Of a stretch of 64,000 nucleotides of DNA, positions 1 to 64,000 are shown in pieces. The first letter of the stretch is position 1. Each line of letters starts with the position of its first letter. The position numbers and the translations under genes were made by a program. Source of the DNA: an uncultured Mariniphaga sp. (lineage in GTDB: Bacteria > Bacteroidota > Bacteroidia > Bacteroidales > Prolixibacteraceae). Location: NCBI GenBank assembly GCA_964575025.1, contig CAZNPV010000008.1, forward strand, positions 11,727-75,726. Direction: 5' to 3'. The notes under the pieces were generated by a model, which was given only the letters and a program-made list of their open reading frames with translations, was not told the origin of the DNA and made no database searches.

Positions 1-163
1 GTTTTTCCTCTCTTTTGCTAAAACGGGTCATTCCTTCAGAAATTATCTGTAAAGAATCATTCAGAATCCTTCTAAACCAATTTAGCGATCATAAATTACA
101 GCAATTTTGATTATTATTGTGATTCAATGAAAGAAAACCTGCGCAATTTTTAAAAAAATCTTT

Positions 164-1600
164 ATGAAACGGGAATCTAACCTTTTCGAGGCCCTTATTC
201 CACTGATAATACTGATTGTTTTATTAAGCTTAAATGTAATATTTTTTGAAGACACTTTATCGGGACCGAATCAGATAGCCCTGCTTCTGGCGGCTTCCCT
301 TGCAGGGATCATTGCTTTACGGTTAGGTATTAAATGGAACAAAGTAAGGAAAAAGGTTGTGAGCACCATTGGTTCCGCGATGCCCTCCATCCTGATTTTG
401 CTATTAATAGGTTCCCTTGCAGGCACATGGATGATCAGTGGGGTTGTACCGGTTATGATCTACTACGGACTGGATCTGGTCAGTCCGAAGTTGTTTCTTT
501 TCACTGCAGTGATTGTGGGAGCCATTGTCAGTGTTGCCACCGGAAGTTCCTGGTCGACCATTGCAACAATCGGGATTGCTTTACTCGGAATTGGGAAGGC
601 CATAGGCCTGAACGAAGCCATAGTCGCAGGAGCCATCATCAGCGGAGCCTATTTTGGAGATAAAATGTCGCCCCTGAGCGATACAACCAACCTGGCGCCG
701 GCCATGGCCGGAACCGACCTTTTTACCCACATCAGGTATATGGCCCTCACTACAGGCCCAACCATTGTGATCACACTGATTATCTTTCTCTTTGTTGGGT
801 TTAATTATCAATTTACCGATAATTCAATAAATGTTGTAACGGTACAGGCAGCCATTGACCAGGCTTTTAACACCTCCCCTCTTCTGTTTCTTGTTCCGGC
901 AGCCCTGTTAACGATCATCATCTTAAAGATCCCGCCTATACCAGCCCTTATGGCAGGAACACTCCTCGGAGCACTCTTTGCTATCATCTTCCAGCCCCAA
1001 ATCATCCAGGAGGTTTCAGGCATTACTGAAAATTACAGAAAAGCAGCTTATATAACCGTTATGCAATCAATGTTCGGAGATATCAACCTGGTTACCCCCG
1101 ATCCGGGTGTAAACGAACTGCTGAGTACTTCCGGTATGCGTGGAATGCTGGATACCATCTGGTTGATCCTTTCAGCCATGGTATTTGGCGGGATTATGGA
1201 AAGTGCCGGTTTGCTGAAACGTATTGTCCGCCCCATTATCCAGGTCGCAAAAAGTACTGGCAGCATTGTAGCTTCTACTGCCGTAACCTGTCTGTTCTTT
1301 AATACGACAGCATCCGACCAGTATATAGCGATTGTGGTACCCGGACGAATGTTCCGGAAAACCTTTGAGGACAAAGGACTAAAACCGGAAGTCTTGAGCC
1401 GGACCCTTGAAGACAGCGGAACAGTAACTTCGGTACTGATTCCCTGGAATACCTGCGGAGCCACACAGTCAAGAGTGCTGGGCGTACCTACCCTCGATTA
1501 TCTGCCCTACTGCTTTTTTAACATTATCAGCCCTTTTATGACCATTGCTTTTGCTTATCTGAACATTAAAATACATAGGATTAACAACAAAAAGGAATAA
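164..1600 (+). CDS. nhaC: Na+/H+ antiporter, NhaC family
   Basis: 478-aa polytopic membrane ORF. Overall pattern and the GDKMSPLSDTTNLAP motif are typical of NhaC-family antiporters. Confidence 0.85.
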   Translation: MKRESNLFEALIPLIILIVLLSLNVIFFEDTLSGPNQIALLLAASLAGIIALRLGIKWNKVRKKVVSTIGSAMPSILILLLIGSLAGTWMISGVVPVMIYYGLDLVSPKLFLFTAVIVGAIVSVATGSSWSTIATIGIALLGIGKAIGLNEAIVAGAIISGAYFGDKMSPLSDTTNLAPAMAGTDLFTHIRYMALTTGPTIVITLIIFLFVGFNYQFTDNSINVVTVQAAIDQAFNTSPLLFLVPAALLTIIILKIPPIPALMAGTLLGALFAIIFQPQIIQEVSGITENYRKAAYITVMQSMFGDINLVTPDPGVNELLSTSGMRGMLDTIWLILSAMVFGGIMESAGLLKRIVRPIIQVAKSTGSIVASTAVTCLFFNTTASDQYIAIVVPGRMFRKTFEDKGLKPEVLSRTLEDSGTVTSVLIPWNTCGATQSRVLGVPTLDYLPYCFFNIISPFMTIAFAYLNIKIHRINNKKE

Positions 1601-1743
1601 TAATATTTTAACAAAAGCACGTACTATATTTGCAGTTCATACTACAATCCGGAATTATTTCACAGGGTACGTAAAAAAGTAAAATCAAAATCAAGCAATA
1701 GAACGTAAAATCTTTCTATTTTTAAACAAAATAAGAATGAGAG

Positions 1744-1783
1744 GGAACTCGCCCCGATCGATAAGCGCATCGGGGCGAGTTCC
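1744..1783 (+). terminator. Perfect 15-bp stem-loop (GGAACTCGCCCCGAT / ATCGGGGCGAGTTCC, 10-nt loop); possible nhaC terminator or leader structure of the next gene
   Basis: Arms at 1744-1758 and 1769-1783 read directly from the sequence. No T-tract follows on the + strand. The right arm abuts the first ATG of the downstream ORF. Confidence 0.4.
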
Positions 1784-3283
1784 ATGAGTTACCTTAAAAA
1801 TGATAAATTTAAACGAATGAATACAACTACAGAAAAATTATCCGTAAGGGAAAAATTTGGTTACAGTTTAGGAGACTTTGCTGCGAATCTGATTTTTCAG
1901 ACCCTCATGACTTTTTTGGCATTCTTTTACACGGATGTATACCGGATTCCCCCTGGTGCAGCTTCAGCCATTATATTTGCCGGGGGGATGATCGGCGCCT
2001 TTTTCAATCCGGTCATGGGTGCTATTGCCGACCGGACCAACACGCGGTGGGGAAAATTCCGCCCCTGGATTTTGTGGACTGCCGTTCCCTTTGGTGTCAT
2101 TGCCCTGCTGGCGTTCACTACACCAAAATTCGGGGACAACGGGAAAATTATTTACGCCCTGATTACCTACATTTTACTGGTTATTATTTATTCGGCCAAC
2201 AACCTTCCCTATGCAGCATTAAGTGGGGTCATGACAGGGAACATGGCTGACCGCAACAGCCTTTCGTCCTATCGTTTCAATGCCGTTATGATTGCTCAGT
2301 TTATTGTTCAGGTTTTACTGCTTCCGTTGGTTATTATCCTTGGCGACGGCGACCGAACGGAAGGATTTAAAAATATTATAGGAATTTTTGCCATCGTTGG
2401 CATCATCTTCTTTATTATAACATTCTTAACAACCAAAGAGCGTATTGTTCCAAAACCGGAACAGAAATCTACGTTAAAAGAAGATCTGGGTGATTTGTTC
2501 AAAAACAAACCCTGGATTGTTATGTTAATCCTTACTGTTTTGATTTTTGTAACCCTGGCGTTAAAAAACGGGATGTATGTCTATTATTTTGAAAACTTCC
2601 TAAGTGAGAAACATCTGGCTACATTTCTGGATAAAACTGGATTCAACGGAATAATCGACGGGCTGAACAGAGGTCTTACAGGGTTAGGTCTTCCCGGCTT
2701 CCGGTGGCCTGAGGATACACCAACCTCCGGATTTAGTTTTTTCAATGCTGTAGGGATCATTCTCATGATCGTAGGGATCAGCTTCTCCAAACGACTGGCA
2801 GATAAATTCGGGAAAAGAGACATTTTTAAAATAGGAATCTTCTTTGCCACGCTTCCCTTGCTGGCTTTTTATTTTTATTCACCTGAATCCATTGCCCTTG
2901 TTTACATCAGCCAGGTCATCCATGGTTTCGCTTATGGCCTCACAATTCCATTGCTGTGGGCTATGATTGCCGATGTAGCTGATTATTCCGAATGGAAAAA
3001 TAACCGACGGGCTACCGGCATCATTTTTTCAGCCATGATCTTCGGCTTAAAAATGGGACTTAGCATCGGGGGTGGACTGGTTGCAGGGATCCTGGCAGCT
3101 TACGGATATAATGAACAGCTGGTAACCCAGCCGGCTGAAACCCTTCAGGGAATTAAACTGGCGGTTAGTATCTTCCCGTCCATTACGTTCTTTATAAGCT
3201 TTGCCAGCCTCTTCTTTTATGAAATAAATAAACAAACAGAGATCCAGATTGAGAAAGAATTAATCACACGGAGGGATTCTTAA
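1784..3283 (+). CDS. Glycoside-pentoside-hexuronide (GPH):cation symporter, MFS superfamily (MelB/XylP/YicJ-like)
   Basis: 499-aa 12-TM-type ORF. KLSVREKFGYSLGDFAANL and AIADRTNTRWGKFRPW are GPH-family hallmarks. The true start may be the Met at 1817 (MNTTTEKLS...), downstream of the hairpin. Confidence 0.85.
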   Translation: MSYLKNDKFKRMNTTTEKLSVREKFGYSLGDFAANLIFQTLMTFLAFFYTDVYRIPPGAASAIIFAGGMIGAFFNPVMGAIADRTNTRWGKFRPWILWTAVPFGVIALLAFTTPKFGDNGKIIYALITYILLVIIYSANNLPYAALSGVMTGNMADRNSLSSYRFNAVMIAQFIVQVLLLPLVIILGDGDRTEGFKNIIGIFAIVGIIFFIITFLTTKERIVPKPEQKSTLKEDLGDLFKNKPWIVMLILTVLIFVTLALKNGMYVYYFENFLSEKHLATFLDKTGFNGIIDGLNRGLTGLGLPGFRWPEDTPTSGFSFFNAVGIILMIVGISFSKRLADKFGKRDIFKIGIFFATLPLLAFYFYSPESIALVYISQVIHGFAYGLTIPLLWAMIADVADYSEWKNNRRATGIIFSAMIFGLKMGLSIGGGLVAGILAAYGYNEQLVTQPAETLQGIKLAVSIFPSITFFISFASLFFYEINKQTEIQIEKELITRRDS

Positions 3284-3358
3284 GTTGTTGGTATATTCAA
3301 CTTTCGCATGATAAAAATGGTGGCATTCCTTCTCAAAGAAAGGGTGTCCCTGCCGGAA

Positions 3359-6300
3359 TTATTCGTTTTTCAGGGCTGCCACCAATTCTTTTCTTTTAAT
3401 AAAGAACCACGTGAGTATTCCTATCCAGAATACTCCGTTAAGAAGGATGATTCCCACGATCACAACCAGGTTGATCAGAGATACTTCGGTATTATCAGAC
3501 AAAAAGGATGGAAGCGCAGCAATCACAGCGGTAATAAATCCGATGAGAACACCTCCTGCCAGCAATGCTGAATATTCAGAAACCAGCAGGTTGAATATTT
3601 TCATTTTACTGAAGCCTACGGCCCGTAACAGAGCGATTTCCTGTTTTCGCTCCAGGATTGTTCTTGCCAATACAATAGCGAGTCCCAGAGTTCCCAGAAC
3701 CATTCCCAGCGCCCCCAGCGCCAGGAAGATAGCAAGGTATGTGTTGGTAACAGAATAAAATGCGGCAAGGCGTTGTGCTGTTTCAACCTGTTCCCAGCCG
3801 TAATCCCGAAAGGTGAGGGTTAATTCATCAACAACGGTCTGTTTTTGTTCCGGGCTGCTCTCAATAAGGAATAGTTGGGATCCACTGCTTGATGGATAAT
3901 GTTCCAGGAAATGGGTGTTGCTGATAATCACGTTTCCCTGAAAGACAGAAGGTGCCAGCCCTCCAATAAGCTTCAGAGCAAGGGTGTCTCCCGCTTCATT
4001 TCGGTAAAACAGGGTATCTCCCACCTTTTTCCCCAATCCCCACCGGATTACCGTCTGATCGGCTATCGCCGGGATCACTCCTTGTTCCGGTTCTTTGTTG
4101 AGCGATAGCCAGGGGTGTGATTTATCGAGCATTTCATCCGATACAGAAAAAGAAAACCGGCCCTGCAATTCTTCCGGATTCACACCCAGGATGGCCGGTT
4201 GGGAGATCAGGTTCAGGTTCAGGCAACTGGCATCATCGCCTTCCATTCTGCGTAACTGAACAACATCCCAGGTATCTGAAAGCCCCTCCTTAGTGCGATA
4301 CACAGGATCATTTAAATCAGACAAAACAGGCATTGTGGTTTCAGCAAAAAACATAAATCCGCCGGTTCCACTGGTTTTCCTTTCAGCCCCCCGGAACATA
4401 TCTTTCCGGTTGGCACCCGTAGAAATAACAAGAAATGTACCCAACGCCAGCAGTAAGAAAACCGTTAGCGAACGACTGCGGTTTCTGGTAAGATTTCTGG
4501 CACTCAGCCTTCTAAGGCTTAATCTGCTGCCCGGATGTACTCTTTGATAAGTCAACAACCTGTCTGCAAAAAGTATCAGGGAAACAAGCATCAAACTGCC
4601 ACTGATCAAAAACCAGGAAGGATTCTGTGATTCGTCAAGAACGAACTGTTCAATGAGTATAAAAACAGAGATCAAACCAGTCAGTAAAGCAACCATCATT
4701 TTCAGAATGCGTATCCAGGATTTCTCTTTCCCTGCTATTTTTTTCTGAATATCAGCAGCCTGTTGCTTTTGGGTTCTATGCATGGAATAACTGATCACTA
4801 TTACGGAGAGGATTATGCTTGCCAGAAAACCAATTCCCAGGGTTAACGGGACCAACTGTATTTCAAGCATGTTGGTCCTGACAATGTCGTTCCAGAGGCT
4901 GTTGAGTGCATAAAAAACAATATGGGTATATCCGACGCCCAGCACGATTCCTGCCAGAGCTCCTGAAACCGATACGAGAACGCCTTCCGATAAGAACAGA
5001 TTCCTCACCTGTTTGGGCTTAAAACCAAGGACCGTCAATGTCCCCATTTGTCCTTTCCGGTTTTCCAGATTTAACAGGAACAAAAGGGCAGAAAGAAGAG
5101 CAGCAGCTACCAGGAGAAAAAAACTTAACCCGATAAACAGCTGACTGAAACTGACCCCGTTCTGCGCTGCTGCAAGCCCGTTTTCTTTTACGGGGAGGAT
5201 ACTGAATCCCAGGTCTGCAGGATCTGATGCATTATGAAATTTCTCTCTGAGATCTTCTTCACCAAGACGATCCTGTGAAAATCGCACCGATGTATAGTTC
5301 CCAAACCGGTTAGCCCATATTTCCTGAGCTTTCTCAATGGATATAAAGGCTTTGGGCATACCCTGGTATCGATCCCAGTAGGCTTCATCCTTCTCCCTGA
5401 TCTTTTCCAGATCAATAGGGATGCCCGCTTCCCATTCGCTGCAGCTGCCGGCATCATACAAACCCGGTATATACGGCATCAAGGTACTGTCGGTATAGCT
5501 GCTTTTCATGCCAACAACTTTGCTAACAACAAAGGTTGAATACTCCTGCGTCAATTTTCGCAACGGGCCGGCTACATAATAAGCCAGTTCAAGCGAATCT
5601 CCTTCCCCGGCACCCAGGTCGTCAGCCAGCCATTGGTTAATGATGATGTGATGATTTGCCAGTTCACCTGCAGGCCGCGTAGAAACAAAGGAATAAGGAG
5701 TTTCTTTTAGGTGCGTTTGATCCTCTGTTTTTGTGATGCTGTTCACAAAGTAGGTGAAGACACCTGTTGCTCCCGGAAGAGAGCCAAAACAATCATAAAC
5801 AGAAGGATCCATAAAAACACGTTCCGAGAGAATCTCATTCTCTCCGGTTTTTTTGATATTTCTGAAAATGAGGCCTGCATCTTCAGGCTTCCAACGCTCT
5901 TTTAGAATCCGGATTATTTGTTCTGTTTCCAGATCTGAACAGATCAGCAGGGTATTTGCCTTTCCCGAAAAGTCCATCAGTTCATTCAGGCGCTCGATGG
6001 ACATAAAGGCATTAAACGGTGCTGTTTGGGTATTTTGCAATGAAAACCTGCCAAGATCTTCTGCTGATGCGATGTCTTTTATTGAAGCCCGGAAGGAAAC
6101 GCTGGTTTCTTCATCCGACATAAAAGGGGCATTTAAAGGAATCTGGCTCGCCTTTTTGATGCGTAAAACCACTTCATCACCAGGTGTAACAGAAAGCCTG
6201 GCAGCTAAATTTTTGCTTAGTATGATTTCATTCCTTTCCAGGCCGGAAAAAAAACGGGAGCCCGCAATCTGATGAAAAGAACTGTCGACACCTACCACCT

Positions 6301-6619
6301 GAACCCGGTTGGCCCTGTGAGTTCCCCCGTCTGAAATGGCAACTGCTTCACTAAGCAAGGCAGGAGCAACACGCAATGCCCCTTTCACAGCCATATCCTC
6401 CGCCAGATCCTGCCGGAAATAACGATCAACAACCCTAAGGGCATGGGTTGTATTTCCCAATCGTAAGGTCGCAATTTTTGTAAGGCTGTACGATACAGAA
6501 TCGCCTATAATGAGAGCCCCGGTTAATACGGCCGTACTTACAGCAACCCCCAGGGCGATAAGAATATTCCCACGTATATAAAATAAAAAACTCTTTATAA
6601 TGACCTTCAGCCTGTTCAT
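3359..6619 (-). CDS. Fused double FtsX-domain ABC transporter permease (MacB/YbbP-like)
   Basis: 1086 aa. An N-terminal TM helix, a large extracytoplasmic domain and an FtsX-type helix bundle occur twice in the protein. The likely ATPase partner is at 7837-8517. Confidence 0.8.
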   Translation of the reverse strand: MNRLKVIIKSFLFYIRGNILIALGVAVSTAVLTGALIIGDSVSYSLTKIATLRLGNTTHALRVVDRYFRQDLAEDMAVKGALRVAPALLSEAVAISDGGTHRANRVQVVGVDSSFHQIAGSRFFSGLERNEIILSKNLAARLSVTPGDEVVLRIKKASQIPLNAPFMSDEETSVSFRASIKDIASAEDLGRFSLQNTQTAPFNAFMSIERLNELMDFSGKANTLLICSDLETEQIIRILKERWKPEDAGLIFRNIKKTGENEILSERVFMDPSVYDCFGSLPGATGVFTYFVNSITKTEDQTHLKETPYSFVSTRPAGELANHHIIINQWLADDLGAGEGDSLELAYYVAGPLRKLTQEYSTFVVSKVVGMKSSYTDSTLMPYIPGLYDAGSCSEWEAGIPIDLEKIREKDEAYWDRYQGMPKAFISIEKAQEIWANRFGNYTSVRFSQDRLGEEDLREKFHNASDPADLGFSILPVKENGLAAAQNGVSFSQLFIGLSFFLLVAAALLSALLFLLNLENRKGQMGTLTVLGFKPKQVRNLFLSEGVLVSVSGALAGIVLGVGYTHIVFYALNSLWNDIVRTNMLEIQLVPLTLGIGFLASIILSVIVISYSMHRTQKQQAADIQKKIAGKEKSWIRILKMMVALLTGLISVFILIEQFVLDESQNPSWFLISGSLMLVSLILFADRLLTYQRVHPGSRLSLRRLSARNLTRNRSRSLTVFLLLALGTFLVISTGANRKDMFRGAERKTSGTGGFMFFAETTMPVLSDLNDPVYRTKEGLSDTWDVVQLRRMEGDDASCLNLNLISQPAILGVNPEELQGRFSFSVSDEMLDKSHPWLSLNKEPEQGVIPAIADQTVIRWGLGKKVGDTLFYRNEAGDTLALKLIGGLAPSVFQGNVIISNTHFLEHYPSSSGSQLFLIESSPEQKQTVVDELTLTFRDYGWEQVETAQRLAAFYSVTNTYLAIFLALGALGMVLGTLGLAIVLARTILERKQEIALLRAVGFSKMKIFNLLVSEYSALLAGGVLIGFITAVIAALPSFLSDNTEVSLINLVVIVGIILLNGVFWIGILTWFFIKRKELVAALKNE

Positions 6620-6841
6620 TTGTTCCCTGTATGGTTATTTTTTTAAAAGAACACCCTCAGACAAAGATAATAAGGATGTCGATACCGGACCTGTTATTTT
6701 TCCTGCTTAAGTCCGGTTTTTTTAGTAAAACTTGTTAATTTTAACCTTAGTAACTGAAAGTACGGGTTACATGCAATTTTCACAGAGTTACAATCTGCAT
6801 TTTAAATACTGATAAATTAATAAACAATCCAACCAACAATT

Positions 6842-7780
6842 ATGGAAACAAAAAGAGAATTTCTAAAAAAACTGGGACTCATTACTGTCGGTAGTCTGGT
6901 GGGCGGGACGATGTCTCCTGCATTCGCATCAAAAACAAAAGGAAATTTATTTGCTCCTTCCAAAAAGATTGGTCTTCAGATCTACTCGGTAATGAGGGAA
7001 CTCAACGAGGATGTTCCCAAAGGACTGAAAAGAATTGCGGATATTGGGTACAAAACCATTGAGCTTGCAGGGTACGGGAACAGGAAAATGGGTGAATATG
7101 AAGTTACGGAATACCGCAAACTTGCAGAGGATGCCGGACTGAAGATAACGGGTTCTCATGTGAATCCACCTGTGAGGCAATACTCCAAAGATAACCTGGA
7201 ACAAATCGCAACCTTTTGGAAAGAAACAGTGGAAGACCACGTAAAACTTGGAGTAACTACCCTTGTTCAGCCCTCTATGCCGAATATCCAGACCATTGAC
7301 GATGCCAAATTTGTAGCGGAAGTGTTTAATAAAAACGGTGAGATTACCAAAGAAGCAGGCATTAAATGGGGCTATCACAACCACAACATGGAATTTAACC
7401 GGGTTACGGAAAATGCGGACGAACCGGCACCTTCCAATCCCTGGGTCCGCCAGGGAGAACCTATTTACGACCTGCTGCTGAATCATACCGATCCCAAACT
7501 GGTATTTTTTGAAATGGATGTTTACTGGGCTGTTATGGGACAAGCCGACCCGGTTGAATATTTTCACAACCATGCCGGCAGATTCCCTGTTCTGCACATT
7601 AAAGACCGTGCTGTCCTCGGAGAATCCGGAATGATGAATTTCAAAAAAATATTTGAAGTGGCCTACGAAAACGGCCTTGACGAGTATTATGTGGAACTGG
7701 AAGGCATTCGGGGAATGACTCAGTTTGAAGGAGTTAAACGCTGTTTCGATTATCTTGCAAATGCTCCTTTTGTAAAATAA
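6842..7780 (+). CDS. Exported sugar phosphate isomerase/epimerase (xylose-isomerase-like TIM barrel)
   Basis: 312 aa. Tat-like signal (KREFLKKLGLITVGSLVGG...AFA) followed by a pattern typical of the AP-endonuclease-2/xylose-isomerase-like TIM barrel family. Confidence 0.7.
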   Translation: METKREFLKKLGLITVGSLVGGTMSPAFASKTKGNLFAPSKKIGLQIYSVMRELNEDVPKGLKRIADIGYKTIELAGYGNRKMGEYEVTEYRKLAEDAGLKITGSHVNPPVRQYSKDNLEQIATFWKETVEDHVKLGVTTLVQPSMPNIQTIDDAKFVAEVFNKNGEITKEAGIKWGYHNHNMEFNRVTENADEPAPSNPWVRQGEPIYDLLLNHTDPKLVFFEMDVYWAVMGQADPVEYFHNHAGRFPVLHIKDRAVLGESGMMNFKKIFEVAYENGLDEYYVELEGIRGMTQFEGVKRCFDYLANAPFVK

Positions 7781-7803
7781 CAACAACCAGATGCCATAAA
7801 CAG

Positions 7804-7836
7804 ACAGGTGTTATTCCAATAGCACCTGTTTTTTTA
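7804..7836. terminator. Bidirectional intrinsic terminator between convergent genes
   Basis: ACAGGTG (7804-7810) and CACCTGT (7823-7829) form the stem, followed by a T7 run. The element lies between the stop at 7780 (+) and the stop at 7837 (-). Confidence 0.6.
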
Positions 7837-8517
7837 TTAATTCAACACTCCGTCATGCAGATAACAGGTTTCATCCATACGGTCTGCCAGATCCTGTGAA
7901 TGAGTTACTACCACCATAGCCACTTTTTCTTCTTCGCTTAATGAAACCAACAGATCGCCAAGATTCTTCGCGTTTTTTTCATCCAGGGCACCTGTTGGTT
8001 CGTCGGCAAGCAACAGTTGGGGTTTATTAATCAGCGCTCTGACCACTGCTGTACGCTGGCATTCCCCTCCGGATAATTCTGCCGGGCGTTGATACCGTTG
8101 ATCCCAGATACCCACCCTCTTAAGCAGGTACTCAGCCCACGATTCATCCATAACCTGTACTTTCTTTTTAAAAGGAAGTACAGGCAACAACACATTTTCC
8201 CAGAGCGTAAGCTGTGGCAGAAGATAATGCATCTGAAAAATAAATCCCAGTTCCCTATTTCTGAATTCTGCCATTTCAACCTGTGACAACCGGGAGAGGT
8301 CTTTTTCCTTAAAGATGATTCTTCCCGAATCTGCACGGTCGAGGGCTCCTGCAACATTAAGCAGGGTTGTTTTTCCGGACCCGCTGGGCCCCAGAACCGC
8401 CATTTTTTTCCCCTCCTTCACTTCCAGCGACAGTTCTTTTAGTACAGGCCGGAAACCGGGGCTGTTGGGATCTCCATATCCCTTTGATACATTGTCCAGC
8501 AATAATAAACTAGCCAT
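7837..8517 (-). CDS. ABC transporter ATP-binding protein (MacB/LolD type)
   Basis: Walker A GPSGSGKTT, signature LSGGECQR and Walker B LLLADEPTGALD are all present. Confidence 0.9.
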   Translation of the reverse strand: MASLLLLDNVSKGYGDPNSPGFRPVLKELSLEVKEGKKMAVLGPSGSGKTTLLNVAGALDRADSGRIIFKEKDLSRLSQVEMAEFRNRELGFIFQMHYLLPQLTLWENVLLPVLPFKKKVQVMDESWAEYLLKRVGIWDQRYQRPAELSGGECQRTAVVRALINKPQLLLADEPTGALDEKNAKNLGDLLVSLSEEEKVAMVVVTHSQDLADRMDETCYLHDGVLN

Positions 8518-8531
8518 CTATGATTTATATA

Positions 8532-9830
8532 TTATTGTTTTTCGCTTCCATGCAGTGATTCGTACAGCTCAATCATTTTCAGGGTTTGTATGTGGATATC
8601 AAAATGTTTTCTGACCCCACTGACCGCCTTCTCACTGAGCGATTGAATTCTTTCCGGTTTGGTAAACAAATCCTCCAGGGTCTCTGCAAGTGCTTTGGGG
8701 GTATTCTCTTCATAAATCACTCCGCCTTCCGAAGTTTCCACAATTTCCGGGAAAGCCCCCAATGCAGGCTGTACTACAGGCACCCCTGAAGCCATAGCTT
8801 CCAGAAGGTACATTCCGAAAGCTTCTCCATTCCGTACCGGTACTGAGAGCAAAGAGACCTTTTTAAAAAATTCGTCTCGTCCCTGATCTTCAAACTTCTT
8901 ATGAAAGTCAACCTGACTATCCAGATTGTTCTTTTTTAAACGCTTTTTTATTTCTTTGATATAGCGGGTATCATCCCCTGTAGAACCACCGGTAACCACC
9001 AGTTTTACATCCCCGAACCCGGGTTTCTTTTTTAACTCAATAAATGCATCGGTAAGAATATCCAACCCGTTTTCATGGTTCATTCGTGAGAGATATCCAA
9101 TATTACGTGGCTTTTCTGAAGAATTAATGCAGGTATAATCTGTATGGCTGATGCCAAGGTGTATGATATGCACTTTTTCTGGGGGTAAGTTCATCTTTTT
9201 CTTCATCACATCCGCAAAATAGGTACTGACCGATATAAAGGCATCCACATTTTCAGCTTTTTGGTGCATCAGTTTCCAGATATGTTTTCTGAAACCCGGT
9301 TCCATGGCGTCAACCCATACATCTTCATCCTGGAGCGAACATACCACCGGGACGTTAAGCTTTTTTTTAATCTGACGGGCCAGACCCAGCAACAAAGCAT
9401 TGGATATATGGATGATATCCGGCTGAAAGTGGTCGGCTATCCAGTGAACCATTTCGTCCAGTTCTTCCCGTTGCTTTCCTTCTTCTCCCATCAGCATGGA
9501 TTCAGTCATATCTTCCAGTCCCCTGGCGTTGGTTGATCCAGCCATCGATGAAGCAAACTTCAGAAGAGGCTTTGAATTTAAAACACGCTCCACCCATCTC
9601 GGTGCTTTTCTCAATACAGGAAAACGTTGTTTCAGGTACAGACTCACAGCACCATAAAATACCGGAATGTCGGTAAGGTCATGTTCATCCGCAAAAAGGG
9701 GCAGATACATGGGTATCTTAATTACCTGGTGTCCTTCCTTTCTGAAAGCTTCGAAATATTTGCTGTCACGAAGACAATTCCCGCAATAAAAGGAACCACC
9801 TGATCCGGGTATTATCTGAATGATATTCAT
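8532..9830 (-). CDS. Glycosyltransferase, family 4 (GT-B fold)
   Basis: 432 aa. The C-terminal half carries the GT4-type EAFGMYLLEAMASGVPVV motif. The N-terminus has an unusual GSFYCGNC motif. Confidence 0.75.
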   Translation of the reverse strand: MNIIQIIPGSGGSFYCGNCLRDSKYFEAFRKEGHQVIKIPMYLPLFADEHDLTDIPVFYGAVSLYLKQRFPVLRKAPRWVERVLNSKPLLKFASSMAGSTNARGLEDMTESMLMGEEGKQREELDEMVHWIADHFQPDIIHISNALLLGLARQIKKKLNVPVVCSLQDEDVWVDAMEPGFRKHIWKLMHQKAENVDAFISVSTYFADVMKKKMNLPPEKVHIIHLGISHTDYTCINSSEKPRNIGYLSRMNHENGLDILTDAFIELKKKPGFGDVKLVVTGGSTGDDTRYIKEIKKRLKKNNLDSQVDFHKKFEDQGRDEFFKKVSLLSVPVRNGEAFGMYLLEAMASGVPVVQPALGAFPEIVETSEGGVIYEENTPKALAETLEDLFTKPERIQSLSEKAVSGVRKHFDIHIQTLKMIELYESLHGSEKQ

Positions 9831-9856
9831 GATTTGCTTTCTTTCCCTGTTCGTTC

Positions 9857-10963
9857 TTATTCACCAAAACAGTACACAAAACCATCGAAAGCACCGGTCA
9901 CAATTTTTCCGGAAAATACGGCCGGATTACTCAATACGGAACTTCCCAGTTCATAGGTCCAGACAACTTCCCCGTTTTCCAGGTTTGAAATAATCAGGTC
10001 ACCGCGGGTATTTGCCGTAAGCACTTTATCTCCTGAAATTACTGAGGATGCATCTATTTTTCTTCCGGTATTGTGCTTCCAGCGCAATTCTCCGGAATCC
10101 TTGTCAAAACAGTAAATGTATTTATCGTTGTTGCCGATCACAACCTTATCATCTTTTAATGCCGGCGACGCAATAAACGGAAGAAGCGTTTCTTCATCCA
10201 GCCATGTCCATAACACCTTTTTTGTTTGCAGATCAACTTTTGAAAATTTACCATCGTAATCGCCCAGGTAAACATGATTCCCATCTACGGCCACCGAACT
10301 GGCCACATACGTAGCCACATCAATTTTTGAAATCAGTCTGCCGTCAGAAATATTCACGATATGGAGAAAACCGTCACAGCCACCAAATATTGCTTTGCCA
10401 TCAAAACAGGCTGCGGCACCGTTCACAAAATTATCGGTTTCATATTTCCAGCGGACCTCGCCGGTTTCTGCATCCACACAATGAAGGTAAAAATCGTAGC
10501 TCCCCACCACAATGCTTGTTTGTCCGTCACTGGTCCAATAATTGGGAGAACCACTGATCTGATTTTCACACCTATACTCCCATTTCACCTTTCCCGAATG
10601 AAGATCGATAGCCAGGAGCTGACCATCCAGGTTCCCTATATACACGGTACTCTCCAGGATTAAAGCAGGAGCTTCAATGGAATTTTCGGTTTCATGCTCC
10701 CATATTTTTTTACCCGATGTATCCAGACAGTAAACCATTCCGTTTGTTGATCCAATCACTATTTTCCCGTTTGCGGCAACCGGAGCTGATTTAATCATAT
10801 CTCCGGTATCAAATGTCCAGAGCAGCTTTGGGTCCCGGGGTAATTCAGAGGCTGCCACGCCTGTGAGTTGCTTATTCCCCCGGAATAGTGGCCAGGCGGT
10901 CTGTTCCTGGGGATAAACCATATACCCAAAGAAAATCAATACAATAAGTGTTAAATACTTCAC
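9857..10963 (-). CDS. Secreted PQQ-like/BamB-like beta-propeller repeat protein (paralog 1)
   Basis: 368 aa. Signal peptide, then WPLFRG, then repeated ...G.l.a.D..tGk..W... blades. Confidence 0.8.
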   Translation of the reverse strand: MKYLTLIVLIFFGYMVYPQEQTAWPLFRGNKQLTGVAASELPRDPKLLWTFDTGDMIKSAPVAANGKIVIGSTNGMVYCLDTSGKKIWEHETENSIEAPALILESTVYIGNLDGQLLAIDLHSGKVKWEYRCENQISGSPNYWTSDGQTSIVVGSYDFYLHCVDAETGEVRWKYETDNFVNGAAACFDGKAIFGGCDGFLHIVNISDGRLISKIDVATYVASSVAVDGNHVYLGDYDGKFSKVDLQTKKVLWTWLDEETLLPFIASPALKDDKVVIGNNDKYIYCFDKDSGELRWKHNTGRKIDASSVISGDKVLTANTRGDLIISNLENGEVVWTYELGSSVLSNPAVFSGKIVTGAFDGFVYCFGE

Positions 10964-11005
10964 GATAATTCGTAATTATAGGTTAATCTTTGTATCCAGG
11001 CCTCT

Positions 11006-12568
11006 TCAGCTTGTTTTTTTCATTGACAGAGCTCCCGTCGGACAGCTTTCCGCCACCTTCCTGGCAGTAACCACCAGGCTGTCTCTCAATTCCTCATTAA
11101 AAGGTGTACCTATCTCCACATCAAATCCCCTGCCAATGAAAGTAAATCCGAATTTCTCCCTGTATTTGGCCGTCAGCCGCACACAGATTCCGCATTTAAT
11201 GCATTTCCCCGGTTCATACACAACAAGGTCGTGGTTGAAAAGTTTAGAGATTTTTCGTCTTTCTCCGGTTGAAAATCTGCGCTGGCTGGCTTTGTATTCT
11301 TCAGCAAGGTTCCGAAGTTTACACGAATGTATCTCCCGGCAATCACAATGAAGGCATCGTTTGGCTTCTTTCCGGGATATTTCCGGTTCAAATCCCCGGT
11401 TTTCTGTTTCCGGAGGGGTCCATCGTTTACCGGGAATTGATTCTTTCAGGTATTCAGAAAATTCTTCCGGGGTCAGCTTTCCGAACCTGGAATTAAACAG
11501 ACGGGGCTCTCCTTTCACTTCTTCCCTGTTTATATACTGATCCACTGAAAAAGCCACCTCTTTGCCCTGTCCTGCCGAGCGCACTGCCAAACGCGACGGG
11601 CGCAGTACATTGCCAATTGCAAACACTCCTTCTTCGGAAGTCTCATAGGTGTTTTTATCTGCTTCAATTCCTTTGGCTGTTAACCGGAAGCCCCATTTTT
11701 TCTGGGAATCGGAAATATTTCCGGAGGCTATAATTACCGCATGGTTTTCTTTTCTCAGTTCCCGGAACATTTCTGCATCCACCTCTTTGCCAGTTTCCAA
11801 TGCAACCCCGGTGTCCGCGATCTGTTGTATTTCCCTGTCGAGGATTTCTTTCGGAAGTTTTTCATTATCGATTTTGTACCGCAGCATTCCTCCCGCCTGT
11901 TCTTCTTTTTCATAAACGGTACATGCATACCCCCTCAAGCGGAGATAGAAGGAAGCTGCCAGACCTGCCGGTCCTGAGCCTATAATGGCCACTTTTTTCG
12001 TATTGGAAGGGGGAACTTCAAGCGATTGAAAAACCTTTTCCGCGGCTATATCACCAACAAATCTTTTCAGGAGACATATTGATACCGCTTCATCCACCGA
12101 TTTCCGATGGCAGGCTCCTTCACAGGGTGCCGGACATATACGTCCCAAAACGGAGGGAAGGGCAATGTCCCGGAGAACCACCCGCAGGGATTCTTCAAAT
12201 TTACCTTCCAGAATCAGGCGGTTCATTTCCGGAATATTCATGTGTGCCGGGCAGGCAATCTGACAGGGTGCTTCGCAATCGCCGACATGCTCACTGAGCA
12301 GCAATTCCAGAGCTATTCTCCTCCCTTCCAGGACCTCTTCATCTTCGGTAACAATCTCCATGCCCTCCTGTACCATTCTCGAACAGGAAGGAATAAGCTT
12401 TCCGGTAGCAACATTTTTCACCAGGCAAACCATACAGGACGTAAAATGTTCCAGTTCTTCATGCCAGCACAACGAAGGAATCCGTTCTCCTGCCAGTTCA
12501 GCTGCTTTCATTACAGAAGTTCCCTCCGGAACCTGTATTTCTCTGTTGTTTATTTTAATGTTGATCAT
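11006..12568 (-). CDS. FeS/FAD oxidoreductase: N-terminal 2Fe-2S ferredoxin domain, GltD-like FAD domain lacking the NADPH-binding Rossmann domain, C-terminal 4Fe-4S region
   Basis: 520 aa. NuoG/HydA-like N-terminus, GltD-type Cys pattern (CPAPCEGAC), GXGXXG (IIGSGPAG), and C-terminal CIKCGICV...CPTGA. The start abuts the stop of the upstream gene (TAA-ATG at 12568/12569). Confidence 0.7.
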   Translation of the reverse strand: MINIKINNREIQVPEGTSVMKAAELAGERIPSLCWHEELEHFTSCMVCLVKNVATGKLIPSCSRMVQEGMEIVTEDEEVLEGRRIALELLLSEHVGDCEAPCQIACPAHMNIPEMNRLILEGKFEESLRVVLRDIALPSVLGRICPAPCEGACHRKSVDEAVSICLLKRFVGDIAAEKVFQSLEVPPSNTKKVAIIGSGPAGLAASFYLRLRGYACTVYEKEEQAGGMLRYKIDNEKLPKEILDREIQQIADTGVALETGKEVDAEMFRELRKENHAVIIASGNISDSQKKWGFRLTAKGIEADKNTYETSEEGVFAIGNVLRPSRLAVRSAGQGKEVAFSVDQYINREEVKGEPRLFNSRFGKLTPEEFSEYLKESIPGKRWTPPETENRGFEPEISRKEAKRCLHCDCREIHSCKLRNLAEEYKASQRRFSTGERRKISKLFNHDLVVYEPGKCIKCGICVRLTAKYREKFGFTFIGRGFDVEIGTPFNEELRDSLVVTARKVAESCPTGALSMKKTS

Positions 12569-14911
12569 TTATTTTACATCAATTGCATCTTCCGGGCAAA
12601 CCTGCCGGCATGCATCACATTTGATACACAATTCGGTATCGATCTCATGTTTTTCATGGGGCTTGAAAGCAATGGCATCGGTTGGGCATTTCTGAGCACA
12701 CAAGGTACATCCGATGCAGTTATCATTTACTGAATAGGTAATTAATCCGGTGCATTTTCCGGTTGGGCACACGCCATTGATATGGGCTTCATACTCCTCC
12801 CTGAAATACGTTAAGGTTGTTAACACCGGATTGGGAGCAGATCCTCCCAGGGCACACAGACTTCCCTTTTTTGTCCACCGGGCCAGTTCCTCCAATTTTT
12901 CCAGGTCACCTTCCTTCGCTTTCCCGGTACACAGATTATCCATAATATCCAGCATTTTTCTGGTTCCCACCCTGCAGAAGGTACATTTTCCACAGGATTC
13001 ATTTTGTGTAAATGAAAGAAAAAACCGGGCTATATCGACCATACAATCGGTATCATCCATCACGACCAATCCTCCGGAGCCCATCATGGCTCCAAGCCGG
13101 GTTAGTGATTCATAATCGATGGGTGTATCTCCCAACGATGCCGGAATACATCCTCCGGAGGGTCCGCCAATCTGGACCGCTTTGAACTTTCTGCCATTGG
13201 CTATTCCTCCTCCGATCTCTTCGACTACCTGATTAATCGTGGTGCCCATAGGTACTTCAATGAGGCCTCCCCGGGCCACTTTCCCTGCGAGGGCAAAAAC
13301 CTTGGTCCCCTTGCTTCGCTCTGTACCTATACAGTTAAACCGTTCCGGTCCGTTACGAATTATATAGGAAATCTGTGCCAGCGTTTCGGTATTGTTAACC
13401 AGTGTGGAATGCCCCCACAAGCCTTTATCAGACGGATACGGAGGCCGGATATGCGGAAAACCGCGGTTTCCCTGGATCGATTCAATCAGGGCTGATTCCT
13501 CGCCACAAACGAAAGCCCCGGCTCCCTCATAAATGGAAATATCAAAATCAAAACCCGACCCCATAATATCTTTCCCCAGGTATCCATGTTCACGGCACAT
13601 TCTCAGGGCTTCACGGATACGATGAACGGCCAGGGGATATTCTGCCCTGATATAAAAATATCCATCTCCGGCTCCTGTAGCATATGCAGCGATAATAGCT
13701 CCTTCAATAACCCGGTAAGGATAAGACTCCAGAAGCATCCTGTCCATAAATGCGCCGGGATCCCCCTCATCCCCGTTACAAATCAGGTACTTTTGATCAT
13801 CCTTCTTTTGGGCTACAAGCTCCCATTTCATTCCCGTAGGAAAACCGGCTCCACCCCGTCCCCGGATACCACTTTCCTTAACAATCCTGATAATTTCCTC
13901 CGATCCCATCTTAATGGCCATTTCCAGGCCTCTGAAACCAGCTTTCGATATGTATTCTTCGATATCCAGGGGATTTATCACTCCCCTGAACTCTGTGGCT
14001 ATAGAGATCTGTTTCCCTAAAAATGAGGCAACCTGTTTTTCCCGTATATTCAGTTCGTATCGTTTAATTCCATCCCATTTGCTGTCGGATTGAATGTTTT
14101 CTATGGAGCTTAAAAACCGGTTCTTAATTCGCGTCAGAAAACCAGAAGCTTTAAAGTGGTTCGTTATAATTTCGCCGACATCCTTTGGGTTAACCCTGGA
14201 ATACAGAATTGTTTCCTTGCTATCATAAGGGACTATTTCCACCAGGGGCACCTGGTGGCACATCCCCACACATCCTACGTGTTTGAGTTTTACGTTCAGT
14301 TTGTTTCTGTTCACTGCCTCTTCCACAGCCTCACGAATCTCTCCGCTTCCGCTGGCTACACAACAGGATCCCAACCCGATGCGTATTTCTCCCTCTATCA
14401 CTGTTCCATCAGCACGACGGGCTTTCTGATCCTCTTTTTTATCTTTCCGGGACTCAAAATCCCGTATGACCTGAACCACCTGTCCGGACTCTACATGTCC
14501 ATAAGTTATCCTGTCAACCTGTACTACAGGAGCCAGCGTACAACACCCCAGGCAACTTACTTTTTCCAGGGTATACTCCCTTTTTTCGTCTGTATCCTCT
14601 CCTTCTTTCAACTTCAGCTCCCTGTGAAAAGCATCATACACCTGCTCTGCTCCTTTCACATGGCAAGCGGTTCCTACACATACCTTTATCCGGTGATGCC
14701 CGGTTGGAGATATCCGGAATTGAGAATAAAAACTGGCCACTCCGATAATATCGGCAGCAGTAATCCTGGTCGTCTCACTAACCCTTCTTAAGGCTTCCTG
14801 AGGAAGGTAGTTATATTCCGCCTGAATTGCCTGCAATATAGGAATCAGGTTCTTCTTTTCAGAACCCGTTTTTTGAATGATTGTATCTACAACAGTAAAA
14901 TCCTTCTCCAT
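12569..14911 (-). CDS. NuoE-NuoF fusion flavoprotein (HydB/HndC-like NADH-binding FMN/FeS diaphorase subunit)
   Basis: 780 aa. NuoE-like 2Fe-2S Cys pattern, a second 2Fe-2S-like domain, NuoF motifs GRGGAGFPTG and CNGDEGDPGAFMDR, ESCGKCTFCR, and a C-terminal 2x[4Fe-4S] CxxCxxCxxxCP. Confidence 0.85.
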   Translation of the reverse strand: MEKDFTVVDTIIQKTGSEKKNLIPILQAIQAEYNYLPQEALRRVSETTRITAADIIGVASFYSQFRISPTGHHRIKVCVGTACHVKGAEQVYDAFHRELKLKEGEDTDEKREYTLEKVSCLGCCTLAPVVQVDRITYGHVESGQVVQVIRDFESRKDKKEDQKARRADGTVIEGEIRIGLGSCCVASGSGEIREAVEEAVNRNKLNVKLKHVGCVGMCHQVPLVEIVPYDSKETILYSRVNPKDVGEIITNHFKASGFLTRIKNRFLSSIENIQSDSKWDGIKRYELNIREKQVASFLGKQISIATEFRGVINPLDIEEYISKAGFRGLEMAIKMGSEEIIRIVKESGIRGRGGAGFPTGMKWELVAQKKDDQKYLICNGDEGDPGAFMDRMLLESYPYRVIEGAIIAAYATGAGDGYFYIRAEYPLAVHRIREALRMCREHGYLGKDIMGSGFDFDISIYEGAGAFVCGEESALIESIQGNRGFPHIRPPYPSDKGLWGHSTLVNNTETLAQISYIIRNGPERFNCIGTERSKGTKVFALAGKVARGGLIEVPMGTTINQVVEEIGGGIANGRKFKAVQIGGPSGGCIPASLGDTPIDYESLTRLGAMMGSGGLVVMDDTDCMVDIARFFLSFTQNESCGKCTFCRVGTRKMLDIMDNLCTGKAKEGDLEKLEELARWTKKGSLCALGGSAPNPVLTTLTYFREEYEAHINGVCPTGKCTGLITYSVNDNCIGCTLCAQKCPTDAIAFKPHEKHEIDTELCIKCDACRQVCPEDAIDVK

Positions 14912-14956
14912 ATCTTTCCCAACAAAAATCCCTGATTGGTCTTTACTCCTTATCTC

Positions 14957-16858
14957 TTATTTCCCAAAACAATACAGATTCCCGATGCCCCGGATAAAAA
15001 TTCTGCCATCCGAAAATGCAGGGGATGCATACCCTTCTTCCCCCAGTTCCGGTTGACCCAATACCTTTGCTTCCCTGCTTACTTCAAGAATATGCATCAC
15101 TCCCTGGGTATCGAGGGCATAGATCTTATTATCTGCTACCACCGGGGAAGCGTAAAATACTTTTCCGAAGTCTTCCTCCCAAAGCAATTCTCCTGTTTTT
15201 GCATCATAACACACCAACATCCCATAGGTTGTGGCCACTATCAGCAGCCCGTTTGCACATACCGGGCTGGCCACTTCGGGAAGGTAAAAATCATCTTCCC
15301 AGACAATGGCTGCGTTCACCGGATCAATCGCTGCAAGGCGGGCATATTCATTGGCAGCAAAAACCAACCCTTCACACACGGTTACTGAAGGGCCAACCTC
15401 GCCCATCAGGCACTCCACAGCCCATTGTTCTTCACCTGTTTCAGTATCATAACCTGCCACAATCGGAGCGCCGGTAAGTATCACCTGTTTTTTCCCGTTG
15501 ATATCAGCCAGTACGGGGCTTGCCCAGGAGATACCGGCATCCCGGGGGGTTTCCCAAACCGTTTCGCCGTTTGCTGTATTCAGGGCCATCACTTTTGCCC
15601 CGCTGTTGGTGTCGAACTGAACAAACACTTTCCCGTTCCAGGTAACCAGGGATGAGGAGTGTCCATAATGGTTGTCAGGCATTCCAAGGTTCCTCGCCCA
15701 GATCCGGTTTCCGTTCACATCAAAACAGATGATATCACCGGTCGCGAAAATAGCAAAAACGTATTTCCCGTCTGTTGTAACGGTCGGAGCAGCCAACCCT
15801 GTATCATCCGATACCTTTGGTATTTGGGCTGGTGATCCGGGAATATTATCTGCCACTCCGGACCATAAAAACTCCCCGGTATTCTTATCCAAACAGTATA
15901 CTACCCGGGCCTCCTCATCACCCCCTGAAAGGAAAACTTTATCTTCCCAGACAACGGGCGAATTGAATCCTGGTTTCGGTATCGCGGTCTTCCAGATAAG
16001 ATTTGTTCCGTCAGCCCCGTTCCATTCTACAGGTACGTCAGAAAGGGTACTGACTCCATTGCTCCAGGGACCCCGGAAACTGTTGTAATTACCATTCACC
16101 TTTGCAGGAGTTAAGATGCCTGCTACACCCTCTGAATCAGCTTGTTCGGATTCATCCAGCCCTTCATCCGTTCCTTCCTGCAGAGCTTCTTCCTGGCTGG
16201 AACCTGGGTCCGGCGTACTAACTGTTTCTTCTCCGGTTACCCTTTCCGGTTCTGTTTCCCCGGTATCCGGACCGGAAACCTCTTCTGCCACCTCTCGTGA
16301 GGCACTTATATCCACGACTTCAATCCCTTCCTCAGCAGGTTGTTCATCCGGTGGTATGTTCGTCTCACCTATGGAATATTTATCCAGTTGGTTTACCGTA
16401 GCCAAGGAAACAAACAATGCTGAAACCAACACGGCAACCCCGGTAAAAAGAATCCATTTCCGGGAAAGAATCCGGCTCGCTATTTCATTTTCCTGTGCCG
16501 TATCCGGTTCCTCAATTTTTGCTTTCAGAGAATAATAATACCGTAAAGCAACCGCACAAACAACTGCACCGAAAAGCAAAAGGTATGCTCCGGTTTTAAC
16601 CTGCCACCTGCTGTTGAAGTAGGCTTTTCGCGCAAGAAGATCAAAACTCCGTATTTCCTCCTTTAATTCTTCGTTATTGGGTTCATCCTGCAGCCTTTCC
16701 ACCAATGCTTCAATGGTTTTGCTCTCCAACGTTTCATTCTGTGCAAACTGATAATAGTTCAGCAGAAGAAGCAACGCCACCAATGCACAAAAGATTCCGG
16801 AGATGAGAATCACCTTTTTTGAAAGCTGAAGTTTATCGTTCATTGATATTTCTTTCAC
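14957..16858 (-). CDS. Membrane-anchored PQQ-like beta-propeller protein with acidic linker (paralog 2)
   Basis: 633 aa. Three N-terminal hydrophobic helices, then a roughly 90-aa Glu/Asp/Thr/Pro-rich linker, then SFRGPW and PQQ-like blades. Confidence 0.75.
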   Translation of the reverse strand: MKEISMNDKLQLSKKVILISGIFCALVALLLLLNYYQFAQNETLESKTIEALVERLQDEPNNEELKEEIRSFDLLARKAYFNSRWQVKTGAYLLLFGAVVCAVALRYYYSLKAKIEEPDTAQENEIASRILSRKWILFTGVAVLVSALFVSLATVNQLDKYSIGETNIPPDEQPAEEGIEVVDISASREVAEEVSGPDTGETEPERVTGEETVSTPDPGSSQEEALQEGTDEGLDESEQADSEGVAGILTPAKVNGNYNSFRGPWSNGVSTLSDVPVEWNGADGTNLIWKTAIPKPGFNSPVVWEDKVFLSGGDEEARVVYCLDKNTGEFLWSGVADNIPGSPAQIPKVSDDTGLAAPTVTTDGKYVFAIFATGDIICFDVNGNRIWARNLGMPDNHYGHSSSLVTWNGKVFVQFDTNSGAKVMALNTANGETVWETPRDAGISWASPVLADINGKKQVILTGAPIVAGYDTETGEEQWAVECLMGEVGPSVTVCEGLVFAANEYARLAAIDPVNAAIVWEDDFYLPEVASPVCANGLLIVATTYGMLVCYDAKTGELLWEEDFGKVFYASPVVADNKIYALDTQGVMHILEVSREAKVLGQPELGEEGYASPAFSDGRIFIRGIGNLYCFGK

Positions 16859-16975
16859 TTGTATAGAACTAATTTAAAACATTATGCAATTAAAAATAAG
16901 TAGCAGTGTCTTAACAGACTTCATCGGGCCCGTGGTACCTCGTTTCATCCATAGATTGTTATGATCTTTCATCCT

Positions 16976-18241
16976 TTACTTTTTATCGACAGGGCAATAA
17001 TCCATACAGCGCCCGCAACTGAAGCATTCACCCCGGTTAGGGGTATAATCTTCCTTGCGACGATAAACCACCTGGTTCAACAGGGTTAATCCAATCACCA
17101 GACCGATAAATCCTCCCAGAATCCAGCTTCCCACATAAAATTCCTCTCTCTTTAATCTGGCTTCTTCCACCAGGGTATCCATTGTTTTTCCGGATTCCAG
17201 AAAGGTCTGAATATCTATATTTTCAGGATCATCTTTTAACTCAGGATGTTCAATCAGCAATTCAGCCAGGTATACATCGGGATGAGCCCTTGACAGCCAT
17301 ACATGGGCTTCCGAACCGATAAATCCACCGGCAGCTATCCATAACGGGAGCAAAGCAGCATACAGCATAAAATTTCTGACTCCCGCACGGGATGAGGTTG
17401 TTGCTTTTTCATCGGTAGGAACATCAATCGCATCAAAAGGACACGAGGTAGTACATAACTTGCAACGGATGCATCGGGAGGGAGTTATGGATAAATGCCA
17501 TTTAGAAAATCTTGAGAACAAGTTTAACAGTACGGCATAAGGACAGATAAACCGGCAATAGGGACGTGCAACAAACATTCCCATCAATAAGAAACTTACT
17601 CCCAGGACAATCATATGAAACGGGGCATCCATTCTGAAGATACCGATAAACGGATCATAACGGCAAATAATAAATTCGGTTCCGGTAGCTGCATAAAGAA
17701 CAGCAAGCCCCAGATAGATAGCAGGAAAGATCCCCAGGATCTTCCGCAGCCAGCGTGGCAGCGAAATGGGTTTAAGGATAACGAGGTCCTGAATGGCCCC
17801 CAACGGACAGGCACCTGCACAAAATGTTCTTCCAAAGAATAAAGTGAAAATCAGAGGCATCAGGAAAAACAACAAAGCAGTGACGGAAACAGCATAGGTT
17901 GAATCAAAAAATGAAAGGGTGACATTCTGCACCGCCCCTACCGAACAGATACAGCCGTTACGGTAAAAACCAAAATAGAGCATGGTAAAAACCGACAACC
18001 ATAAAATTCCCTGCCGGGAACGTTTCTTCAGGGCCATATAAGAAACCATGGAAAGAACGACCAGCAAGACAAGTACATCTAAATACTCCATCGCCTGAGC
18101 GCGTGGCTCCGGTGTTACCGGATCGGGTTGGACATAGCCGCTTTCGAATTCCGGTTTGGGGAATCGTTGCTGCTGCCCCGACACAGATACACAAAACAGC
18201 AACAGGATAAAAGCCACGAACAGGTGTATTTTTGGTATCAA
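16976..18241 (-). CDS. NapH/NosR/MauN-like integral-membrane polyferredoxin
   Basis: 421 aa. Two CX3CP motifs at helix ends (CAGACPLG, CRFICPYA), 4Fe-4S motifs CIRCKLCTTSCP and CFSCGRCMDYCP, and multiple TM helices. Confidence 0.75.
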   Translation of the reverse strand: MIPKIHLFVAFILLLFCVSVSGQQQRFPKPEFESGYVQPDPVTPEPRAQAMEYLDVLVLLVVLSMVSYMALKKRSRQGILWLSVFTMLYFGFYRNGCICSVGAVQNVTLSFFDSTYAVSVTALLFFLMPLIFTLFFGRTFCAGACPLGAIQDLVILKPISLPRWLRKILGIFPAIYLGLAVLYAATGTEFIICRYDPFIGIFRMDAPFHMIVLGVSFLLMGMFVARPYCRFICPYAVLLNLFSRFSKWHLSITPSRCIRCKLCTTSCPFDAIDVPTDEKATTSSRAGVRNFMLYAALLPLWIAAGGFIGSEAHVWLSRAHPDVYLAELLIEHPELKDDPENIDIQTFLESGKTMDTLVEEARLKREEFYVGSWILGGFIGLVIGLTLLNQVVYRRKEDYTPNRGECFSCGRCMDYCPVDKK

Positions 18242-18274
18242 AGTTTTAAGTTTTATGCTTGTTTCATTAAATGT

Positions 18275-18841
18275 CTATGCTATATTGGTCCAGCTTCCCT
18301 TCACCTTATAAGCATTCTCAGCTTTGACGCGTTTAATCGCATCAGAAGGACAAACCCGTGCAATGGAACACTCATTGCAATTGAGGCATATATGGTGCAT
18401 GATCTGCAGGTGGAGAGATCCGTTTCCGAAAGCCGTACATCCTTCCACACATTTGCCGCATCCGATACATAAATCTTCGTGAATAATATACTCAAAATAG
18501 GGTTCCTCAATAAACTTTCGTTCGATCGCAGCAGCCGGGCAAAGCTGATTTTCGGCTGCTGTTGAAAGTTCATTGGCATCGGGCTTAAAGTATCCTCCGC
18601 ACAGATCACAATACCCGCATAAATCAAAAGCATGAATGCATTTCACTGCCGAAGGATTCAGCATACACTCGGTGGCACAACGCCCGCACTGTGTACACTC
18701 AAAAGGATCGATCTGCCATACCCATTCGTCGGTTGTTGAGCGACCAAGGGCCAACCCTGCCAGTCCACCGACAGCCATTCCCATGACCATGCGCGTCCCG
18801 CTCTGAATAAATTCTCTCCTTGTTTTAGCTTTTTCTTCCAT
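18275..18841 (-). CDS. Tat-exported 4Fe-4S polyferredoxin (NapG/MauM-like)
   Basis: Start placed at MEEKAKTRREFIQSG... (twin-arginine signal). There are several CxxCxxC...CP clusters. The longer ORF running to 18919 is probably an N-terminal over-extension. Confidence 0.75.
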   Translation of the reverse strand: MEEKAKTRREFIQSGTRMVMGMAVGGLAGLALGRSTTDEWVWQIDPFECTQCGRCATECMLNPSAVKCIHAFDLCGYCDLCGGYFKPDANELSTAAENQLCPAAAIERKFIEEPYFEYIIHEDLCIGCGKCVEGCTAFGNGSLHLQIMHHICLNCNECSIARVCPSDAIKRVKAENAYKVKGSWTNIA

Positions 18842-19031
18842 CTTCTCTCGCTCTTTTTGCCTTTTGAAGGGTACACGTTGAAAAGCGCTCACATCCGGAG
18901 CAGAGTGAATCCCCTTCACATTCTGAAACCCCGGTAATGCGCCTGTTTAGGGTTAAGTAACCGGTAAAAACACCAATACTGCATAGTATTAGCCACCTTC
19001 CACTGTTTCTTATAAATTCCTTTCGTTTCAT
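18825..19031 (-). CDS. Small (68 aa) anchored protein with a CX5CX2CX5C motif
   Basis: N-terminus MKRKEFIRNSGRW plus a hydrophobic helix resembles a degenerate Tat signal or anchor. Tail reads CEGDSLCSGCERFSTC. The start shares an ATGA overlap with the upstream gene's stop, and 17 nt overlap the downstream start. Coding status is unproven. Confidence 0.45.
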   Translation of the reverse strand: MKRKEFIRNSGRWLILCSIGVFTGYLTLNRRITGVSECEGDSLCSGCERFSTCTLQKAKRAREDGRKS

Positions 19032-20017
19032 TCTATGGGTTTAAACAAACGGATCATCTTTCGGTCAAAATCCAGGGCATAAATATTTCCTTTCTCATCA
19101 GCCGTTACCTCAGGAGCCTGCCCGTCTTCCTTAAACTTATCAGGAGGAGCCACAACACATTTAAATTCTCCGGATGGTTTATATATTTTTATACGTACCA
19201 GTCCTTTTTCGCTGGTAACAAAGGAACCATCGGGAAGGAAGGTAAAATGCGCGGGATTACAGCATCCACCGAAAGCTTCAATACCCACAATTTTTTTTTG
19301 CTGCCAGTACTCCCGTAATTTACCCTCAGGGGTATAATGCTCAAGGGCATGCAAACCGGTATTCGCCACCCATAAATCCCCGTATTTATTAAAGGCCAGA
19401 TCAAAATACCTGCTCGGAATGATAAATCCGTACAGGGCTTCATCTTCATGTTTTCCGTCAAACTCGCTGATCTTTTTTCCATCCAATGTAAACCGGCATA
19501 TTCTTCTTCTTCCGGCATCTGCAACAAAAAGTTCATCCTCCCATATTCCCAGCGATGTGATTACCGATTTCTCACCCAGCGTATCCCATTTGCTGATCCG
19601 TTCTCCGTTTTTGTTGTAGGAAGCAATATAATTTATAAATGCGATAAATATCCGGGTTGAATCCAGGGTTATGCATGTGGGGGTATCACCCAAGGATTGT
19701 TCAAAAACTAAAGAACCATTCTCTGTGATTACCTGTAAATACTGGTCTCCCAACACATACAAATTCCCTTTTTCATAGGCGATTCCATAGGGTTCAGAAA
19801 AGTTCAGCCGGATGTTTTTGGTTTCTTTGTATTGAATCAGTGAAGGATCCACCTGTTTATACTCATCGATATTGTAGTCAAAGGGATTTACAGGCAGCTT
19901 TTCCGGTCGGATTGAGATAAAATCAACCACCACCACAACCACTATGATTACAGCCAGGGTTATTAGAAAAAGTATGATTCCTTTATTCTTCATAATTATA
20001 ACCGCATATCGATACAA
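19028..20017 (-). CDS. N-terminally anchored NHL-repeat-like six-bladed beta-propeller protein
   Basis: 329 aa. TM helix (ILFLITLAVIIVVVVVV), then NHL-like repeats (YGIAYEKGNLYVLGD, LFVADAGRRRICRF, GDLWVANTG, GNIYALD). Contains a vicinal Cys motif GGCCNP. Alternative start at 19993. Confidence 0.65.
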   Translation of the reverse strand: MYRYAVIIMKNKGIILFLITLAVIIVVVVVVDFISIRPEKLPVNPFDYNIDEYKQVDPSLIQYKETKNIRLNFSEPYGIAYEKGNLYVLGDQYLQVITENGSLVFEQSLGDTPTCITLDSTRIFIAFINYIASYNKNGERISKWDTLGEKSVITSLGIWEDELFVADAGRRRICRFTLDGKKISEFDGKHEDEALYGFIIPSRYFDLAFNKYGDLWVANTGLHALEHYTPEGKLREYWQQKKIVGIEAFGGCCNPAHFTFLPDGSFVTSEKGLVRIKIYKPSGEFKCVVAPPDKFKEDGQAPEVTADEKGNIYALDFDRKMIRLFKPIE

Positions 20018-21423
20018 ACCATTGTTTTTGAATCACGCAACACCAGGTAACCGTCAGCGAGAGCAAACGGAGCCCAGGCATCGTGAGCATCTTCAATCAC
20101 TTTAACCTGTTCGAGTTGAATATATCGCTCTGTACTGGGACGAAGAATTGTAAGTACTGCCTGGTCATCCAGGATAAAGAACTTATTATCCGCAAAAAAA
20201 TAAGGACCTAAGCCAAAACGTTTTTCTTTACCGCTTGACCAGACAATTTTTTTTGTATCGTCAGGATGGACGCATACAAACTGGTTACGTAGCGCTCCTC
20301 CATCCTTGGGAAGAATACCAAACAGGTGATCCTGGTAATACACCGGGGTTTGCTGTTCACAGGCCAGGCCTTCCCTCGGGGCATATTCTGCCAAAACGGT
20401 TGTACGGAATACTCCGTTCTGTTCAGAAAGCTGGACAACCATGGAACCGGCGCCGTATCCTGCTGTCAGAAATATTTTACCGTTGGGCAGGCACACCGGA
20501 GACGGCGCAATCACCGAATGGTTCCATGCTGGTTCTTCCCAAAGAACGGTACCGGCATCCGGCCCCTCTGCGGCTATTCCTACAAGAGCTCCTATGGCGC
20601 TGTAAACATACATCTTTCGTCCCCCAAAGGTAAATGGAACAATCGATGAGTGCGACATTTTCCAGCCTTTCGGATTGGGAGTCTCCCAAAGAGTCTCCCC
20701 TGTTTGGCAATTTACAGCAATCATCAGTGCAGTTCCTCCGGTAGCAAGAATGGCGTTCCCCTCATCAATGAGGGGACACTGCCCTGTATACCACATGGGG
20801 ATCTCCGCATTGTATTTTTTTTCTATATCTATCCCCCAAAGAAAATTGCCTGTTTCCCTTTCCACGCACATGGTATGGCACCGGGGCCCGATGGTCACGA
20901 TATGCGCCTCGGTGACTGCCGGTATGGTTCGGGACATCCCATGATTGCGCTTCACGGCTACACGATACCACCGTCGCCATATCTCTTCGCCACTAACCAG
21001 GGAATGACACCGCAGAACATCTGCACGTAACTGTTCATCATAATCAAGCAGATAGACCAATCCTTTATAGATGGCTGCACCGGAATGACCTTCGCCCAGT
21101 TCAAGAGACCATACAATTTCCGGGCCTTCGGGACCAAATTTTTCCTTTAATCGAACCGGGGATTTTGAAATATTATCCAGATTCTCTCCGCGAAACCGGG
21201 GCCAGGTTTCATTCAGTTCTTGATATTCGTCTGTAAACCGTTCGAAACTCTCCCCTATGGCAATATTCTCCTCAACAGCAACTCCTTCCGTCCGGTTATC
21301 AGCTCCCGGAAGGCTTTTTTCAAAATTTTTCGTGGGATTTGCCCCAAGCCACCAGGCAAATACAACCACTCCCACTGCGGCTATGCCTATAACGACCCAA
21401 TTCTGAATTACCCTCACACCCAT
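19996..21423 (-). CDS. Anchored PQQ-like beta-propeller protein (paralog 3)
   Basis: 475 aa. N-terminal TM helix, then WPRFRG and PQQ-like blades. Preceded by an atypical AAGGAGG box at 21428-21434. Confidence 0.75.
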   Translation of the reverse strand: MGVRVIQNWVVIGIAAVGVVVFAWWLGANPTKNFEKSLPGADNRTEGVAVEENIAIGESFERFTDEYQELNETWPRFRGENLDNISKSPVRLKEKFGPEGPEIVWSLELGEGHSGAAIYKGLVYLLDYDEQLRADVLRCHSLVSGEEIWRRWYRVAVKRNHGMSRTIPAVTEAHIVTIGPRCHTMCVERETGNFLWGIDIEKKYNAEIPMWYTGQCPLIDEGNAILATGGTALMIAVNCQTGETLWETPNPKGWKMSHSSIVPFTFGGRKMYVYSAIGALVGIAAEGPDAGTVLWEEPAWNHSVIAPSPVCLPNGKIFLTAGYGAGSMVVQLSEQNGVFRTTVLAEYAPREGLACEQQTPVYYQDHLFGILPKDGGALRNQFVCVHPDDTKKIVWSSGKEKRFGLGPYFFADNKFFILDDQAVLTILRPSTERYIQLEQVKVIEDAHDAWAPFALADGYLVLRDSKTMVCIDMRL

Positions 21424-21644
21424 GAATCCTCCTTATCCTTAAAACCACCCCTGAGATCGGGGACCAAAGTCCTCTTCAGTATTTACCGGGTACAATATAC
21501 TTTTTTAAATTAAAACTCCGGACCTTCTATGCCTGACAGAAATGAACCCGGCTTTTTTACAGGATATCGTATTCCTTTACAATTCAGATGATAAAAATAA
21601 GGATTTTTATCTTTGCTTTGTTAACACGATCTGAACGGTTCAAT

Positions 21645-22892
21645 TTATAATGCTTTTACATTATACACCATTAATACTTCGCCGTGTCTCAAATACAGTT
21701 TACCCCCGGCTATATACGGATGGGCCCAGTGCGGGCCGCTTCCTTTGGTGATCCTGAACTGGCTAACCACCTCAAACCCATCGGGATCGGGTTTTATGAG
21801 TCCTACATTTCCGCGTTCGTTGTATGCATATAACATTTCGTCAGCCATCACAACCGATCCTTTTGAATCCCAGTCTGCAACAAATTTTATATCTCCGGTA
21901 TCCCAGTTCATGCAGACCCAACGGCCCTGGCTGTTGCTGTACCAGTTTGAACCATAGATGTGCCCGTTATAAAGCACCAACCCACCGTGGTGGTTATCCA
22001 GGGTATGGTCAACATATTTTTCTGAAACCGACAATCCCAGAGAATCCATCTTCAACATCACTGCATCGTAATTATATCCCATGGAAATAAAAATCTCATC
22101 ATCCTTAAAAAGGGGTGTATTGATCCATATTAATCCGTTATCCTGAAACCGCCATTTTTCGGGATCAAAATAGGTATAATGCCAGGCAATGTCCCCTGTT
22201 TCAGGGAAAAGAGCTATAATATCGATACCGGTAACTGCCAGGATATACCTGTAATTATTATAGCGATAAATGGTTGGAGAAACATACCCCCTGGCTCCTC
22301 CCAGCGATTTGCTCTGCCAAACCGGTTCACCTGAAAATTTATTAAAGGCAACAACACTTGTTTTATCCCCTCCGGGGGTACAGATCACCATGTCATCCAC
22401 AATCAATGGCGTTTCGGAATTTCCCCACATGTGGTATTCACATTCATAGTCTTTATCCACCTCCACAGCCCAGATTTCCTTCCCTGTTTCCTTGTTAAAG
22501 CATACGAGTCTTCCGGTACCACTTTGCACATACAAACGGGTTCCCTCAAGGGTCGGTGAACTTCTTGTATCCGGGTAGGACTGCGTCCATGAACGCCCGT
22601 AAGGAACCTGCCATTCAATCTCCCCATCAGAACTTAATTTTGTAAGATAATCGAGGGTGTCGATCATACCGGTAACATAAATGGCATCACCGGTAGCTAT
22701 CGGCGAGGACCATCCCCTGCCGAGATCGTTTGCTTCAAACAAAAGTTCAGGGCCTTCCTCAGGCCACTCCTTTAACAGCCCCGTATCGGGGAAATGGCCG
22801 TCCCGGTCAGGCCCCCGCCACTGAGTAACCTGGGCTGAAAGAGAAATTGAAATGAAAAAGAAAAAACATAAAATAACATTTGCTCGTCTCAT
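21645..22892 (-). CDS. Secreted PQQ-like beta-propeller protein (paralog 4)
   Basis: 415 aa. Signal peptide, then QWRGPDRDG and PQQ-like blades. Confidence 0.75.
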   Translation of the reverse strand: MRRANVILCFFFFISISLSAQVTQWRGPDRDGHFPDTGLLKEWPEEGPELLFEANDLGRGWSSPIATGDAIYVTGMIDTLDYLTKLSSDGEIEWQVPYGRSWTQSYPDTRSSPTLEGTRLYVQSGTGRLVCFNKETGKEIWAVEVDKDYECEYHMWGNSETPLIVDDMVICTPGGDKTSVVAFNKFSGEPVWQSKSLGGARGYVSPTIYRYNNYRYILAVTGIDIIALFPETGDIAWHYTYFDPEKWRFQDNGLIWINTPLFKDDEIFISMGYNYDAVMLKMDSLGLSVSEKYVDHTLDNHHGGLVLYNGHIYGSNWYSNSQGRWVCMNWDTGDIKFVADWDSKGSVVMADEMLYAYNERGNVGLIKPDPDGFEVVSQFRITKGSGPHWAHPYIAGGKLYLRHGEVLMVYNVKAL

Positions 22893-23181
22893 CTGTATAT
22901 AATTTTTAAATACCCAATTTTCCCGGTAAAAATAATAGTCTTATTTTATTAACAGGGATGATGAATCCAATTATTTTCCAATTTATTATTTTCCAGCCAT
23001 TTAAATACAGCCTTGTATTGGCACATAGAATGAGTGACAAAAAAAATCAGAGATTTTATTCTCTATTCATTTCAATTGTTATATTTAAGTGGTAAAGGAC
23101 CAATAAACGAACAGAAGTAAAATTTACACACAGCGTAATGTTTTAGGGCGCATACCTTAAAGAATAAACAATTTTATTAAG

Positions 23182-23847
23182 ATGACACAAAATCCAGGAA
23201 CTAAAAAACAGGCTCCGGAACCAACCATCCGGAGGCTTCCCGTTTATTTGCATTATCTGACAAAAACAAGGGAAGAAGGGGTTATGAATATTTCTGCACC
23301 TGCGATAGCCAGGGAACTGAACGTTGACTCCACACAGGTTGTTAAAGACCTGGCGTACACCGGAATTAAGGGGCGCCCCAAAATTGGGTATAACATTTAT
23401 GAACTCATCCATTTTATTGAAGAATACCTGGGATTTAATAAAATAAACAAAGCCTTTCTTGTAGGAGCCGGAAACCTGGGCTCTGCACTTATGGCATACC
23501 AGGCAGGGCAAACGCTGGGGTTAAAGATCCTTGCGGCTTTTGATGTATCACCGGATAAAATCGGAACAAAAATAGGGCAGGTAAATATACTGGATATGAG
23601 CAACTTCGTTGAAATGGTGAAACGACTGGGTGTAACGATTGGCATTCTTACCACCCCTGAAGATGTAACTCAGGATGTTGCCGATACAATGATTGAAGCC
23701 GGGATTAAAGCAATATGGAACCTCACGCCTGCCTATTTGAAACTTCCTGATAACATTGTGGTTCAAAATACTTCCATGTATTCGAATGTGGCTGTTCTCT
23801 TGAAAAAACTGGAAAATTCAGAAAATATGCTTACGGTCCCGTTATAA
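23182..23847 (+). CDS. rex: Redox-sensing transcriptional repressor Rex
   Basis: 221 aa. N-terminal winged helix (TIRRLPVYLHYL) and a Rossmann fold with GAGNLGSAL, matching the typical Rex layout. Confidence 0.9.
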   Translation: MTQNPGTKKQAPEPTIRRLPVYLHYLTKTREEGVMNISAPAIARELNVDSTQVVKDLAYTGIKGRPKIGYNIYELIHFIEEYLGFNKINKAFLVGAGNLGSALMAYQAGQTLGLKILAAFDVSPDKIGTKIGQVNILDMSNFVEMVKRLGVTIGILTTPEDVTQDVADTMIEAGIKAIWNLTPAYLKLPDNIVVQNTSMYSNVAVLLKKLENSENMLTVPL

Positions 23848-23866
23848 TACATTAATGAATAAAGAA

Positions 23867-23908
23867 TCGAGTTTCGAGTTTCGAGGTTCGAGTTTCGAGG
23901 TTCGAGTT
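23867..23908. repeat. Six tandem heptamers TCGAG(T/G)T
   Basis: Read directly from the sequence. Followed at about 23918-23929 by AACCTCAACCTC, which is partly complementary to the array. Lies between convergent gene ends. Confidence 0.9.
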
Positions 23909-23944
23909 TATCGGAAAACCTCAACCTCAGGTTCATTCTGAATA

Positions 23945-24835
23945 TCAGAAATGGGTCTGGTCGTATTTTTCAATTTTACGGATTATTATCGGTTCCGCGT
24001 TCTCATACATTTCACGGATAAACGGATCATTAAATTCCATGGTCCGGTTTTCGAAAGGCATATCTTTCATTCGGTCGAACAACATTTCTTTGGCTGTGCG
24101 GATATCTTTTCCATAGATATGATATGAATCAGCCTGCCAGTTTAGCCTGGCTAATTTTACAGTTTTTCCGGTTTTTTTTGCAATACCGGCAGCAATCACC
24201 TCTTTATTGAATTGTGTAAATCCGAACATATTCATAAAGCTGGCTCCCCATGCATCGTTGCTCCTGAACCGGACATTGCAGTTCAGCCAGTATACCCCTT
24301 CTTCATCTTCCAGGATTCGATACCACAATGACTGAAGACAGGGAGGATCGTAACAAACGTTATCCAATTCAGGCATCCAGGTAATCATCTGTGCCTGTCT
24401 TGTAAAAGGTTGGTCCGACAGTTTCTGGATTACTGCAGCTATCTGGTCTATCTTGAAATGACCGGCTTCAATCTGTTTGCCCTCGTGTTTTTCCTTCCAT
24501 ATTCCATAGTTTTTCAACCTTCCGTGGTAGGTATATTCCCATCGGGTATCGTTGCTGTCGTTCATGTTTTTTACCCAATGGTCTTTATACCCCTTTAATT
24601 CAAGCACGTACTCCTTCAGATCATCGACACCTCCCGGAAAGGCCATGTGGATCATTGGATCCGAATCCGGTTCTTCGATCGTTATATTCATGGTACAATC
24701 AATGCTCAACGGATCACCGGGTTTATCGTACTGGGTCCTGAAACGGGTTCCCTGGGTATACAGGGCAGTTAAGGCTGCTTCATAGGCCATTGCAAGCGAT
24801 TTTCCTGAAACAGTTAAAACGGGAATACTTCTCAT
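23945..24835 (-). CDS. Divergent thymidylate synthase (ThyA) superfamily protein
   Basis: 296 aa. PPCLQ (catalytic Cys context), RFRSNDAWGASFMN (R-S-x-D and Asn equivalents of ThyA YQRSCD...PFN). The N-terminal DRTGTG-type motif is absent. Confidence 0.6.
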   Translation of the reverse strand: MRSIPVLTVSGKSLAMAYEAALTALYTQGTRFRTQYDKPGDPLSIDCTMNITIEEPDSDPMIHMAFPGGVDDLKEYVLELKGYKDHWVKNMNDSNDTRWEYTYHGRLKNYGIWKEKHEGKQIEAGHFKIDQIAAVIQKLSDQPFTRQAQMITWMPELDNVCYDPPCLQSLWYRILEDEEGVYWLNCNVRFRSNDAWGASFMNMFGFTQFNKEVIAAGIAKKTGKTVKLARLNWQADSYHIYGKDIRTAKEMLFDRMKDMPFENRTMEFNDPFIREMYENAEPIIIRKIEKYDQTHF

Positions 24836-25253
24836 AAATCAGTTTTTTAAGCCTAAAGATACATGTTCAGTAAGAATTATTATACCGTTTTTATATTCGG
24901 CTCAAAGGTATTTATCAACGGTTGTTGAAAACCCTTCCATCCTTTTCCAACAAAAAAATGATTTTGGTCAAACTGAGTTAACACAGCGCATGCTGTCAAA
25001 TTGGTCGTTTCATAGAAAAAAATTTTTTAACTGGATGGTGAAAAATATTCGTTCCCCAGGCTTATATAAAACAACGTTTGGTTCCTTATGAAAACGGGGA
25101 ACCCAAACATTCGGTCTATCCATTTACCGGGTTATTGAAAAAAAACCGCTCGAAGTCCTGATGAATCTGTCCCTTTTTACCGACGACGGCAAGATACCTG
25201 AAATCCCGCCCACGGAGTATACTCCCGGCAGCAAACAGGAAATAAATACAATA

Positions 25254-25280
25254 GGGAAAATACTAATTTCCCTTTTTTTT
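25254..25280 (+). terminator. Orphan intrinsic-terminator-like hairpin (GGGAAA/TTTCCC + T8)
   Basis: Stem at 25254-25259 and 25267-25272, T-run at 25273-25280. There is no annotated + strand gene upstream of it. Confidence 0.4.
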
Positions 25281-25312
25281 GTTATTTTTAGACTAATCTA
25301 AAAATAAATATC

Positions 25313-26185
25313 ATGAAACGGATTCTACTCTGCGTTGTTGTCTTTTTATGCTCTTTCCAGCTTTTTTCTCAGGACAATCAAATCAATGTAATTGTCATTG
25401 GCGCGCACCCGGATGATTGTGATGGGGATGCCGGTGGAACGGCTATCAAATATTCCCAGATGGGACATAATGTACTGTTTGTATCCCTCACCAACGGGGA
25501 TGCAGGGCATTTTGAAAAAGGCGGAGGGGCCCTGGCAAAAATCCGCAGAGCGGAAGCTCAGGAAGCAGGCAGAAGGTTTGGAGTGAAATATATCGTTTTG
25601 GATAATCACGACGGAGAGCTAATGCCTGATCTGTCTGTCCGGATGGAGGTAATCCGTCTCATCCGACAATGGAAAGCAGATGTAGTCATCGGCCCGCGGA
25701 CCAACGATTACCATCCGGACCACCGCAATACTGCCATTCTCATTCAGGATGCTGCCTACATGGTGATTGTTCCGAATGTAGCACCCGACACGCCTCCCTT
25801 AAAAAGAAACCCTGTATTTTTATACACCCAGGACTCTTTTCAGAAACCCATTCCGTTCCGGCATGATATAACCGTGGACATATCCGATGTTTTTGATCAG
25901 AAGATCTACGGAATGGCCGCTCATGAATCCCAGTTCTTCGAATGGCTGCCCTGGACATCAGGCCGTCTGGATCAGGTTCCTGAAAGCGATGAAGAGCGAC
26001 TGGAATGGCTGGCCAATCTGAGAAAACCGGAAATCTCTTCAGCGATGCGCACATCCTTAACCAAATGGTACGGTGCAGAAAAAGCAAACCAGGCCAAATA
26101 TGCCGAATCATTTGAAATTTGCGAATACGGAAATCAACCTTCGGATGAAGAGATCAAACGGCTGTTTCCTATGCTCGGAAAATAA
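25313..26185 (+). CDS. Secreted PIG-L/LmbE family deacetylase
   Basis: 290 aa. Signal peptide plus the LmbE hallmark VIGAHPDDCDGDAGGT. Confidence 0.8.
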   Translation: MKRILLCVVVFLCSFQLFSQDNQINVIVIGAHPDDCDGDAGGTAIKYSQMGHNVLFVSLTNGDAGHFEKGGGALAKIRRAEAQEAGRRFGVKYIVLDNHDGELMPDLSVRMEVIRLIRQWKADVVIGPRTNDYHPDHRNTAILIQDAAYMVIVPNVAPDTPPLKRNPVFLYTQDSFQKPIPFRHDITVDISDVFDQKIYGMAAHESQFFEWLPWTSGRLDQVPESDEERLEWLANLRKPEISSAMRTSLTKWYGAEKANQAKYAESFEICEYGNQPSDEEIKRLFPMLGK

Positions 26186-26187
26186 AA

Positions 26188-26487
26188 TCACAATTTTTCA
26201 ACCCTGAGTATATCAATACCGGCCATATTCCCCTCATTTACCCGGGCATCCTTTCCCAGGATAACCAGTTTTAAGATATGGCTGCCTTTTAACAGGTTAA
26301 AAGTACCCAGATCCACTTCTTCTGTGAAAACTCCCTCCGGAGTATATCCATTGAAACGCTCCATAACAACAGTTCCGTCCATTACAGCCTGTATGATTCC
26401 GTAATCCACCGCTTTCGTCAGTTCTGCATGTATCCTGTATTTCCCCGGGAATCTATGCTTCTTATAAAAAATATGGCGTACTGGCAT
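26188..26487 (-). CDS. Hypothetical protein (99 aa), possibly a domain remnant
   Basis: ORF only. No signal peptide and no motif I recognise. Confidence 0.3.
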   Translation of the reverse strand: MPVRHIFYKKHRFPGKYRIHAELTKAVDYGIIQAVMDGTVVMERFNGYTPEGVFTEEVDLGTFNLLKGSHILKLVILGKDARVNEGNMAGIDILRVEKL

Positions 26488-26773
26488 ATTGAAATCAAAA
26501 TCAGCAATTCGGATTAGCTTTTAATCACCTTCGTACACTTCAATACAATATTTCTTACATTGCTACTACATATCGATGCATTTTCAAAAAAAATTTATAA
26601 CCAATAAGAAAAAAGTGTAACGGAAGAGATCTTTTGGAGTCTTCTATTATAAAGTGTACCATACAGGATTCAGACAATTAAACAGAAAACAGAAAGGATT
26701 TTAAATCATTAAACGGATCCTTCCAATATCCTTTAAAGAGTAAAATCCTTAAAACAACGGAAACCAGTATTCT

Positions 26774-29404
26774 ATGAAAATTGCGTATTTTTTATGGATG
26801 TTGTTGTTGACAACATCTGTCACTGCACAGGAAATAACCCGGAGAAATTATTCTGCCACCCGTGTTGAATCATCCGACATCAGCATTGATGGAAATTTTG
26901 ATGAACTTGCCTGGAAAACTGCAAATTGGGAAGATCGTTTTGTACAGCATGAACCGGTTGAAGGGGCCCCTCCCTATCAGCAGACAGAATTTGCTCTTCT
27001 ATATGATGACAACCATATTTATGTTGCCATAAAATCGCTGGACTCAAGTCCGGACAGTATTTCCCTGAGGATGACCCGGAGGGATGTGACCGATGGTGAT
27101 CTGGTAGGTATTATTTTCGATACGTATCATGACAAGCGAACAGCTTTTGGTTTTGTGGTTTCGGCAGCCGGGGTAAAATCAGATATGGTTGAAAGCAATG
27201 ACGGGGAAACCGAAGACTTCACCTGGGATCCGATCTGGCATGTGAAAACTTCAACAACAGAGTACGGATGGAATGCGGAAATGCGGATCCCTTTAACCCA
27301 GCTCCGTTTTGATAAAGAGAAAGAGCAATTGTGGGGATTACAGGTTTTACGGTTTATTTTCAGAAAAGAGGAGATGTCAAGCTGGCAACCCATGAAGCGT
27401 GAAAAAAGCGGTTTTGTATCCCAGTTCGGAACCATGAACAACATTGTGGATATTGAACCGAAAAACAACCTGGATATCATGCCCTATGTGGTAGCTCGTA
27501 CAGACCGCTTTAAGGAGGTGGAAGGCAATCCGTTTCTTGAATCCGGGAATAAAAATAAAGTTAATATCGGTTTTGATGCAAAGATCGGATTAACCAACTA
27601 CCTCACCCTGGACCTGACGGTTAATCCCGATTTCGGACAGGTCGAAGCCGATCCGTCGGAAGTGAACCTTTCAACCTATGAAACTTTCTTTGATGAAAAA
27701 CGCCCCTTTTTTATCGAAGGAAAGAATATTCTTACCTATAAATTAAATTTCGGCGATGGCGACCTGGCCTATGATGGATTGTTCTATTCCAGACGCATTG
27801 GCCGTATGCCATCCTATAATCCTGAACTAAAAACCGGCGAATATTCCGAGATCCCTGAAGTTATCCGGATTCTGGGGGCTGCAAAAATTACCGGCAAAAC
27901 CAAATCTGGGTGGTCTGTAGGTCTCCTGGAAAGTGTAACAGCACAGGAAAAAGCCGAAATAAAAGGGATTGGTGATGGCAGAACACAAACCGTGGAACCC
28001 CTGACCAATTATTTTATAGGGCGCCTGCAGAAAGATTTTAATGATGGAAATACCTATTTCGGCGGGATGGTGACAGCTGTTAACCGGAACATCAAAGATC
28101 CCCACCTTGAATACCTCCACAAAGGGGCCTACTCAGGAGGCCTGGATCTGGTCCATAAATGGAATGACAAAAAATGGGAACTTGATGTGAGCACCTATGC
28201 CAGTCATGTCACCGGTACCCGGGAAGCCATAACCCGGACCCAGCAAGCCTACAACCGCGGATTCCAGCGCCCGGATAACGATTACCGCGACCTGGATACC
28301 ACGCGCACCTCACTCACCGGACAGGGAGGAAAAATAACCCTCTGGGAATACCAGGGAAAGCAAATGTTTTTATTTGCCATTTCATGGAAATCCCCCGGCC
28401 TCGAATTGAATGATGTGGGTTACCTGCAGGCTCCCGATGACATTATGCAGGTCTTCTGGACCGGATACCGGTTTTATAAACCTTTCCTCATTTTCCGGGA
28501 AGCAAACCTGAACCTCAATCAATGGATTAACTGGGACTGGGGAGGAACCAGAAGATACATCGGGGGAAATTTAAACGGCTACGCACAGTTCAAAAACTAC
28601 TGGAGTATGTACGGAGGATTCAATATAAGCACAGACCAGTTATCCAATACCGTCTTGCGGGGAGGTCCGGCACTAAAAACTCCGGGGTATATAAATTATA
28701 ACCTCGGCTTTAACAGCAACCAGCAGAAAAAACTTACCTTCAATGTGTCGGCTAACCGCTATTCAAGCTTTGAAAAAGATTTCAGGGAAAGCCAGAACTT
28801 CTATTTCGGCATCGGATACCGCCCGATAAAAACCCTGAGTATAAACCTTTCACCCGGGATCAATCTCCTGGAAGATAACCTGCAATACGTGACACAAAAG
28901 GATTACCATACCGGTAAACGGTATATCTTTGCCCACATCGACCGGAAAACCTTAAGTATGTCGCTCCGGATCAACTATAATATTACTCCGGACCTGTCCA
29001 TTCAGTACTGGGGACAACCCTTTGTGGCAACCGGTCAATATTCCGGTTTTAAACACATAACCAACAGCAAAGCAGATAAGGTAACCGACAGGTATCACCT
29101 GTACGATTCAGAACAGTTAACCTATGATGCTGGTTCTGAATCCTATTATGTAGATGAAAACAAGGATCGTTTAAATGATTATACCTGGGGAAAACCCGAT
29201 TTTAATGTCAAAGAGTTTATATCGAACCTGGTAGTCCGGTGGGAATACCAACCCGGGTCCACCCTGTTCCTGGTATGGACACAAAACCGGAATGGATTTA
29301 ATAATGATGGTTCCTTTGATTTCTCACGTGATTTTCAGGGGATCTTCGAGAAAGATCCCTACAATATTTTCCTGATTAAACTATCGTACCGGCTGGGAAG
29401 ATAA
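26774..29404 (+). CDS. CBM9-like/DUF5916-type large secreted (probable outer-membrane) protein
   Basis: 876 aa. Signal peptide, N-terminal DGNFDELAWKTANW... (CBM9-like), and a long Tyr/Asn/Gly-rich beta-strand region ending ...LIKLSYRLGR. Confidence 0.6.
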   Translation: MKIAYFLWMLLLTTSVTAQEITRRNYSATRVESSDISIDGNFDELAWKTANWEDRFVQHEPVEGAPPYQQTEFALLYDDNHIYVAIKSLDSSPDSISLRMTRRDVTDGDLVGIIFDTYHDKRTAFGFVVSAAGVKSDMVESNDGETEDFTWDPIWHVKTSTTEYGWNAEMRIPLTQLRFDKEKEQLWGLQVLRFIFRKEEMSSWQPMKREKSGFVSQFGTMNNIVDIEPKNNLDIMPYVVARTDRFKEVEGNPFLESGNKNKVNIGFDAKIGLTNYLTLDLTVNPDFGQVEADPSEVNLSTYETFFDEKRPFFIEGKNILTYKLNFGDGDLAYDGLFYSRRIGRMPSYNPELKTGEYSEIPEVIRILGAAKITGKTKSGWSVGLLESVTAQEKAEIKGIGDGRTQTVEPLTNYFIGRLQKDFNDGNTYFGGMVTAVNRNIKDPHLEYLHKGAYSGGLDLVHKWNDKKWELDVSTYASHVTGTREAITRTQQAYNRGFQRPDNDYRDLDTTRTSLTGQGGKITLWEYQGKQMFLFAISWKSPGLELNDVGYLQAPDDIMQVFWTGYRFYKPFLIFREANLNLNQWINWDWGGTRRYIGGNLNGYAQFKNYWSMYGGFNISTDQLSNTVLRGGPALKTPGYINYNLGFNSNQQKKLTFNVSANRYSSFEKDFRESQNFYFGIGYRPIKTLSINLSPGINLLEDNLQYVTQKDYHTGKRYIFAHIDRKTLSMSLRINYNITPDLSIQYWGQPFVATGQYSGFKHITNSKADKVTDRYHLYDSEQLTYDAGSESYYVDENKDRLNDYTWGKPDFNVKEFISNLVVRWEYQPGSTLFLVWTQNRNGFNNDGSFDFSRDFQGIFEKDPYNIFLIKLSYRLGR

Positions 29405-29409
29405 AAAAG

Positions 29410-29730
29410 TTGCTTGCACAGGATTCGTACGTATGGTATTTTTGCTATCCTGTTACGATGCAAAAAAAGAGCGATTTGATACCAATTCATGTTGAATGCC
29501 ATGCCGGGTACAAAGCCGATGAGTATCCCCGCTGTTTTTACTGGGATGCCATGCGGTTTGCGATCAAAGAGATAATAGACCGGTGGTACGAAGGAGGCCG
29601 AAGCCCGGATTTCCCGGAAGCAGATTACTTCAAAGTCCGGACAACGGATAAGAAAGTTTATGTATTGAAACACCTTATCAAAAAGGATGCCTGGTATTTG
29701 TGGATCCGGGGCGAAAGCCTGAGCCTTTAG
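29410..29730 (+). CDS. Hypothetical protein
   Basis: ORF only. A more likely start is the Met at 29458 (MQKKSDLIPIHVECHAG...). Confidence 0.4.
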   Translation: MLAQDSYVWYFCYPVTMQKKSDLIPIHVECHAGYKADEYPRCFYWDAMRFAIKEIIDRWYEGGRSPDFPEADYFKVRTTDKKVYVLKHLIKKDAWYLWIRGESLSL

Positions 29731-29759
29731 TCAGTGACCGGAAGGTTGCCTTTAAAAAC

Positions 29760-32393
29760 TCATTCCACTCCGGTCTCTTTGCCGGTCACCCTGAAGCGGC
29801 CTGAGACAACGCCGGTTGTATGAGCATCGGCACTTCCGGTAAATCCCGGTTGTTTTCCACCCACAGACACTGCAAACCAGCCTGGTTCGATCACCCTGTC
29901 ATCGTTCTTGTTAATCATCGACAATTGGCGGGGTTCGAGGACAAATTTCACCTCTTTCGCTTCCCCTGCTTCCAAATAAATTCGTTGAAAACCTTCCAGT
30001 TGCCTTACAGGGCGGGGTGTAGAAGCTTCTTCATCGGTAATGTAAAGCTGAACCACCTCTTCTCCTGCAACTTTCCCTGTATTTTTTACTTTTACAGCAA
30101 CGGGAACCGGCTCGCCGGCTTTTATTCTCCCTGGAACAATCAGATCCGTATATTCAAACGTGGTATAACTCAATCCGAAGCCAAAGGGATAGAGGGGTTC
30201 ACCCCTGAAATACCTGTAGGTTCTGCCTTCCATAGCATACGCTTCAAAAGGAGGCAACTGATCTACTGATTTATAATACGTTACAGGCAATCTCCCTGCC
30301 GGATTGCAATCGCCTGACAACACATCGGCAACCGCGTTTCCTCCCTGTTCACCGGGATAACCTGCCAGCATAATGGCGTGGATATTTTCGTTTTCCCAGT
30401 TCAGGGCCAGGGCACTGCCATTCATCAGAACCAGCACAACCGGTTTGCCTGTTTGAATCATTGCTTTCATCAGATCACGTTGCTCTTCAGGAAGCCTCAG
30501 ATGCGTCCGGTCGCCTCCTCTGAATCCGTCGATCTCCATTTCCATCTCTTCACCTTCAAGTCGTTGCGACAATCCCATAACCAGGATTACCGCATCGGCT
30601 TCCTCTGCCGTTTTTACCGCATCCTCCAGCATATTGGGATTGGGCATGGACCAGAGCAACCGGACATCGCCTTCCCCGAACCAGTTCTTATATTCATACA
30701 CAAGGGGGTATTTCACCCCGGCTTCCAGATACACCTCTTTTTCGTGATGGTTTCCATGATGGATTGACGTATGTGTCAGTATTTCTTCCCCGCCAAGCTT
30801 TACGGACAATCCGGGCATTCCCCAGCAACCCATGGCATAATTTCCCGACACCGGAGGCACGAGGTACCCGGTCCAGCGGATGCTGAAATTGTCGACAGGC
30901 AGTTCCGGAGAAGGAGAACCGGCTTCCCAGTAAAAATTGATCTGATCATCGATACGGGTCATCACCGGATCACCTGTCAGTTCCGCATTGGCGAAATATT
31001 CGCCACGCAAGCCCTGTCGCCCATCCGGGGTCTGCAAATACACCGAAGGAACCGGTTTCAGGTTGTGTACTCCCTCTGCCAGATGGCATCCTTCGGCATA
31101 CACTATTTCTGTGGCAGGCTCGAATTTGTTTTTTAAGCCCTCAAGGATGGTGACCGGATGGAGGGATATCCCATGGTAATTTCCAACCAACGCTTCCCAG
31201 TTATCCGCATTGGGCCCGATCACTGCCATTCGTTTTATATCTTTTGAAAGAGGAAGAATAGCCTCTTTATTCTTCAGGAGCACAATACTTTTTTTCGCAG
31301 CTTCACGTGCCAGGGTGGAATGGATCTGAGAAGTAACCACAGAATAAGGAATCCGGGCATACGGATTTATTTCTTCCGGGTCAAACATTCCTAGTTTGAA
31401 GCGGGCTGTAAACAGCCTTTTCACCGAAACATCAATTTCCTCTTCTTTAATCAATCCGCGTTCTACTGCCTCCAGAAGCGAAGGATACGATTCTCCGCAA
31501 TTCAGGTCGGTTCCGGTTTTCACCGCTATGGCAGCGGCTTCTGCTGCATCGTCGGAGAAATCCTGAAAGGTATAAAAATCAGAGATCGCCCAGCAATCAG
31601 AAACCACATACCCTTCAAATCCCCACTCTTCTCTGAGAATCTTAAAAAGCAGCGGACTGGCACAACAGGGATATCCATAAAGCTGGTTGTAAGCTCCCAT
31701 AACAGAATAGGCGCCCCCTTCAGCGACCAGTGTGCGGAATGCAGGAAGGTACGTTTCGAAGAGATCTCTTTTGCTGACTGTTGCATTAAATTCATGCCGC
31801 AGAGGTTCAGGACCTGAGTGAACGGCATAATGTTTGGCGGTAGCTACTGTTTTCAGGTATTCCGGATGATCGCCCTGGAGTCCTTTAACAAACTGAAGCC
31901 CCATTTGCCCGGTCAGATACGGATCTTCGCCATAGGTTTCATGCCCCCGGCCCCACCGGGGATCCCGGAAAATATTGACATTGGGAGACCAGAAAGTCAA
32001 TCCACGGTAAATACCCCGAACTCCCTGTCTGAGCGATTCGTGGTGTTTGGCACGGGCTTCATCAGAAATGGCAGTAGCTACCCGCAACATCAGATTCCGG
32101 TCCCACGAACCGGCAATGGTTATCGATTGAGGAAAGACGGTGGCATACCCGGCCCTGGCAACCCCGTGCAGGCTTTCATTCCACCAATTGTACTCAGGAA
32201 CCCCGAGCCTTTCAATGGCCGGAGCCTCATACGACATCTGCCCGATCTTCTCTTCAAGCGTCATGGCTGAAACAAGGCGGGTTACACGCTCTTCAACAGA
32301 AAGTGAATAATCCTGATAAATCCGGTCCTGAGCCATAAGAGAAATGGCATAAAAGAAAAGAAACGGGGTAAGAATAAATTTTTTTACTTGCAT
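29760..32393 (-). CDS. Glycoside hydrolase family 3 (beta-glucosidase/beta-xylosidase) with inserted PA14 domain
   Basis: 877 aa. Signal peptide, GH3 motifs ([19 protein letters not shown]), and a PA14-like insert (GLRGEYFAN...FSIRWTGYL). Confidence 0.9.
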
Positions 32394-32484
32394 ATAATTA
32401 ATTTAAAACACTGGCTTTCTTTATAATAAACATCAGCATCGCCACAGATTGATTTTGTTTGTTCCTCTCTTTCACCGGGTACAA

Positions 32485-34404
32485 TCAACACGTCAGAGCT
32501 TTGGCATAGGCTTCATCGTAGAATTTTCTCAGGTTGCGCCAGCCAAACTGCAGGGATGCCTCCTCCGATTTATACCGCAGGGAGATCCTTTCTCTCCGGT
32601 CCAGTTTAACAAAACCGAAAAGGACGTTGGCCAGATCTTCAGCCGAATCATGAAAACTCTTATCTCTTCTTCTCAGGATAAAAACGCCCATTTCCGCATG
32701 ATCAGGGACGTACTTCATCACATAATCGCCAAATCCTGACAGGTCACTGGTTATAGCCGGAATACCGCTGGCCAGGCATTCCAGGGGTGTGTAGCCCCAT
32801 GGCTCGTAGTAACTGGGGAAGATGCCCATATGGCATCCCCTCACAAACTGGTGATAATCCATGTTAAACAGAGGATTTGAAGCCGCAACAAAATCAGGAT
32901 GGTAGACGACCTTGACCCGGTCGTGCCGGTTGTTCACCAGGTTGGCCGACCGCAGGAAATTCAACACCTCGTCTTTTGAGTCATCTGTCAGGTTGTGGGT
33001 AACAACGGTGGGCAGTTCCCTGGATTTCCATCCCTGAACCAACCTTCGGAGTTTATACCGTTCATATTCATCAACCATTTTTGTTAAATCAGGCAAAACA
33101 GCAACGTTATTGCTTGAAGTTATTTCCTTATATAACCGTTCTCCCACCTGGTTTTTAATATCCTCACAAACATTCTTGATCTCCTCCATCTGAGCCCTTG
33201 ATTCGAGAACTCCCGGATTAAACGAATGGAACGGCCGTTTGGTGATAAAAAAAGTCACCACCGTCCGGTCGAGGTTGGCCTGCTGCATTTTCCAGTTCAG
33301 ACGCGCCAGGGCTTCCAGGGTCAGATCATACCCTTTGTTATGGTATTCATACCTTCCTGATGTCGTGAAATAGATGGTTTTATCCAGGTCGAATGAATAA
33401 CTTTGAAAGAAATGGCCTCTGACAAATTCATTGATCTTTTCCTTGTATTCCAGGTGAAGCGTTTGCATATGATGGATCACCTCAAACCGCTTGATGTTAA
33501 TTCCGTTGGGCAGAATCAAATCCGGTTTCCGTCCCAGCAGATGTTCACATTCGCGCGCGGTAAGTTCACTCACCGTAGTAAATACATGGGCACCATGGGC
33601 CGCCGCTCTTTCAAACTGGGCAATGGACATTACATTGAATTTCTTTGCTTCAGTTTCCCAGTTGTAAAACGACAGATGGTCATAAAAACGGGGATCGTTC
33701 ATGGCCAGGTATCTGCCCAGCAAGGTAGCATGGGTAGTAAATACCAGCTTCATTTTCAGGTTTTCACGCCGCAATTCCGGGATAGCCACTCCTGCCATCC
33801 ATTCATGAAAATGGGCTATTATATTAGCTTCCAGCACATTCCCATAACACAACCGTTTAAAAAACTCCTCCATCATATACCCAAAAGCAGCAATCTCATC
33901 AAGCATTTTATCCTGTGGTGGCAAGGCAATGCTATGATGCTCCCACAATTCATATTTGATTCTGTCCAATTGGGGAAACACCGAATAAATGTTGAACAGA
34001 ATAACCCTGGGTTTTCCGGAAACCAGCCAGTTGCCGTAATATACATCAAACCCTTCGTCATTCATTCCCTGAACCATTCGAAAGAGGGGGTCTGCATCGT
34101 CCGTAATCGGATCCACCATTATGTCCGTCTGCTCCTTAAAATACGGCCCCAGGAGGCAGTAGTTGTCGCCTCCCCATTTATCGATCACCGAAGGCACTTT
34201 GGATCGAATAACCGTATGAATGCCCCCTACCGGATTGCATACCTCCCAGGCACATTCAAACAAAAAAGAATCTGTAAACAGAGGAACCTGTTTTTCTTCT
34301 TCCGGTTCTGCACTTTTGCTTCGTTTCATAGTACAAGCTGATTGGTTTGAACTCTGTTTCATGAATGATTCTCTAAATATAGAGGGAAAGAAAGATTTTA
34401 GCAA
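32485..34404 (-). CDS. GT3-type (eukaryote-like) glycogen synthase
   Basis: 639 aa. FECAWEVCNPVGGIHTVIRSK is typical of GT3 glycogen synthases found in Bacteroidota. The true start may be an internal Met. Confidence 0.8.
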   Translation of the reverse strand: MLKSFFPSIFRESFMKQSSNQSACTMKRSKSAEPEEEKQVPLFTDSFLFECAWEVCNPVGGIHTVIRSKVPSVIDKWGGDNYCLLGPYFKEQTDIMVDPITDDADPLFRMVQGMNDEGFDVYYGNWLVSGKPRVILFNIYSVFPQLDRIKYELWEHHSIALPPQDKMLDEIAAFGYMMEEFFKRLCYGNVLEANIIAHFHEWMAGVAIPELRRENLKMKLVFTTHATLLGRYLAMNDPRFYDHLSFYNWETEAKKFNVMSIAQFERAAAHGAHVFTTVSELTARECEHLLGRKPDLILPNGINIKRFEVIHHMQTLHLEYKEKINEFVRGHFFQSYSFDLDKTIYFTTSGRYEYHNKGYDLTLEALARLNWKMQQANLDRTVVTFFITKRPFHSFNPGVLESRAQMEEIKNVCEDIKNQVGERLYKEITSSNNVAVLPDLTKMVDEYERYKLRRLVQGWKSRELPTVVTHNLTDDSKDEVLNFLRSANLVNNRHDRVKVVYHPDFVAASNPLFNMDYHQFVRGCHMGIFPSYYEPWGYTPLECLASGIPAITSDLSGFGDYVMKYVPDHAEMGVFILRRRDKSFHDSAEDLANVLFGFVKLDRRERISLRYKSEEASLQFGWRNLRKFYDEAYAKALTC

Positions 34405-34485
34405 TGATTACATCCTGTTTTTAAACTAAAACAGCAATAAAAAGAATCCTGACCTTACCGGTTTTTAGTATACAATATGCTGTAA

Positions 34486-34998
34486 AACATACCTTTTCCG
34501 GGGTATGTAGGCGAAAATGCCGTATTTTCACCAACAGTTAATACAGAAGAGGAAGGGTTTTTCTTTGCCAAAATAAACAAAGAAGGGGTCTTTGAATTTG
34601 CTAATTCATATTACACCGGAGAGACTGATCACGAATTCTCCACAGGCTATGTTGCTTGCGATAAAAGCGGAAACCTATATTTTACCACCAGCCACTTTAT
34701 ACCCCTTTCGCTTGGCACCCAAATTCTCAGACAGGAACTAAATCCCCTGGTTAAAATATATCCCAATCCCTGCAACAGCATACTAACTATCGGATATATT
34801 TCGGGCACGACCGGGATGGTAGATATCCGGATTTATGATTTCATGGGACAGAAAATATATGAAATACAAAAAAATGCCGTACAGGGAAACAACAACTACT
34901 ATCTCAATTTATCGCATCTGCAACCAGGTTTGTATATCTTTTCAATTGCACAAGGGCAAAAAACGGTGGCGACACAGAAATTTATAAAAGAGAATTAA
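34486..34998 (+). pseudogene. 5'-truncated remnant of a T9SS cargo protein (retains the C-terminal sorting domain)
   Basis: The frame is open for 171 codons from the stop at 34483-34485, but has no ATG, GTG or TTG before 34816. The C-terminus KIYPNPCNSILTIGY...LYIFSI...QKFIKEN is a T9SS type-A CTD. No signal peptide. Confidence 0.65.
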
Positions 34999-37931
34999 TC
35001 CTCCAGGTTCCGGTTTTCAATTCGTTCCAGTTTACTTACCCCAATGCTGATAAACCCGAATTCCTCCACGACCTTTCCATGAATAATATAGCATCCCGGC
35101 CCCTGAAACGGATATTTCTTTAGCGATGGCGGAAAGTGAACCGTATCCATCCAGTTTCCGTCCCGGTCGATCCAGGTACCAAAATACATAAGCCGGCCGT
35201 TAGCGGTTCGTGTGGGCTTCCGGTGGACCAGGTACCCTTCCATCACAATGTTCTTCCCTGTCAGTTGCGGTAAATCAGACGATCGGGTTGTTGTTATGGG
35301 GTGTTCTTTCAGGATCTCAAAGGGAGAGATCAATGCGAATCCCAACAGTTCTATTTCATCGAATGCATCTTCCAGTTCATGTTTCCACAGCTCAGGCAGT
35401 TTGGCATTCTTCACCTCCGGATTAAAAAGGGCAGGTCCGGGTCGGGTCTTTTTTGCATGTCCCAGCCGCTTATGGGCCTCCCAGAGCAGCTTCTTTTTGT
35501 CGATTCCTGTAAAACGGAAAGCTCCGATGCGCAGCAAAAGAATCAACTGTTCCAGGGAAACCGGTACGCGTTCGGTAAAATCTCCCAGATCGCTGAAGGC
35601 TCCTTCGACCCCCCTTGCTTTAAGAATTTTCTCCCCGGTTTCCCGTTCCAGTTGTTTGAGCAGTCCGAAACCCAGGAAAATGGTATTTCCTTCGATGCGG
35701 TTCAGCCAGTCGCTTCTGTTCACACAGGGGGCTTCGATGGTAGCTCCCAGTTTTCGTGCTTCATGCACATAGAGTTCAAAACGGTAAAATCCACCGCCGT
35801 TGTTCAGGGTTGCCACCATATATTCCAGCGGGTAATATGCCTTTAGAAACAAGGCCTGAAAACTCTCTACGGCATAGCTTGCCGAATGCCCTTTGGCAAA
35901 TGCATAATTGGCAAAGCTTTCGATCTGTTTCCAGATCTCCTCAACCATCGTTTCCCGGTATTTCCTTGCCCGGCAGTTTTCAAAAAACCGTTTTTTCACG
36001 CTTTGAAAATCATTCCGTTGCCGGTATTTCCATGACATACCCCGGCGTAACACATCGGCTTCATCGAGTGTCAGTCCTGCAAAATAATGGGCTACTTTGA
36101 TCACATCTTCCTGATAGACCATCACCCCATAGGTTTCTTCCAGGATTGTATACAGTTCAGGCAATGCCTGTCTGGCTTTTTCGCGTCTTTCCGGATGTTG
36201 AAACCGGAGAATGTATTCGCGCATCATTCCGCTGCCGGCAACCCCCGGCCGGATAATGGAGCTGGCAGCAACCAGGCTTTTGTAATCATCGGCTTTCAGC
36301 TTGGTGAGGAGCATCCGCATCGCCGGCGATTCAATATAAAAACATCCGATGGCATTCCCCGTCTTAAGAAGGCTCTTCACCCGGGGGTCCTCTTTAAAGC
36401 GTTTGATGTTGTTGATATCAATGGTTACGCCTCTGTTTATACGGATAATCTCCAGGGCATCCTTGATTTTTCCCAATCCGCGTTGACTCAGGATATCAAA
36501 TTTATACAACCCGATATCTTCTGCCACCACCATATCAAACTGGGTGGAAGGAAATCCCTTGGGAAGCATTTCCGTTGCCGTATAATTCCGGATGGGTTTT
36601 TCAGAAATCAGAATGCCGCTGGCATGGATGCTGCAATGGTTTGGAAATCCGGAAATATAGCGGCTGTACCGGATGACCCACTCCCTGTACTCCCCCGCCT
36701 TTGGGGAATCGGGATCCTTCTGAAGTTCCACGATCTCCTCATCGGGGAGGCCAAACACTTTGCCGACCTCCCGGACAGCAGACTTATGGTTATAGGTTAT
36801 ATAGGTACCCAGCAAGGCCGTATATTCATATCCGTAGGTTTCAAAAATATAGCGGGTTATGTCATCCCGGTCGGCCCATGAAAAATCAATGTCAAAATCG
36901 GGAGGCGATGTACGATACGGATTGATAAACCGTTCGAAGTAAAGATCCAGTTCAATGGGATCTACATTGGTTATCCGCAACAAATAAGCCACCAGGCTAT
37001 TGGCTCCACTACCCCGCCCTACATAAAAATAGTTCTTTTGCTGTGCATACCCGATAATATCCCGGTTGATCAGAAAATAAGAACAAAACCCCATCTTCCG
37101 GATGGCCCGCAGTTCTTTGTCCAAACGGTCTTTCACTTCCTGACCCGGATGCTCATACCGGTAAGTCAATCCCTTTTCACACTCTTTTTTGAGCAATGCA
37201 AAATCTTCATCTTCCGAGACCGTATAAAAACGTTTGTTTTTATTTTCCCCGAAACGGAATTCCATTGCGCAGCTTTTCAGAAGAGTTTGGGTATTTTCTA
37301 TGATCTCAGGATAGGCAGCAAACCGGTTCAGCAATTCCTCTTTGGGAATAAACCGGTCGTGCATCGACGCCTGTTCCGATGCAGGCAGTTTGCTCAACAG
37401 CGTATGGTTGCCTATGGCCCGGAGCACCCGGTGAATGTTATAATCCCGTTTATGCCGGAAAAGGGCATTTTGGAAAATCACCAGTTTGGAGTGCTTTTCT
37501 TTCCAGCCACTAAAAGGCAATGTATTCAGTGCTTCAGGACCCACGCCGATAAATTCGTGCCTTTTCAGGTTCCTTTTCTGAGAAGCAAAGGGATAAATAA
37601 AGAAAACATGCCTGCAATCAGGAGCCTCTTCCGGAAAATCCTTTTTTGCATGCAGGTGTTCCGACAGATACTCGTTCAGTTCCCTGAATCCCTCCTCATT
37701 TCGGGCAATCCCCACAAATTGTTGCTTCACACCGTTTCTGAAATCGATACCCAAAACAGGACGTATTCCAGATTCCGGAGCCCGGCGTACAAACTCCAGG
37801 CATGCCGACGTGTTATTGATATCCGTTAAAACAGCCGTTGAATAGCCCCCGGATGAAACCTCCTGTAATACCTCCTCAACAGAAAGCGTCCCGCAGGAAA
37901 AGCTGTAATATGTATGACAGGCAAGAAACAA
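34995..37931 (-). CDS. dnaE2: DnaE2-like second DNA polymerase III alpha paralog (putative error-prone polymerase)
   Basis: 978 aa. N-terminal PHP domain (CHTYYSFSCGT...VLTDINN), Pol III alpha core, shorter than replicative DnaE. Confidence 0.75.
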   Translation of the reverse strand: MFLACHTYYSFSCGTLSVEEVLQEVSSGGYSTAVLTDINNTSACLEFVRRAPESGIRPVLGIDFRNGVKQQFVGIARNEEGFRELNEYLSEHLHAKKDFPEEAPDCRHVFFIYPFASQKRNLKRHEFIGVGPEALNTLPFSGWKEKHSKLVIFQNALFRHKRDYNIHRVLRAIGNHTLLSKLPASEQASMHDRFIPKEELLNRFAAYPEIIENTQTLLKSCAMEFRFGENKNKRFYTVSEDEDFALLKKECEKGLTYRYEHPGQEVKDRLDKELRAIRKMGFCSYFLINRDIIGYAQQKNYFYVGRGSGANSLVAYLLRITNVDPIELDLYFERFINPYRTSPPDFDIDFSWADRDDITRYIFETYGYEYTALLGTYITYNHKSAVREVGKVFGLPDEEIVELQKDPDSPKAGEYREWVIRYSRYISGFPNHCSIHASGILISEKPIRNYTATEMLPKGFPSTQFDMVVAEDIGLYKFDILSQRGLGKIKDALEIIRINRGVTIDINNIKRFKEDPRVKSLLKTGNAIGCFYIESPAMRMLLTKLKADDYKSLVAASSIIRPGVAGSGMMREYILRFQHPERREKARQALPELYTILEETYGVMVYQEDVIKVAHYFAGLTLDEADVLRRGMSWKYRQRNDFQSVKKRFFENCRARKYRETMVEEIWKQIESFANYAFAKGHSASYAVESFQALFLKAYYPLEYMVATLNNGGGFYRFELYVHEARKLGATIEAPCVNRSDWLNRIEGNTIFLGFGLLKQLERETGEKILKARGVEGAFSDLGDFTERVPVSLEQLILLLRIGAFRFTGIDKKKLLWEAHKRLGHAKKTRPGPALFNPEVKNAKLPELWKHELEDAFDEIELLGFALISPFEILKEHPITTTRSSDLPQLTGKNIVMEGYLVHRKPTRTANGRLMYFGTWIDRDGNWMDTVHFPPSLKKYPFQGPGCYIIHGKVVEEFGFISIGVSKLERIENRNLED

Positions 37932-38100
37932 ACCGATATTCTGAATAGTAATTACACAAAAGTAACCATACTAAAGTTTCGCACTTCTATTAAAAATCGT
38001 ATTCTGATGCTATTTATAAATTGATAAAATTAATAAGGTATGTGAAATCTAAATTTTATAGATTCTCTTTCTACCTGATTTTTTGTGAATTTTAGTGAAT

Positions 38101-38150
38101 TCGTGTTTTTGTGGCTATAAATTTTTCGCCACCAGGGCACAAAAACACGA
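38101..38150. repeat. Perfect 13-bp inverted repeat TCGTGTTTTTGTG-N24-CACAAAAACACGA, part of an intergenic repeat element
   Basis: Arms at 38101-38113 and 38138-38150. The flanking TTTTCAAACAGCTTC (38175-38189) is shared with the element at 56194-56208. Confidence 0.85.
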
Positions 38151-38266
38151 AATACCATAGAGTTGCACAAAAAATTTTCAAACAGCTTCAGGATGGTGTC
38201 ACCTCTTATCCCTAAAACCGGGCAGAGGATAAGAAATGATTTCTTTTATGAGAAAAAACCCTTTAA

Positions 38267-40861
<2,595 letters not shown>

Positions 40862-40941
40862 TTGTTTGGACCGGTTTATTCACCTATAAGCAAAGATGGA
40901 ATCATGGCATACCAATATCTTTTGTTATTTTTACAATCTTT

Positions 40942-41445
40942 ATGACCTTTAAGAAAAAAATAGCGAACTACCTGTTGAAAAGCAAGTACCGGAAAATCAA
41001 AAGGGAAGTCAGAATTTCCGGGATTGGCAACCACAGGAAAGTGGGTGTTCTCTGGCATATCAATGACAGGGAAGCTTTCCGTTACATCACGGATTTCCTG
41101 AAAAACAAACCGGTCATCTTACGGAACCTTTGTTACACAGACAATACAGAAGAACCCTTTCCAGGGTCCTTTAACAAAAAGGAAACCAATTTTCTGGGGT
41201 TTCCAAAAAAGAGTGTTATGGATCGGTTCATGGAATTTGAATATGACCTGCTGTTTCTTATTACCCTGACACCCTGCTTTCCCCTGGAAGCAATAACAGC
41301 CCTGACAAAGGCACATTTTAAAATTGGCCCGGCTTTCGGGCAGGTTGATTATCTGGACCTCTCCATCGATACAGGGGATAATAAGAATTCCCTTTACCTG
41401 GTAAAACAACAGATTTATTACATTGAACAATTCAGCAAAACATAA
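40942..41445 (+). CDS. Hypothetical protein
   Basis: 167-aa ORF just upstream of dapA. No motif recognised. Confidence 0.5.
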   Translation: MTFKKKIANYLLKSKYRKIKREVRISGIGNHRKVGVLWHINDREAFRYITDFLKNKPVILRNLCYTDNTEEPFPGSFNKKETNFLGFPKKSVMDRFMEFEYDLLFLITLTPCFPLEAITALTKAHFKIGPAFGQVDYLDLSIDTGDNKNSLYLVKQQIYYIEQFSKT

Positions 41446-41451
41446 AACAAC

Positions 41452-42333
41452 ATGGATTCACTTTTTAAGGGCGCAGGAGTAGCCCTGATCACTCCATTCA
41501 AAGAAGACAAATCAGTCGATTACGAAACCCTGGGAACGATTGTTAAAAACCAGCTTTCGAACCAGATGGATTACCTGGTAGCCCTGGGAACAACAGCAGA
41601 AACGCCGACCCTCACAGGGAACGAAAAACAGCATGTGGTACGGTGTGTGACAGAGCATGCCGCAGGAAAGGTGCCGGTTGTGGTTGGCATGGGAGGAAAC
41701 AGTACGAAAGCCGTGATTCAGGACATGAAAAAATTTGACCTGACCGGCGTTGATGGACTGCTGATTGTGACACCTTACTATAACAAACCTTCCCAGGAAG
41801 GACTGTACAAACATTTCAAAACTCTTTCAGAAGAGAGTCCGCTTCCCATTATTCTCTATAATGTCCCCTCGCGAACCGGGGTAAACATGAAGGCTAAAAC
41901 AACCATCCGGCTGGCTTCCGAATGCAAAAATATTGTGGCCATCAAAGAAGCCTCGGGTAATTTTTCCCAGTTCAGCATGATTGAAAAATATACACCCGAT
42001 GATTTTCTGTTGATTTCCGGTGACGATGCCGTAGCCCTTCCGGTTTTATCCATTGGAGGAAAAGGGGTGATCTCGGTCATTGCCAATTGCTATCCCGGAA
42101 AAATCAGTGCCTTGATTCATGCCGGCTTAAACGAAAATTTTTCAGAATCCCTGAAAATCCACAGGGAGTTGATCGACCTGATAAAATTGATCTTCAGAGA
42201 AGGAAATCCGTGTGGAGTGAAAGCCCTGATGCATGCCAAAGGAATCTGTCACAATGTGGTACGAAGCCCCCTGAACGAGGTTTCAAAGGATTTATATGCT
42301 GAAATTGAAGAAGCAGTGAAGCAAATCGGATAA
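41452..42333 (+). CDS. dapA: 4-hydroxy-tetrahydrodipicolinate synthase
   Basis: 293 aa. GVALITPF, GTTAE and IKEASG (active-site Lys context) are typical of DapA. Confidence 0.95.
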   Translation: MDSLFKGAGVALITPFKEDKSVDYETLGTIVKNQLSNQMDYLVALGTTAETPTLTGNEKQHVVRCVTEHAAGKVPVVVGMGGNSTKAVIQDMKKFDLTGVDGLLIVTPYYNKPSQEGLYKHFKTLSEESPLPIILYNVPSRTGVNMKAKTTIRLASECKNIVAIKEASGNFSQFSMIEKYTPDDFLLISGDDAVALPVLSIGGKGVISVIANCYPGKISALIHAGLNENFSESLKIHRELIDLIKLIFREGNPCGVKALMHAKGICHNVVRSPLNEVSKDLYAEIEEAVKQIG

Positions 42334-42474
42334 AGAAATGCTTCCCATTTAAGGTCTCCGTACTATTCCTATGAAAACCGGAACCGGGAAAATAAAACAG
42401 GACCTCCCCGACCACCGAAGCCTTTGGCGAAGAACTCAGCAACACGCGGAAAGGACATAGATTTTCAGTATATT

Positions 42475-44661
42475 TTACACCTCCAGATTGGTAAATTCCC
42501 TGGTAATATCAAATTCATATTCAGGGTATTCATATAACGGCATCCGGGGTTCGGTCTGGCCGATGGAATAGCAGTATAATCCGGTATAATCGTTTCGGTT
42601 CTCCCCCATTTCTTCCAGTTGATTCAGGTATTCGCTGATGGATTTGGATTCAATGATGATCACTTTCCCCATTTTATGGATAATCGGGCTGTGACTTCGG
42701 GTTTGGTCATGGTCGAATTCCAGGATCCGCCGTCCATATCTTGTGATTCCTATCACACGGAAGGTAAGGCTTTTACCGACACCCGGAAGATTTAACACAT
42801 TCCGGTCAGTAGCCAAAAAAGGAATTTTCTCTTTATGGCGTATCTCATTGATCTGATCAATCATCTTAGGGGCATCATGTGTCAGGTTCCGTATATTTTC
42901 CAGTTCATTTTCAGGAATCTCCCCAAGCTGTTTTTCTTCCGTTTGTTCCTGTACGGCACGTGCATTGGGAGCAAAATTGTTGCTGTTCTCCATGTATCCC
43001 TTTACCGTAAAGGTGTAGTAATTCAGAACCCCAACGTCATTCAGTACTTTCCTCAGTTTAGCTGTATGTCCTCTTCGTGAAGCTGCAGCAGTAAAGACCA
43101 ACTGATTTGTCACAGCCCATCCTGCTGACAAAAGCTTTGTGATTGCCTTTGCAGCTTCCGGAGTGACCTCCATGGGAGATTCGAAGTGGGTTTGAACAAC
43201 GAATTGTTTGATGCCTATGCGGGAAGCCTTCTTTTTGAATGCTTTAAGAACCTGAATTAATTCATCGGTAATCCGGAAAGGAATGTACACCGGCAAACGG
43301 GTTCCCAGCCTGATGCGTACTATTTCCGCATATTTTTCCCCGTTTTTTCTTTTTTCATTGGCTTCTTTTTTCCGGAGAGCCATTTCATAGATGCCATCCA
43401 GAATTTTTTTCAGCGCATGGTCTGAACTCATCAAGGCATCGCCTCCTGTAATCAGGATATCGCGCAACTGGGAATCGTTTTCAAAATAGTCCATCAGATG
43501 CTTCAGTTTCTCCTCCCAGGTTTCGTTGGGTCTCAGCTTATTGAGGTTAAAATTGAGGTGACCCCGTTGAAAATCATACATTCGCTGGCAAATAGCACAC
43601 AATCCTCCACAGGCACGGCCCTGGGTATCCGGTATCAGAATGGCTACTTCAGGATAACGCCGGTGAATGCTATACAAATAGGGTAAGATCCAACCTGCTG
43701 CATTGGGTTCACCCACTTTCACAGTATCTTCCTTTTCCCAGGCCACAATATTCCCGAATTCATCAACCAGTTGCTGGCTGTACAAAACATAACACCGGAT
43801 AGCCAGATCGGAACTGCTGGTAAAACCCGGTATCCTGACGTTCAACAAGGATAAATAATACGGATTGACAAAAAATGGAATTCCTATACTCCGAGCTTCA
43901 TACAAAATTTTCATGGTATCCGGGTCCAGCGAATAGTCCAGCATCTCATTTAACAAATCGGGATTCCGGACAGCAAACTGAAGGTGAAAGGTTGATTCGT
44001 TCCACCATTCATTCATCCGTTGGACTTTTTGTTCGTGTGTTAAACCCGGTTCAAACTGATATTTCGGACGGTTGATCTCCCCTTTTTCTATTTTATCAAT
44101 CAGGATATGAATAATGCGGGATTTATTATTTTCCCGAAGTTTCACAATGCGGGGATCCAATCCCGAAGGAAAACGTTTCATCCATTTTTCAATCTTCTCA
44201 CGGTCAGGGATCTCTTTTTCCTGAACTCCTCGTAACTGTCTGAAGAGTTGCAACATATCCCTGAAAAAACCAGGTCTGGCCCCACCGGTGCCAAAATTCA
44301 CTGCCAGCCAAAGCATACGGATCGGATTAGAAACGGCTATCTCTCCGCGGAGATTCTGATCCCTGAATTCCTGGCCGGCATGATCCATATAATCCAGTAT
44401 GCGAATAAGGGCATAGTCTTTCCAGCGTAAGGAATGAAAGCTCTCCAGCGTGTTATCTTTCCCTTTATAGAATGTTACAGCTGCCGGATTTGCTTCCAGT
44501 TCAGGATATACCCAGTTGCGTATTCGAACCATTGCTTCTTCCAAACTTGCGGAAGTACGGAGAATATCTCCAAGAACAGGATTTTCTTTTAACAGAAGTT
44601 GAAGCAGCTTATGGGAAGGTATATTGATTGCAACTTTATCAAGTGATGTCAGATCATTCAT
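42475..44661 (-). CDS. Large KamA-family (lysine 2,3-aminomutase-like) radical SAM protein
   Basis: 728 aa. CGGLCAIC (CX3CX2C), ILITGGDALM and PFFVNPYYLSLL are KamA-type motifs. About 200-aa extensions are present at both ends. Confidence 0.75.
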   Translation of the reverse strand: MNDLTSLDKVAINIPSHKLLQLLLKENPVLGDILRTSASLEEAMVRIRNWVYPELEANPAAVTFYKGKDNTLESFHSLRWKDYALIRILDYMDHAGQEFRDQNLRGEIAVSNPIRMLWLAVNFGTGGARPGFFRDMLQLFRQLRGVQEKEIPDREKIEKWMKRFPSGLDPRIVKLRENNKSRIIHILIDKIEKGEINRPKYQFEPGLTHEQKVQRMNEWWNESTFHLQFAVRNPDLLNEMLDYSLDPDTMKILYEARSIGIPFFVNPYYLSLLNVRIPGFTSSSDLAIRCYVLYSQQLVDEFGNIVAWEKEDTVKVGEPNAAGWILPYLYSIHRRYPEVAILIPDTQGRACGGLCAICQRMYDFQRGHLNFNLNKLRPNETWEEKLKHLMDYFENDSQLRDILITGGDALMSSDHALKKILDGIYEMALRKKEANEKRKNGEKYAEIVRIRLGTRLPVYIPFRITDELIQVLKAFKKKASRIGIKQFVVQTHFESPMEVTPEAAKAITKLLSAGWAVTNQLVFTAAASRRGHTAKLRKVLNDVGVLNYYTFTVKGYMENSNNFAPNARAVQEQTEEKQLGEIPENELENIRNLTHDAPKMIDQINEIRHKEKIPFLATDRNVLNLPGVGKSLTFRVIGITRYGRRILEFDHDQTRSHSPIIHKMGKVIIIESKSISEYLNQLEEMGENRNDYTGLYCYSIGQTEPRMPLYEYPEYEFDITREFTNLEV

Positions 44662-44753
44662 GCCTTTAATCTTTATAATTTATAGAATCAATTCGTGTAC
44701 GTATTTAAAATACACAAAAAGATGAAAAGTTCAAAAAAAAAAGCAGGTAATTC

Positions 44754-45989
44754 TTATTTGCAGGCCAGATCAGCCATTACCGATTCCATTATTTTCTTCA
44801 TATAAGATATCCGCTGGGGAGAAAGCCGGCTTCGTCGTTTCTTCAGGTAGGCAATACTTAAAGGAGAATAGGATTCTGTTTTTTTCATAAACCCGGGGCT
44901 GAAAAATGATCCATTCAGCAGGATTGTTTCCAGGAGCATTGTTTCCACACTTTTTTTAATCAGGCTTTTGTACACAGGAATTTTATAGCCTCCAAAAGAA
45001 TCCAGGTGATTAAAAACCTTTTCCCCGAAATGCAATGTTTTAGCAGCGAGTACATCGCGGGTTTTATTTTCAGATTCAGTGGAAAACAGGGTATGCTGGC
45101 CGGTTTCCTGATCCTGGTTCACATCCTGCATATCGTCAAGCAGTTGAAGGGTTACACCAAACCCGAAACAAAACCGTTCAAGGTTGGGAGGCAGATCGCC
45201 TGCCACCAGATAGCCATCTGCCAATACGGATGTCCCCCCCTTTTCAAAACTGATTTGTAGAATTTTTTCTCCGTTCAGGTGAGCTTCCGGTTCAATAAGA
45301 CGAAGGCTCCGGGTTTGTGCATCATGGATGGCCAAAAGACTGGCATATACTTTGGGATATCGTTCTCTGTTGAACTGTCCCTCAATCATTTCAACCAGCC
45401 TGAAGATACTTGTTTCGTGTTCATTTTGAGGGGTTACATCCTGACCACACAGTCTGGCCCTGAAACGTTTCGTAAATTCCATTTTTACCTGACGGCTGAT
45501 GGCCTGGTTGTCCAGATAGTTATCGCTGTAGGGATACAACATGCTGTAGGCAAATACAGAAGGAGTCAATTCCATTTTATACCCCATCATGAACTGAATC
45601 CCGTTCATGATCCACGCATTCCGGCAGGCCTGAAAAATATCGTCCAGATCAATGGCCGGATCAAACTGCCGGCTCATGCGGACAAAATCTTTGGTTATCT
45701 GTTTGTACGCTCCCGAAAAGATAACATCCAGCTGTTCCTCATTGAAATCAAAAACGGATTGGAAAAGAAACCTGGCCTGCGGAGTTAATTTTTCTTCAGG
45801 CCCCGATTTAATTTTTCCGCGGTTGGTACGGGTATTAAGTTTTTCGATAAATCCTTCAAAATATTGCTCCCTTTCTTTTTTTTCCTTTGCAGGGTACTGT
45901 TTTTCAAATACGGGTAAGTACGGTTCACATTGTGACCAGATCCTGATAAAATAATCCGTCAAACAGGGTACCGAAAGAAGTGATTGCAT
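44754..45989 (-). CDS. Hypothetical protein with isoprenoid-synthase-like Asp-rich motifs
   Basis: 411 aa, predicted all-helical. SDNYLD and DDMQD lie about 130 residues apart, as in trans-IPPS/squalene-phytoene synthase-type folds. Assignment is tentative. Confidence 0.4.
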   Translation of the reverse strand: MQSLLSVPCLTDYFIRIWSQCEPYLPVFEKQYPAKEKKEREQYFEGFIEKLNTRTNRGKIKSGPEEKLTPQARFLFQSVFDFNEEQLDVIFSGAYKQITKDFVRMSRQFDPAIDLDDIFQACRNAWIMNGIQFMMGYKMELTPSVFAYSMLYPYSDNYLDNQAISRQVKMEFTKRFRARLCGQDVTPQNEHETSIFRLVEMIEGQFNRERYPKVYASLLAIHDAQTRSLRLIEPEAHLNGEKILQISFEKGGTSVLADGYLVAGDLPPNLERFCFGFGVTLQLLDDMQDVNQDQETGQHTLFSTESENKTRDVLAAKTLHFGEKVFNHLDSFGGYKIPVYKSLIKKSVETMLLETILLNGSFFSPGFMKKTESYSPLSIAYLKKRRSRLSPQRISYMKKIMESVMADLACK

Positions 45990-46131
45990 AGACTAAATGG
46001 TTTTTAGGATCGCATTTGCAGGCAATACCGGTAAATCCGTTAAATTAAAACATTCCCTCGAGTCAGGCAATATTTTTCCGTTAAACGGGAAGAATCCGGG
46101 GACGTACAAAAGATTTCAGCAGATAAGAAAA

Positions 46132-46842
46132 TCAGGCTATGTTGTTAAATACTGCCTGGACATCGTCATCTTCTTCGAGTTTATCCAAAAGTTTCTCAAT
46201 TTCTTCCAGTTGTTCCTCAGTAAATTCCACCGGGTTGTTCGGGATTCGTTGGAGGGATGCTTTTTTCACTTCAATTCCCAGGTCTTCAAAAGCTTTTGAC
46301 AAGTCTCCGAAGTTGGTATAGTCGGCATAGGCATACACAATCCCTTCATTTTCATCCATTTCTTCCAGCCCTGCATCGATGAGGCCGAGTTCCAGTTCAT
46401 CCATTCCAGGGGTGTCAGGTTTTTCAAATTCAAAAACGGCTTTACGGGAAAACATAAATTCAAGCGATCCTGTGGGAACCAGGGCTCCTCCGGATTTGTT
46501 AAAATAATTTTTTATATTGGCCACTGTCCGGGTTGGATTATCGGTAGCGCATTCAACCATAATCAACACTCCATGCGGTCCTTTGCCCTCGTATAGTACT
46601 TCAGCGTAATGCGCGGCATCTTTCCCTGAGGCTCTTTTTATAGCTGCATCGATATTCGCCTTGGGCATGTTTTGGGCTTTGGCATTTAGAATTGCTGTTC
46701 GTAAAGCTGCATTCATATCCGGATCAGGGCCTCCCTCTTTGGCTGCTATCGTAATCGCTTTTCCCAGTTTCGGAAAAATCCGTGACATTTTATCCCAGCG
46801 TTTTTCTTTCGCTGCCCTCCGGTATTCAAATGCTCTTCCCAT
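46132..46842 (-). CDS. yebC: YebC/PmpR family DNA-binding regulator
   Basis: 236 aa. [20 protein letters not shown]... is a canonical YebC N-terminus. Confidence 0.95.
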
Positions 46843-46939
46843 TATTTATAATTTTCCTGGTTACGAAAATAATACCAAAACAAATTGAAAACAAATTTAT
46901 GCATCAGGGATCATCGTTGTTCTCCTGTTTGTTTACCTG

Positions 46940-48364
46940 CTATTCCTGTTCCCTGTGGGAAAGGATAATATCAACGGGATACGTATTCCGCAGGTATTCA
47001 GACACTTTCTCCGCTGCATACACCGACCGGTGCTGTCCGCCGGTGCAGCCAAAACTAACCGAGAGATGAGTAAAATCCCGTTCCAGGTATTTTTCCACTG
47101 CCTGAGTGATAAGCTTTTTTACCGAATCCAGAAATTCTGCCATTTCCGTTTTTGTTTCCAGAAAGGTTATTACCTCCTTATCCTGGCCCGTCAGATTCTT
47201 AAATTCCTTATACCTCCCCGGATTATGGATTGCACGGCAATCGAACACAAATCCTCCCCCGTTCCCGGACGGATCAGCCGGAATACCCTTTTTATAGGAA
47301 AAACTGGTAATCCGCACGGTCAAGTCCTTTCCGGAAGCTCCTATCTGATGCAATACGCTTGATTCCGGAAGTTTCTTTAAGATATTCTTCAACTCCGGAA
47401 TCTGTACCGGAAGATCCATTCCCGAGAGCAAATACTCCAGGTTACGAAGGGCATAGGGGATGCTTTTCAGGAAATGTTCCTTTTTTTCATAAAATCCCCT
47501 GAAACCATACGCTCCCATTGCCTGCATGATTCTGATCAACACAAATCCGTCAAAATATTTCCGGAAAGTCGTTGGATCAGAAGGCGTTATTTTCTGTAGT
47601 TCATTCAGATAAAAACCGTATAATTCTTCCCGTACCGGGGGAGGAATATCCGCTTTGCCATCATACAGCAGGGAAGCCAGGTCGTATTGTAAGGCTCCTT
47701 TCCTGCCCCCCTGGTAATCGATAAAATATACCCGGTTGTTTTTTAACATGATATTCCTCGATTGAAAATCGCGGAAAAGAAAATAGGAATGGTCTGCCGT
47801 CAGCAGAAAATCACTTAACACCTGGAAGTCATCTTCAAGAGCCTGTTCATCAAAAGGTATTTGCGCCAGCTTCAGGAAATAGTATTTAAAATAGTTCAGG
47901 TCCCACATCATGGATTGTTTGTCGAAAGCCGCCCTGGGATAGCAAACCGAATAATCGATATCTCTGCCGGCCAGAACCTGAATACGGGGTAACTGAACCA
48001 GTACTTTCCTGTATTGAGCCACAATGCGGTCTGAAAAATCCCTGCCGGTACGTTCCTTACTTAAAAAATCGAATAACGTAGTATCTCCCAGATCTTCAAT
48101 CAAATAATAGGTCCGGCTGTCTCCCACTGCATAAATTTGCGGTACCGGAATAGTGTTTTTCATAAAATGGCCTGAAAAAGATAAAAAAGCCTCATTCTCT
48201 TTTACATCCCCATTAAAAGCACCGATAGCTGTTCGGTTTTCACTGTGTAACCGGCAATATTCACGGTAGGATCCGGATGAGGGCAAATCTTCCACATTCC
48301 GGACTTTTTCAGAGAAAGTGGATTCAAATAAGCGAATAATTTTATGGATTGCTTCGGGCTTCAA
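46940..48364 (-). CDS. Fusion protein: AmgK/APH-like sugar kinase domain + RapZ C-terminal domain
   Basis: 474 aa. N-terminal FRDFQSRNIML...FIDYQGG..GALQYDLASLLYD (APH/COG3178 kinase signature). C-terminal ...FDCRAIHNPGR...GCTGGQHRSVY (RapZ C-domain signature). Confidence 0.65.
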   Translation of the reverse strand: MKPEAIHKIIRLFESTFSEKVRNVEDLPSSGSYREYCRLHSENRTAIGAFNGDVKENEAFLSFSGHFMKNTIPVPQIYAVGDSRTYYLIEDLGDTTLFDFLSKERTGRDFSDRIVAQYRKVLVQLPRIQVLAGRDIDYSVCYPRAAFDKQSMMWDLNYFKYYFLKLAQIPFDEQALEDDFQVLSDFLLTADHSYFLFRDFQSRNIMLKNNRVYFIDYQGGRKGALQYDLASLLYDGKADIPPPVREELYGFYLNELQKITPSDPTTFRKYFDGFVLIRIMQAMGAYGFRGFYEKKEHFLKSIPYALRNLEYLLSGMDLPVQIPELKNILKKLPESSVLHQIGASGKDLTVRITSFSYKKGIPADPSGNGGGFVFDCRAIHNPGRYKEFKNLTGQDKEVITFLETKTEMAEFLDSVKKLITQAVEKYLERDFTHLSVSFGCTGGQHRSVYAAEKVSEYLRNTYPVDIILSHREQE

Positions 48365-48423
48365 TAGGTCTTTTTAAAAGTTAAACACTATTTTTATTCA
48401 GAATTTCATACAATAGTACCTGA

Positions 48424-49146
48424 ATGGTCAAAATAAAAACCAAAAATATTCAAATTTTAAAACTTCTCAGGTATTTCCTGCGAATAAACGGAGCAATTTT
48501 CGTTACAGGTATTATCCTGGCTTTTACAACACTCCCCTATTGGGGATATCATTGGTTGGGAACGAGCAAAACGATGCGTATCAGCGAACCGGAAGCCATT
48601 GTTCTGCTGGGAGGAGGTGGTATGCCCAGTCAGTCAAACCTTATGCGAAGCTGGTATGCTGCCCTAGCAGCTGTTAATTTTCCGGAGTCTGACGTTTTTG
48701 TGGTCATGCCCGGCGACCTTACGGATTCCACAAGTACCCCCCGGAAAATGAAAAATGAGTTGATCCTTAGAGGAGTTCAACCGGATAAAATCTGTTTTGA
48801 GGGAAAAGGCACCAATACACGCTCGCAGGCTTTGAATTGCAGGAGTTTACTGAAACCAGAAAAAAGCATTCTTCTCATAACCTCGCCTGAACATATGAGA
48901 CGTGCCATATTATGCTTTCAAAAGGTTGGATTTGTGCATGTGAATGGCTTCCCTGCCTTTGAAGAGGCGGCTGAAGCTGACTTCTCGTTTACCGATGACG
49001 AACTGGGAGGAAACAAAACACTGATCCCGGATGTAGGGAAAAATACATCCCTCCGTTACCAGGTGTGGAACCATCTGACATATGAAATTTTCATTATCAG
49101 AGAATTCCTGGCATTGGGGTATTACAAAATAAGAGGTTGGATATGA
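48424..49146 (+). CDS. YdcF/DUF218 family protein (ElyC/SanA-like)
   Basis: 240 aa. N-terminal TM helix, then IVLLGGG...ITSPEHMRRA, which is typical of DUF218. Confidence 0.7.
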   Translation: MVKIKTKNIQILKLLRYFLRINGAIFVTGIILAFTTLPYWGYHWLGTSKTMRISEPEAIVLLGGGGMPSQSNLMRSWYAALAAVNFPESDVFVVMPGDLTDSTSTPRKMKNELILRGVQPDKICFEGKGTNTRSQALNCRSLLKPEKSILLITSPEHMRRAILCFQKVGFVHVNGFPAFEEAAEADFSFTDDELGGNKTLIPDVGKNTSLRYQVWNHLTYEIFIIREFLALGYYKIRGWI

Positions 49147-49167
49147 AAAATGATAATTTTTTGACCC

Positions 49168-49917
49168 ATGCAATTAACAGCAATCATACCGACTCTCAAT
49201 GAAGAGAAGAAGATCAGGGGGGCCCTGGAATCGGTTTCCTTTGCGGACGAAATGCTGGTAATCGACTCGCTGAGCAGGGATCGTACGGCGGATATAGCCC
49301 GTAATGCCGGTGCCAGGGTGATAGAACATCCCTTTGATAATTTTTCAGCACAAAAAAACAAGGCCATCGAACAGGCAACAAATGACTGGATATTCGTGCT
49401 GGATGCCGATGAACGCATCCCCGGGGAACTTCAGGAGGAGATAAAAATGCTCCTGAAAAAGCAACCTGAACACGATGCCTACTGGATATACCGCAGAAAT
49501 TATTTTTTGGGCAAAGAAGTCTGCTTCAGCGGATGGCAACACGACAGAGTAATCCGGTTGTTTCGAAAACAAACCTGCCGGTATAACCATAAACGGGTCC
49601 ATGAAGAAATTGAAACCACAGGATCCTGCGGGTTCCTGAAAAATAAACTGGACCATTACACATGTGCTGATCTTGATGAATACAAAAAAAAAATGGATCA
49701 CTACGCTCAACTCCAGGCTGAGGAACTGTTTCAGAAAAATGCAACGATTACACCTTTTCATTCCCTTTTTAAACCCGCTTTCCGGTTTTTCCGGCACTAT
49801 GTTTTACAGCAGGGATTTCGTGACGGCTGCACAGGATATACCATTGCACGCCTCCAGGCCTATGTAGTATTTAAACGATATGCAGAACTAAAGGTCCTGC
49901 AGAAACAAAAAGGATGA
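49168..49917 (+). CDS. Glycosyltransferase family 2 (LPS-core type, WaaE/KdtX-like)
   Basis: 249 aa. TAIIPTLNEE...LVIDSLSRDRT...VLDADE (DxD) is the GT2 signature. Confidence 0.8.
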   Translation: MQLTAIIPTLNEEKKIRGALESVSFADEMLVIDSLSRDRTADIARNAGARVIEHPFDNFSAQKNKAIEQATNDWIFVLDADERIPGELQEEIKMLLKKQPEHDAYWIYRRNYFLGKEVCFSGWQHDRVIRLFRKQTCRYNHKRVHEEIETTGSCGFLKNKLDHYTCADLDEYKKKMDHYAQLQAEELFQKNATITPFHSLFKPAFRFFRHYVLQQGFRDGCTGYTIARLQAYVVFKRYAELKVLQKQKG

Positions 49918-50031
49918 AACCCCTAAGGCAGTTATAAACACGATTCTGCTTATAAAAAAAAACGGAGATCTTTTTTTTTTAATAAAAAAGATCTACTTTA
50001 GAAGTGGCAATTTATACCTGATTGAACAACT

Positions 50032-50613
50032 TTGAACATGCGGCTCACTACAACGTTGCTTGGTGCATTGGTTTTGCTGGTTTCCGGATTGGGTGCTTTT
50101 GCGCAAAACGTGAATTCCGCTGAGAACAATTGCCGGATCATCATACCGGAAGTAGCCCTGGTCAGTGTCCTATCCAATAATTCAGAATCGATTGTCCTGC
50201 AACCTGCAATTCCTGACGAAGCAGGACTTGTACTTGATTTTTCCAATGCCCGGAAAAGCGATGCGTGGATTAATTATTCATCTATATTGGCAGGAAACGG
50301 GTTACAATCCAGAAGCCTGAGTGCCAAAATTAACCAGACAATACCCCCCGGGCTGCTTTTAAAAATCAGGGCATCCGGCGATGCCGGTCAGGGTGCAGGA
50401 AAACGTGGAGTGCCGGCAGGTGAAATTATTCTCTCCAATACCTATCAGCCTGTTATAACTGGAATCGGTAGCGGATATACCGGGGCCGGATTAAACAAAG
50501 GACATCTGCTTACCTATTCACTCGAGTTGGGAGAACCAGAGAATTACGGGGATCTTTTGCACCAGAAAGACCTTACATTCACCGTTATTTTTACCTTAAT
50601 TGACGATATATAA
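50032..50613 (+). CDS. Secreted putative fibre/adhesin subunit, paralog A
   Basis: 193 aa, signal peptide ...AFAQ. Shares IPEVAL, WINYSS, TIPPG, GIGSGYTGAGLNKGHLLTYSL and C-terminal VIFTLIDD with paralogs B and C. Confidence 0.6.
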   Translation: MNMRLTTTLLGALVLLVSGLGAFAQNVNSAENNCRIIIPEVALVSVLSNNSESIVLQPAIPDEAGLVLDFSNARKSDAWINYSSILAGNGLQSRSLSAKINQTIPPGLLLKIRASGDAGQGAGKRGVPAGEIILSNTYQPVITGIGSGYTGAGLNKGHLLTYSLELGEPENYGDLLHQKDLTFTVIFTLIDDI

Positions 50614-50681
50614 TTCCCCTCTCAGGAATTTCGCAGGCTGATTTCAGGATTTTCCCCATTCAACAAGATCTGATTTAACCC

Positions 50682-50689
50682 TACCTTTG
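50682..50689 (+). promoter_or_regulatory. Bacteroidota-type -7 promoter box (TACCTTTG, consensus TAnnTTTG)
   Basis: Located 33 nt upstream of the ATG at 50722. Confidence 0.4.
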
Positions 50690-50721
50690 CACAAGTTGTT
50701 TTAGGCACTGTTTTTATTCCT

Positions 50722-51303
50722 ATGAAAAAAAATCTCAGTCTGGCATTTATTTCAGGTATTTTGTTGTTCACCATGGAAATAACAGGTACAGCCCAACCAA
50801 CCAATTCCGGATCACACACCCTTTCATTAAACATACCGGAAGTCGCTTTGCTCGACCTTGAATCAAACACAAATACGTCTCTTGCTCTCAGTCCTTTTTC
50901 TCCTACCGAAGCAGGAAATGCACTGGATTTTTCTTCCGCATCCGATCATTCAATATGGCTCAATTATTCCTCGGTAACCGGAAACTCCGGATCACACAGG
51001 AAAATCAGCGCCTATGTTGAAGGAACCATTCCTGATGGTATGATGCTCAGTGTAAAAGCCTCGTCGTATTCAGGGAATGGCAACGGCAGAACCGGAATCC
51101 CAACCGGAAAAGTCCATTTATCAGAAAATACTCAGGATATCATTACCCACATTGGAAGTTGTTATACCGGCGACGGAGTGAACAACGGACACCTGCTTAC
51201 CTATTCCCTTGAACCAGGAAAGAACAATACGGATTACGAAACCCTTGCCTACGAAAATTCTGCTTCATTGCATGTTATTTATACCTTAACGGACGACAAT
51301 TAA
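50722..51303 (+). CDS. Secreted putative fibre/adhesin subunit, paralog B
   Basis: 193 aa. Aligns without gaps to paralog A, with IPEV at residues 38-41 in both. Confidence 0.6.
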   Translation: MKKNLSLAFISGILLFTMEITGTAQPTNSGSHTLSLNIPEVALLDLESNTNTSLALSPFSPTEAGNALDFSSASDHSIWLNYSSVTGNSGSHRKISAYVEGTIPDGMMLSVKASSYSGNGNGRTGIPTGKVHLSENTQDIITHIGSCYTGDGVNNGHLLTYSLEPGKNNTDYETLAYENSASLHVIYTLTDDN

Positions 51304-51453
51304 TTCACCGGGCTGGCCGGTCAATCCATCGTTCATTTCGCGTAAAACATTCAACAAATCATCCCTGTATATAAAAAAAGATGTAAATTAAAACAGCAGG
51401 TATTTGTAATTCATTCTGTTTTGTTTTACTTTGAGATAGCAAAAAAAAGCATC

Positions 51454-52257
51454 ATGCAACAAAGAAAATGTATTCTGATCATTGGGATGATCCTGTTGTT
51501 TGTCTTTGCGGAAAACACAAAAGCAAACATACTGGTTATGAATGGGCTGACTCATGAACACCAGGCTGTACAGGGAGAGGTTAGAAACGGAATTATTGAA
51601 TTAAAGAACGTTTCGCAGCAACCTCAATCCGTACAACTTTACCAACGGGATTACTGGTACTCCCATCAAGGTGAAAACCGGCATGACACACCGGGTACCC
51701 TGAAACGTTCCAATGCAGGGTGGATCAACATCAACCCAACATTTGTAACGCTGGCCCCGGAAGAAACAGTCACCGTGGAATATGAAATAACCATTCCGGC
51801 TGTTGACTCTCTTACAGGAACCTATTGGAGTGTTATCATGGTAGAAGGATTGCAACCCCCGGACACGGCTGCTACGGAAGGCATCAGGATAAATACGGTA
51901 ATCCGGTATGCCGTACAGATCATTACCCATATTGGCAATAGTGGAACGGTCAATATAACCTTTCTGCGTTTCAATCTTTCAAAGCAGGAGAACGGTACCG
52001 AATTAGCAGTGGTACTGGAAAATATTGGTCAACGGTTGGTCAAACCGGAAGTAAGTATTGAAATTTACGATTCCAACGGCACTACCCTCGGAGTGACTAC
52101 TGCAGAAAGCAGAAAACTCTACCCGGGAACATCAGCGAATTTCTTCCTTGACTTATCCCATCTTCAAACCGGTTCCTATACCGGTATTTTAATTGCGGAC
52201 TGTGGAGATGATTATGTGTTTGGTTCCAACCTTACACTTGACATAAAAGATGATTAA
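51454..52257 (+). CDS. Secreted two-domain Ig-like protein (candidate periplasmic chaperone/scaffold)
   Basis: Start set at MQQRKCILIIGMILLFVFA. Two beta-sandwich-like halves are predicted. The stop overlaps the next gene's start by 8 nt. Confidence 0.5.
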   Translation: MQQRKCILIIGMILLFVFAENTKANILVMNGLTHEHQAVQGEVRNGIIELKNVSQQPQSVQLYQRDYWYSHQGENRHDTPGTLKRSNAGWININPTFVTLAPEETVTVEYEITIPAVDSLTGTYWSVIMVEGLQPPDTAATEGIRINTVIRYAVQIITHIGNSGTVNITFLRFNLSKQENGTELAVVLENIGQRLVKPEVSIEIYDSNGTTLGVTTAESRKLYPGTSANFFLDLSHLQTGSYTGILIADCGDDYVFGSNLTLDIKDD

Positions 52258-54970
52258 TCAACGTATTCTGGTACTGTTCTTTTTATTTATTCCGATTCTC
52301 AGTTTTCCGCAATCAGGAAGCGATGTGGCTTTGGAATTAATGTCACGGACCCATAACTTTGAACCTGGCAGGATCCATACGCTTGTCTTTAAAATAAACA
52401 ACAATGCTGCAACCCGGATATCCCTGCAACCCTACCTTACGCTTCCTGCGGGACTGAAACTCATTTCTGAGCTAAAACCACTGGATCTGGCACCGGAAGG
52501 GCAGAACATCCTGATTATAACCCTGAACATTCCCTCAAACTATCAAGCGGGGAACTATACGTTCTCGGTAAGGCTGGTGAATCCTGCCAATCCTTCTGTT
52601 GTATATGCTGATTATTCATCCGGAATGACTGTTAAGGAAGATCCCGCAATAACCATTGATTTAATTTATGCGCCTGATTATGTAAAAGCGGGTGAACAGA
52701 TTGAGGCTTCCTTTGTTGTCAGGAATACCGGGAATACAACAGAAGACCTGAACCTGAATGCCACAAACTGCAGCATTGAAGGTCCGCATACCATTCGTTT
52801 ATCCCCGGGAAACTCTTCGGTTGTCAGGGTGGTTGCAGAGACCAATGAAAATATAACCATGGTAAGCCGTAAGACCTTTTACATCAATGCAGGAAACAAT
52901 CACATGGAGGAAGTAAGACAAAGCGGCTCAGTGCGTATCATGCCGGTAAATATAGATACCCAGGATCTCTACCACAGATTCCCGGTATCAATCACAGCAC
53001 GTTACCTGACAAAAGGGAAAGATGGAGAATTCTCAGGAGGCTACCAGCTAGAAGCAAAAGGTTCAGGATCCATCGACCCGGAAGGGATTCACAAGGTGGA
53101 ATTTGTGGCCCGGGGCCCGAACCAGTTTGACCTTTCGTTGCTGGGCCTCTACGATGAATATACCCTGAATTATACCAACCGGTTTATGAAACTTAAAACC
53201 GGAGACAATTCCTATTCGATGACTCCCCTGACTGAATATTCCAGGTATGGAAGAGGAATTGAACAGACCTTCACATTTCTGGGCACTTCCCGGGCCGGCA
53301 TGATGTACCTGACTCCCAGGTTCAATAAAAACTTTACAGCAGAATACGGAGCTTTCGTAAACCTCGACATCTATAAAAAAAACGGATTCGGTTTATATTA
53401 CCTCCGGAAAAAAGTAACCTCCGGGGAGCATGAAAACTTATACAGCATTACAGCCAATTTGCAACCCCTGGAACGAACATCCCTCGAAATGGAAGCTTCC
53501 TGGGGAGAGAAAAACGGAAGTACCGACTTTGCTTACCGGATTAATGTAAATTCACAGTTCTCAGGATTCTCCCTGTCATCCTTCTACCTTCATGCAGGCA
53601 AAGATTACCCGGGTTATTACTCCAATTCCGATTTTTATTCAGGCCATCTGAATTACAATATAGCACGCTGGTTAACCATAGGATTAAATGCTCGTCAGGA
53701 TTTTATGAACGCACAGGTGGATACGCTGCTTATGACGTCCCCTTTCTCAAAGTTCTATCAGGCACATGCCAATTTCAGAATGGGAAACCGGATCTACTTT
53801 AAAACCTATATCAGGAAAAACGAAAGGGAGGACCGTTCCCTGGCCAAGAAATTCCACTATCAGACGGTATCTGTGAATACATCCCTCTCACACAGGCTGG
53901 AACGTTTTGGGTATGGCCTGGAAGGCGAATACGGAAATACGGAGAATTTCCTCCTGCAAGAAGCAGAAAACCGGAAAAAAACCTACCGGTTGAGCGGCAA
54001 CTTTTATTGGCAACCCAACCAGAAACATAACCTACAGGGATTTATTACCTATACGAATCTGAACACATTTATTTCCAGCCAGCAGGAAAACAACTTTATC
54101 TTTGGACTAACAGCCTCCGGTAACCTGGCACGAAATCTTCGGGCGAACCTTCAACTGCAAAATGCCTATTCCATTGAAGAATATTACAGAAACCGGAACC
54201 TGGTTCAACTTATTATTGATTACAATTTCTTAAAACGCCATCGTTTATCATTGAACAGCTTCTATACAATCTTTCAGAATGAAGTATCCGGGCCTGATTA
54301 TTCAATCTCATTAAACTATTCCCTGACTCTGGGGATTCCTTTAAAAAAGATTGCAGAAGCCGGATCCGTCACAGGAAAGATCGAAAATGCCGGGGTTGAA
54401 ACAATCAGCGATATTGTATTATCTGTCGGTGGACAATCCGCAATAACCGATGAATCCGGAAATTTTTCTTTCAAGAACCTGAAACCAGGTTCCTATAATT
54501 TGTTAATCGACCGTTCCACACTAAATATGGAGGATATTCCGGATATCCTTACTCCCATAACCATTGCTGTTGAGGGGAATAAGGAAACGATAGTCACCTT
54601 TGGAATGACTAAAGCAGCCAAAGTGAGGGGATTAATAAAATTTGAAGCGGATGACACGAAAACATCGGCCGATGAAACCATGCTGCCATTCGGGCAACTT
54701 GTTATGGAATTAACCCGGGAGGAGGAATCCATCCGGATTATTTCGGATCAAAACGGAACCTTCCGGTTTCCGAATGTCAGGCCGGGAAAATGGGTTTTGA
54801 AGGTATACAGCTCCGGATTGGACAAACAATATGTGCTGAAGAAAGATCATTTTGATTTCTCCTTATCCCCGGGGGAAGTCAAAGAAATAACTATCGCTGT
54901 GCAAAAAAAGAAGCGAAATATCATTTTTATAAATAATAATATTAACTTGTCTTCTGATGGCAACAAATAA
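52250..54970 (+). CDS. Large secreted protein: two N-terminal Ig/CARDB-like domains, beta-barrel-like core, two carboxypeptidase-regulatory-like domains (candidate outer-membrane assembly pore)
   Basis: 906 aa, with a signal peptide. Domain cues are VRNTGNTTEDLNL, a long region of alternating aromatic/polar strands, and GSVTGKI...SGNFSFKNLKPGSYNL and VRGLI...NGTFRFPNVRPGKWVL. Confidence 0.5.
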   Translation: MINQRILVLFFLFIPILSFPQSGSDVALELMSRTHNFEPGRIHTLVFKINNNAATRISLQPYLTLPAGLKLISELKPLDLAPEGQNILIITLNIPSNYQAGNYTFSVRLVNPANPSVVYADYSSGMTVKEDPAITIDLIYAPDYVKAGEQIEASFVVRNTGNTTEDLNLNATNCSIEGPHTIRLSPGNSSVVRVVAETNENITMVSRKTFYINAGNNHMEEVRQSGSVRIMPVNIDTQDLYHRFPVSITARYLTKGKDGEFSGGYQLEAKGSGSIDPEGIHKVEFVARGPNQFDLSLLGLYDEYTLNYTNRFMKLKTGDNSYSMTPLTEYSRYGRGIEQTFTFLGTSRAGMMYLTPRFNKNFTAEYGAFVNLDIYKKNGFGLYYLRKKVTSGEHENLYSITANLQPLERTSLEMEASWGEKNGSTDFAYRINVNSQFSGFSLSSFYLHAGKDYPGYYSNSDFYSGHLNYNIARWLTIGLNARQDFMNAQVDTLLMTSPFSKFYQAHANFRMGNRIYFKTYIRKNEREDRSLAKKFHYQTVSVNTSLSHRLERFGYGLEGEYGNTENFLLQEAENRKKTYRLSGNFYWQPNQKHNLQGFITYTNLNTFISSQQENNFIFGLTASGNLARNLRANLQLQNAYSIEEYYRNRNLVQLIIDYNFLKRHRLSLNSFYTIFQNEVSGPDYSISLNYSLTLGIPLKKIAEAGSVTGKIENAGVETISDIVLSVGGQSAITDESGNFSFKNLKPGSYNLLIDRSTLNMEDIPDILTPITIAVEGNKETIVTFGMTKAAKVRGLIKFEADDTKTSADETMLPFGQLVMELTREEESIRIISDQNGTFRFPNVRPGKWVLKVYSSGLDKQYVLKKDHFDFSLSPGEVKEITIAVQKKKRNIIFINNNINLSSDGNK

Positions 54971-55062
54971 ATTGCAATCCTATGAAACGAACCCCGATCC
55001 CGACGACTATCAGTACGGGCCAGGTTCCATGAGTTACCATAAATAATAAACAATTTAAACGA

Positions 55063-55638
55063 ATGAAATTACGAAACAAAACCATACGCATAACGACGGC
55101 CATGATGATTGCATGTTTTCTGTTTTTCATAAAAAGCTATGCTCAGGATGATGAAGATGGCTGTTCCCTGTCGTTTTCCATCCCTGAAATGGCCCTGATT
55201 GATATTGAACCACCCGGGTTATCCCATCTATATCTGACGCTGGAAGCTGGTTCAGAATCGGGACAACCCATAAAAGCGAAAGGTCCTATCAATGACAATT
55301 TATGGATCAATTATACTTCCTGTATGGCTTCCGGAGCTGGCAGCAGGTCGGTAAGTGTCCAGATAGCAAGCGGAACCATCCCCGACGGAGTACAGCTTAT
55401 TTTGTCCCCATCCGGATTCTCGGGCAGTGGTCAGGGAACACACGGAAGTCCAGTTGGAGAAATCAATCTGTCACAAACTCCACAAACATTGATCTCAGGA
55501 ATTGGCCGCTGTTTTACCGGGGACGGTCAAAATAACGGACACAAGCTGAACTATTCTCTGCGGATCTCTGATTATGAATCATTAAATTTTGATGGTTCAT
55601 CCAATATTCAAATTGCATTTACATTAACTGATAATTAA
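55063..55638 (+). CDS. Secreted putative fibre/adhesin subunit, paralog C
   Basis: 191 aa. IPEMAL, WINYTS, TIPDG, GIGRCFTGDGQNNGHKLNYSL, IAFTLTDN. Confidence 0.6.
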   Translation: MKLRNKTIRITTAMMIACFLFFIKSYAQDDEDGCSLSFSIPEMALIDIEPPGLSHLYLTLEAGSESGQPIKAKGPINDNLWINYTSCMASGAGSRSVSVQIASGTIPDGVQLILSPSGFSGSGQGTHGSPVGEINLSQTPQTLISGIGRCFTGDGQNNGHKLNYSLRISDYESLNFDGSSNIQIAFTLTDN

Positions 55639-55642
55639 ACCT

Positions 55643-56140
55643 ATGCGTTGGACAGTATCTATCATTTTAACGATCATGCTTCTTCCTGTAACCGGTCTGG
55701 GACAAGTTCAGCTTAGGGTTATGGGTGATCCTTTATTTCCGGGTTCAACGTTCGATCTGACAGAAGCAGGAATGGATTATACGCATGCCGTTACCAGTAC
55801 CTCAGGCCCTATGATAACCATTAGCCATAAACATGGACGGAAAAAGAATTTCGGGGAATTTGAATGGCGCCTGGCTGTGCACAAATCGGATGTCTACTGG
55901 AACAATGAACTAAAGGTGGATATCAGAAGATCAGGAGACGGAGAACCCGGGTCACGGTTTAACAACTGGATTGCCGGAGGTACAAATTTCCAGACCCTCA
56001 CCGCTATGCCTATCACCTTCTTTGAAGGAGGGGCTGTGAGAAACAACGTGCCTGTCGAATTCCGCATTAATAATATCTCAGTACTGATACCTGCCGATGA
56101 ATATGAGACCACGATTTATTTTACAGTTTACGAGAACTGA
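55643..56140 (+). CDS. Secreted 165-aa protein, distinct putative minor subunit
   Basis: Signal peptide. The C-terminal PADEYETTIYFTVYEN resembles the terminal strand of SCPU/DUF4402-like pilin folds. Only 4 nt separate it from the preceding gene. Confidence 0.45.
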   Translation: MRWTVSIILTIMLLPVTGLGQVQLRVMGDPLFPGSTFDLTEAGMDYTHAVTSTSGPMITISHKHGRKKNFGEFEWRLAVHKSDVYWNNELKVDIRRSGDGEPGSRFNNWIAGGTNFQTLTAMPITFFEGGAVRNNVPVEFRINNISVLIPADEYETTIYFTVYEN

Positions 56141-56148
56141 AAAATACG

Positions 56149-56232
56149 TTGCTTCCCTTGCAAAAACGTTGCGTCCTTTGCGGTTAAATTGATTTTTCAA
56201 ACAGCTTCGTCAGCGGCATAATTGACAGAGGG
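56149..56232. repeat. Intergenic repeat element, copy A (about 84 nt)
   Basis: About 90% identical by eye to 57022-57105 (TTGCTTCCCTTGCrAAAACGTTGCGTCCTwTGC...CAAACArCTyCGTCAGCsGCATAATyGACAGAGGG). Confidence 0.85.
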
Positions 56233-56294
56233 ATGAATAAAATATCCCCCTGTTGCGATCTTTTTATCTTATCAGGGCTGAACAGATTCGTTGG

Positions 56295-56891
56295 TTACCT
56301 TTCAGAAGCAATATCCAAACCTGCCCTGAATGCTTCGATATTTAATGCAACAATCTGAACCCCTTTTTTTTCAAAAATTTTTCTGATGTTCTGTTCAATA
56401 AGGCTTTTTTCTATCTTGAGAAAGGGAGTCGCAGCGCCAAGCATCACCATGTTCGAAGCTTTCGGATTCCCCAGTTTTTTTGCGATCTTTTCAGCATCCA
56501 GGGCAACAAAGGAAGATACTTTTTTTAATTCGTTGAATATCTTTTCCTCCTCAGGATAATCAGGAATATTCTTAACCGGAACCGTGTTGGTGACCACACA
56601 ACCTTTTTCGGATAAAAAATTCAGGTAACGGAGTGATTCCATTGGTTCAACCGAAAGAATAACATCCGCACTTCCTTCAGGGATCAGATCCGATGCAATA
56701 GGGTAATCAGCAATTCTGAGGTGCGATATAACAGCACCGCCACGCTGGCTCATTCCGTGGGTTTCTGCCTGTTTCAGGTAAAGGCCTTCATTAACGGCTG
56801 CAAATCCGATAACCGAGGCTATTGAAAGGATTCCCTGTCCTCCTACTCCGGCTAAAAGTATATCGATCTTCATTGATTTAAAATTTTTCAT
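56295..56891 (-). CDS. iorB: Indolepyruvate:ferredoxin oxidoreductase subunit beta
   Basis: 198 aa. DILLAGVGGQGILS...ETHGMSQRGG is typical of IorB and the gamma domain of 2-oxoacid oxidoreductases. Confidence 0.85.
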   Translation of the reverse strand: MKNFKSMKIDILLAGVGGQGILSIASVIGFAAVNEGLYLKQAETHGMSQRGGAVISHLRIADYPIASDLIPEGSADVILSVEPMESLRYLNFLSEKGCVVTNTVPVKNIPDYPEEEKIFNELKKVSSFVALDAEKIAKKLGNPKASNMVMLGAATPFLKIEKSLIEQNIRKIFEKKGVQIVALNIEAFRAGLDIASER

Positions 56892-57021
56892 TATTTATGG
56901 TGACTCATGCAATACCCCTTCCTTATTTGAGCTGGCTGAAAATTCATTGGATCTATTAACCGTCCTGTTCGCAAAGAATGCGCTAAGTCCGCAGAGAAGT
57001 TACCATCAACAGGAAAATGCT

Positions 57022-57105
57022 TTGCTTCCCTTGCGAAAACGTTGCGTCCTATGCAGTTAAATTAATTCTTCAAACAACTCCGTCAGCCGCATAATCGACA
57101 GAGGG
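57022..57105. repeat. Intergenic repeat element, copy B, between iorA and iorB
   Basis: See copy A. Lies within the 225-nt iorA-iorB spacer. Confidence 0.85.
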
Positions 57106-57116
57106 GTAATTCACTT

Positions 57117-58742
57117 CTACGACATTCCCGCTTCCGGATCTTTTTCTCTCCTTTTCTTTTTTTTCTCATGCAACAATTTTTGAATGCATTTCCTGCGGGC
57201 AATAATAACAGAAACCCCTGTGTATTCCATTTCTTTCCTGATCTTCCGGACCATTTCCGCGTGATTCTTTTTCAAGGGGATAACTACCTGTATATGTTCT
57301 TTTTCGACCCCCAGGGCTGCGCATAGTTGTTCCAGTCTGCCGGTAGCCGAAGAATCCTGTCCACCGGTCATAGCAACCGCTTCATTATCAAGAACAATAA
57401 TATTAACGTTTGATTTTTCCAAAACAGCATCCAACAATCCGGTCATTCCTGAGTGGGTAAATGTTGAATCACCGATCACAGAAAATACCGGGAACAAACC
57501 GGCATCAGCAGCTCCTTTTCCCATGGTTACAGAAGCCCCCATATCCACACAGGTATTCCCCATGTTGTAAGGAGGAAGAGCTCCCAGTGTATAACAACCG
57601 ATATCCGAAAAAACGTGCCCGTCTCCCCATGGCTCCAGCACCTCTTTCAATGCCACGAACAAGTCCTGGTGCCCACACCCCGGGCACAATACCGGCGGAC
57701 GGTTTTTCACCACTTCGGGGACAGCATACGGAACTTTCTTCTTTCTGCCAAGGGCATGCAACACAATATCGGGGTTCAATTCTCCGGTCCTGGGGATTGT
57801 CCCGTCTAAACGGCCCAGAATCCGTTTCCCTTTTCCGAAAATATTCTTTACCATCTCCTCAACCAGCGGATAGCCCTCTTCCAGCACCAGAATTTCGTCG
57901 CAGGAATTTTCCATCTTTTTTATCTTTTCGAGAGGAACCGGATAGAAAGAAATTTTTAAAACCGGGTACAAGCATTTAGCCCCAAGAAAATTCTCCATCA
58001 AATAATTAAATCCAATTCCGCAGCAAATAATCCCAAGGCTTTTATCTGAACCATCGGTATACGAATTGAATGCAGACTCTTCGGACCATTCAGCCAGCCG
58101 GTCCTGCTTTTCCAGCAGGGCTTTGTAGGATTTCCGGGCGTAAGCCGGCAGGAGCATAAATTGCAACCGGTTCTCCGGCAACCGGAAGGCATTTTCAGGT
58201 TTCTTTTTCTTTCTGGTTATGCCTGCCCTGGAATGGGCCAGACGGGTAGTTATGCGCACCATCACCGGTAACGTAATCGCTTCTGAAAGCTCAAATCCCT
58301 GGTATACCATATCATATGCTTCCTGTTGACTGGAAGGTTCCAGCACCAATATCTGTGCAAACTTACCGTAATATCGCGAATCCTGTTCATTTTGTGACGA
58401 ATGCATCGACATATCATCTGCAACTACTATCACCAATCCTCCGTGAACACCGGTGATCGCTGAATTCATAAACGGATCAGCTGCAACATTCAGGCCTACA
58501 TGTTTCATACACACCAGGGAACGCTTCCCTCCGTAAGACATCCCCAACGCTGCTTCATAAGCAGTCTTTTCGTTGGCAGACCACTTCCGGTGAATTTGGT
58601 TCTCAACAGCTGTTTTGTTTGCCTGTATATATTCGGTTATCTCTGTGGAAGGAGTACCGGGATAGGCATAAACGCCTGATATACCTCCATCAATGGCACC
58701 CTGTCCGATTGCTTCAACTCCCAGGTATAGATTTTTTTGCAT
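57117..58742 (-). CDS. iorA: Indolepyruvate:ferredoxin oxidoreductase subunit alpha
   Basis: 541 aa. GVEAIGQGAIDGG...AYPGTPSTEI and a TPP-binding region GDSTFTHSG. Confidence 0.85.
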   Translation of the reverse strand: MQKNLYLGVEAIGQGAIDGGISGVYAYPGTPSTEITEYIQANKTAVENQIHRKWSANEKTAYEAALGMSYGGKRSLVCMKHVGLNVAADPFMNSAITGVHGGLVIVVADDMSMHSSQNEQDSRYYGKFAQILVLEPSSQQEAYDMVYQGFELSEAITLPVMVRITTRLAHSRAGITRKKKKPENAFRLPENRLQFMLLPAYARKSYKALLEKQDRLAEWSEESAFNSYTDGSDKSLGIICCGIGFNYLMENFLGAKCLYPVLKISFYPVPLEKIKKMENSCDEILVLEEGYPLVEEMVKNIFGKGKRILGRLDGTIPRTGELNPDIVLHALGRKKKVPYAVPEVVKNRPPVLCPGCGHQDLFVALKEVLEPWGDGHVFSDIGCYTLGALPPYNMGNTCVDMGASVTMGKGAADAGLFPVFSVIGDSTFTHSGMTGLLDAVLEKSNVNIIVLDNEAVAMTGGQDSSATGRLEQLCAALGVEKEHIQVVIPLKKNHAEMVRKIRKEMEYTGVSVIIARRKCIQKLLHEKKKKRREKDPEAGMS

Positions 58743-58800
58743 AAAACGTTATTTTTCATGTAAAAATAAAAACTCCCGACTATCAAAACAATGCGGTCTG

Positions 58801-59211
58801 TCAGCTATAAAGGGTTAGTACCATTTTACGACTTCCTCCGTACTTTCTGAACTCACAAAAATAGATCCCCTGCCAGGTTCCGAGGTTTAACCGGTGGTTT
58901 GTCACCGGGATATTCACTGACTGCCCGATAACGGAGGCCTTCAGATGGGCCGGCATATCGTCAGCACCTTCAAGCGTATGCAAATAACCCGGATCATTCT
59001 CAGGAATCATTTTATTCATAAAATATTCAAAATCTCTCCGCACCGTAGGATCTGCATTCTCATTGAGGGCAATGCCTGCTGAAGTATGTTTCACAAACAG
59101 ATTCAACAGACCCTTCTCAGGCAGTTCCTGCAGATTCTCTTCTACCAACCGGGTAATGAGATGGTACCCGCAACCAAAGGAAGGCAAGGTTATCTCTTTC
59201 TGGTATAGCAT
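58801..59211 (-). CDS. yjbQ: YjbQ/UPF0047 family protein (secondary thiamine-phosphate synthase)
   Basis: Start set at MLYQKEITL. HTSAGIALNENADPTV and HLKAS motifs are present. The longer ORF running to 59331 is probably an over-extension. Confidence 0.8.
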   Translation of the reverse strand: MLYQKEITLPSFGCGYHLITRLVEENLQELPEKGLLNLFVKHTSAGIALNENADPTVRRDFEYFMNKMIPENDPGYLHTLEGADDMPAHLKASVIGQSVNIPVTNHRLNLGTWQGIYFCEFRKYGGSRKMVLTLYS

Positions 59212-59415
59212 GGAATAAACGTTTACATTATACAGAAATACGTGATGCAAAGAAACGAACCCCGATAGGTGGGAATGCGTTACATGAATCACCGTAATCG
59301 GGTATAAATTTAGCCGGATGAAAGGTAACATTTTGATTTCAGACAGGAACCCTTCTTCTGATAACTTTCTGTAAAAAAAATATCAAAAAAACGGCAATCC
59401 CAACTACGAATTAAC

Positions 59416-59423
59416 TATCTTTG
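59416..59423 (+). promoter_or_regulatory. Bacteroidota-type -7 promoter box (TATCTTTG)
   Basis: Matches TAnnTTTG. Lies just upstream of the start of riboswitch helix P1. Confidence 0.45.
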
Positions 59424-59431
59424 CAGCCGGG

Positions 59432-59609
59432 TTCTGGTTCATCACTGTGATATCTTTTGCAGAGATTAAAAGGGAATCCGGTTAAAAACCGGAGCTATAC
59501 CCGTAGCTGTAAGCTCTATTGTAACTATTTTTTCCTTCATGCCACTTTCCCAAAGCATCAAGGGATGGGAAGGCCTCAAAAACGGAGCAAGCCAGAAGAC
59601 CTGCCAGAA
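59432..59609 (+). promoter_or_regulatory. Cobalamin (B12) riboswitch aptamer
   Basis: P1 pairing of TTCTGG (59432-59437) with CCAGAA (59604-59609). Core is AAAAGGGAATCCGGTTAAAAACCGGAGC...CCCGTAGCTGTAAGC. B12-box-like GCCACT...GGGAAGGC and AGCCAGAAGACCTGCC. Sits upstream of a TonB-dependent receptor. Confidence 0.85.
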
Positions 59610-59724
59610 TCTGAATTTTCGTAGCTTTCGGGATAAAAGCGAAGATTAGGACACATCAGATCAATCTGGTTCTATATTCACTAATACCGATAGGTGCGAA
59701 TGATACCAATGATCATTTGTAGCT

Positions 59725-61659
59725 ATGTATCAAAAACGGATCGTATTTTTGGCTTTAACTTTATGGCTTTCTTTACAGAGTCTGGCTCATGTAAGCCTGA
59801 AAGATACTGTAATCCGACTGGACGATATTGAGATTAAAACCTCCCGGCTGAATAATTTCGGGCTTGGCATTGCTGTGGACCGTGTGGACAGCCGTTTGCT
59901 CCGCATGAACAGCACCCTTTCCTTATCGGGATTGTTCTTCTCGCATTCAGGGATCTCTATGAAACAATATGGCCCGGGTGGATTGTCAACCCTGTCCATC
60001 AGGGGCGGAAACGCTGCCCACACAGCGGTTCTCTGGAACGGCATCAATATTCAAAGCCCCATGAACGGGATGTCCAACCTTTCGGTATTCCCTTCTTTTC
60101 TTATTGACAACATATCGGTCCAAAGAGGGGGGTCGGGTTCGCTCTATGGAAGCGGGGCTGTTGGAGGTGTCATCCATATTTCCGACATAGGAAGATTTCA
60201 TCAGCAGAACAACGTTACATGCATGGCCGGTTACGGAAGTTTTAATAAACAGGATTACATTTTTTCTGCGAAAACAGGAGACAACACCTACGCTTTCACG
60301 ATGAAATTCTATATACAGTCGACAGACAACGACTTTGCATACAGGAATACTACCCGGATTGGGAATCCCATGGAAAAGCAAACCAATGCAGGAATGCGAA
60401 GCTATGGATTCATACCCGGCCTTCAGGTACGAACGTCAAAAAAATCGATTTTAAGCATCAGCACGTTGTATCAAAAGTTCAGCAAAGATATCCAGACAAT
60501 GATGACCAACATCCTCCCAAACCAGGACAACCAGGCAGATGTGAACCTCATCCTAACGGCAAACTGGAAATATGTAGACTCAAAATACACCTTTCTTGTA
60601 AAAAGCGGTGTGGTCAGAAACAGAATTGTTTTAACAGATAAAAGCCTGCCAAACCCGGAAGATGAACCTATCGCTGACAATACCGGAAACTCCATGATCA
60701 ATGAAGTGGAAAGCCGATTTGTTATTCAGGAGGGACACATACTGAATATCGGACTCAATTTCACACACGAATCAGGAGAATCAATGGGCTACCTTAATAA
60801 GGCTATCCGCGACAGGATGGCAATTTTCTCCTCATGGAAAATATTGAATATTATTTCCGGGCTGGAGACCGTTCTCAGTTTCCGGCAAGAGTATGAAAAA
60901 CATAGCAACCACCCGGTGACATACTCTTTGGGAACGGATTATCACCTGACCGATCACATCCTGATCAAAGGGAATATCTCGAAGAACTACAGAATCCCTT
61001 CTTTTAATGATTTGTACTGGAAACCCGATACCTATGCACGGGGCAATCCATCTCTCAATCCGGAATCCGGATATTCAGCTGAAATAGGATCCGTTCAGGT
61101 GTTGGAAACAGAAACCGGGGAGATGGAATTTTCCCAGACCCTGTATAAAAATACCATGAATGACCTGATCCTCTGGCTTCCCGACAACAAAGGAATCTGG
61201 TACCCGGAGAACAAAGAAAAAGCTGAAACCAGCGGGCTGGAATTAAAAGGAAAAGGAGAATGGCAATTCAAAAAAGTTAAATTTGATGTGACTGCTTTCT
61301 ATACCCTGATTCATTCAACCCTTACGAGTTCAGACGCGTACAACAACAAACCTGTGATTTATGTTCCCAGACACAAAGCAATGGCTTCCGTTGCCTGTCA
61401 CTATAAGGACCTGTCCGTAGATTTTACCTTTAACCATAACAGCAAACGGTATTACGACCATTCACATACCCTCCCGGAATACAGCATAGGAGACCTGACG
61501 GTTCAATACAAGTTTCCAGTAAAAGGGAACCGGCTCAATGCTTCCTTCCGGATAGGTAACCTATGGAACACGGAATACCAAACCATCGCATGGTACGCGA
61601 TGCCATTGCGTAGTTACCAGCTGGCATTGAAAATACAAATCAACACAAAATACCCATAA
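59725..61659 (+). CDS. btuB: TonB-dependent receptor, BtuB-like corrinoid transporter
   Basis: 644 aa. Signal peptide, plug domain (LSIRGGNAAHTAVLWNGINIQSP), beta-barrel. Controlled by the B12 riboswitch. Confidence 0.85.
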   Translation: MYQKRIVFLALTLWLSLQSLAHVSLKDTVIRLDDIEIKTSRLNNFGLGIAVDRVDSRLLRMNSTLSLSGLFFSHSGISMKQYGPGGLSTLSIRGGNAAHTAVLWNGINIQSPMNGMSNLSVFPSFLIDNISVQRGGSGSLYGSGAVGGVIHISDIGRFHQQNNVTCMAGYGSFNKQDYIFSAKTGDNTYAFTMKFYIQSTDNDFAYRNTTRIGNPMEKQTNAGMRSYGFIPGLQVRTSKKSILSISTLYQKFSKDIQTMMTNILPNQDNQADVNLILTANWKYVDSKYTFLVKSGVVRNRIVLTDKSLPNPEDEPIADNTGNSMINEVESRFVIQEGHILNIGLNFTHESGESMGYLNKAIRDRMAIFSSWKILNIISGLETVLSFRQEYEKHSNHPVTYSLGTDYHLTDHILIKGNISKNYRIPSFNDLYWKPDTYARGNPSLNPESGYSAEIGSVQVLETETGEMEFSQTLYKNTMNDLILWLPDNKGIWYPENKEKAETSGLELKGKGEWQFKKVKFDVTAFYTLIHSTLTSSDAYNNKPVIYVPRHKAMASVACHYKDLSVDFTFNHNSKRYYDHSHTLPEYSIGDLTVQYKFPVKGNRLNASFRIGNLWNTEYQTIAWYAMPLRSYQLALKIQINTKYP

Positions 61660-61711
61660 TTTAATTTCAACGGACTGGTAAAGATTCTGTTACCCTAAAT
61701 TACGAATTACA

Positions 61712-62782
61712 ATGAAACATCTATTCTTCTTTGCAGCAACCCTCCTGTTCCTAACGGTGTTTTTATCCTGTGACAATACAGATGGGAATGAAGATCCGCC
61801 AGGGAAATACGAGCACGGAGGATTTGTGGTTAATGAAGGCACCTTTGGAAGTGGCAATGCTTCGGTTAGTTTTATAGATTTTGATAACGACACCATCCAT
61901 AATGAAATCTTTTATGCTGAGAATCAACGTCCGGTAGGAGATGTACTTCAGTCCGTTTATATTCACAATGACATCGCCTACCTGGTGGTCAATGAGTCGG
62001 ATAAAGTTGAGGTAGCTTCTGTTTCAGATTTCCGGGAAGAAACTACGGTAACAGGACTGGATGGTCCGCGATACATGACGGCTTCAGGAGACAAAGGATA
62101 CATTTCCCAGTGGGGAGAAGGGGGTTCAGTTGCCGTAGTTGATCTTGCCACCCATCAGGTGATAAAAACCATCCCTGCAGGGACCGGTCCTGAAGGCATT
62201 CTAACCATAGGCCACACGGTATGGGTTGCCAACGGTGGAGGATGGACTGTGGATTCCACCCTGATGATCATTGATACAGCAACCGATGAAGTGATCGATA
62301 CCCTTTCAGTAGGATACAATCCAAAAGAAATGGTAACAGACAGCCGGGGGGATGTATGGGTATTATGTTACGGACACATTGTGTACAATGCAGATTGGTC
62401 GGTAGCTGCTGAATTTGGATCCAAACTGGTAAAAATCTCAGCGGAAGACCTGTTGCCTGTACAAGAAATACCCATCGGAAAATCACTGCATCCGCAACAT
62501 CTTGACATCGACAAACCGCAGCATACCTTGTATGTGGGCGGAGGTTTTGGATTTAACGGAATTTATAAAATACACACCAGCGTAACGTCCTTTCCTGCAT
62601 CTCCCATAGTAAACGGATTCTTCTACGGATTTAATGTCCATACAGCCAATCGTGAAATTTTTGCCTGTGAAGCACCCGATTTTACCAAACCGGGAAAGAT
62701 CCATGTTTTCTCAGAGGACGGGATAAAAATTACAGAATACACCGCAGGAATCGGCCCCAATGCCGTTGTTTTTACATTTTAA
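61712..62782 (+). CDS. Surface lipoprotein, YncE/DUF5074-like beta-propeller (candidate corrinoid-binding accessory protein)
   Basis: 356 aa. Lipobox ...FLSC, then NEGTFGSGNASVSFID, which is typical of DUF5074-type propellers. Lies downstream of btuB. Confidence 0.6.
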   Translation: MKHLFFFAATLLFLTVFLSCDNTDGNEDPPGKYEHGGFVVNEGTFGSGNASVSFIDFDNDTIHNEIFYAENQRPVGDVLQSVYIHNDIAYLVVNESDKVEVASVSDFREETTVTGLDGPRYMTASGDKGYISQWGEGGSVAVVDLATHQVIKTIPAGTGPEGILTIGHTVWVANGGGWTVDSTLMIIDTATDEVIDTLSVGYNPKEMVTDSRGDVWVLCYGHIVYNADWSVAAEFGSKLVKISAEDLLPVQEIPIGKSLHPQHLDIDKPQHTLYVGGGFGFNGIYKIHTSVTSFPASPIVNGFFYGFNVHTANREIFACEAPDFTKPGKIHVFSEDGIKITEYTAGIGPNAVVFTF

Positions 62783-62795
62783 GGATAGTACGTAA

Positions 62796-62879
62796 GGTTG
62801 AGGTTGAGGTTGAGGTTGAGGTTGAGGTTGAGGTTGAGGTTAAGGTTGAGGTTGAGGCTGAGGTTGAGGCTGAGGTTCC
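62796..62879. repeat. About 14 tandem hexamers GGTTGA (variants GGCTGA, GGTTAA)
   Basis: Read directly from the sequence. On the minus strand it encodes (PQ)n. The GGTTAA unit at 62838-62843 supplies the stop codon of the kinase gene. Confidence 0.95.
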
Positions 62880-64000
62880 ATTTCTTCTTTTATGAGATCT
62901 GGTGTCGGAAGGGTGAAAAAAAACAGACTTCCTTCACCCCTGATGCCTTTGCTTTCGACTCCTACATCCCCGTTCAGTATGTCTATGATCCGTTTAACAA
63001 TCGATAATCCCAGTCCATATCCTTTTTCATGGTGGTTGTCTAACCGGGTAAACTGATTATACAAAAGAGGCTGATCTTCCGGTTTGATACCATCTCCGTT
63101 GTCTTTTATCCGGAACCGTATTTTCCCATTTGGGAGGACATCATACCCCACCTCAATCTCAGGAGGATTCCCCCCATATTTAATTCCATTGCTGAGGTAA
63201 TTGTACCATACCTCCTCGATCCAGGCTGCATACCCCACACTTTCAGGCCAGGTTTCAGGATATTTCACACGAACATGCCGGGTTTTAATCATATATTCCA
63301 AACGATGAAGGACATCAGAAAAGATCGATTGCATATCCAGTAGGGAAGTTTGTATATTTTTTTTCCGAACGCTGGCAAGAAGAAGCAATTCATCGATGAT
63401 ATGAATCGACCGGTCTGCCGAAATCTGTATCATTCCAATTAACTCTTCCAATAGCTTCATATCCTTCTTCTCAAGGCCTTCCGTAAACAAATCAATAGAG
63501 CTTATCATTGTACTCAACGGGTTTTTTAAATCGTGTGCAACGGTATGGGAAAATGCATCCAGGTCTTCGATCAGTTTTTCTTTCTTTTCAATCTCCTTCA
63601 CTAAATTTTTGTTTGATCTCAGAAGCGATGCCTGTACTTTTTTTAATTCGGTAATATCACGAAAAATCAGCAAGTGACCGGAATTAATCTTGTATTGATT
63701 TGTAACCGGAGTAATGATCACGTCATAAACGGTTTTGGTCTGTCCCGGCATGGTAACCTCCATCCTTTTTTCTTTATAGGGATCCAAGGAATCGGACAGT
63801 TCCGGAAAATTCCTGAAACCAGCATGAAAAGTATTGTTCGTGAAGGAGCCTTCGAAATTTCCGATAAGCTTCTCAGCTGCTTTGTTATAGTCTTTAATGA
63901 TTCCCTGGGAATCAACCACCACGATGCAATCGTTTATGATATCGATTAATTTATTACGGGCCACAGGTACCAGCCTGAACATTCGGAATTGCCTTATCCC
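62840..64000 (-). CDS. PAS-domain sensor histidine kinase with C-terminal PQ-repeat tail (5' end outside the window)
   Basis: H-box FSHTVAHDLKNPL, N/G boxes (YLSNGIKYGG, DNGDGI, GYGLGLSIVK). The reading frame stays open upstream of the Met at 63982 through position 64000. Confidence 0.85.
   Translation of the reverse strand, partial: GIRQFRMFRLVPVARNKLIDIINDCIVVVDSQGIIKDYNKAAEKLIGNFEGSFTNNTFHAGFRNFPELSDSLDPYKEKRMEVTMPGQTKTVYDVIITPVTNQYKINSGHLLIFRDITELKKVQASLLRSNKNLVKEIEKKEKLIEDLDAFSHTVAHDLKNPLSTMISSIDLFTEGLEKKDMKLLEELIGMIQISADRSIHIIDELLLLASVRKKNIQTSLLDMQSIFSDVLHRLEYMIKTRHVRVKYPETWPESVGYAAWIEEVWYNYLSNGIKYGGNPPEIEVGYDVLPNGKIRFRIKDNGDGIKPEDQPLLYNQFTRLDNHHEKGYGLGLSIVKRIIDILNGDVGVESKGIRGEGSLFFFTLPTPDLIKEEMEPQPQPQPQPQP

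Follow-up and report, generated by a model that had tools for sequence, protein, structure and literature searches.

A conserved gene set of Mariniphaga and relatives that may link a bifurcating flavoenzyme core to periplasmic beta-propellers

Do the closely spaced redox and beta-propeller genes of this uncultured Mariniphaga sp. form one system, and where would its electrons go? A sequence-only reading of the window (the whole stretch of 64,000 nucleotides that was analysed) had proposed a haem-free conduit leading from cytoplasmic NADH flavo-FeS proteins through a NapH-like protein and a Tat ferredoxin to propellers. An ORF check of the window located 12 minus-strand ORFs between 7837 and 22892, and the coordinates and domain searches bore out twelve closely spaced genes with the domains claimed for them. 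An FtsX permease beyond these limits belongs to the system as its 13th member. The genes are as follows.

g1, 21645..22892, minus strand: PQQ_2-type beta-propeller of 415 aa, secreted by a Sec signal (Pfam PF13360, E 3.8e-20; signal-like N-terminus)
g2, 19996..21423, minus strand: 8-bladed PQQ-like propeller of 475 aa with an N-terminal membrane anchor (AF2 model, Pfam PQQ_2)
g3, 19028..19993, minus strand: NHL beta-propeller with six blades and a membrane anchor, 321 aa from ATG 19993 (orthologue profile)
g4, 18825..19031, minus strand: 68-aa protein carrying Cx5CxxCx5C, a Tat-like R-K/R-x-F motif and a single TM helix
g5, 18275..18841, minus strand: Tat-exported periplasmic polyferredoxin of NapG-like design, 188 aa from ATG 18841 (Fer4 Pfam)
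g6, 16976..18241, minus strand: 7-TM Fer4_5 membrane protein of the NapH/NosR/CcoG superfamily (Pfam Fer4_5, hydropathy scan)
g7, 14957..16858, minus strand: 633-aa protein whose periplasmic PQQ-like propeller follows 3 N-terminal TM helices and an acidic linker (Pfam PQQ_2, E 1e-31)
g8, 12569..14911, minus strand: BfuC-BfuB (NuoE-NuoF) fusion (PDB profile matches, Pfam)
g9, 11006..12568, minus strand: truncated BfuA (NfnA/StnA-like), 520 aa (PDB alignment, Phycisphaerae homologue)
g10, 9857..10963, minus strand: secreted propeller of 368 aa (PQQ_2/BamB-like; adjoins ABC-FtsX elsewhere)
g11, 8532..9830, minus strand: cytoplasmic GT4 glycosyltransferase of 432 aa (Pfam Glycos_transf_1, Glyco_transf_4)
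g12, 7837..8517, minus strand: LolD/MacB-type ABC ATPase of 226 aa (ABC_tran, E 8.5e-33)
FtsX permease, 3359..6619, minus strand: duplicated FtsX/MacB-type permease of 1086 aa (Pfam FtsX x2, MacB_PCD)

Three of the described junctions were confirmed in the sequence: TAA abuts ATG at 12568/12569, neighbouring genes share an ATGA at 19028-19031, and two genes overlap by 17 nt at 18825-18841. The 22-nt overlap proposed at 19996-20017, however, rests on a doubtful TTG start: from ATG 19993 there is a 2-nt gap instead, g3 has an ordinary MKNK-plus-TM N-terminus, and the copy of g3 in the public collection (321 aa) agrees with this start. Close intergenic spacing by itself is an ordinary operon feature. 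The left boundary at 7837 proved too tight, as in at least 20 relatives the FtsX permease (3359-6619) comes directly after the ATPase on the same strand, with its start 30-100 nt beyond g12; in this genome an inserted plus-strand gene parts the two.

As far as each contig extends, the order and strand of g1-g12 and FtsX are retained in 80 Prolixibacteraceae/Bacteroidales species genomes (g6 identity 63-78%), all of which belong to a single order-level group of bacteria. Cultured carriers of the set include Draconibacterium orientale, Maribellus and Mariniphaga. The flanks turn over while the gene set stays intact: none of the 80 loci has rex or the inserted TIM-barrel gene, and a thymidylate-synthase-like flanking gene is found at just one. 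The gene adjoining the cluster in this genome is divergent and encodes a genuine Rex, with a score of 268 bits (cut-off 130), but the suggested Rex linkage or control did not hold, with rex beside the cluster at none of the 80 related loci and no operator-like site in the rex-g1 spacer.

There are 529 pattern-confirmed relatives in species genomes, and 406 clusters (50% identity clustering) matched g6 at E<=1e-30. The recurrent core consists of the Tat ferredoxin, the NapH-like protein, membrane-anchored propellers, and NuoEF with a truncated NfnA. It occurs at 36-45% g6 identity in the high-GC loci L081, L082/83, L084/P0263, L087, L091 and L093, and also in L090 (Planctomycetota) and L089 (Phycisphaerae); the other phyla carry the same set with its genes arranged differently. 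At L093 no Bfu genes lie near the membrane and periplasmic genes, and at L091 no propellers lie near Bfu, g5 and g6; the modules are therefore separable. The synteny check thus found propeller and FeS genes side by side both in the 80 Bacteroidota species genomes and in distant Planctomycetota, Phycisphaerae and other high-GC loci. Furthermore, three independent types of fusion are all centred on g6: a g4-like sequence, g5 and g6 form a single 638-aa polypeptide (P0281, from L092), 10 of 150 representatives have g7 joined to the C-terminal end of g6, and NuoE is attached after TM5 of g6 in P0291-P0299. It is the gene order kept across phyla, together with these fusions, and not the spacing, that is the above-chance signal. 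From this pattern g6 can be regarded as the predicted hub of the system.

The cytoplasmic end is formed by g8 and g9. The domains of g8 are a NuoE-like 2Fe-2S domain, a HydB-type N-terminal 2Fe-2S domain, a NuoF part with an FMN/NADH site and a 4Fe-4S cluster, and a C-terminal 2x[4Fe-4S] ferredoxin. Its best PDB match is NfnB (9n5u_B, E 2.7e-206), with 9bov_B, Stn 8oh5_B and HydB next; it is ~60% identical to the structurally solved NfnB, has every Bfu cluster motif, and keeps GRGGAGFPTG, CGKCTFCR and both C-terminal cluster motifs in the residue alignment. Additionally, g9 retains a 2Fe-2S domain, two GltD-type 4Fe-4S clusters, an FAD-type Rossmann fold and two more 4Fe-4S motifs, with 19 Cys conserved at 97-100%. 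Against PDB 9bov_A (E 5.8e-93), its residues 1-284 correspond to NfnA 4-287 and 277-515 to NfnA 428-672, and against a 663-aa Phycisphaerae homologue that retains the NAD(P)H-binding domain it shows a clean gap. Both that Rossmann domain (~131-140 residues) and the C-terminal Fdh-like domain of NfnA/StnA are lacking in g9. The FAD 'GD' motif has become 'GN' in 50 of 59 orthologues, which leaves the FAD-type fold with an unclear role. Hence the earlier description of g9 as a GltD-like FAD/FeS protein stands, with an N-terminal 2Fe-2S domain, except that the NAD(P)H-binding domain is missing, and g9 therefore cannot be an NADP-linked transhydrogenase. Likewise, the proposed NADH donor does have the NuoE-NuoF flavo-FeS character, but it is not a plain NADH dehydrogenase: its motifs place g8 and g9 as a Bfu-type (NfnABC/Stn-like) bifurcating/confurcating core that would use NADH and ferredoxin, with a third-substrate subunit, g9, that has lost its NADP(H) site. 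With a donor of this type, ferredoxin is therefore probably a co-substrate.

In the Bfu family, a BfuBC core receives its electrons from a BfuA that varies between members, or from additional subunits (PMC11829005), and seventeen BfuB clades are without an assigned function (PMC9304861). Compared with NfnABC/StnABC (PDB 9bov, 9n5u, 8oh5), g8 shares all cluster and FMN motifs, but BfuC and BfuB are fused; g9 is similar over the 2Fe-2S, GltD-type 4Fe-4S, FAD-fold and following 4Fe-4S regions, and differs by its two missing domains. The genes are, moreover, embedded in a membrane and periplasmic set, with a NuoE-NapH-like fusion in some lineages. A BfuBC core with third-substrate electron-transfer subunits is also described for the predicted Nuo-Bfu and Mbh-Bfu complexes (PMC9304861), and one with further subunits for the Bfu 'plug' on the WOR polyferredoxin nanowire (PMC12318220). 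In those systems the core is joined to a proton pump of the complex-I or Mbh type or to a tungsten enzyme of the cytoplasm, whereas here the partner is a NapH-like protein facing the periplasm, a type not mentioned in the accessible part of the 2022 classification (PMC9304861).

The iron-sulfur relay comprises g4, g5 and g6. In g6, all 15 of 15 Cys are 93-100% conserved among 150 cluster representatives (36-53% identity). With TM segments taken from a hydropathy scan and sidedness from a positive-inside reading, two CX3CP and two CxxCxxCxxxCP motifs are predicted on the cytoplasmic side, and a conserved N-terminal QRFPKPEF motif and the conserved C97, C99 and C193 on the periplasmic side; the fusion of NuoE after TM5 agrees with this predicted orientation. 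A PDB profile search with g6 returned ferredoxin motifs only, and no structure of any NapH-type membrane domain. The RRxF motif and 17 Cys of g5 are at least 95% conserved (87 sequences), and its twin-arginine signal is present with the start at ATG 18841; from the sequence, the 17 Cys would be enough for four [4Fe-4S] clusters. g5 lies directly upstream of g6 wherever the locus sequence reaches that far, being fused to it in L092. The four Cys of g4 are conserved in 34 sequences, and at the distant locus L085 a small ORF homologous to g4 precedes g5.

This pairing resembles NapGH, NosGH and MauMN, in which a Tat multi-cluster ferredoxin likewise stands beside a Fer4_5 membrane protein, and g6 shares with them the two CX3CP and two ferredoxin-type motifs. 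Two of these pairs also go with a propeller enzyme: NosGH with NosZ, and MauMN with the heavy chain of methylamine dehydrogenase. However, g6 scores 37.8 bits against NapH (TIGR02163, cut-off 213) and differs from NapH-type proteins in its 7 TM helices, periplasmic QRFPKPEF and three extra conserved Cys predicted outside. Moreover, in contrast to the known systems, the cluster is without NapAB, NosZ, MauAB, a cytochrome or an FMN-bind domain of the NosR kind, and the electron source is apparently the cytoplasmic Bfu module and not quinol. A quinone step at g6 is nevertheless possible by analogy, because NapH proteins are commonly viewed as quinol dehydrogenases. The claim that haem motifs are absent was confirmed by a motif scan, in which CxxCH occurred in none of the window proteins.

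On the periplasmic side, Pfam, BLASTP and the g3 profile upheld the four paralogous PQQ/BamB-like propellers and the anchored NHL-like propeller. g1, g2, g7 and g10 are distant paralogues (21-24% identity, BLASTP E 1e-4 to 1e-22). True BamB identity was rejected for the propellers, all scores being far below the BamB equivalog cut-off; even g10, the most BamB-like of the set, reaches 143 bits against 285 (TIGR03300). They share Pfam PQQ_2 and, for g2, the fold with BamB, PQQ dehydrogenases and tetrathionate hydrolase, but g1, g2, g7 and g10 fall under the PQQ-enzyme cut-offs as well and have no lipobox, an inner-membrane anchor holds g2 and g7, and g2 has its own invariant motif set (NHG..RT.P, WYTGQCP, MSH.S..P, EQQT, RFGLGP). 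Across 72 orthologues, distant phyla included, 114 residues of g2 are at least 95% conserved, among them Cys139/186/216/384/470 and His161/258, and g2 is found in L084, L089, L090, L092 and L093. With its AF2 model (pLDDT 87), Foldseek gave generic matches to BamB, tetrathionate hydrolase and PQQ-ADH (E ~1e-16, TM ~0.55, identity 13-17%), and no cofactor site was identified in the propellers from this model and the fold matches. We regard g2, the most constrained periplasmic component, as the candidate catalytic subunit. The fusion with g6 in 10 of 150 representatives is the reason for pairing g7 with g6 as its likely partner. As a single sequence g3 matched NHL weakly (E 2.6e-4), but a profile of 11 orthologues matched the TRIM3 NHL domain in the PDB over residues 64-318 (E 4.4e-21). 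Its vicinal Cys pair within G-C-C-N-P (C244, C245, N246, P247) is invariant, Planctomycetota and Phycisphaerae included. The accessory g1 varies in copy number, with 1-4 paralogues per relative (tblastn, 80 loci).

The remaining genes are recurrent companions. g11 is a conserved accessory, following g9 or g10 in Bacteroidota loci, L092 and the P0263 locus. g12, with 225 bits against LolD (TIGR02211, cut-off 308), is paired with FtsX in L082/83, L092, L093 and the P0263 locus. The permease has ~10 TM helices and two periplasmic domains, and its orthologues in the distant L082/83 and L093 clusters are 27-38% identical; in L093 the FtsX stop overlaps the g2 start. g10 adjoins ABC-FtsX in L082/83 and L093, and in other phyla g12, FtsX and g10 accompany the redox genes. 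The MacB-type ATPase is therefore no stray gene and belongs with the permease and g10. The pair resembles type VII (MacB/LolCDE/FtsEX-type) ABC transporters in joining a LolD-like ATPase to an FtsX/MacB_PCD permease, but here the permease is a duplicated single chain of 1086 aa, and its gene is linked to those of propellers and a redox chain.

On balance, we lean towards the 13 genes forming one envelope-spanning redox machine in which a confurcating core passes electrons outward over g6 and g5 to the propellers. Electrons from NADH and reduced ferredoxin would converge in g8 and pass through the FeS chain of g9 to the cytoplasmic 4Fe-4S clusters of g6. They would cross the membrane via its Cys-ligated centres, the CX3CP pair inside and Cys97/Cys99/Cys193 outside as predicted, and reach the Tat-exported four-cluster ferredoxin g5. 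From there they would be delivered to the membrane-anchored g7, g2 and g3, which would reduce a periplasmic or surface substrate. Such outward flow would oppose the membrane potential, which would explain a low-potential confurcating donor. In fermentative anaerobes the machine could serve as a haem-free electron sink regenerating NAD+ and oxidised ferredoxin. g12 and FtsX, with g10 and the GT4, would be an attached mechanical or assembly module, whose task might be to deal with substrate or product or to put the periplasmic part together. The haem-free conduit first proposed is thus supported by co-localisation, by non-BamB propellers and by the fusions (g4-g5-g6, g6-g7, g6-NuoE), because these tie its parts together, but not in its Rex link or its simple NADH dehydrogenase donor. 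Transmembrane transfer via g6, outward flow and the periplasmic substrate are what we infer from these data, and a sulfur or disulfide-type acceptor is our leading, quite tentative, guess.

The direction is not fixed by the Bfu core, because Bfu enzymes are reversible. The same machine might run in reverse, the propellers oxidising a periplasmic donor and electrons moving inward from g5 through g6 to g9, where the Bfu core would bifurcate them to NAD+ and ferredoxin; if so, it would serve to bring low-potential reducing power into the cell. Characterised Bfu enzymes do reversibly reduce NAD and ferredoxin with third-substrate electrons via BfuA (PMC11829005). The membrane potential would favour inward electrons, and the architecture and fusions are compatible with both directions. 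Nevertheless, we consider reversal unlikely: the identified carriers are mostly fermentative polysaccharide degraders, which need electron sinks and not additional reductant, the propellers have no recognisable dehydrogenase cofactor site, and a putative FNR-type NAD(P)H:FeS reductase near L093, on the opposite strand, weakly fits NAD(P)H-to-outside flow.

Equally improbable to us is that the FeS conduit keeps some component of the periplasm or outer membrane reduced or assembled, such as a metal centre, disulfides or a glycoconjugate, with BamB-like propellers as scaffolds and the type VII ABC transporter and GT4 as assembly engine, by analogy with NosR/NosGH plus NosDFY serving NosZ. The transporter, GT4 and scaffold-like g10/g1 are indeed conserved accessories (Bacteroidota, L082/83, L092, L093, P0263 locus), and g10 is at least 95% conserved at just 27 positions, all fold-defining. 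The invariant Cys pair of g3 points the same way, as do weak profile matches of g3 to NHLRC2 and SOQ1 (E 4e-4 to 0.05), in which an NHL domain is joined to a thioredoxin-like domain. However, no conserved client enzyme lies in or adjoining the cluster, a maintenance flux would hardly call for a complete bifurcating NADH/ferredoxin module, and the conservation of g2 is enzyme-like and not scaffold-like. Finally, that the cluster consists of three functionally unrelated neighbours held together by phylogenetic inertia (a transhydrogenase of the Nfn kind, a quinol module resembling NapGH, and an ABC/GT/BamB set of the envelope) is disfavoured and highly improbable: the restriction of close synteny to one order-level group and the subsets at some distant loci would fit, but three independent fusion types link the supposed modules, the set remains whole while flanks change and recurs reordered in other phyla, and g9 is without the NADP site that a transhydrogenase requires.

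We found no literature on this conserved gene set, which is apparently undescribed so far. In the outward-directed machine that we favour, or in its reverse, it may represent a new haem-free route by which anaerobes would pass electrons out of, or into, the cell.

The twelve consecutive minus-strand genes that the sequence-only reading placed between 7837 and 22892 were recovered by ORF listing and translation. Their products were assigned with Pfam and NCBIfam models, and transmembrane (TM) segments were taken from a hydropathy scan. In transcription order, they are:

g1, 21645-22892, minus strand: secreted PQQ_2 propeller
g2, 19996-21423, minus strand: PQQ_2 propeller with a TM anchor at the N-terminus
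g3, 19028-19993, minus strand: NHL propeller with a TM anchor
g4, 18825-19031, minus strand: 68 aa, four Cys, one TM helix
g5, 18275-18841, minus strand: polyferredoxin with a twin-arginine signal
g6, 16976-18241, minus strand: Fer4_5 NapH/NosR-like protein, 7-TM
g7, 14957-16858, minus strand: PQQ_2 propeller after three TM helices and an acidic linker
g8, 12569-14911, minus strand: NuoE-NuoF fusion
g9, 11006-12568, minus strand: 2Fe-2S and GltD-like regions with additional 4Fe-4S motifs
g10, 9857-10963, minus strand: BamB-like propeller, secreted
g11, 8532-9830, minus strand: GT4 glycosyltransferase
g12, 7837-8517, minus strand: ATPase of LolD/MacB type

The tight packing of these genes is largely as first described. 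The TAA directly abutting ATG at 12568/12569 and the ATGA overlap at 19028-19031 are real, as is the 17-nt overlap at 18825-18841 if translation of the ferredoxin g5 begins at the ATG. Wider gaps separate g1 from g2 (221 nt) and g6 from g7 (117 nt), and these may contain promoters. The 22-nt overlap at 19996-20017 exists only with a TTG start of the NHL gene g3. The ATG at 19993 is likelier, as it gives an ordinary N-terminus and agrees with the 321-aa copy of g3 in a public sequence collection, and g2 and g3 are probably separated by a 2-nt gap. The four PQQ-type propellers are indeed paralogues, distant ones at 21-24% identity, and a scan of the translations found CxxCH in none of the cluster products.

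The genes of the proposed interval stand, and its left boundary does not. A plus-strand xylose-isomerase-like TIM-barrel gene (6842-7780; AP_endonuc_2, E 4e-13) separates the g12 ATPase from a large FtsX permease gene (3359-6619). Relatives have no gene at that position, which marks the TIM-barrel gene as a lineage-specific insertion, and in at least 20 related loci the strand of g12 also carries the FtsX orthologue, with its start 30-100 nt beyond g12. FtsX thus belongs to the functional set, which spans 3359-22892. A hairpin at 7802-7831 (13-bp stem and T-run), 3' of the TIM-barrel gene, directly abuts the 3' end of g12. In sequence scans, intrinsic terminators were at shuffle level (23 versus 22.4 in shuffles), as were sigma-70 promoters (37 versus 32.9) with a method ill-suited to Bacteroidota promoters.

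Matches of g6 and g2 put the source organism in the Prolixibacteraceae (Bacteroidota). Conservation of the set was assessed by scanning GTDB species, each represented by a single genome, for motifs of the g6 alignment, which gave 529 confirmed relatives; the best 80 loci were compared with 10-kb flanks. As far as the contigs reach, the order and strand of g1-g12 are the same in every one of these 80 loci (tblastn), in agreement with the conserved co-localisation that the first reading calls for. Identities to the window in these loci are about 72% for g5, 70% for g8, 69% for g6, 66% for g2 and 61% for g9, with g7 at about 53%, g3 at 50% and g4 at 37%. The flanks turn over: rex and the TIM-barrel gene accompany the cluster in 0 of 80 loci and the thymidylate-synthase-like gene in one (L059). 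These unconserved flanks serve as an internal control and argue against simple phylogenetic inertia. Each relative has one to four g1 paralogues, and in eight loci, including named Draconibacterium genomes, a LytS-like kinase and a LytTR regulator lie between them, upstream of the cluster. This pair is a candidate dedicated regulator and is absent from the window; two Draconibacterium examples are:

L022, 3426-5199: LytS-type histidine kinase and LytTR response regulator
L026, 1597-3398: LytS-type histidine kinase and LytTR response regulator

The gene set is present in cultured Draconibacterium, Maribellus, Mariniphaga and Tangfeifania strains, and public annotation describes its parts as "4Fe-4S binding protein", "NosR/NirI family regulator", "PQQ-binding-like beta-propeller repeat protein" and "BamB". 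One contig labelled Chlorobiota (L002, JAADGO010000034.1) carries the complete cluster, with proteins 57-77% identical to those of the window; as its g6 shares 73% identity with the window's, it is probably a Bacteroidota contig that was binned wrongly.

The association extends to other lineages. An HMMER search with g6 against 1.84 billion cluster representatives returned 406 clusters at E<=1e-30, many of them full length and 36-53% identical. Among the best 150 of these 406, ten are g6-g7 fusions of about 1000 aa. The following loci illustrate the distant arrangements.

Gene content of distant loci related to the window cluster
L082/83 (GC 61%): g5, g6-g7 fusion, g8, g9, ABC ATPase, FtsX, g10-like
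Locus of the g6-matching protein P0263 and L084 (GC 62% for L084): g2, short g3, g5, g6-g7, g8, g9, GT4; additional divergent operon of propeller-FtsX-ABC-propeller
L090 (Planctomycetota): g3, g2 divergent from g5, g6-g7, g8, g9
L093 (GC 71%): single tight operon of g10, ABC, FtsX, g2, g3, g5, g6-g7
L087, L081 (short contigs): g5, g6 (fused or not), g7, g8
L089 (Phycisphaerae): g2, g3, g5, g6-NuoE fusion, NuoF, full-length g9
L091 (GC 65%): g5, g6-NuoE fusion, NuoF, truncated g9; propellers absent nearby
L092 (Bacteroidota MAG): full set; g4-like segment, g5 and g6 in one 638-aa polypeptide

Over these loci g5 and g6 are universal, g7, g2, g3 and the g8/g9 pair occur in most, and ABC/FtsX/g10 and GT4 are frequent accessories. 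Three independent types of fusion all involve g6, with g4 and g5 at its N-terminus, with g7 at its C-terminus and with NuoE after TM5. They unite g6 with its proposed periplasmic partners (g4/g5), its propeller partner (g7) and its proposed cytoplasmic donor (NuoE). In L093 the FtsX stop overlaps the g2 start, and the g8/g9-type genes were not found within 10 kb. The same locus carries on the opposite strand (15424-19265, minus) an FNR-type reductase (FAD_binding_6, NAD_binding_1 and 2Fe-2S), an amine-oxidase-like flavoprotein and a ThiI/QueC-like protein, which could form an alternative cytoplasmic donor module. In L089, the genes for the g6-NuoE fusion and for NuoF are separated by an inserted small gene of the PDDEXK_3 nuclease family (11769-12185, plus).

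The cytoplasmic pair g8/g9 resembles the electron-bifurcating Bfu family. The best PDB match of g8 is NfnB (9n5u_B) of a structurally solved archaeal Nfn-Bfu enzyme (E 2.7e-206), followed by Caldicellulosiruptor NfnB, Sporomusa StnB and bifurcating HydB subunits. The alignment keeps an N-terminal 2Fe-2S domain of HydB type, the GRGGAGFPTG motif for FMN, the 4Fe-4S motif of NuoF and the two ferredoxin-type motifs at the C-terminus. Pfam and the NfnB alignment find in g8 all the domains of BfuB (FMN/NADH site, 4Fe-4S, N-terminal 2Fe-2S and C-terminal 2x[4Fe-4S]). Residues 9-152 correspond to BfuC (PF01257, E 3e-50; NuoE and HoxE models match as well), and g8 differs from NfnB and StnB, with which it shares domains and cluster motifs, in having this NuoE/BfuC domain fused in front of BfuB. 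The partner g9 aligns with NfnA, StnA and HydA, and its Fer2_4 and Fer4_Nqo3 matches are those of BfuA, with HydA/NuoG-type N-terminal 2Fe-2S and 4Fe-4S clusters. By sequence criteria, g8 and g9 are predicted members of the Bfu family, for which the 2022 classification gives seventeen BfuB clades without an assigned function (PMC9304861).

The g9 protein departs from its characterized relatives in two ways. Its alignment with NfnA (E 5.8e-93) falls into two blocks, query 1-284 on NfnA 4-287 and query 277-515 on NfnA 428-672, leaving NfnA residues 288-427 without a counterpart. We interpret these approximately 140 residues as the Rossmann domain that binds NAD(P)H. When aligned with homologues from other phyla, a clean 131-column gap is present in the window protein, in L082 (high-GC) and in L090 (Planctomycetota, high-GC), whereas the 663-aa Phycisphaerae homologue of L089 retains the domain, including its second glycine-rich motif (GxGxxA). 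Furthermore, g9 ends at the equivalent of residue 672 of the 1178-residue 9bov_A, so that the C-terminal formate-dehydrogenase-like domain of NfnA/StnA is absent. With both the NADP(H) Rossmann domain and the formate-dehydrogenase-like domain missing, unlike in NfnABC/Stn, an NADP-linked transhydrogenase was rejected. The earlier label of g9 as GltD-like holds for that part of the protein and fails for the NAD(P)H-binding domain, which is missing in the alignments. All 19 cluster-ligand Cys are conserved at 97-100% among orthologues, and in 50 of 59 orthologues "GN" replaces the "GD" of the FAD motif.

The membrane protein g6 carries two CX3CP and two CxxCxxCxxxCP motifs, and its 15 functional Cys are all conserved at 93-100% in the best 150 of the 406 clusters. 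It scores far below the cut-offs of NapH models (TIGR02163, 37.8 versus 213; PRK09477, 31.5 versus 234); it is a protein of the NapH superfamily outside the NapH family proper. A NosR identity was rejected (no FMN_bind match; NF046105, 26.8 versus a cut-off of 1000). NosR has an FMN-bind domain and a nosZ neighbour, whereas g6 has neither, nosZ being detected in none of the loci. The comparison of g5 with NapG, a Tat-exported four-cluster ferredoxin encoded with napAB, gave a mixed picture: g5 has a Tat signal and 17 conserved Cys, no NapG model matched it, and napA and napB are absent from the window and the related loci. The RR motif and 17 Cys of g5, sufficient for four clusters, are kept in 87 sequences. 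Profile searches of the PDB found no solved NapH/NosR/CcoG membrane domain for g6 and only ferredoxin-motif matches for g5.

The sidedness of g6 comes from our positive-inside reading of the hydropathy-scan segments. A conserved QRFPKPEF segment after the signal peptide, Cys97 and Cys99 in the TM2-TM3 loop and Cys193 in the TM4-TM5 loop are predicted on the periplasmic side, and the CX3CP pair and both CxxCxxCxxxCP motifs on the cytoplasmic side. The fusions fit this orientation, because NuoE, attached after TM5, must be cytoplasmic and g5, attached at the N-terminus, is Tat-exported. The odd TM count of g7 puts its propeller on the outer side in fusions to the C-terminus of g6, which is cytoplasmic.

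The propellers are distinct from true BamB, as the first reading needs them to be. Against the TIGR03300 cut-off of 285 bits, g10 scores 143, g7 85, g1 47 and g2 25, and the proteins have no lipobox Cys; BamB is a lipoprotein assembly factor, whereas g2 and g7 are anchored by TM helices. PQQ-dependent dehydrogenases were also discarded (TIGR03075, 34-67 bits versus 480), as PQQ-ADHs match at the fold level only. The g2 protein is unusually constrained, with 114 positions conserved at >=95% over 72 orthologues from several phyla, among them five Cys and two His. Its confident AF2 model (pLDDT 87) shows a TM helix bearing an 8-bladed propeller. Foldseek matched this model to BamB, cofactor-free tetrathionate hydrolase and PQQ dehydrogenases (TM ~0.55, 13-17% identity); since these are generic 8-bladed propellers, its function is not derivable from them. 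For g3, a single-sequence AF2 model was unusable (pLDDT 41.7), and an orthologue profile confirmed the six-bladed NHL fold (TRIM3 NHL, E 4.4e-21). This protein has an invariant vicinal Cys-Cys within a GCCNP motif, and its profile weakly matches NHLRC2 and SOQ1, in which NHL is joined to thioredoxin-like domains. In g10, which accompanies the ABC/FtsX pair, fold residues alone are conserved, and it looks like a scaffold. The permease (FtsX x2 and MacB_PCD) has the composition of a type VII ABC transporter (MacB/LolCDE/FtsEX class), and g12 matches ABC_tran, with LolD as best model under its equivalog cut-off. As noted from the sequence, neither the window cluster nor any of the distant loci examined was found to encode a terminal reductase or oxidase from a known family.

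The genes to the right of the cluster begin with rex. The gene at 23182-23847 (plus), divergent from g1, encodes a true Rex (268 bits versus a cut-off of 130). However, an operator resembling TTGTGAA-N6-TTCACAA, with up to three mismatches, was not found in the 289-nt spacer 22893-23181, although the Bacteroidota motif may differ; the four Rex-like sites in the rest of the window are no more than expected by chance. Without a spacer site, and with rex never beside the cluster in relatives, the suggested regulatory link is unsupported. Further along lie a divergent thymidylate-synthase-like protein (23945-24835, minus; best model the archaeal-type TIGR03283, 98 bits versus 175), which is possibly not ThyA but a paralogue that modifies nucleotides, and a PIG-L family deacetylase (25313-26185, plus) nearest to the bacillithiol enzyme BshB1 (117 bits versus 182). 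A bacillithiol-type link between the latter and the weakly BshA-like GT4 was dismissed, as both are under their cut-offs and PIG-L lies near the cluster in no relative. The window also encodes a 728-aa KamA-family, aminomutase-like radical SAM protein with a long N-terminal extension of ~200 aa (42475-44661, minus) and, adjoining it, a 411-aa protein without a Pfam or NCBIfam match (44754-45989, minus).

Cross-phyla synteny and the fusions give good support to a physical and functional association of the parts, and our reading is that the gene set forms one envelope-spanning redox machine with g6 as hub and the Bfu core as cytoplasmic terminus. The haem-free conduit of the sequence-only reading is retained in its co-localisation, fusions and lack of CxxCH; its simple NADH donor is replaced by the Bfu-type core. 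Electrons would enter g8 from NADH and reduced ferredoxin, run along the FeS chain of g9 and enter the cytoplasmic clusters of g6. They would continue to a putative centre bound by the CX3CP pair and to a putative outer-side site involving Cys97, Cys99 and Cys193, before hand-over to g5 and thence to the propellers. We prefer outward flow because electrons would then move against the membrane potential, a task that would explain why the donor is confurcating and of low potential. As fermentative or facultative anaerobes, the identified carriers need NADH/ferredoxin sinks, which fits this direction. Bfu enzymes are reversible, and the reverse direction, in which a periplasmic donor supplies electrons for bifurcation, is a less likely rival. 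A second such rival is a maintenance or assembly role, in which the set would provide reducing power to an envelope component, by analogy with NosR/NosGH and NosDFY. A third and unlikely explanation, independent modules that are merely neighbours, is at odds with the fusions and with g9 having lost its NADP site.

For the envelope-spanning machine, there are weak hints of sulfur or disulfide substrate chemistry, namely the conserved Cys in g2, g3 and g4 and on the outer side of g6, the resemblance in fold between g2 and tetrathionate hydrolase, and the weak NHLRC2/SOQ1 matches of the g3 profile. A fuller version, which we regard as possible and rather doubtful, is a widespread, previously unrecognised envelope redox class. 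Bfu confurcation would send NADH/ferredoxin electrons through a Cys-ligated, FeS-only NapH-like route, free of haem, molybdopterin and quinone, across the inner membrane to a Tat ferredoxin and to propeller reductases of a new kind, anchored in the membrane (g2/g3/g7). The external acceptor would possibly be of the sulfur/disulfide type, and the type VII ABC would handle substrate or product. It would in effect be a periplasm-directed counterpart of a confurcating hydrogenase and a fermentative sink in Bacteroidota and Planctomycetota.

Every domain of the set belongs to a known superfamily, and the apparently novel part is the combination, in which a Bfu core whose BfuA has lost its NADP site is joined by a NapH-like hub, a Tat ferredoxin, propellers anchored in the inner membrane and a type VII ABC. 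Full-text literature searches for combinations of NapH/NapG, NuoEF, Bfu, propeller, FtsX and polyferredoxin found no description of the system, and the consulted part of the 2022 Bfu classification does not mention the combination (PMC9304861). The set is related to the Bfu family and to NapGH-type conduits, and there is a real chance that it represents a new class of respiratory or electron-sink complex.

Should this wiring prove real, the Bfu family would extend to a periplasm-facing partner, and at least one unassigned Bfu group would gain a function. To our knowledge, the role of the cytoplasmic FeS clusters in NapH-type proteins has never been explained; the system offers a concrete test case, in which a transmembrane FeS wire would begin at these clusters. 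Its occurrence in cultured genera makes it directly testable. Haem-poor anaerobes that degrade polysaccharides include Prolixibacteraceae, Phycisphaerae and other Planctomycetota, all abundant in sediments, and the machine, if true, would give such organisms a route to balance NADH and ferredoxin against something outside the cytoplasm.

Follow-up and report, generated by a model that had tools for sequence, protein, structure and literature searches.

A putative two-subunit iron-sulfur flavoprotein of the Bfu family without the NADPH domain of its Nfn-type relatives

Bfu enzymes combine a constant NAD(H)/ferredoxin core with a variable third reaction. In the window, a 64,000-nucleotide stretch from an uncultured Mariniphaga sp., two adjoining genes encode an apparently intact Bfu core from which the third-substrate pocket has been cut out. 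On balance, we favor the view that their products, P0002 and P0001, belong together as the two subunits of one iron-sulfur flavoprotein, that it descends from Nfn-type members of the electron-bifurcating Bfu (BfuABC) family, and that its third substrate is not NADPH but a protein wire. We found no description of an NADPH-less Nfn-type pair in the literature searched.

The gene pair and its cofactor sites

The two open reading frames abut on the minus strand, as the initial annotation had described: the TAA codon of P0002 is followed directly by the ATG codon of P0001, with a spacer of zero. In the PDB, both proteins find their best matches among the subunits of one set of complexes, namely Tsi NfnABC, Csac NfnABC and S. 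ovata StnABC. P0002 and its parts are as follows.

12569..14911, minus strand: P0002, 780 aa, BfuC-BfuB (NuoE-NuoF/HydB-type) fusion flavoprotein, from Pfam and NCBIfam matches
14432..14911, minus strand: BfuC/NuoE-like module, residues 1-160, with C1 [2Fe-2S] ligands C78, C83, C120 and C124
14387..14437, minus strand: fusion linker, about residues 159-175, rich in Lys, Asp and Glu
14126..14386, minus strand: B5 thioredoxin-like [2Fe-2S] domain, residues 176-262, with C183, C184, C214 and C218
12746..14014, minus strand: NuoF-type FMN/NAD(H) core, residues 300-722, with B1, the B2 site and the GDPGAFMDR signature
12572..12745, minus strand: C-terminal 2x[4Fe-4S] ferredoxin domain (B3/B4), which faces ferredoxin in Bfu enzymes

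The domain matches and an alignment with NfnB bear out the earlier description of the 780-aa protein as a NuoE-NuoF fusion with extra Fe-S domains of the HydB/Stn type. Pfam detects 2Fe-2S_thioredx (PF01257) in two stretches (the best at 9-152, E 3e-50), Complex1_51K at 344-515, SLBB, NADH_4Fe-4S at 626-710 and a 2x4Fe-4S domain (Fer4_21/Fer4) at 729-778, while the NCBIfam model TIGR01959 covers 314-711 (E 1e-138). Residues 176-779 align with residues 7-594 of T. sibiricus NfnB (E 2.7e-206), and the B5 domain, matched by NCBIfam 2Fe-2S ferredoxin models at 182-262, lines up with the NfnB N-terminus. In the AF2 model (pLDDT 80.7, pTM 0.82), the pLDDT falls below 50 at residues 159-170. Such a flexible joint between the fused modules would fit the mobility that has been described for the BfuC C-domain (PMC12018979).

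The cluster ligands of P0002 were counted over 69 orthologs. The four C1 cysteines (69/69), the four B5 cysteines, the B2 ligands C588, C623, H710, C715 and C720, and all eight B3/B4 cysteines, at 732-772, are invariant; among the B1 ligands, C640, C643 and C686 are present in 69/69 and C646 is a cysteine in 67/69. According to Schut et al., B2, with its His and Cys ligands, and B3-B5 are absent from non-bifurcating NuoF homologs (PMC9304861). The GDPGAFMDR signature is identical in the alignment to 7t2r_B, and the equivalents of A202 and M204 of A. mobile BfuB, an Ala/Met signature tied to bifurcating BfuB in the same study (PMC9304861), are present, with the mapping of the third cited residue, F182, uncertain. 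Judged from its ligands and motifs, P0002 thus appears to have the BfuB/BfuC cofactor set of bifurcating Bfu enzymes, B1-B5 and C1.

P0001 is composed of the following parts.

11006..12568, minus strand: P0001, 520 aa, NfnA/StnC-type BfuA subunit without NADPH domain and without FDH-like tail
12329..12568, minus strand: A1 [2Fe-2S] domain, residues 1-80, with C34, C45, C48 and C62
12014..12328, minus strand: GltD-type 2x[4Fe-4S] domain (A6/A7), residues 81-185, with H94, C98, C102, C106, C145, C149, E150, C153 and K168
11720..12013, minus strand: N-terminal half of the FAD domain, residues 186-283, with GSGPAG at 197-202, E220 and GG at 226-227
11669..11719, minus strand: stump loop, residues 284-300, in the place of the NADPH Rossmann domain
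11519..11668, minus strand: C-terminal half of the FAD domain, residues 301-350, with GVFAIGN and the canonical Asp of the GD motif replaced
11009..11374, minus strand: A2 (C405, C408, C410, C416) and A3 (C456, C459, C462, C509) [4Fe-4S] domains, at the end of P0001

The 2Fe-2S N-terminus, GltD Fe-S pattern and FAD GXGXXG motif read initially in P0001 all reappear as conserved motifs and Pfam matches (Fer2_4, PF13510, at 1-75; Fer4_20, PF14691, at 98-178; Fer4_Nqo3 at 448-514). The protein matches the PDB chains 9bov_A, 9n5u_A and 8oh5_C with E-values of 6e-93 to 4e-82 (phmmer), and its AF2 model (pLDDT 95.2) superposes on these solved NfnA/StnC chains with TMq 0.85-0.89 (Foldseek); modelling of both proteins had been proposed as a check. 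The C-terminal 4Fe-4S region, taken at first as new, aligns with residues 528-672 of 9bov_A and is the ordinary A2/A3 cluster region of NfnA/StnC. P0001 ends 11 residues past the last A3 cysteine, while the NfnA chains have 953-1178 aa; the FDH/NuoG-like C-terminal domain is absent. Among 66 short-form relatives, the Fe-S ligands of A1, A2, A3, A6 and A7 are invariant except for K168 (Lys in 45/66), which aligns with K170 of Csac NfnA, the Lys ligand of A7 (PMC11829005). In terms of its sequence, P0001 is a GltD module set between NuoG/HydA-type Fe-S domains. The partner called GltD-like does lack the NADPH Rossmann domain, but it is an NfnA/StnC-type BfuA rather than a bare GltD, and the set is, as proposed, not a standard Nfn, Stn or Hnd.

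Loss of the NADPH domain and the state of the flavin site

Alignment with NfnA and with longer relatives confirmed that the second Rossmann (NADPH) domain is absent, no intact copy being found. Pyr_redox_2 covers only residues 191-283, corresponding to profile positions 1-108 of 291. Against Csac NfnA (9bov_A), residues 2-284 align with 4-287 and residues 277-515 with 428-672 of the chain, leaving about 140 residues missing. Between positions 283 and 301 of P0001, the long relatives have 146-167 residues, as compared to 17-19 in the short forms, and the deletion, first estimated at roughly 170 residues, is corrected to roughly 130-165. P0001 has one GxGxx[GA] motif, at 197, whereas eight of nine long forms have at least one further match (GGGNTA at 330-334 in three, a different match at 321-329 in three others). 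StnC forms its NADPH pocket between two Rossmann folds that belong to a single chain (PMC10482914). With the second fold excised from P0001, NADPH cannot be the third substrate.

The remaining FAD domain presents a mixed picture. G197 and G202 are invariant in the short forms, G199 is kept in 65/66, the acidic residue at 220 (Asp or Glu) in 64/66 and the GG motif in 64-65/66, so that GxGxxG, acidic residue and GG are invariant or nearly so across 36-83% identity. F316 and G319 are also near-invariant, but position 320, the Asp of the GD motif, varies (N16, S16, A11, G10, D7). The Arg of the YRLP motif hydrogen-bonds flavin N5 in StnC/NfnB; the equivalent residue is Lys in P0001 and varies in the family (R15, K13, V7 and E6 of 66). 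Overall, the FAD domain is conserved to the same degree as the Fe-S domains (0.48-0.52 versus 0.50-0.61). From these patterns, the ADP-binding motif seems to be held while residues tuned for hydride transfer near the flavin are relaxed. Since the N5 Arg is variable and the GD Asp degenerate, the flavin in P0001 may be a passive relay, or absent. The stump loop is the most variable segment of P0001 (mean top-residue frequency 0.29), which is not as expected of a specific docking surface at the vacated site.

Gene neighbourhood and the possible electron route

The deletion is no peculiarity of one genome but defines a large conserved family: clustering at 50% identity splits the short form into more than 100 clusters, which come from Bacteroidota and no fewer than four further phyla. 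The pair's usual neighbours are a 3-TM-anchored propeller (PropTM), a NapH-like membrane protein, a Tat-exported polyferredoxin (TatFd) and further propellers. At the present locus, these are as follows.

14957..16858, minus strand: P0003, PQQ_2-type propeller with a 3-TM anchor, always the immediate upstream neighbour of the pair (Pfam, synteny)
16976..18241, minus strand: P0007, NapH/NosR-type membrane Fe-S protein with Fer4_5, a candidate for the electron partner (Pfam, NCBIfam, synteny)
18275..18919, minus strand: P0008, NapG-like polyferredoxin whose N-terminal RR motif suggests a Tat signal (Cys motifs, Pfam Fer4)
9857..10963, minus strand: P0004, propeller whose N-terminus is hydrophobic, the immediate downstream neighbour of the pair (Pfam, synteny)

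The core order TatFd-NapH-PropTM-NuoEF-BfuA', where BfuA' is the short-form BfuA, recurs in two deep short-form clades and several phyla, as read in loci long enough to show it. Some loci have the PropTM-NuoEF-BfuA' trio without NapH/TatFd nearby, and one natural BfuA'-helix-propeller fusion (P0195) was found. Where the pair is split, the NuoEF ortholog is encoded at another place in the genome in three of five cases and is present as contig-edge fragments in a fourth. The pair has been recruited to a membrane/periplasmic cluster in several phyla of anoxic-sediment bacteria. As stated earlier for this locus, no hydrogenase or FDH partner is adjacent, and neither H-cluster domain nor molybdopterin (FDH) matches occur within 10 kb in 160 related loci; the suggested hydA search of the genome returned two FeFe hydrogenases, each with its own NuoE/NuoF neighbours. 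GltD-like genes are missing from this cluster and from nearly all related loci, but the genome holds two full-length GltD-like paralogs elsewhere.

Given that the pair is kept with membrane and periplasmic Fe-S and propeller proteins, it probably feeds a transmembrane electron route so far undescribed. In P0002, which has a B1-FMN-C1 flavobicluster core, FMN would be the site for NAD(H) and the C-terminal B3/B4 domain the site for ferredoxin, and P0001 would serve as a mid-potential wire, A1-A2-A3-A6-A7, ending in the FAD domain. Either the open flavin/A7 end, or the A3 end exposed by the lost FDH-like tail, would exchange electrons with a protein partner. The likeliest one would be the cytoplasmic Fe-S face of the co-encoded NapH-like protein, already named as a candidate and in keeping with the conserved synteny; this protein would in turn reduce the Tat-exported polyferredoxin and, in the periplasm, the propellers. 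The FDH-like domain in NfnABC helps clamp the BfuC N-domain, and the covalent BfuC-BfuB link may make up for its loss. The likely direction would be confurcation, with NADH and reduced ferredoxin yielding low-potential electrons that pass outward. The complete reading, in which the third substrate is a transmembrane Fe-S wire and confurcated electrons of about -400 mV are exported via the NapH/NapG-like pair to the propellers, is offered only tentatively. If true, it would provide a flavin-based confurcating enzyme that drives periplasmic reduction, extend electron bifurcation/confurcation to transmembrane electron delivery, and give a NapH/NosR-type conduit a donor on the cytoplasmic side, where its clusters have, to our knowledge, been assigned no partner so far.

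The same genes could encode a plain non-bifurcating NADH dehydrogenase resembling NuoEFG, passing electrons from NADH through FMN and the P0001 wire to the NapH-like protein, with the ferredoxin and FAD domains as leftovers. The relaxed residues near the flavin and the membrane-linked gene context are consistent with this, and NfnA has a dead-end branch of its own, A4/A5, described as a remnant (PMC11829005). However, leftovers would drift, whereas the GxGxxG, acidic and GG residues have been kept over the whole range of identities, the B2-B5 and C1 ligands are invariant in the 69 orthologs, B2-B5 are missing in non-bifurcating homologs (PMC9304861), and P0002 bears the Ala/Met bifurcating signature; we consider this explanation rather unlikely. 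Electrons might also flow in the opposite direction, the propellers oxidising a low-potential donor and the NapG/NapH-like pair delivering electrons to the core for bifurcation to NAD+ and ferredoxin. Reversibility is a known property of Bfu enzymes (PMC9304861), and the same cofactor set serves both directions. Nevertheless, an H2- or formate-oxidising catalytic subunit was found in 0/160 loci. Such bifurcation needs a donor near -400 mV, and we know of no low-potential chemistry of PQQ_2/BamB-like propellers, making this direction improbable.

A soluble reductase, whose exposed flavin reduces a small molecule (quinone, polysulfide, oxygen or xenobiotic) and for which the membrane genes are not partners, would agree with an FAD domain under selection beside a variable vacated surface, and with the loci lacking NapH/TatFd near the pair. 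Yet the PropTM-NuoEF-BfuA' trio, usually with the full core, is syntenic across phyla down to about 37-45% identity, and a catalytic flavin would not be expected to have relaxed contacts at N5 and the ribityl chain, so we regard a soluble reductase as doubtful at best. It is very improbable that the pair is still an Nfn-type transhydrogenase that borrows its NADPH site from a separate GltD-like protein. The metagenomic P0140 (1133 aa) does fuse a short form to a complete GltD-like module (Pyr_redox_2 at 677-968), and the two GltD-like paralogs of this genome could be invoked, but P0140 forms a cluster of its own and comes from one 7.8-kb contig, the related loci nearly all lack a GltD-like gene, as does this one, and the StnC pocket is built within one chain (PMC10482914).

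Comparison with known systems

Under the favored reading of a Bfu core joined to a protein wire, the pair can be set beside several known systems. The NuoEFG module of respiratory complex I was ruled out, as B2-B5 are present in P0002 and no nuo membrane genes lie in the window stretch examined. P0007 and P0008 share with NapG/NapH, NosR and RdhC-type conduits the layout of a Fer4_5 membrane protein and a Tat-polyferredoxin; the acceptors of those conduits are known reductases, not propellers as here, and we know of no cytoplasmic NADH-linked flavoprotein that serves them as donor.

The best NCBIfam match of P0001 is PRK12814 (NF009454), a putative NADPH-dependent glutamate synthase small subunit of roughly 660 aa. 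The two have in common the 2Fe-2S N-terminus, the GltD Fe-S and FAD domains, the C-terminal Nqo3-like ferredoxin domain and the lack of an FDH-like tail. Membership of P0001 in GltD/PRK12814 was rejected: its score of 384 bits falls short of the cut-off (916), and the match is broken into two stretches (the best at 2-286), with the split at residue 286. The NADPH domain is retained in the long forms (659-709 aa), which cluster together as one clade. P0001-type proteins currently appear in databases as glutamate synthase small chain, FAD-dependent oxidoreductase or ferredoxin.

In the Type 2/3 Bfu enzymes NiFe-HydABCSL and WorABCSL, extra subunits feed BfuA, and the idea in common with the present pair is that of BfuA as no more than a wire linking the BfuBC core to redox partners that are separate from it (PMC9304861, PMC12018979). 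Their BfuA has no GltD/FAD module and their partners are soluble catalytic subunits, whereas the candidate here is a NapH-like membrane protein.

The closest likeness is to NfnABC/StnABC (C. saccharolyticus 9bov, T. sibiricus 9n5u, S. ovata 8oh5), in which the order A1, GltD module (A6, A7, FAD), A2, A3 is the same as in P0001, and whose BfuB domains and ligands are shared by P0002. Those complexes have the NADPH Rossmann domain and the FDH/NuoG-like C-terminal domain with A4/A5, while P0001 has neither; here, BfuC is fused to BfuB, and neither the Arg at flavin N5 nor the Asp of the GD motif is conserved. Finally, NfnABC/StnABC are encoded in a stand-alone three-gene operon, whereas the present pair is accompanied by membrane and periplasmic genes.

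The P0002/P0001 gene pair

The two open reading frames that the initial annotation had placed at 11006-14911 are both present:

12569-14911, minus strand: P0002, 780 aa, BfuC-BfuB (NuoE-NuoF/HydB-type) fusion (NuoEF)
11006-12568, minus strand: P0001, 520 aa, NfnA/StnC-type BfuA (BfuA′, the short form)

The P0001 ATG comes immediately after the P0002 TAA, without a spacer, and the long start of P0001 is correct, since orthologs align from its residue 1. A promoter and terminator scan of window 7000-23500 returned counts equal to the shuffle expectation. Salt-marsh and salt-lake metagenome DNA sequencing runs contain the stretch, and the sequencing-run search listed no RNA runs containing it.

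Domains (Pfam) and cluster ligands of P0002; A, B and C denote Fe-S cluster sites of BfuA, BfuB and BfuC, and ligands were compared across 69 orthologs drawn from related loci
Residues 9-152 (best stretch; a second is also reported): NuoE-type thioredoxin-like 2Fe-2S domain
Residues 344-515: NuoF FMN domain
Also matched in P0002: SLBB domain
Residues 626-710: NuoF 4Fe-4S domain
Residues 729-778: 2x[4Fe-4S] ferredoxin domain
C78, C83, C120, C124: C1 ligands, conserved
C183, C184, C214, C218: B5 ligands, conserved
C588, C623, H710, C715, C720: B2 site, conserved
C640, C643, C646 (67/69), C686: B1 ligands, conserved
Eight Cys at 732-772: B3/B4 ligands, conserved

Residues 182-262 of P0002 are also matched by 2Fe-2S ferredoxin models of NCBIfam. 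T. sibiricus NfnB aligns end to end with residues 176-779 (E 2.7e-206), followed in rank by Csac NfnB, S. ovata StnB and then the HydB and NiFe-BfuB chains. Judged from these domains and the NfnB alignment, P0002 is a BfuC fused to a full BfuB. Within its GDPGAFMDR loop are the Ala and Met that mark bifurcating BfuB, and non-bifurcating homologs lack B2-B5 (Schut et al., PMC9304861). The AF2 model of P0002 (pLDDT 80.7) is confident except at 159-170, the fusion linker, and 274-292.

Domains of P0001 (Pfam)
Residues 1-75: Fer2_4
Residues 98-178: Fer4_20
Residues 191-283 only: Pyr_redox_2, profile positions 1-108 of 291
Residues 448-514: Fer4_Nqo3

The closest solved relatives of P0001 are the BfuA subunits 9bov_A (Csac NfnA), 9n5u_A (Tsi NfnA) and 8oh5_C (StnC), from the same three complexes as the top BfuB matches of P0002. 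In the 9bov_A alignment, P0001 residues 2-284 correspond to chain residues 4-287 and residues 277-515 to 428-672; about 140 residues of 9bov_A have no counterpart, which bears out the claim that the second Rossmann (NADPH) domain is absent. The AF2 model of P0001 is very confident (pLDDT 95.2, pTM 0.92) and superposes on the three chains with TMq 0.85-0.89 over 682-710 alignment columns, a length beyond 520 because of the domain that P0001 lacks. P0001 has a single GxGxx[GA] motif, at 197; GGGNTA occurs at 330-334 in three of nine long relatives, which keep the NADPH domain, and a different GxGxx[GA] match at 321-329 in another three. The C-terminal 4Fe-4S region, initially taken to be new, is instead the A2 (C405, C408, C410, C416) and A3 (C456, C459, C462, C509) sites of NfnA. 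P0001 ends right after A3, and so the FDH-like tail of NfnA/StnC is likewise absent.

The short-form family and its flavin site

When 1.84 billion representatives were scanned in full with HMMER, more than 100 short-form clusters at 50% identity were recovered, each of 505-550 aa and aligning in one whole-protein stretch at 36-52% identity; the best 120 clusters at 90% identity were all of 501-541 aa. As more than 100 diverse clusters carry the same shortening, a one-off deletion or an assembly artefact is ruled out. Long forms (659-709 aa) have 146-167 residues at the site that holds 17-19 in short forms, and the ten true long forms make up one clade in a FastTree phylogeny, midpoint-rooted without an outgroup. 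GltD relatives generally possess the NADPH domain, and we therefore infer its loss in the short forms. Still shorter members (P0234, P0237, P0248, P0263 and P0265; 473-492 aa, some of them 486-492 aa) have a stump of 1-5 residues between the FAD-domain halves.

Among 66 short forms, the Cys residues of A1, A2, A3 and A6/A7 vary little or not at all, and H94, E150, G197 and G202 are invariant. Position 220 is acidic in 64/66, G199 is found in 65/66, and 64-65/66 have the GG motif. The A7 ligand is a Lys (Csac K170; PMC11829005), and this position is Lys in 45 of the 66. Conservation of the FAD domain (0.48-0.52) is on a par with that of the Fe-S domains (0.50-0.61), and the stump loop that replaces the NADPH domain (residues 284-300 of P0001) is the most variable part (0.29). 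A dinucleotide cofactor, presumably FAD, would thus still be bound. Where the C-terminal GD motif canonically has Asp, the 66 short forms read N16 S16 A11 G10 D7, and the GIP motif is also lost. In StnC (R239) and NfnB (R201), an Arg hydrogen-bonds the flavin N5 (PMC10482914); mapped to the YRLP motif through the numbering offset in the 9bov_A alignment, this position is Lys237 in P0001 and R15 K13 V7 E6 I5 and others in the family, and [YF]RL is retained in the seven long forms shown. We read this as a loss of selection in the short forms on chemistry tuned for hydride exchange with NADPH.

Rare fusions also occur. In P0195, from a Syntrophothermus-labelled MAG, a short form continues via a hydrophobic helix into a propeller with 43% identity to P0004, the propeller protein encoded directly downstream of P0001 at window 9857-10963. 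P0140 (1133 aa, single member) adds a complete GltD-like module plus Fer4, and P0144 (951 aa, 5 members) a URO-D-like domain. P0195 and P0140, each a single sequence, may be gene-calling read-throughs; should P0195 prove genuine, P0004 would use its hydrophobic N-terminus as a membrane anchor that connects an Fe-S protein in the cytoplasm with a propeller in the periplasm.

Genomic context and distribution

We compared 80 genome and 80 metagenome loci, the latter set seeded from clade B, the deeper one in the tree. Where contigs are long enough, the order Prop475 - g329 - TatFd (Tat-exported polyferredoxin) - NapH-like - PropTM (3-TM-anchored propeller) - NuoEF - BfuA′ recurs, followed in clade A by PropD - GT4 - ABC ATPase. 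The tightest unit, PropTM-NuoEF-BfuA′, is able to stand alone. Most carriers belong to Bacteroidota (Prolixibacteraceae, Draconibacterium, Mariniphaga, Maribellus, Lentimicrobiaceae, Marinifilaceae), and the cluster is also found in MAGs labelled Aminicenantes, KSB1, Victivallales and Armatimonadota. Cultured Maribellus, Mariniphaga and Draconibacterium species are among the organisms with orthologs of the pair. The distribution is patchy: 6/8 same-genus genomes, 13/24 in the family, 2/16 in other families of the order and 0/400 when the phylum was sampled evenly (E <= 1e-120). Five genomes whose BfuA′ has no NuoEF upstream were searched whole; an ortholog lies on another contig in three and in contig-edge fragments in one, and one has no full match.

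Other genes at these loci:
Window 3359-6619, minus strand: 1086-aa double FtsX/MacB-type permease, separate from the ABC ATPase
Window 7837-8517, minus strand: ABC ATPase, final conserved gene of the clade-A cluster (GT4 then ABC)
Window 23182-23847, plus strand: Rex-type redox-sensing repressor (Put_DNA-bind_N and CoA_binding), divergent to the cluster, which suggests NADH/NAD+-dependent control
Window 23945-24835, minus strand: divergent thymidylate-synthase-fold protein (PF00303, E 1.5e-11, partial match)
L103:10897-14979: ORF of 1360 aa combining a methyltransferase domain with a PQQ_2 propeller, immediately after a BfuA′ gene that adjoins alaS, with NuoEF not nearby
L110:7607-9421: BfuA′ match in two pieces about 175 nt apart (insertion or frameshift)
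L131:16277-16846: second partial GltD-like match, 5 kb downstream of BfuA′

The observation that no hydrogenase or formate dehydrogenase is adjacent holds across the 160 loci: when HydA and the molybdopterin proteins of this genome were used as tblastn queries, no catalytic domain was matched, the sole matches being to the shared N-terminal Fe-S region within BfuA′. Two FeFe hydrogenase genes lie elsewhere in the genome, on other contigs (C17:34725-38837 and C1:67973-71235 of G000); since both have adjacent NuoE-like and NuoF-like genes of their own, we rejected P0002/P0001 as their diaphorase. At one locus the partner is a full HydB-type protein, 49% identical to P0002 in a match over residues 171-778; at the other it is a short NuoF-type protein, with a match confined to residues 331-720, and may be non-bifurcating.

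Putative electron path and relation to Nfn-type enzymes

The mid-potential path of NfnABC runs FAD-A7-A6-A3-A2-A1-B1-FMN. Compared with NfnABC, P0002/P0001 retain this path in full together with the bifurcating-type core; the NADPH half of the pocket is all that has been removed. The simplest reading of the sequences is a Bfu module whose third partner would no longer be a pyridine nucleotide. Given the constant neighbours, the most likely partner is P0007, the NapH-like membrane Fe-S protein; synteny suggests that electrons could then pass to the Tat-exported polyferredoxin and on to the propellers. Electrons could conceivably leave at the flavin/A7 end, which is now open, or at the A3 end, which the loss of the FDH-like tail leaves exposed; the covalent BfuC-BfuB link may stand in for the clamp of the lost FDH-like domain. 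A complex prediction of P0001 with FAD and P0007 (residues 40-421) scored 0.00, which speaks neither for nor against binding.

The literature searched held no description of the cluster or of an NADPH-less GltD, and Prolixibacteraceae-type entries were not found in the supplement of PMC9304861, in which Schut et al. left 17-18 BfuB clades unassigned. P0001 scores 384 bits against PRK12814, the nearest NCBIfam family, under the cut-off of 916. The pair probably descends from, and works like, the Nfn-type Bfu enzymes, but differs from them in that P0001 lacks their defining NADPH site.

Follow-up and report, generated by a model that had tools for sequence, protein, structure and literature searches.

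A conserved Bacteroidota gene cluster joining a NapH-like membrane polyferredoxin and a Tat-exported ferredoxin to beta-propellers: a possible NADH-fed electron chain to the periplasm

Where would a NapG/NapH-like electron-transfer pair obtain and deliver its electrons if none of the enzymes that such pairs normally serve is encoded nearby? The question is raised by positions 16976-20017 on the minus strand of the window (the whole stretch of DNA that we analysed, 64,000 nucleotides from an uncultured Mariniphaga sp.), where four tightly packed genes encode an NHL propeller, a 68-aa protein, a Tat ferredoxin and a NapH-like membrane protein. An initial annotation had proposed a NapG/NapH- or MauM/MauN-like pair coupled to the propeller in place of a known reductase.

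Four genes within a conserved cluster

The initial annotation described the four genes as translationally coupled, and the ORFs lie on the minus strand as described, with spacings of +2 nt from the preceding propeller gene (PQQb) to the NHL gene, -4 nt from the NHL gene to the small protein, -17 nt from the small protein to the ferredoxin and +33 nt from the ferredoxin to the NapH-like protein. The four genes are real, but they do not stand alone: they are the middle of an operon-like conserved cluster of 13 genes (3359-22892, minus strand), and a NuoEF/GltD-NuoG-like module, four further propellers, a GT4 gene and an ABC/FtsX system had been missed.

Gene order and strand are kept in ~130 independent loci across Bacteroidota. 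Counting the GTDB loci long enough to show the gene in question, the NHL gene is accompanied by the ferredoxin gene in 76/76 and by the NapH-like gene in 66/66, and we therefore conclude that the adjacency of these three is not due to chance. The other companions are PQQb (73/73), the propellers PQQa (66/67), TM-PQQ (54/55) and PQQc (38/45), a NuoE-NuoF fusion (49 of 50) and a GltD-like protein (46 of 47). The proposed coupling to an NHL propeller holds as linkage down to ~30% identity, since NHL relatives of only 30-33% identity are accompanied by the same cluster; that the NHL protein is itself "the reductase" is not shown, and the adjacent PQQb is more conserved. An NHL relative is encoded in at least 580 GTDB species, and the cluster, on which a literature search found no paper, is unstudied and occurs in at least 580 Bacteroidota species. 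Among the hosts are aerobes (Lewinellaceae, Phaeodactylibacter), a poor fit with an anaerobic electron sink.

That the genes are neighbours with no shared function, or that their Cys motifs are incidental, has a negligible probability and is already contradicted, since order and strand are conserved in ~130 independent loci, the motifs are invariant across orthologs and the coding regions overlap (genes of the cluster overlap or nearly abut, at +2, -4, -17 and 0 nt).

The initial annotation reported no NapAB, NosZ, methylamine dehydrogenase (MADH) or reductive dehalogenase (Rdh) in the window, and Pfam and NCBIfam searches of the cluster proteins and the window's ten largest other ORFs find no NapA, NosZ, MADH or Rdh domain. 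NapA, NapB and the mau structural genes are likewise missing from the window and from ~130 related loci, neither of which yielded NosZ, MADH, a reductive dehalogenase or cytochrome c. The closest homologs never adjoin a known reductase and always lie in the same cluster. CxxCH is absent from every cluster protein. Around the cluster in related loci no recurrent further gene was found; a Rex gene adjoining it here is not conserved in other loci, and a search for a Rex box found none. The domain content of the cluster, its conserved cysteines, export signals and synteny, and its lack of any known reductase or cytochrome are all observed.

The NapH-like protein and its periplasmic partners

The 421-aa NapH/YccM-superfamily membrane polyferredoxin (16976-18241, minus strand) has a signal peptide and seven predicted helices, and Pfam Fer4_5 matches it twice. 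As first annotated, it carries two CX3CP motifs, FCAGACP (C141/C145) and YCRFICP (C229/C233), each of which comes after a transmembrane helix, as in NapH/MauN, and aligns with E. coli NapH, and [4Fe-4S] motifs, of which there are two (CX2CX2CX3CP; C257-C267 and C406-C416). Loss of these motifs was sought among orthologs and none was seen: every Cys is 100% conserved in 69 sequences, including both CX3CP and both [4Fe-4S] motifs. In the predicted topology all four motifs are cytoplasmic and C97, C99 and C193 are periplasmic, and the count of Lys plus Arg in the loops (4, 5, 10 and 7 inside vs 3, 1, 2 and 6 outside) fits Fe-S and CX3CP motifs that face the cytoplasm. On the periplasmic side, the N-terminal segment is predicted to be only ~30 residues long.

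On sequence grounds, the pair formed by this protein and the ferredoxin resembles NapGH in architecture only. Like NapG/NapH of E. coli and Wolinella succinogenes, it combines a Tat-exported four-cluster ferredoxin with a membrane protein that has two CX3CP motifs as well as two [4Fe-4S] motifs facing the cytoplasm. However, NapH and MauN have the two C-terminal [4Fe-4S] motifs adjacent, on a protein of four helices, whereas in the cluster's protein two extra predicted helices and a periplasmic loop of 60 residues lie between the invariant pair, for seven helices in total, with three extra invariant Cys predicted to be periplasmic. Also unlike NapG/NapH, the cluster lacks NapA, NapB and NapC and has NuoEF-like genes linked to it in 49/50 loci. 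The protein scores 37.8 bits against TIGR02163 (NapH/MauN; cut-off 213.05) and 31.5 bits against NF007013 (NapH; cut-off 234), and with scores so far under the NCBIfam cut-offs membership in the NapH/MauN family is ruled out. The NapG/NapH or MauM/MauN likeness of the initial annotation thus stands for architecture and fails for family membership.

YccM and NapH of E. coli were the only polyferredoxins that we compared pairwise with the NapH-like protein. YccM, which belongs to the COG0348 polyferredoxin group, gives the stronger match (65.5 bits, E 3e-16), and NapH gives 28.5 bits with 25% identity over 177 residues; each alignment takes in the first Fe-S motif as well as both CX3CP motifs. 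YccM itself is uncharacterised, and CcoG, of the same group, is a cupric reductase; to our knowledge, neither works with a Tat ferredoxin or with propellers. CcoG is absent among the 25 NCBIfam families listed of the 41 that the NapH-like protein matches. With the NosR model the score is 26.8 bits (cut-off 1000), and Pfam finds no match in the protein to FMN_bind, the periplasmic domain with a conserved threonine that is a trait of NosR/NirI and RdhC. RdhC/PceC shares the four-helix module with two CX3CP motifs, but it carries an FMN-binding domain in the periplasm and lacks Fe-S motifs (PMC5928378); the cluster's NapH-like protein is the opposite, and no RdhA is present.

The ferredoxin gene has an ORF of 18275-18919 (minus strand), and the ATG at 18841 is its most probable true start, which yields the 188-aa Tat-exported polyferredoxin of 18275-18841. 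The TRREFIQ signal and polyferredoxin Cys clusters noted initially are both there: twin arginine is RR in 71/78 orthologs and RK in 7, and 16 of the 17 Cys fall in motifs for four [4Fe-4S] clusters, with all 17 being 100% conserved in the 78 orthologs. Similarity to E. coli NapG is at the level of motifs only (28 bits), and NapG and MauM models are absent from the 14 NCBIfam hits at E<=0.01. Without a profile match, NapG/MauM membership is ruled out for the ferredoxin too.

The small Cys-motif neighbour is likewise real, a 68-aa protein (18825-19031, minus strand) whose start overlaps the NHL stop by 4 nt and which has no Pfam or NCBIfam match. It has a Tat-like signal or anchor (M-x-R-[KR]-x-F, with R3, F6 and R12 invariant) followed by Cx5Cx2Cx5C, which is found in 59/60 orthologs. 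In methylamine dehydrogenase clusters, the NapG/NapH-like pair MauM/MauN is encoded next to a propeller subunit and to another that is small and rich in Cys, an arrangement that resembles the cluster. Unlike MauM/MauN, however, the pair here does not reach the TIGR02163 cut-off, the small protein would have only ~30 residues, with 4 Cys, after cleavage, and there is no MauA, MauB, MauG or radical-SAM type maturation gene.

Propellers on the periplasmic side

The NHL ORF spans 19028-20017 (minus strand), and alignment puts the real start at M9, the ATG at 19993, to give a protein of 321 aa (19028-19993) with an N-terminal signal anchor. It is a six-bladed NHL-type propeller by structure model and Foldseek; PF01436 (NHL) gives 21.3 bits (cut-off 20), and the model (pLDDT 92.9) matches the NHL domains of TRIM2, TRIM3, TRIM71 and Brat with target-normalised TM scores of 0.74-0.80. 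The membrane-anchored NHL-like propeller with FGGCCNPAHF of the initial annotation is present, and the vicinal pair C244-C245 is invariant. F-x-G-C-C-N-P is found in 148/150 and C-C-N-P in 150/150 of the best 150 representatives of 50%-identity clusters, and C244, C245, N246 and P247 do not vary across 44 aligned sequences that reach down to 30% identity. Modelled around the CC pair, the protein places it in a loop (residues 232-248) right before the inner strand E249-252, and T260, E262 and K263 lie in the next b-c loop of the same blade. In standard propeller topology, the face bearing these loops is the usual active-site face. Its invariant cysteines number just two, which is not enough for it to bind a cluster by itself.

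PQQb (19996-21423, minus strand), which ends 2 nt before the NHL gene, is an N-terminally anchored, eight-bladed PQQ_2-type propeller of 475 aa and is more conserved than the NHL protein, with a median identity of 64%. Its conserved residues are H113, H161, C216, H258, H302, C311 and C384, and His/Cys motifs precede the inner strand of most blades. The best Foldseek matches of the PQQb model (pLDDT 85) are tetrathionate hydrolase and BamB, at TM ~0.55. Since Foldseek matches are to generic propellers only, the NHL protein and PQQb both lack a catalytic precedent.

The remaining propellers, all on the minus strand, are PQQa (21645-22892; 415 aa, secreted by a signal peptide, BamB/PQQ_2-type, PF13360 at 73 bits), present in 1-4 tandem copies in related loci, TM-PQQ (14957-16858; 633 aa, a PQQ_2-type propeller joined by an acidic linker to three helices at the N-terminus) and PQQc (9857-10963; 368 aa, secreted and BamB-like). 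All five propellers carry a signal peptide or signal anchor. As PQQ-dependent dehydrogenases they were rejected: PQQa, TM-PQQ and PQQc score 34-67 bits with TIGR03075 (quinoprotein dehydrogenase; cut-off 480), PQQb does not match it, and the sole model to pass is the BamB-type PF13360.

In nos clusters (NosZ with NosR or NosGH, and NosDFY), too, an ABC system and a NapH-type membrane Fe-S protein are encoded together with a propeller enzyme of the periplasm, and this parallel suggests a maturation or maintenance machinery. One propeller, most likely PQQb, would hold a metal or metal-sulfide centre assembled in the periplasm, the ABC/FtsX system, the small Cys protein and the NHL CC protein would deliver its components, and the NapH-like protein and ferredoxin would keep it reduced, as NosR and NosDFY do for NosZ. 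The His/Cys motifs of PQQb agree with this, as do the vicinal Cys pair and Cx5Cx2Cx5C, which are typical soft-metal ligands. However, unlike nos clusters, this one has no NosZ, cupredoxin, NosD, NosL, FMN-binding domain or ApbE-like protein, its ABC system is of the MacB/Lol rather than the NosFY type, no NosZ structure is among the best 50 Foldseek matches of PQQb, and no metal has been identified. We consider such a machinery unlikely.

A cytoplasmic module and a putative NADH-fed chain

The 780-aa NuoE-NuoF fusion (12569-14911, minus strand; TIGR01959, 462 bits) carries PF01257, PF01512, PF10589 and a C-terminal Fer4_21 domain with 2x[4Fe-4S] on one chain, as in HydC/HydB or StnA/StnB, and is the predicted NADH/FMN site. 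Directly following is a StnC/NsoC-like hybrid of 520 aa (11006-12568, minus strand) with [2Fe-2S], GltD-type Fe-S/FAD and Nqo3-type ferredoxin parts. Because neither protein has a signal peptide or a hydrophobic segment, both should be cytoplasmic. Read from its sequence, the hybrid has a single GxGxxG (IIGSGPAG), ~120 residues before GVFAIGN; in E. coli GltD the corresponding motifs are ~280 residues apart. With no second GxGxxG/A, the hybrid would lack the NADPH domain.

Like Stn (Sporomusa-type Nfn) and Nso, the module combines NuoE and NuoF domains and a C-terminal 2x[4Fe-4S] with a GltD-type Fe-S/FAD domain in a NuoG-like frame, and the hybrid's HxxxCxxxCxxxCP and CxxCxCx5C match the motifs described for Stn-type proteins (HxxxCxxxCxxxCP and CxxCxCxnC; PMC7483475). 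In contrast to Stn/Nso, NuoE and NuoF are fused here, the hybrid has 520 aa vs 128 kDa for StnC and lacks both a molybdopterin-like part and the second glycine-rich NADP(H) motif that is a trait of those proteins (PMC7483475), and the module is encoded with membrane and periplasmic partners (NuoEF in 49/50, GltD-like in 46/47 loci).

We tentatively favour, at slightly less than an even chance, the reading that the cluster encodes an NADH-fed transmembrane electron chain ending at a periplasmic propeller complex and not at a known reductase. The NuoE-NuoF fusion and the StnC/NsoC-like FAD/Fe-S protein, without an NADPH site, would oxidise NADH in the cytoplasm and hand electrons on to the two [4Fe-4S] clusters that the seven-helix NapH/YccM-type protein has on its cytoplasmic side. 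Electrons would cross the membrane via this protein, with two CX3CP pairs at its inner face and three invariant Cys at its outer face, and reach the Tat-exported four-cluster ferredoxin, which the Tat-type 4-Cys mini-protein may join. The ferredoxin would then reduce a membrane-tethered periplasmic propeller assembly, in which the NHL CCNP pair and the His/Cys-lined centre of the 475-aa PQQb are candidate catalytic or ligand-binding sites. How the proteins contact one another, which way the electrons flow and what the CC pair does are all inferred. As to the chemistry, our low-confidence guess is that a sulfur compound or a soft metal(loid) is reduced at a thiol or metal centre.

One point against an NADH-fed chain is the lack of any known intramembrane cofactor in the NapH-like protein; the passage of electrons across the membrane is still unsettled even for NapH, NosR and RdhC (PMC5928378). 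Two further points on the same side are that the donor in characterised NapGH is quinol, not a cytoplasmic dehydrogenase, and that the NuoEF/GltD-like pair could work on its own as a soluble enzyme, merely co-transcribed. The aerobic hosts, the generic Foldseek matches, the mere two invariant Cys of the NHL protein and the unconserved Rex gene without a Rex box count against the chain as well.

In an alternative, the membrane protein is a classical NapGH-type quinol dehydrogenase, passing electrons from menaquinol via the Tat ferredoxin to the periplasmic propellers, and the NuoEF/GltD-like proteins make up a soluble Stn/Nfn-like enzyme of their own whose genes are only co-transcribed. In favour of it, NapH is held to be the partner that oxidises quinol for NapG (PMC5928378), the core of the cluster's protein aligns with E. 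coli NapH over the 177 residues noted above, and there is a resemblance between the NuoEF/GltD-like pair and the Stn complex, which is soluble (PMC7483475). However, the linkage of both cytoplasmic genes extends to relatives of 30% identity, they are interleaved with genes for exported propellers, the NADPH domain, by which Stn/Nfn function is defined, is missing from the GltD-like protein, and the scores fall far short of the NapH family cut-off. We regard this alternative as rather unlikely.

Flow could also be reversed, with a propeller oxidising a low-potential periplasmic donor and electrons moving inward via the ferredoxin and the NapH-like protein to NAD+. A chain of Fe-S and flavin centres only is reversible in principle, and the best structural match of PQQb, tetrathionate hydrolase, is a periplasmic sulfur-compound enzyme. 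That match is weak, however (14% identity at the TM given above), NAD+ reduction requires a donor below -320 mV, and no known oxidising cofactor (PQQ enzyme signature, heme or Mo) is evident in any propeller, which makes inward flow improbable.

Returning to the NADH-fed chain, we hold a stronger version of it to be possible but doubtful. The cluster may represent a previously unrecognised class of envelope redox machine, a heme-free, quinone-independent NADH conduit that runs via a NapH-type protein to a cofactor-poor beta-propeller terminal enzyme, whose reactive centre would be CCNP and/or the His/Cys-lined eight-bladed propeller and would be assembled or serviced by a MacB-type ABC exporter. 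If this is true, the terminal enzyme is of a new kind, in a machine so far seen only in Bacteroidota.

The last genes of the cluster, also on the minus strand, encode a GT4-family glycosyltransferase (432 aa; 8532-9830), which follows PQQc in related loci, a LolD/MacB-type ABC ATPase (226 aa; 7837-8517; TIGR02211, 225 bits), which follows the GT4 gene in 38 metagenome loci, and a duplicated FtsX-type permease (1086 aa; 3359-6619), which follows the ATPase in 29 metagenome loci. By analogy with NosDFY, the glycosyltransferase and the MacB/Lol-type exporter may serve the same propeller assembly in the supply or removal of a ligand or cofactor. The permease and ATPase genes are contiguous in related loci, and here they are split by an inserted plus-strand gene (6842-7780).

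The gene cluster and its distribution

The stretch at 16976–20017 contains four minus-strand genes, and the initial annotation described their reading frames and motifs accurately, with only the start codons requiring amendment. NHL, a membrane-anchored propeller, truly starts at M9 of its ORF (ATG at 19993; 321 aa), as judged by alignment of 15 homologs, and for the Tat-exported polyferredoxin (188 aa; hereafter ferredoxin) the aligned orthologs favor the ATG at 18841 as start codon. Between them is the gene for a small Cys protein (18825–19031; 68 aa), and the last of the four encodes the NapH-like membrane Fe-S protein (16976–18241; 421 aa), with two Fer4_5 domains and ferredoxin motifs. 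These genes lie inside a 13-gene array, all on the minus strand, that also encodes the PQQ_2/BamB-type propellers PQQa (21645–22892), PQQb (19996–21423), TM-PQQ (14957–16858), and PQQc (9857–10963), a NuoE-NuoF fusion (NuoEF; 12569–14911; 780 aa), a GltD/NuoG-like FAD/Fe-S protein (GltD-like; 11006–12568; 520 aa), a GT4 protein (8532–9830), a LolD/MacB-type ATPase (7837–8517), and a duplicated FtsX permease (3359–6619; 1086 aa). From PQQb through NHL, the small protein, and ferredoxin to the NapH-like gene, the successive intergenic distances are +2, −4, −17, and +33 nt.

To survey genomes, we scanned one genome per GTDB species with a set of close NHL homologs and found an NHL relative in at least 580 genomes, including the cultured Draconibacterium orientale DSM 25947, Mariniphaga anaerophila DSM 26910, and Maribellus species. 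The best 80 of these at least 580 genomes are Bacteroidota only (Prolixibacteraceae, Marinilabiliaceae, Lewinellaceae, Phaeodactylibacter, and unclassified Bacteroidales), and the named members of more distant NHL clusters are likewise all Bacteroidota. When six-frame ORFs of the related loci were searched with the window's proteins, gene order and strand were identical at all loci examined. Counting for each gene only the loci long enough to show it, the NHL gene is accompanied by PQQb at 73/73, ferredoxin at 76/76, the NapH-like gene at 66/66, TM-PQQ at 54/55, NuoEF at 49/50, GltD-like at 46/47, PQQa at 66/67, and PQQc at 38/45 loci; the small protein was detected by phmmer at 59 of 79 loci and by motif at 11 more. 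NHL relatives at just 30–33% identity still have the same neighbors, NuoEF-like, GltD-like, and GT4 genes among them. A metagenome scan anchored on GT4 gave 48 loci, with the ABC ATPase following GT4 in 38 and the FtsX permease following the ATPase in 29. No further gene recurred around the cluster in 82 loci, where the top candidates were a BipA-like GTPase (18/82) and a LytTR two-component pair (13/82). Adjacency by chance, which would leave the genes functionally unconnected, is scarcely credible beside these counts.

The claim that the pair of Fe-S proteins is coupled to a propeller instead of a known reductase held up, as none of the linked genes has a match to any known family of reductases or cytochromes and the relatives of the pair share this same cluster. 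A mau-like system was rejected since MauA, MauB, and MauG are all missing. No cluster protein contains a CxxCH heme motif, and a cytochrome-based extracellular electron-transfer system was discarded on that ground.

The related loci vary in a few details. PQQa is present in one to four tandem copies upstream of PQQb across species (L001–L082), with one copy in the window. At a single locus, L060 (JBDLIQ010000003.1), the cluster ends after the NapH-like gene, with TM-PQQ, NuoEF, GltD-like, and PQQc missing from the 10 kb downstream, and this may be a split cluster. At seven loci (L033, L036, L051, L057, L064, L067, and L077) the search for a separate small Cys protein found none, and the ferredoxin frame runs up to the NHL stop or overlaps it. 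These loci may lack the small protein or have it in fused form.

The propellers and the small Cys protein

NHL has a single N-terminal helix and the motif FGGCCNPAHF, in which C244 and C245 are vicinal (CC). A profile-free exhaustive search gave 3381 clusters at 50% identity with E<=1e-3, and 668 with E<=1e-30. C-C-N-P is present in all 150 of the best NHL representatives, reaching down to 30% identity, and G-C-C-x-P in 148 of the 150; many also have a third Cys (F-C-G-C-C-N-P). Invariant in a 44-sequence alignment are F241, C244, C245, N246, P247, T260, E262, K263, K269, and G275.

The NHL model (pLDDT 92.9) is six-bladed and matches the TRIM and Brat NHL domains with a TM of 0.74–0.80 in Foldseek, which returned generic folds and no enzyme-specific match. 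PDB sequence searches likewise gave generic NHL or ferredoxin-motif matches and nothing further, and an NCBIfam scan of 44 family members found only weak similarity to ScyD/E/F-type NHL proteins. In the repeat register, G-C-C-N-P replaces the canonical G-Q-F-N-x-P preceding an inner strand. Modeling around the CC motif, as had been proposed, places it within the loop at 232–248, ahead of the inner strand at 249–252; the b-c loop that follows in this blade holds T260, E262, and K263. Standard propeller topology would put the two loops on the face usually used for binding or active sites. The vicinal cysteines suggest, as a lead only, thiol/disulfide, sulfur-compound, or soft-metal chemistry.

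PQQb is more conserved than NHL (median 64% identity). It is modeled as an eight-bladed propeller (pLDDT 85), the prediction having been made from a shallower alignment than the genome-derived ortholog set. In Foldseek it comes closest to tetrathionate hydrolase and BamB, at a TM of about 0.55. The hydrolase match, with 14% identity, is too weak to assign a function; as a lead only, this weak similarity is in line with sulfur, thiol, or soft-metal chemistry. The conserved motifs of PQQb are GEGH113SG, RNH161GMSR, GQC216P, MSH258SS, NH302S..APSPVC311, and HDAWAP, and in nearly every blade the inner strand is directly preceded by His/Cys/Ser motifs (H113, H161, C216, H258, H302, C311, C384). Such a pattern is expected for a site at the propeller center, and the motifs resemble a binding site or a metal site there; PQQb may be the real catalytic subunit. 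Were that site a metal center, the rest of the cluster could instead be a nos-like system for maturing or maintaining its cofactor, a reading that we consider improbable. The propellers were rejected as true PQQ enzymes, with scores far under the cut-offs.

The small protein reads M-K-R-K-E-F-I-R-N-S-G-R, followed by a mildly hydrophobic segment and then CEGDSLCSGCERFSTC. R3, F6, R12, and the Cx5Cx2Cx5C motif are retained in 59 of 60 orthologs, and positions 3–4 are RK in 37 orthologs and RR in 18.

The iron-sulfur proteins and a possible electron path

The NapH-like protein has two CX3CP motifs, FCAGACP and YCRFICP, and also carries CIRCKLCTTSCP and CFSCGRCMDYCP. Ferredoxin has the signal TRREFIQ and 17 Cys forming four ferredoxin-type cluster motifs. 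In orthologs from GTDB genomes at 56–81% identity (69 NapH-like, 78 ferredoxin), each of these Cys is 100% conserved, so the loss that would have spoken against the pair was not seen, and three additional Cys of the NapH-like protein (C97, C99, and C193) are invariant.

We placed the pair by curated-profile scores and by pairwise comparison with E. coli NapH, NapG, and YccM. The NapH-like protein scores 37.8 bits against NCBIfam TIGR02163 (NapH/MauN; cut-off 213) and 31.5 bits against NF007013 (NapH; cut-off 234). Against the NosR model it scores 26.8 bits (cut-off 1000), and Pfam shows no FMN-binding domain in it. It aligns to E. coli NapH at 28.5 bits, with 25% identity over 177 residues that take in the two CX3CP motifs and the first of the Fe-S motifs, and to the uncharacterized E. 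coli YccM at 65.5 bits (E 3e-16). Ferredoxin has no NapG/MauM match among NCBIfam families at E<=0.01 and is similar to E. coli NapG at motif level only. Thus, the proposed NapG/NapH-like (MauM/MauN-like) identity stands for architecture and superfamily but not for curated family membership. Compared with NapGH/NosGH/MauMN-type modules, the pair is of the same kind but outside those curated families.

By hydropathy and charge counts, the NapH-like protein is consistent with a cleaved signal peptide followed by seven helices. The second helix (78–93) scored under the hydropathy threshold and was included by inference, since the Fe-S motifs would otherwise point outward. In the predicted topology, the two CX3CP motifs and the two Fe-S motifs are all cytoplasmic (inside-loop K+R of 4, 5, 10, and 7), and C97, C99, C193, and a 60-residue acidic loop are periplasmic (outside-loop K+R of 3, 1, 2, and 6). 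Unlike in NapH, the two Fe-S motifs are parted by two extra helices. NapH-type proteins (NapH, NosR, RdhC, MauN, and CcoG) are widespread. NapH, NosR, and RdhC have a common four-helix/CX3CP module, and both the role of CX3CP and how NapH-type proteins move electrons are unresolved (PMC5928378). Residues 94–104 of the NapH-like protein, R-N-G-C-I-C-S-V-G-A, are predicted to be periplasmic and include the invariant C97 and C99; the stretch looks like a degenerate third CX3CP unit (compare G-x-C-x-x-I-C-P-V-G-A).

On the cytoplasmic side, NuoEF combines a NuoE-type [2Fe-2S] domain, a NuoF FMN/NADH domain with a [4Fe-4S] region, and a two-cluster ferredoxin domain at the C-terminus, which is the HydC/HydB or StnA/StnB arrangement. 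Neither NuoEF nor GltD-like has a signal peptide or hydrophobic segment. GltD-like begins with a [2Fe-2S] domain and also contains a GltD-type Fe-S domain, a Rossmann motif for FAD, and a ferredoxin domain of the Nqo3 type, with the motifs HxxxCxxxCxxxCP (H94–P107) and CxxCxCx5C (C405–C416) known from StnC/NsoC (PMC7483475). Its sequence has one FAD-type GxGxxG, about 120 residues before GVFAIGN, and no second glycine-rich motif, and its orthologs (n=47) are alike in length. GltD-like thus appears to be without an NADP(H)-binding domain, and therefore the NADH site of the NuoF part would be the sole pyridine-nucleotide site.

We tentatively favor, at slightly less than an even chance, a transmembrane electron chain that is fed by NADH and ends in a complex of periplasmic propellers because the parts make a complete path from cytoplasm to periplasm. 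Starting from the observed gene content, conservation, export signals, and synteny, we infer contacts, direction of flow, and chemistry as follows. Inside the cell, the FMN/FAD/Fe-S module of NuoEF and GltD-like would oxidize NADH; the NapH-like protein, with Fe-S clusters inside and Cys on both faces, would carry electrons across the membrane; the four-cluster ferredoxin outside would take them onward; and the end point would be a complex of the exported propellers, whose Cys or His/Cys sites are invariant, served by GT4 and the MacB-type exporter. A quinol-fed NapGH-like chain is unlikely in our estimate. NuoEF and GltD-like would then be an unrelated co-transcribed soluble enzyme. Running the same parts in reverse is very improbable.

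If such a chain does export electrons from NADH, it would be an electron sink or reductase so far unrecognized, in Bacteroidota that are abundant in marine and sediment habitats, and would give a role to several large families now called 'hypothetical', 'BamB-like', or '4Fe-4S binding protein'. Here a NapH-type module sits in a fixed gene setting whose cytoplasmic donor module is clear and whose periplasmic ferredoxin is defined, which makes the cluster a tractable system for asking whether NADH, not quinol, can feed a NapH-type protein, what the periplasmic Cys do, and what reaction the CCNP propeller carries out. As far as could be found, there is no precedent for a NapGH-type pair obligatorily linked to a NuoEF-like/StnC-like module, for one without a linked gene of a known reductase or cytochrome family, or for one linked to at least five propellers or to a MacB-type ABC system; we see a real, if clearly less than even, chance that the machine as a whole represents a new category. 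Literature searches for the cluster and its components found no description of the cluster, and gave background on RdhC/NapH (PMC5928378) and Stn (PMC7483475); public annotations read 'hypothetical protein', 'PQQ-like beta-propeller repeat protein', or '4Fe-4S binding protein', nothing more.

Inserted genes and candidate regulators

The ABC ATPase and FtsX permease genes, otherwise contiguous, are split in the window by a plus-strand TIM-barrel gene (6842–7780) whose product has a Tat-like signal, METKREFLKKLG..., and a hairpin with a 13-bp stem (7802–7831) lies between the convergent gene ends. A promoter and terminator scan gave counts no higher than shuffled controls. Divergent from the cluster is a gene for the redox-sensing repressor Rex (23182–23847, plus strand; 268 bits, above the cut-off). 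The 290-nt intergenic region between Rex and the cluster has no canonical Rex operator; the operator search, allowing at most 3 mismatches, gave 10 matches where 5.6 were expected, and none of the 10 lies upstream of the cluster's first gene. Rex is not beside the cluster in any of 82 related loci, and we rejected Rex regulation of the cluster on the lack of a convincing operator and on this absence. In 13 related loci (L001, L002, and 11 others, the Draconibacterium locus L018 included), a pair made up of a histidine kinase and a LytTR response regulator lies among the PQQa copies, about 4.5–5.7 kb upstream of the NHL gene, and this pair is a candidate for a dedicated regulator of the cluster.
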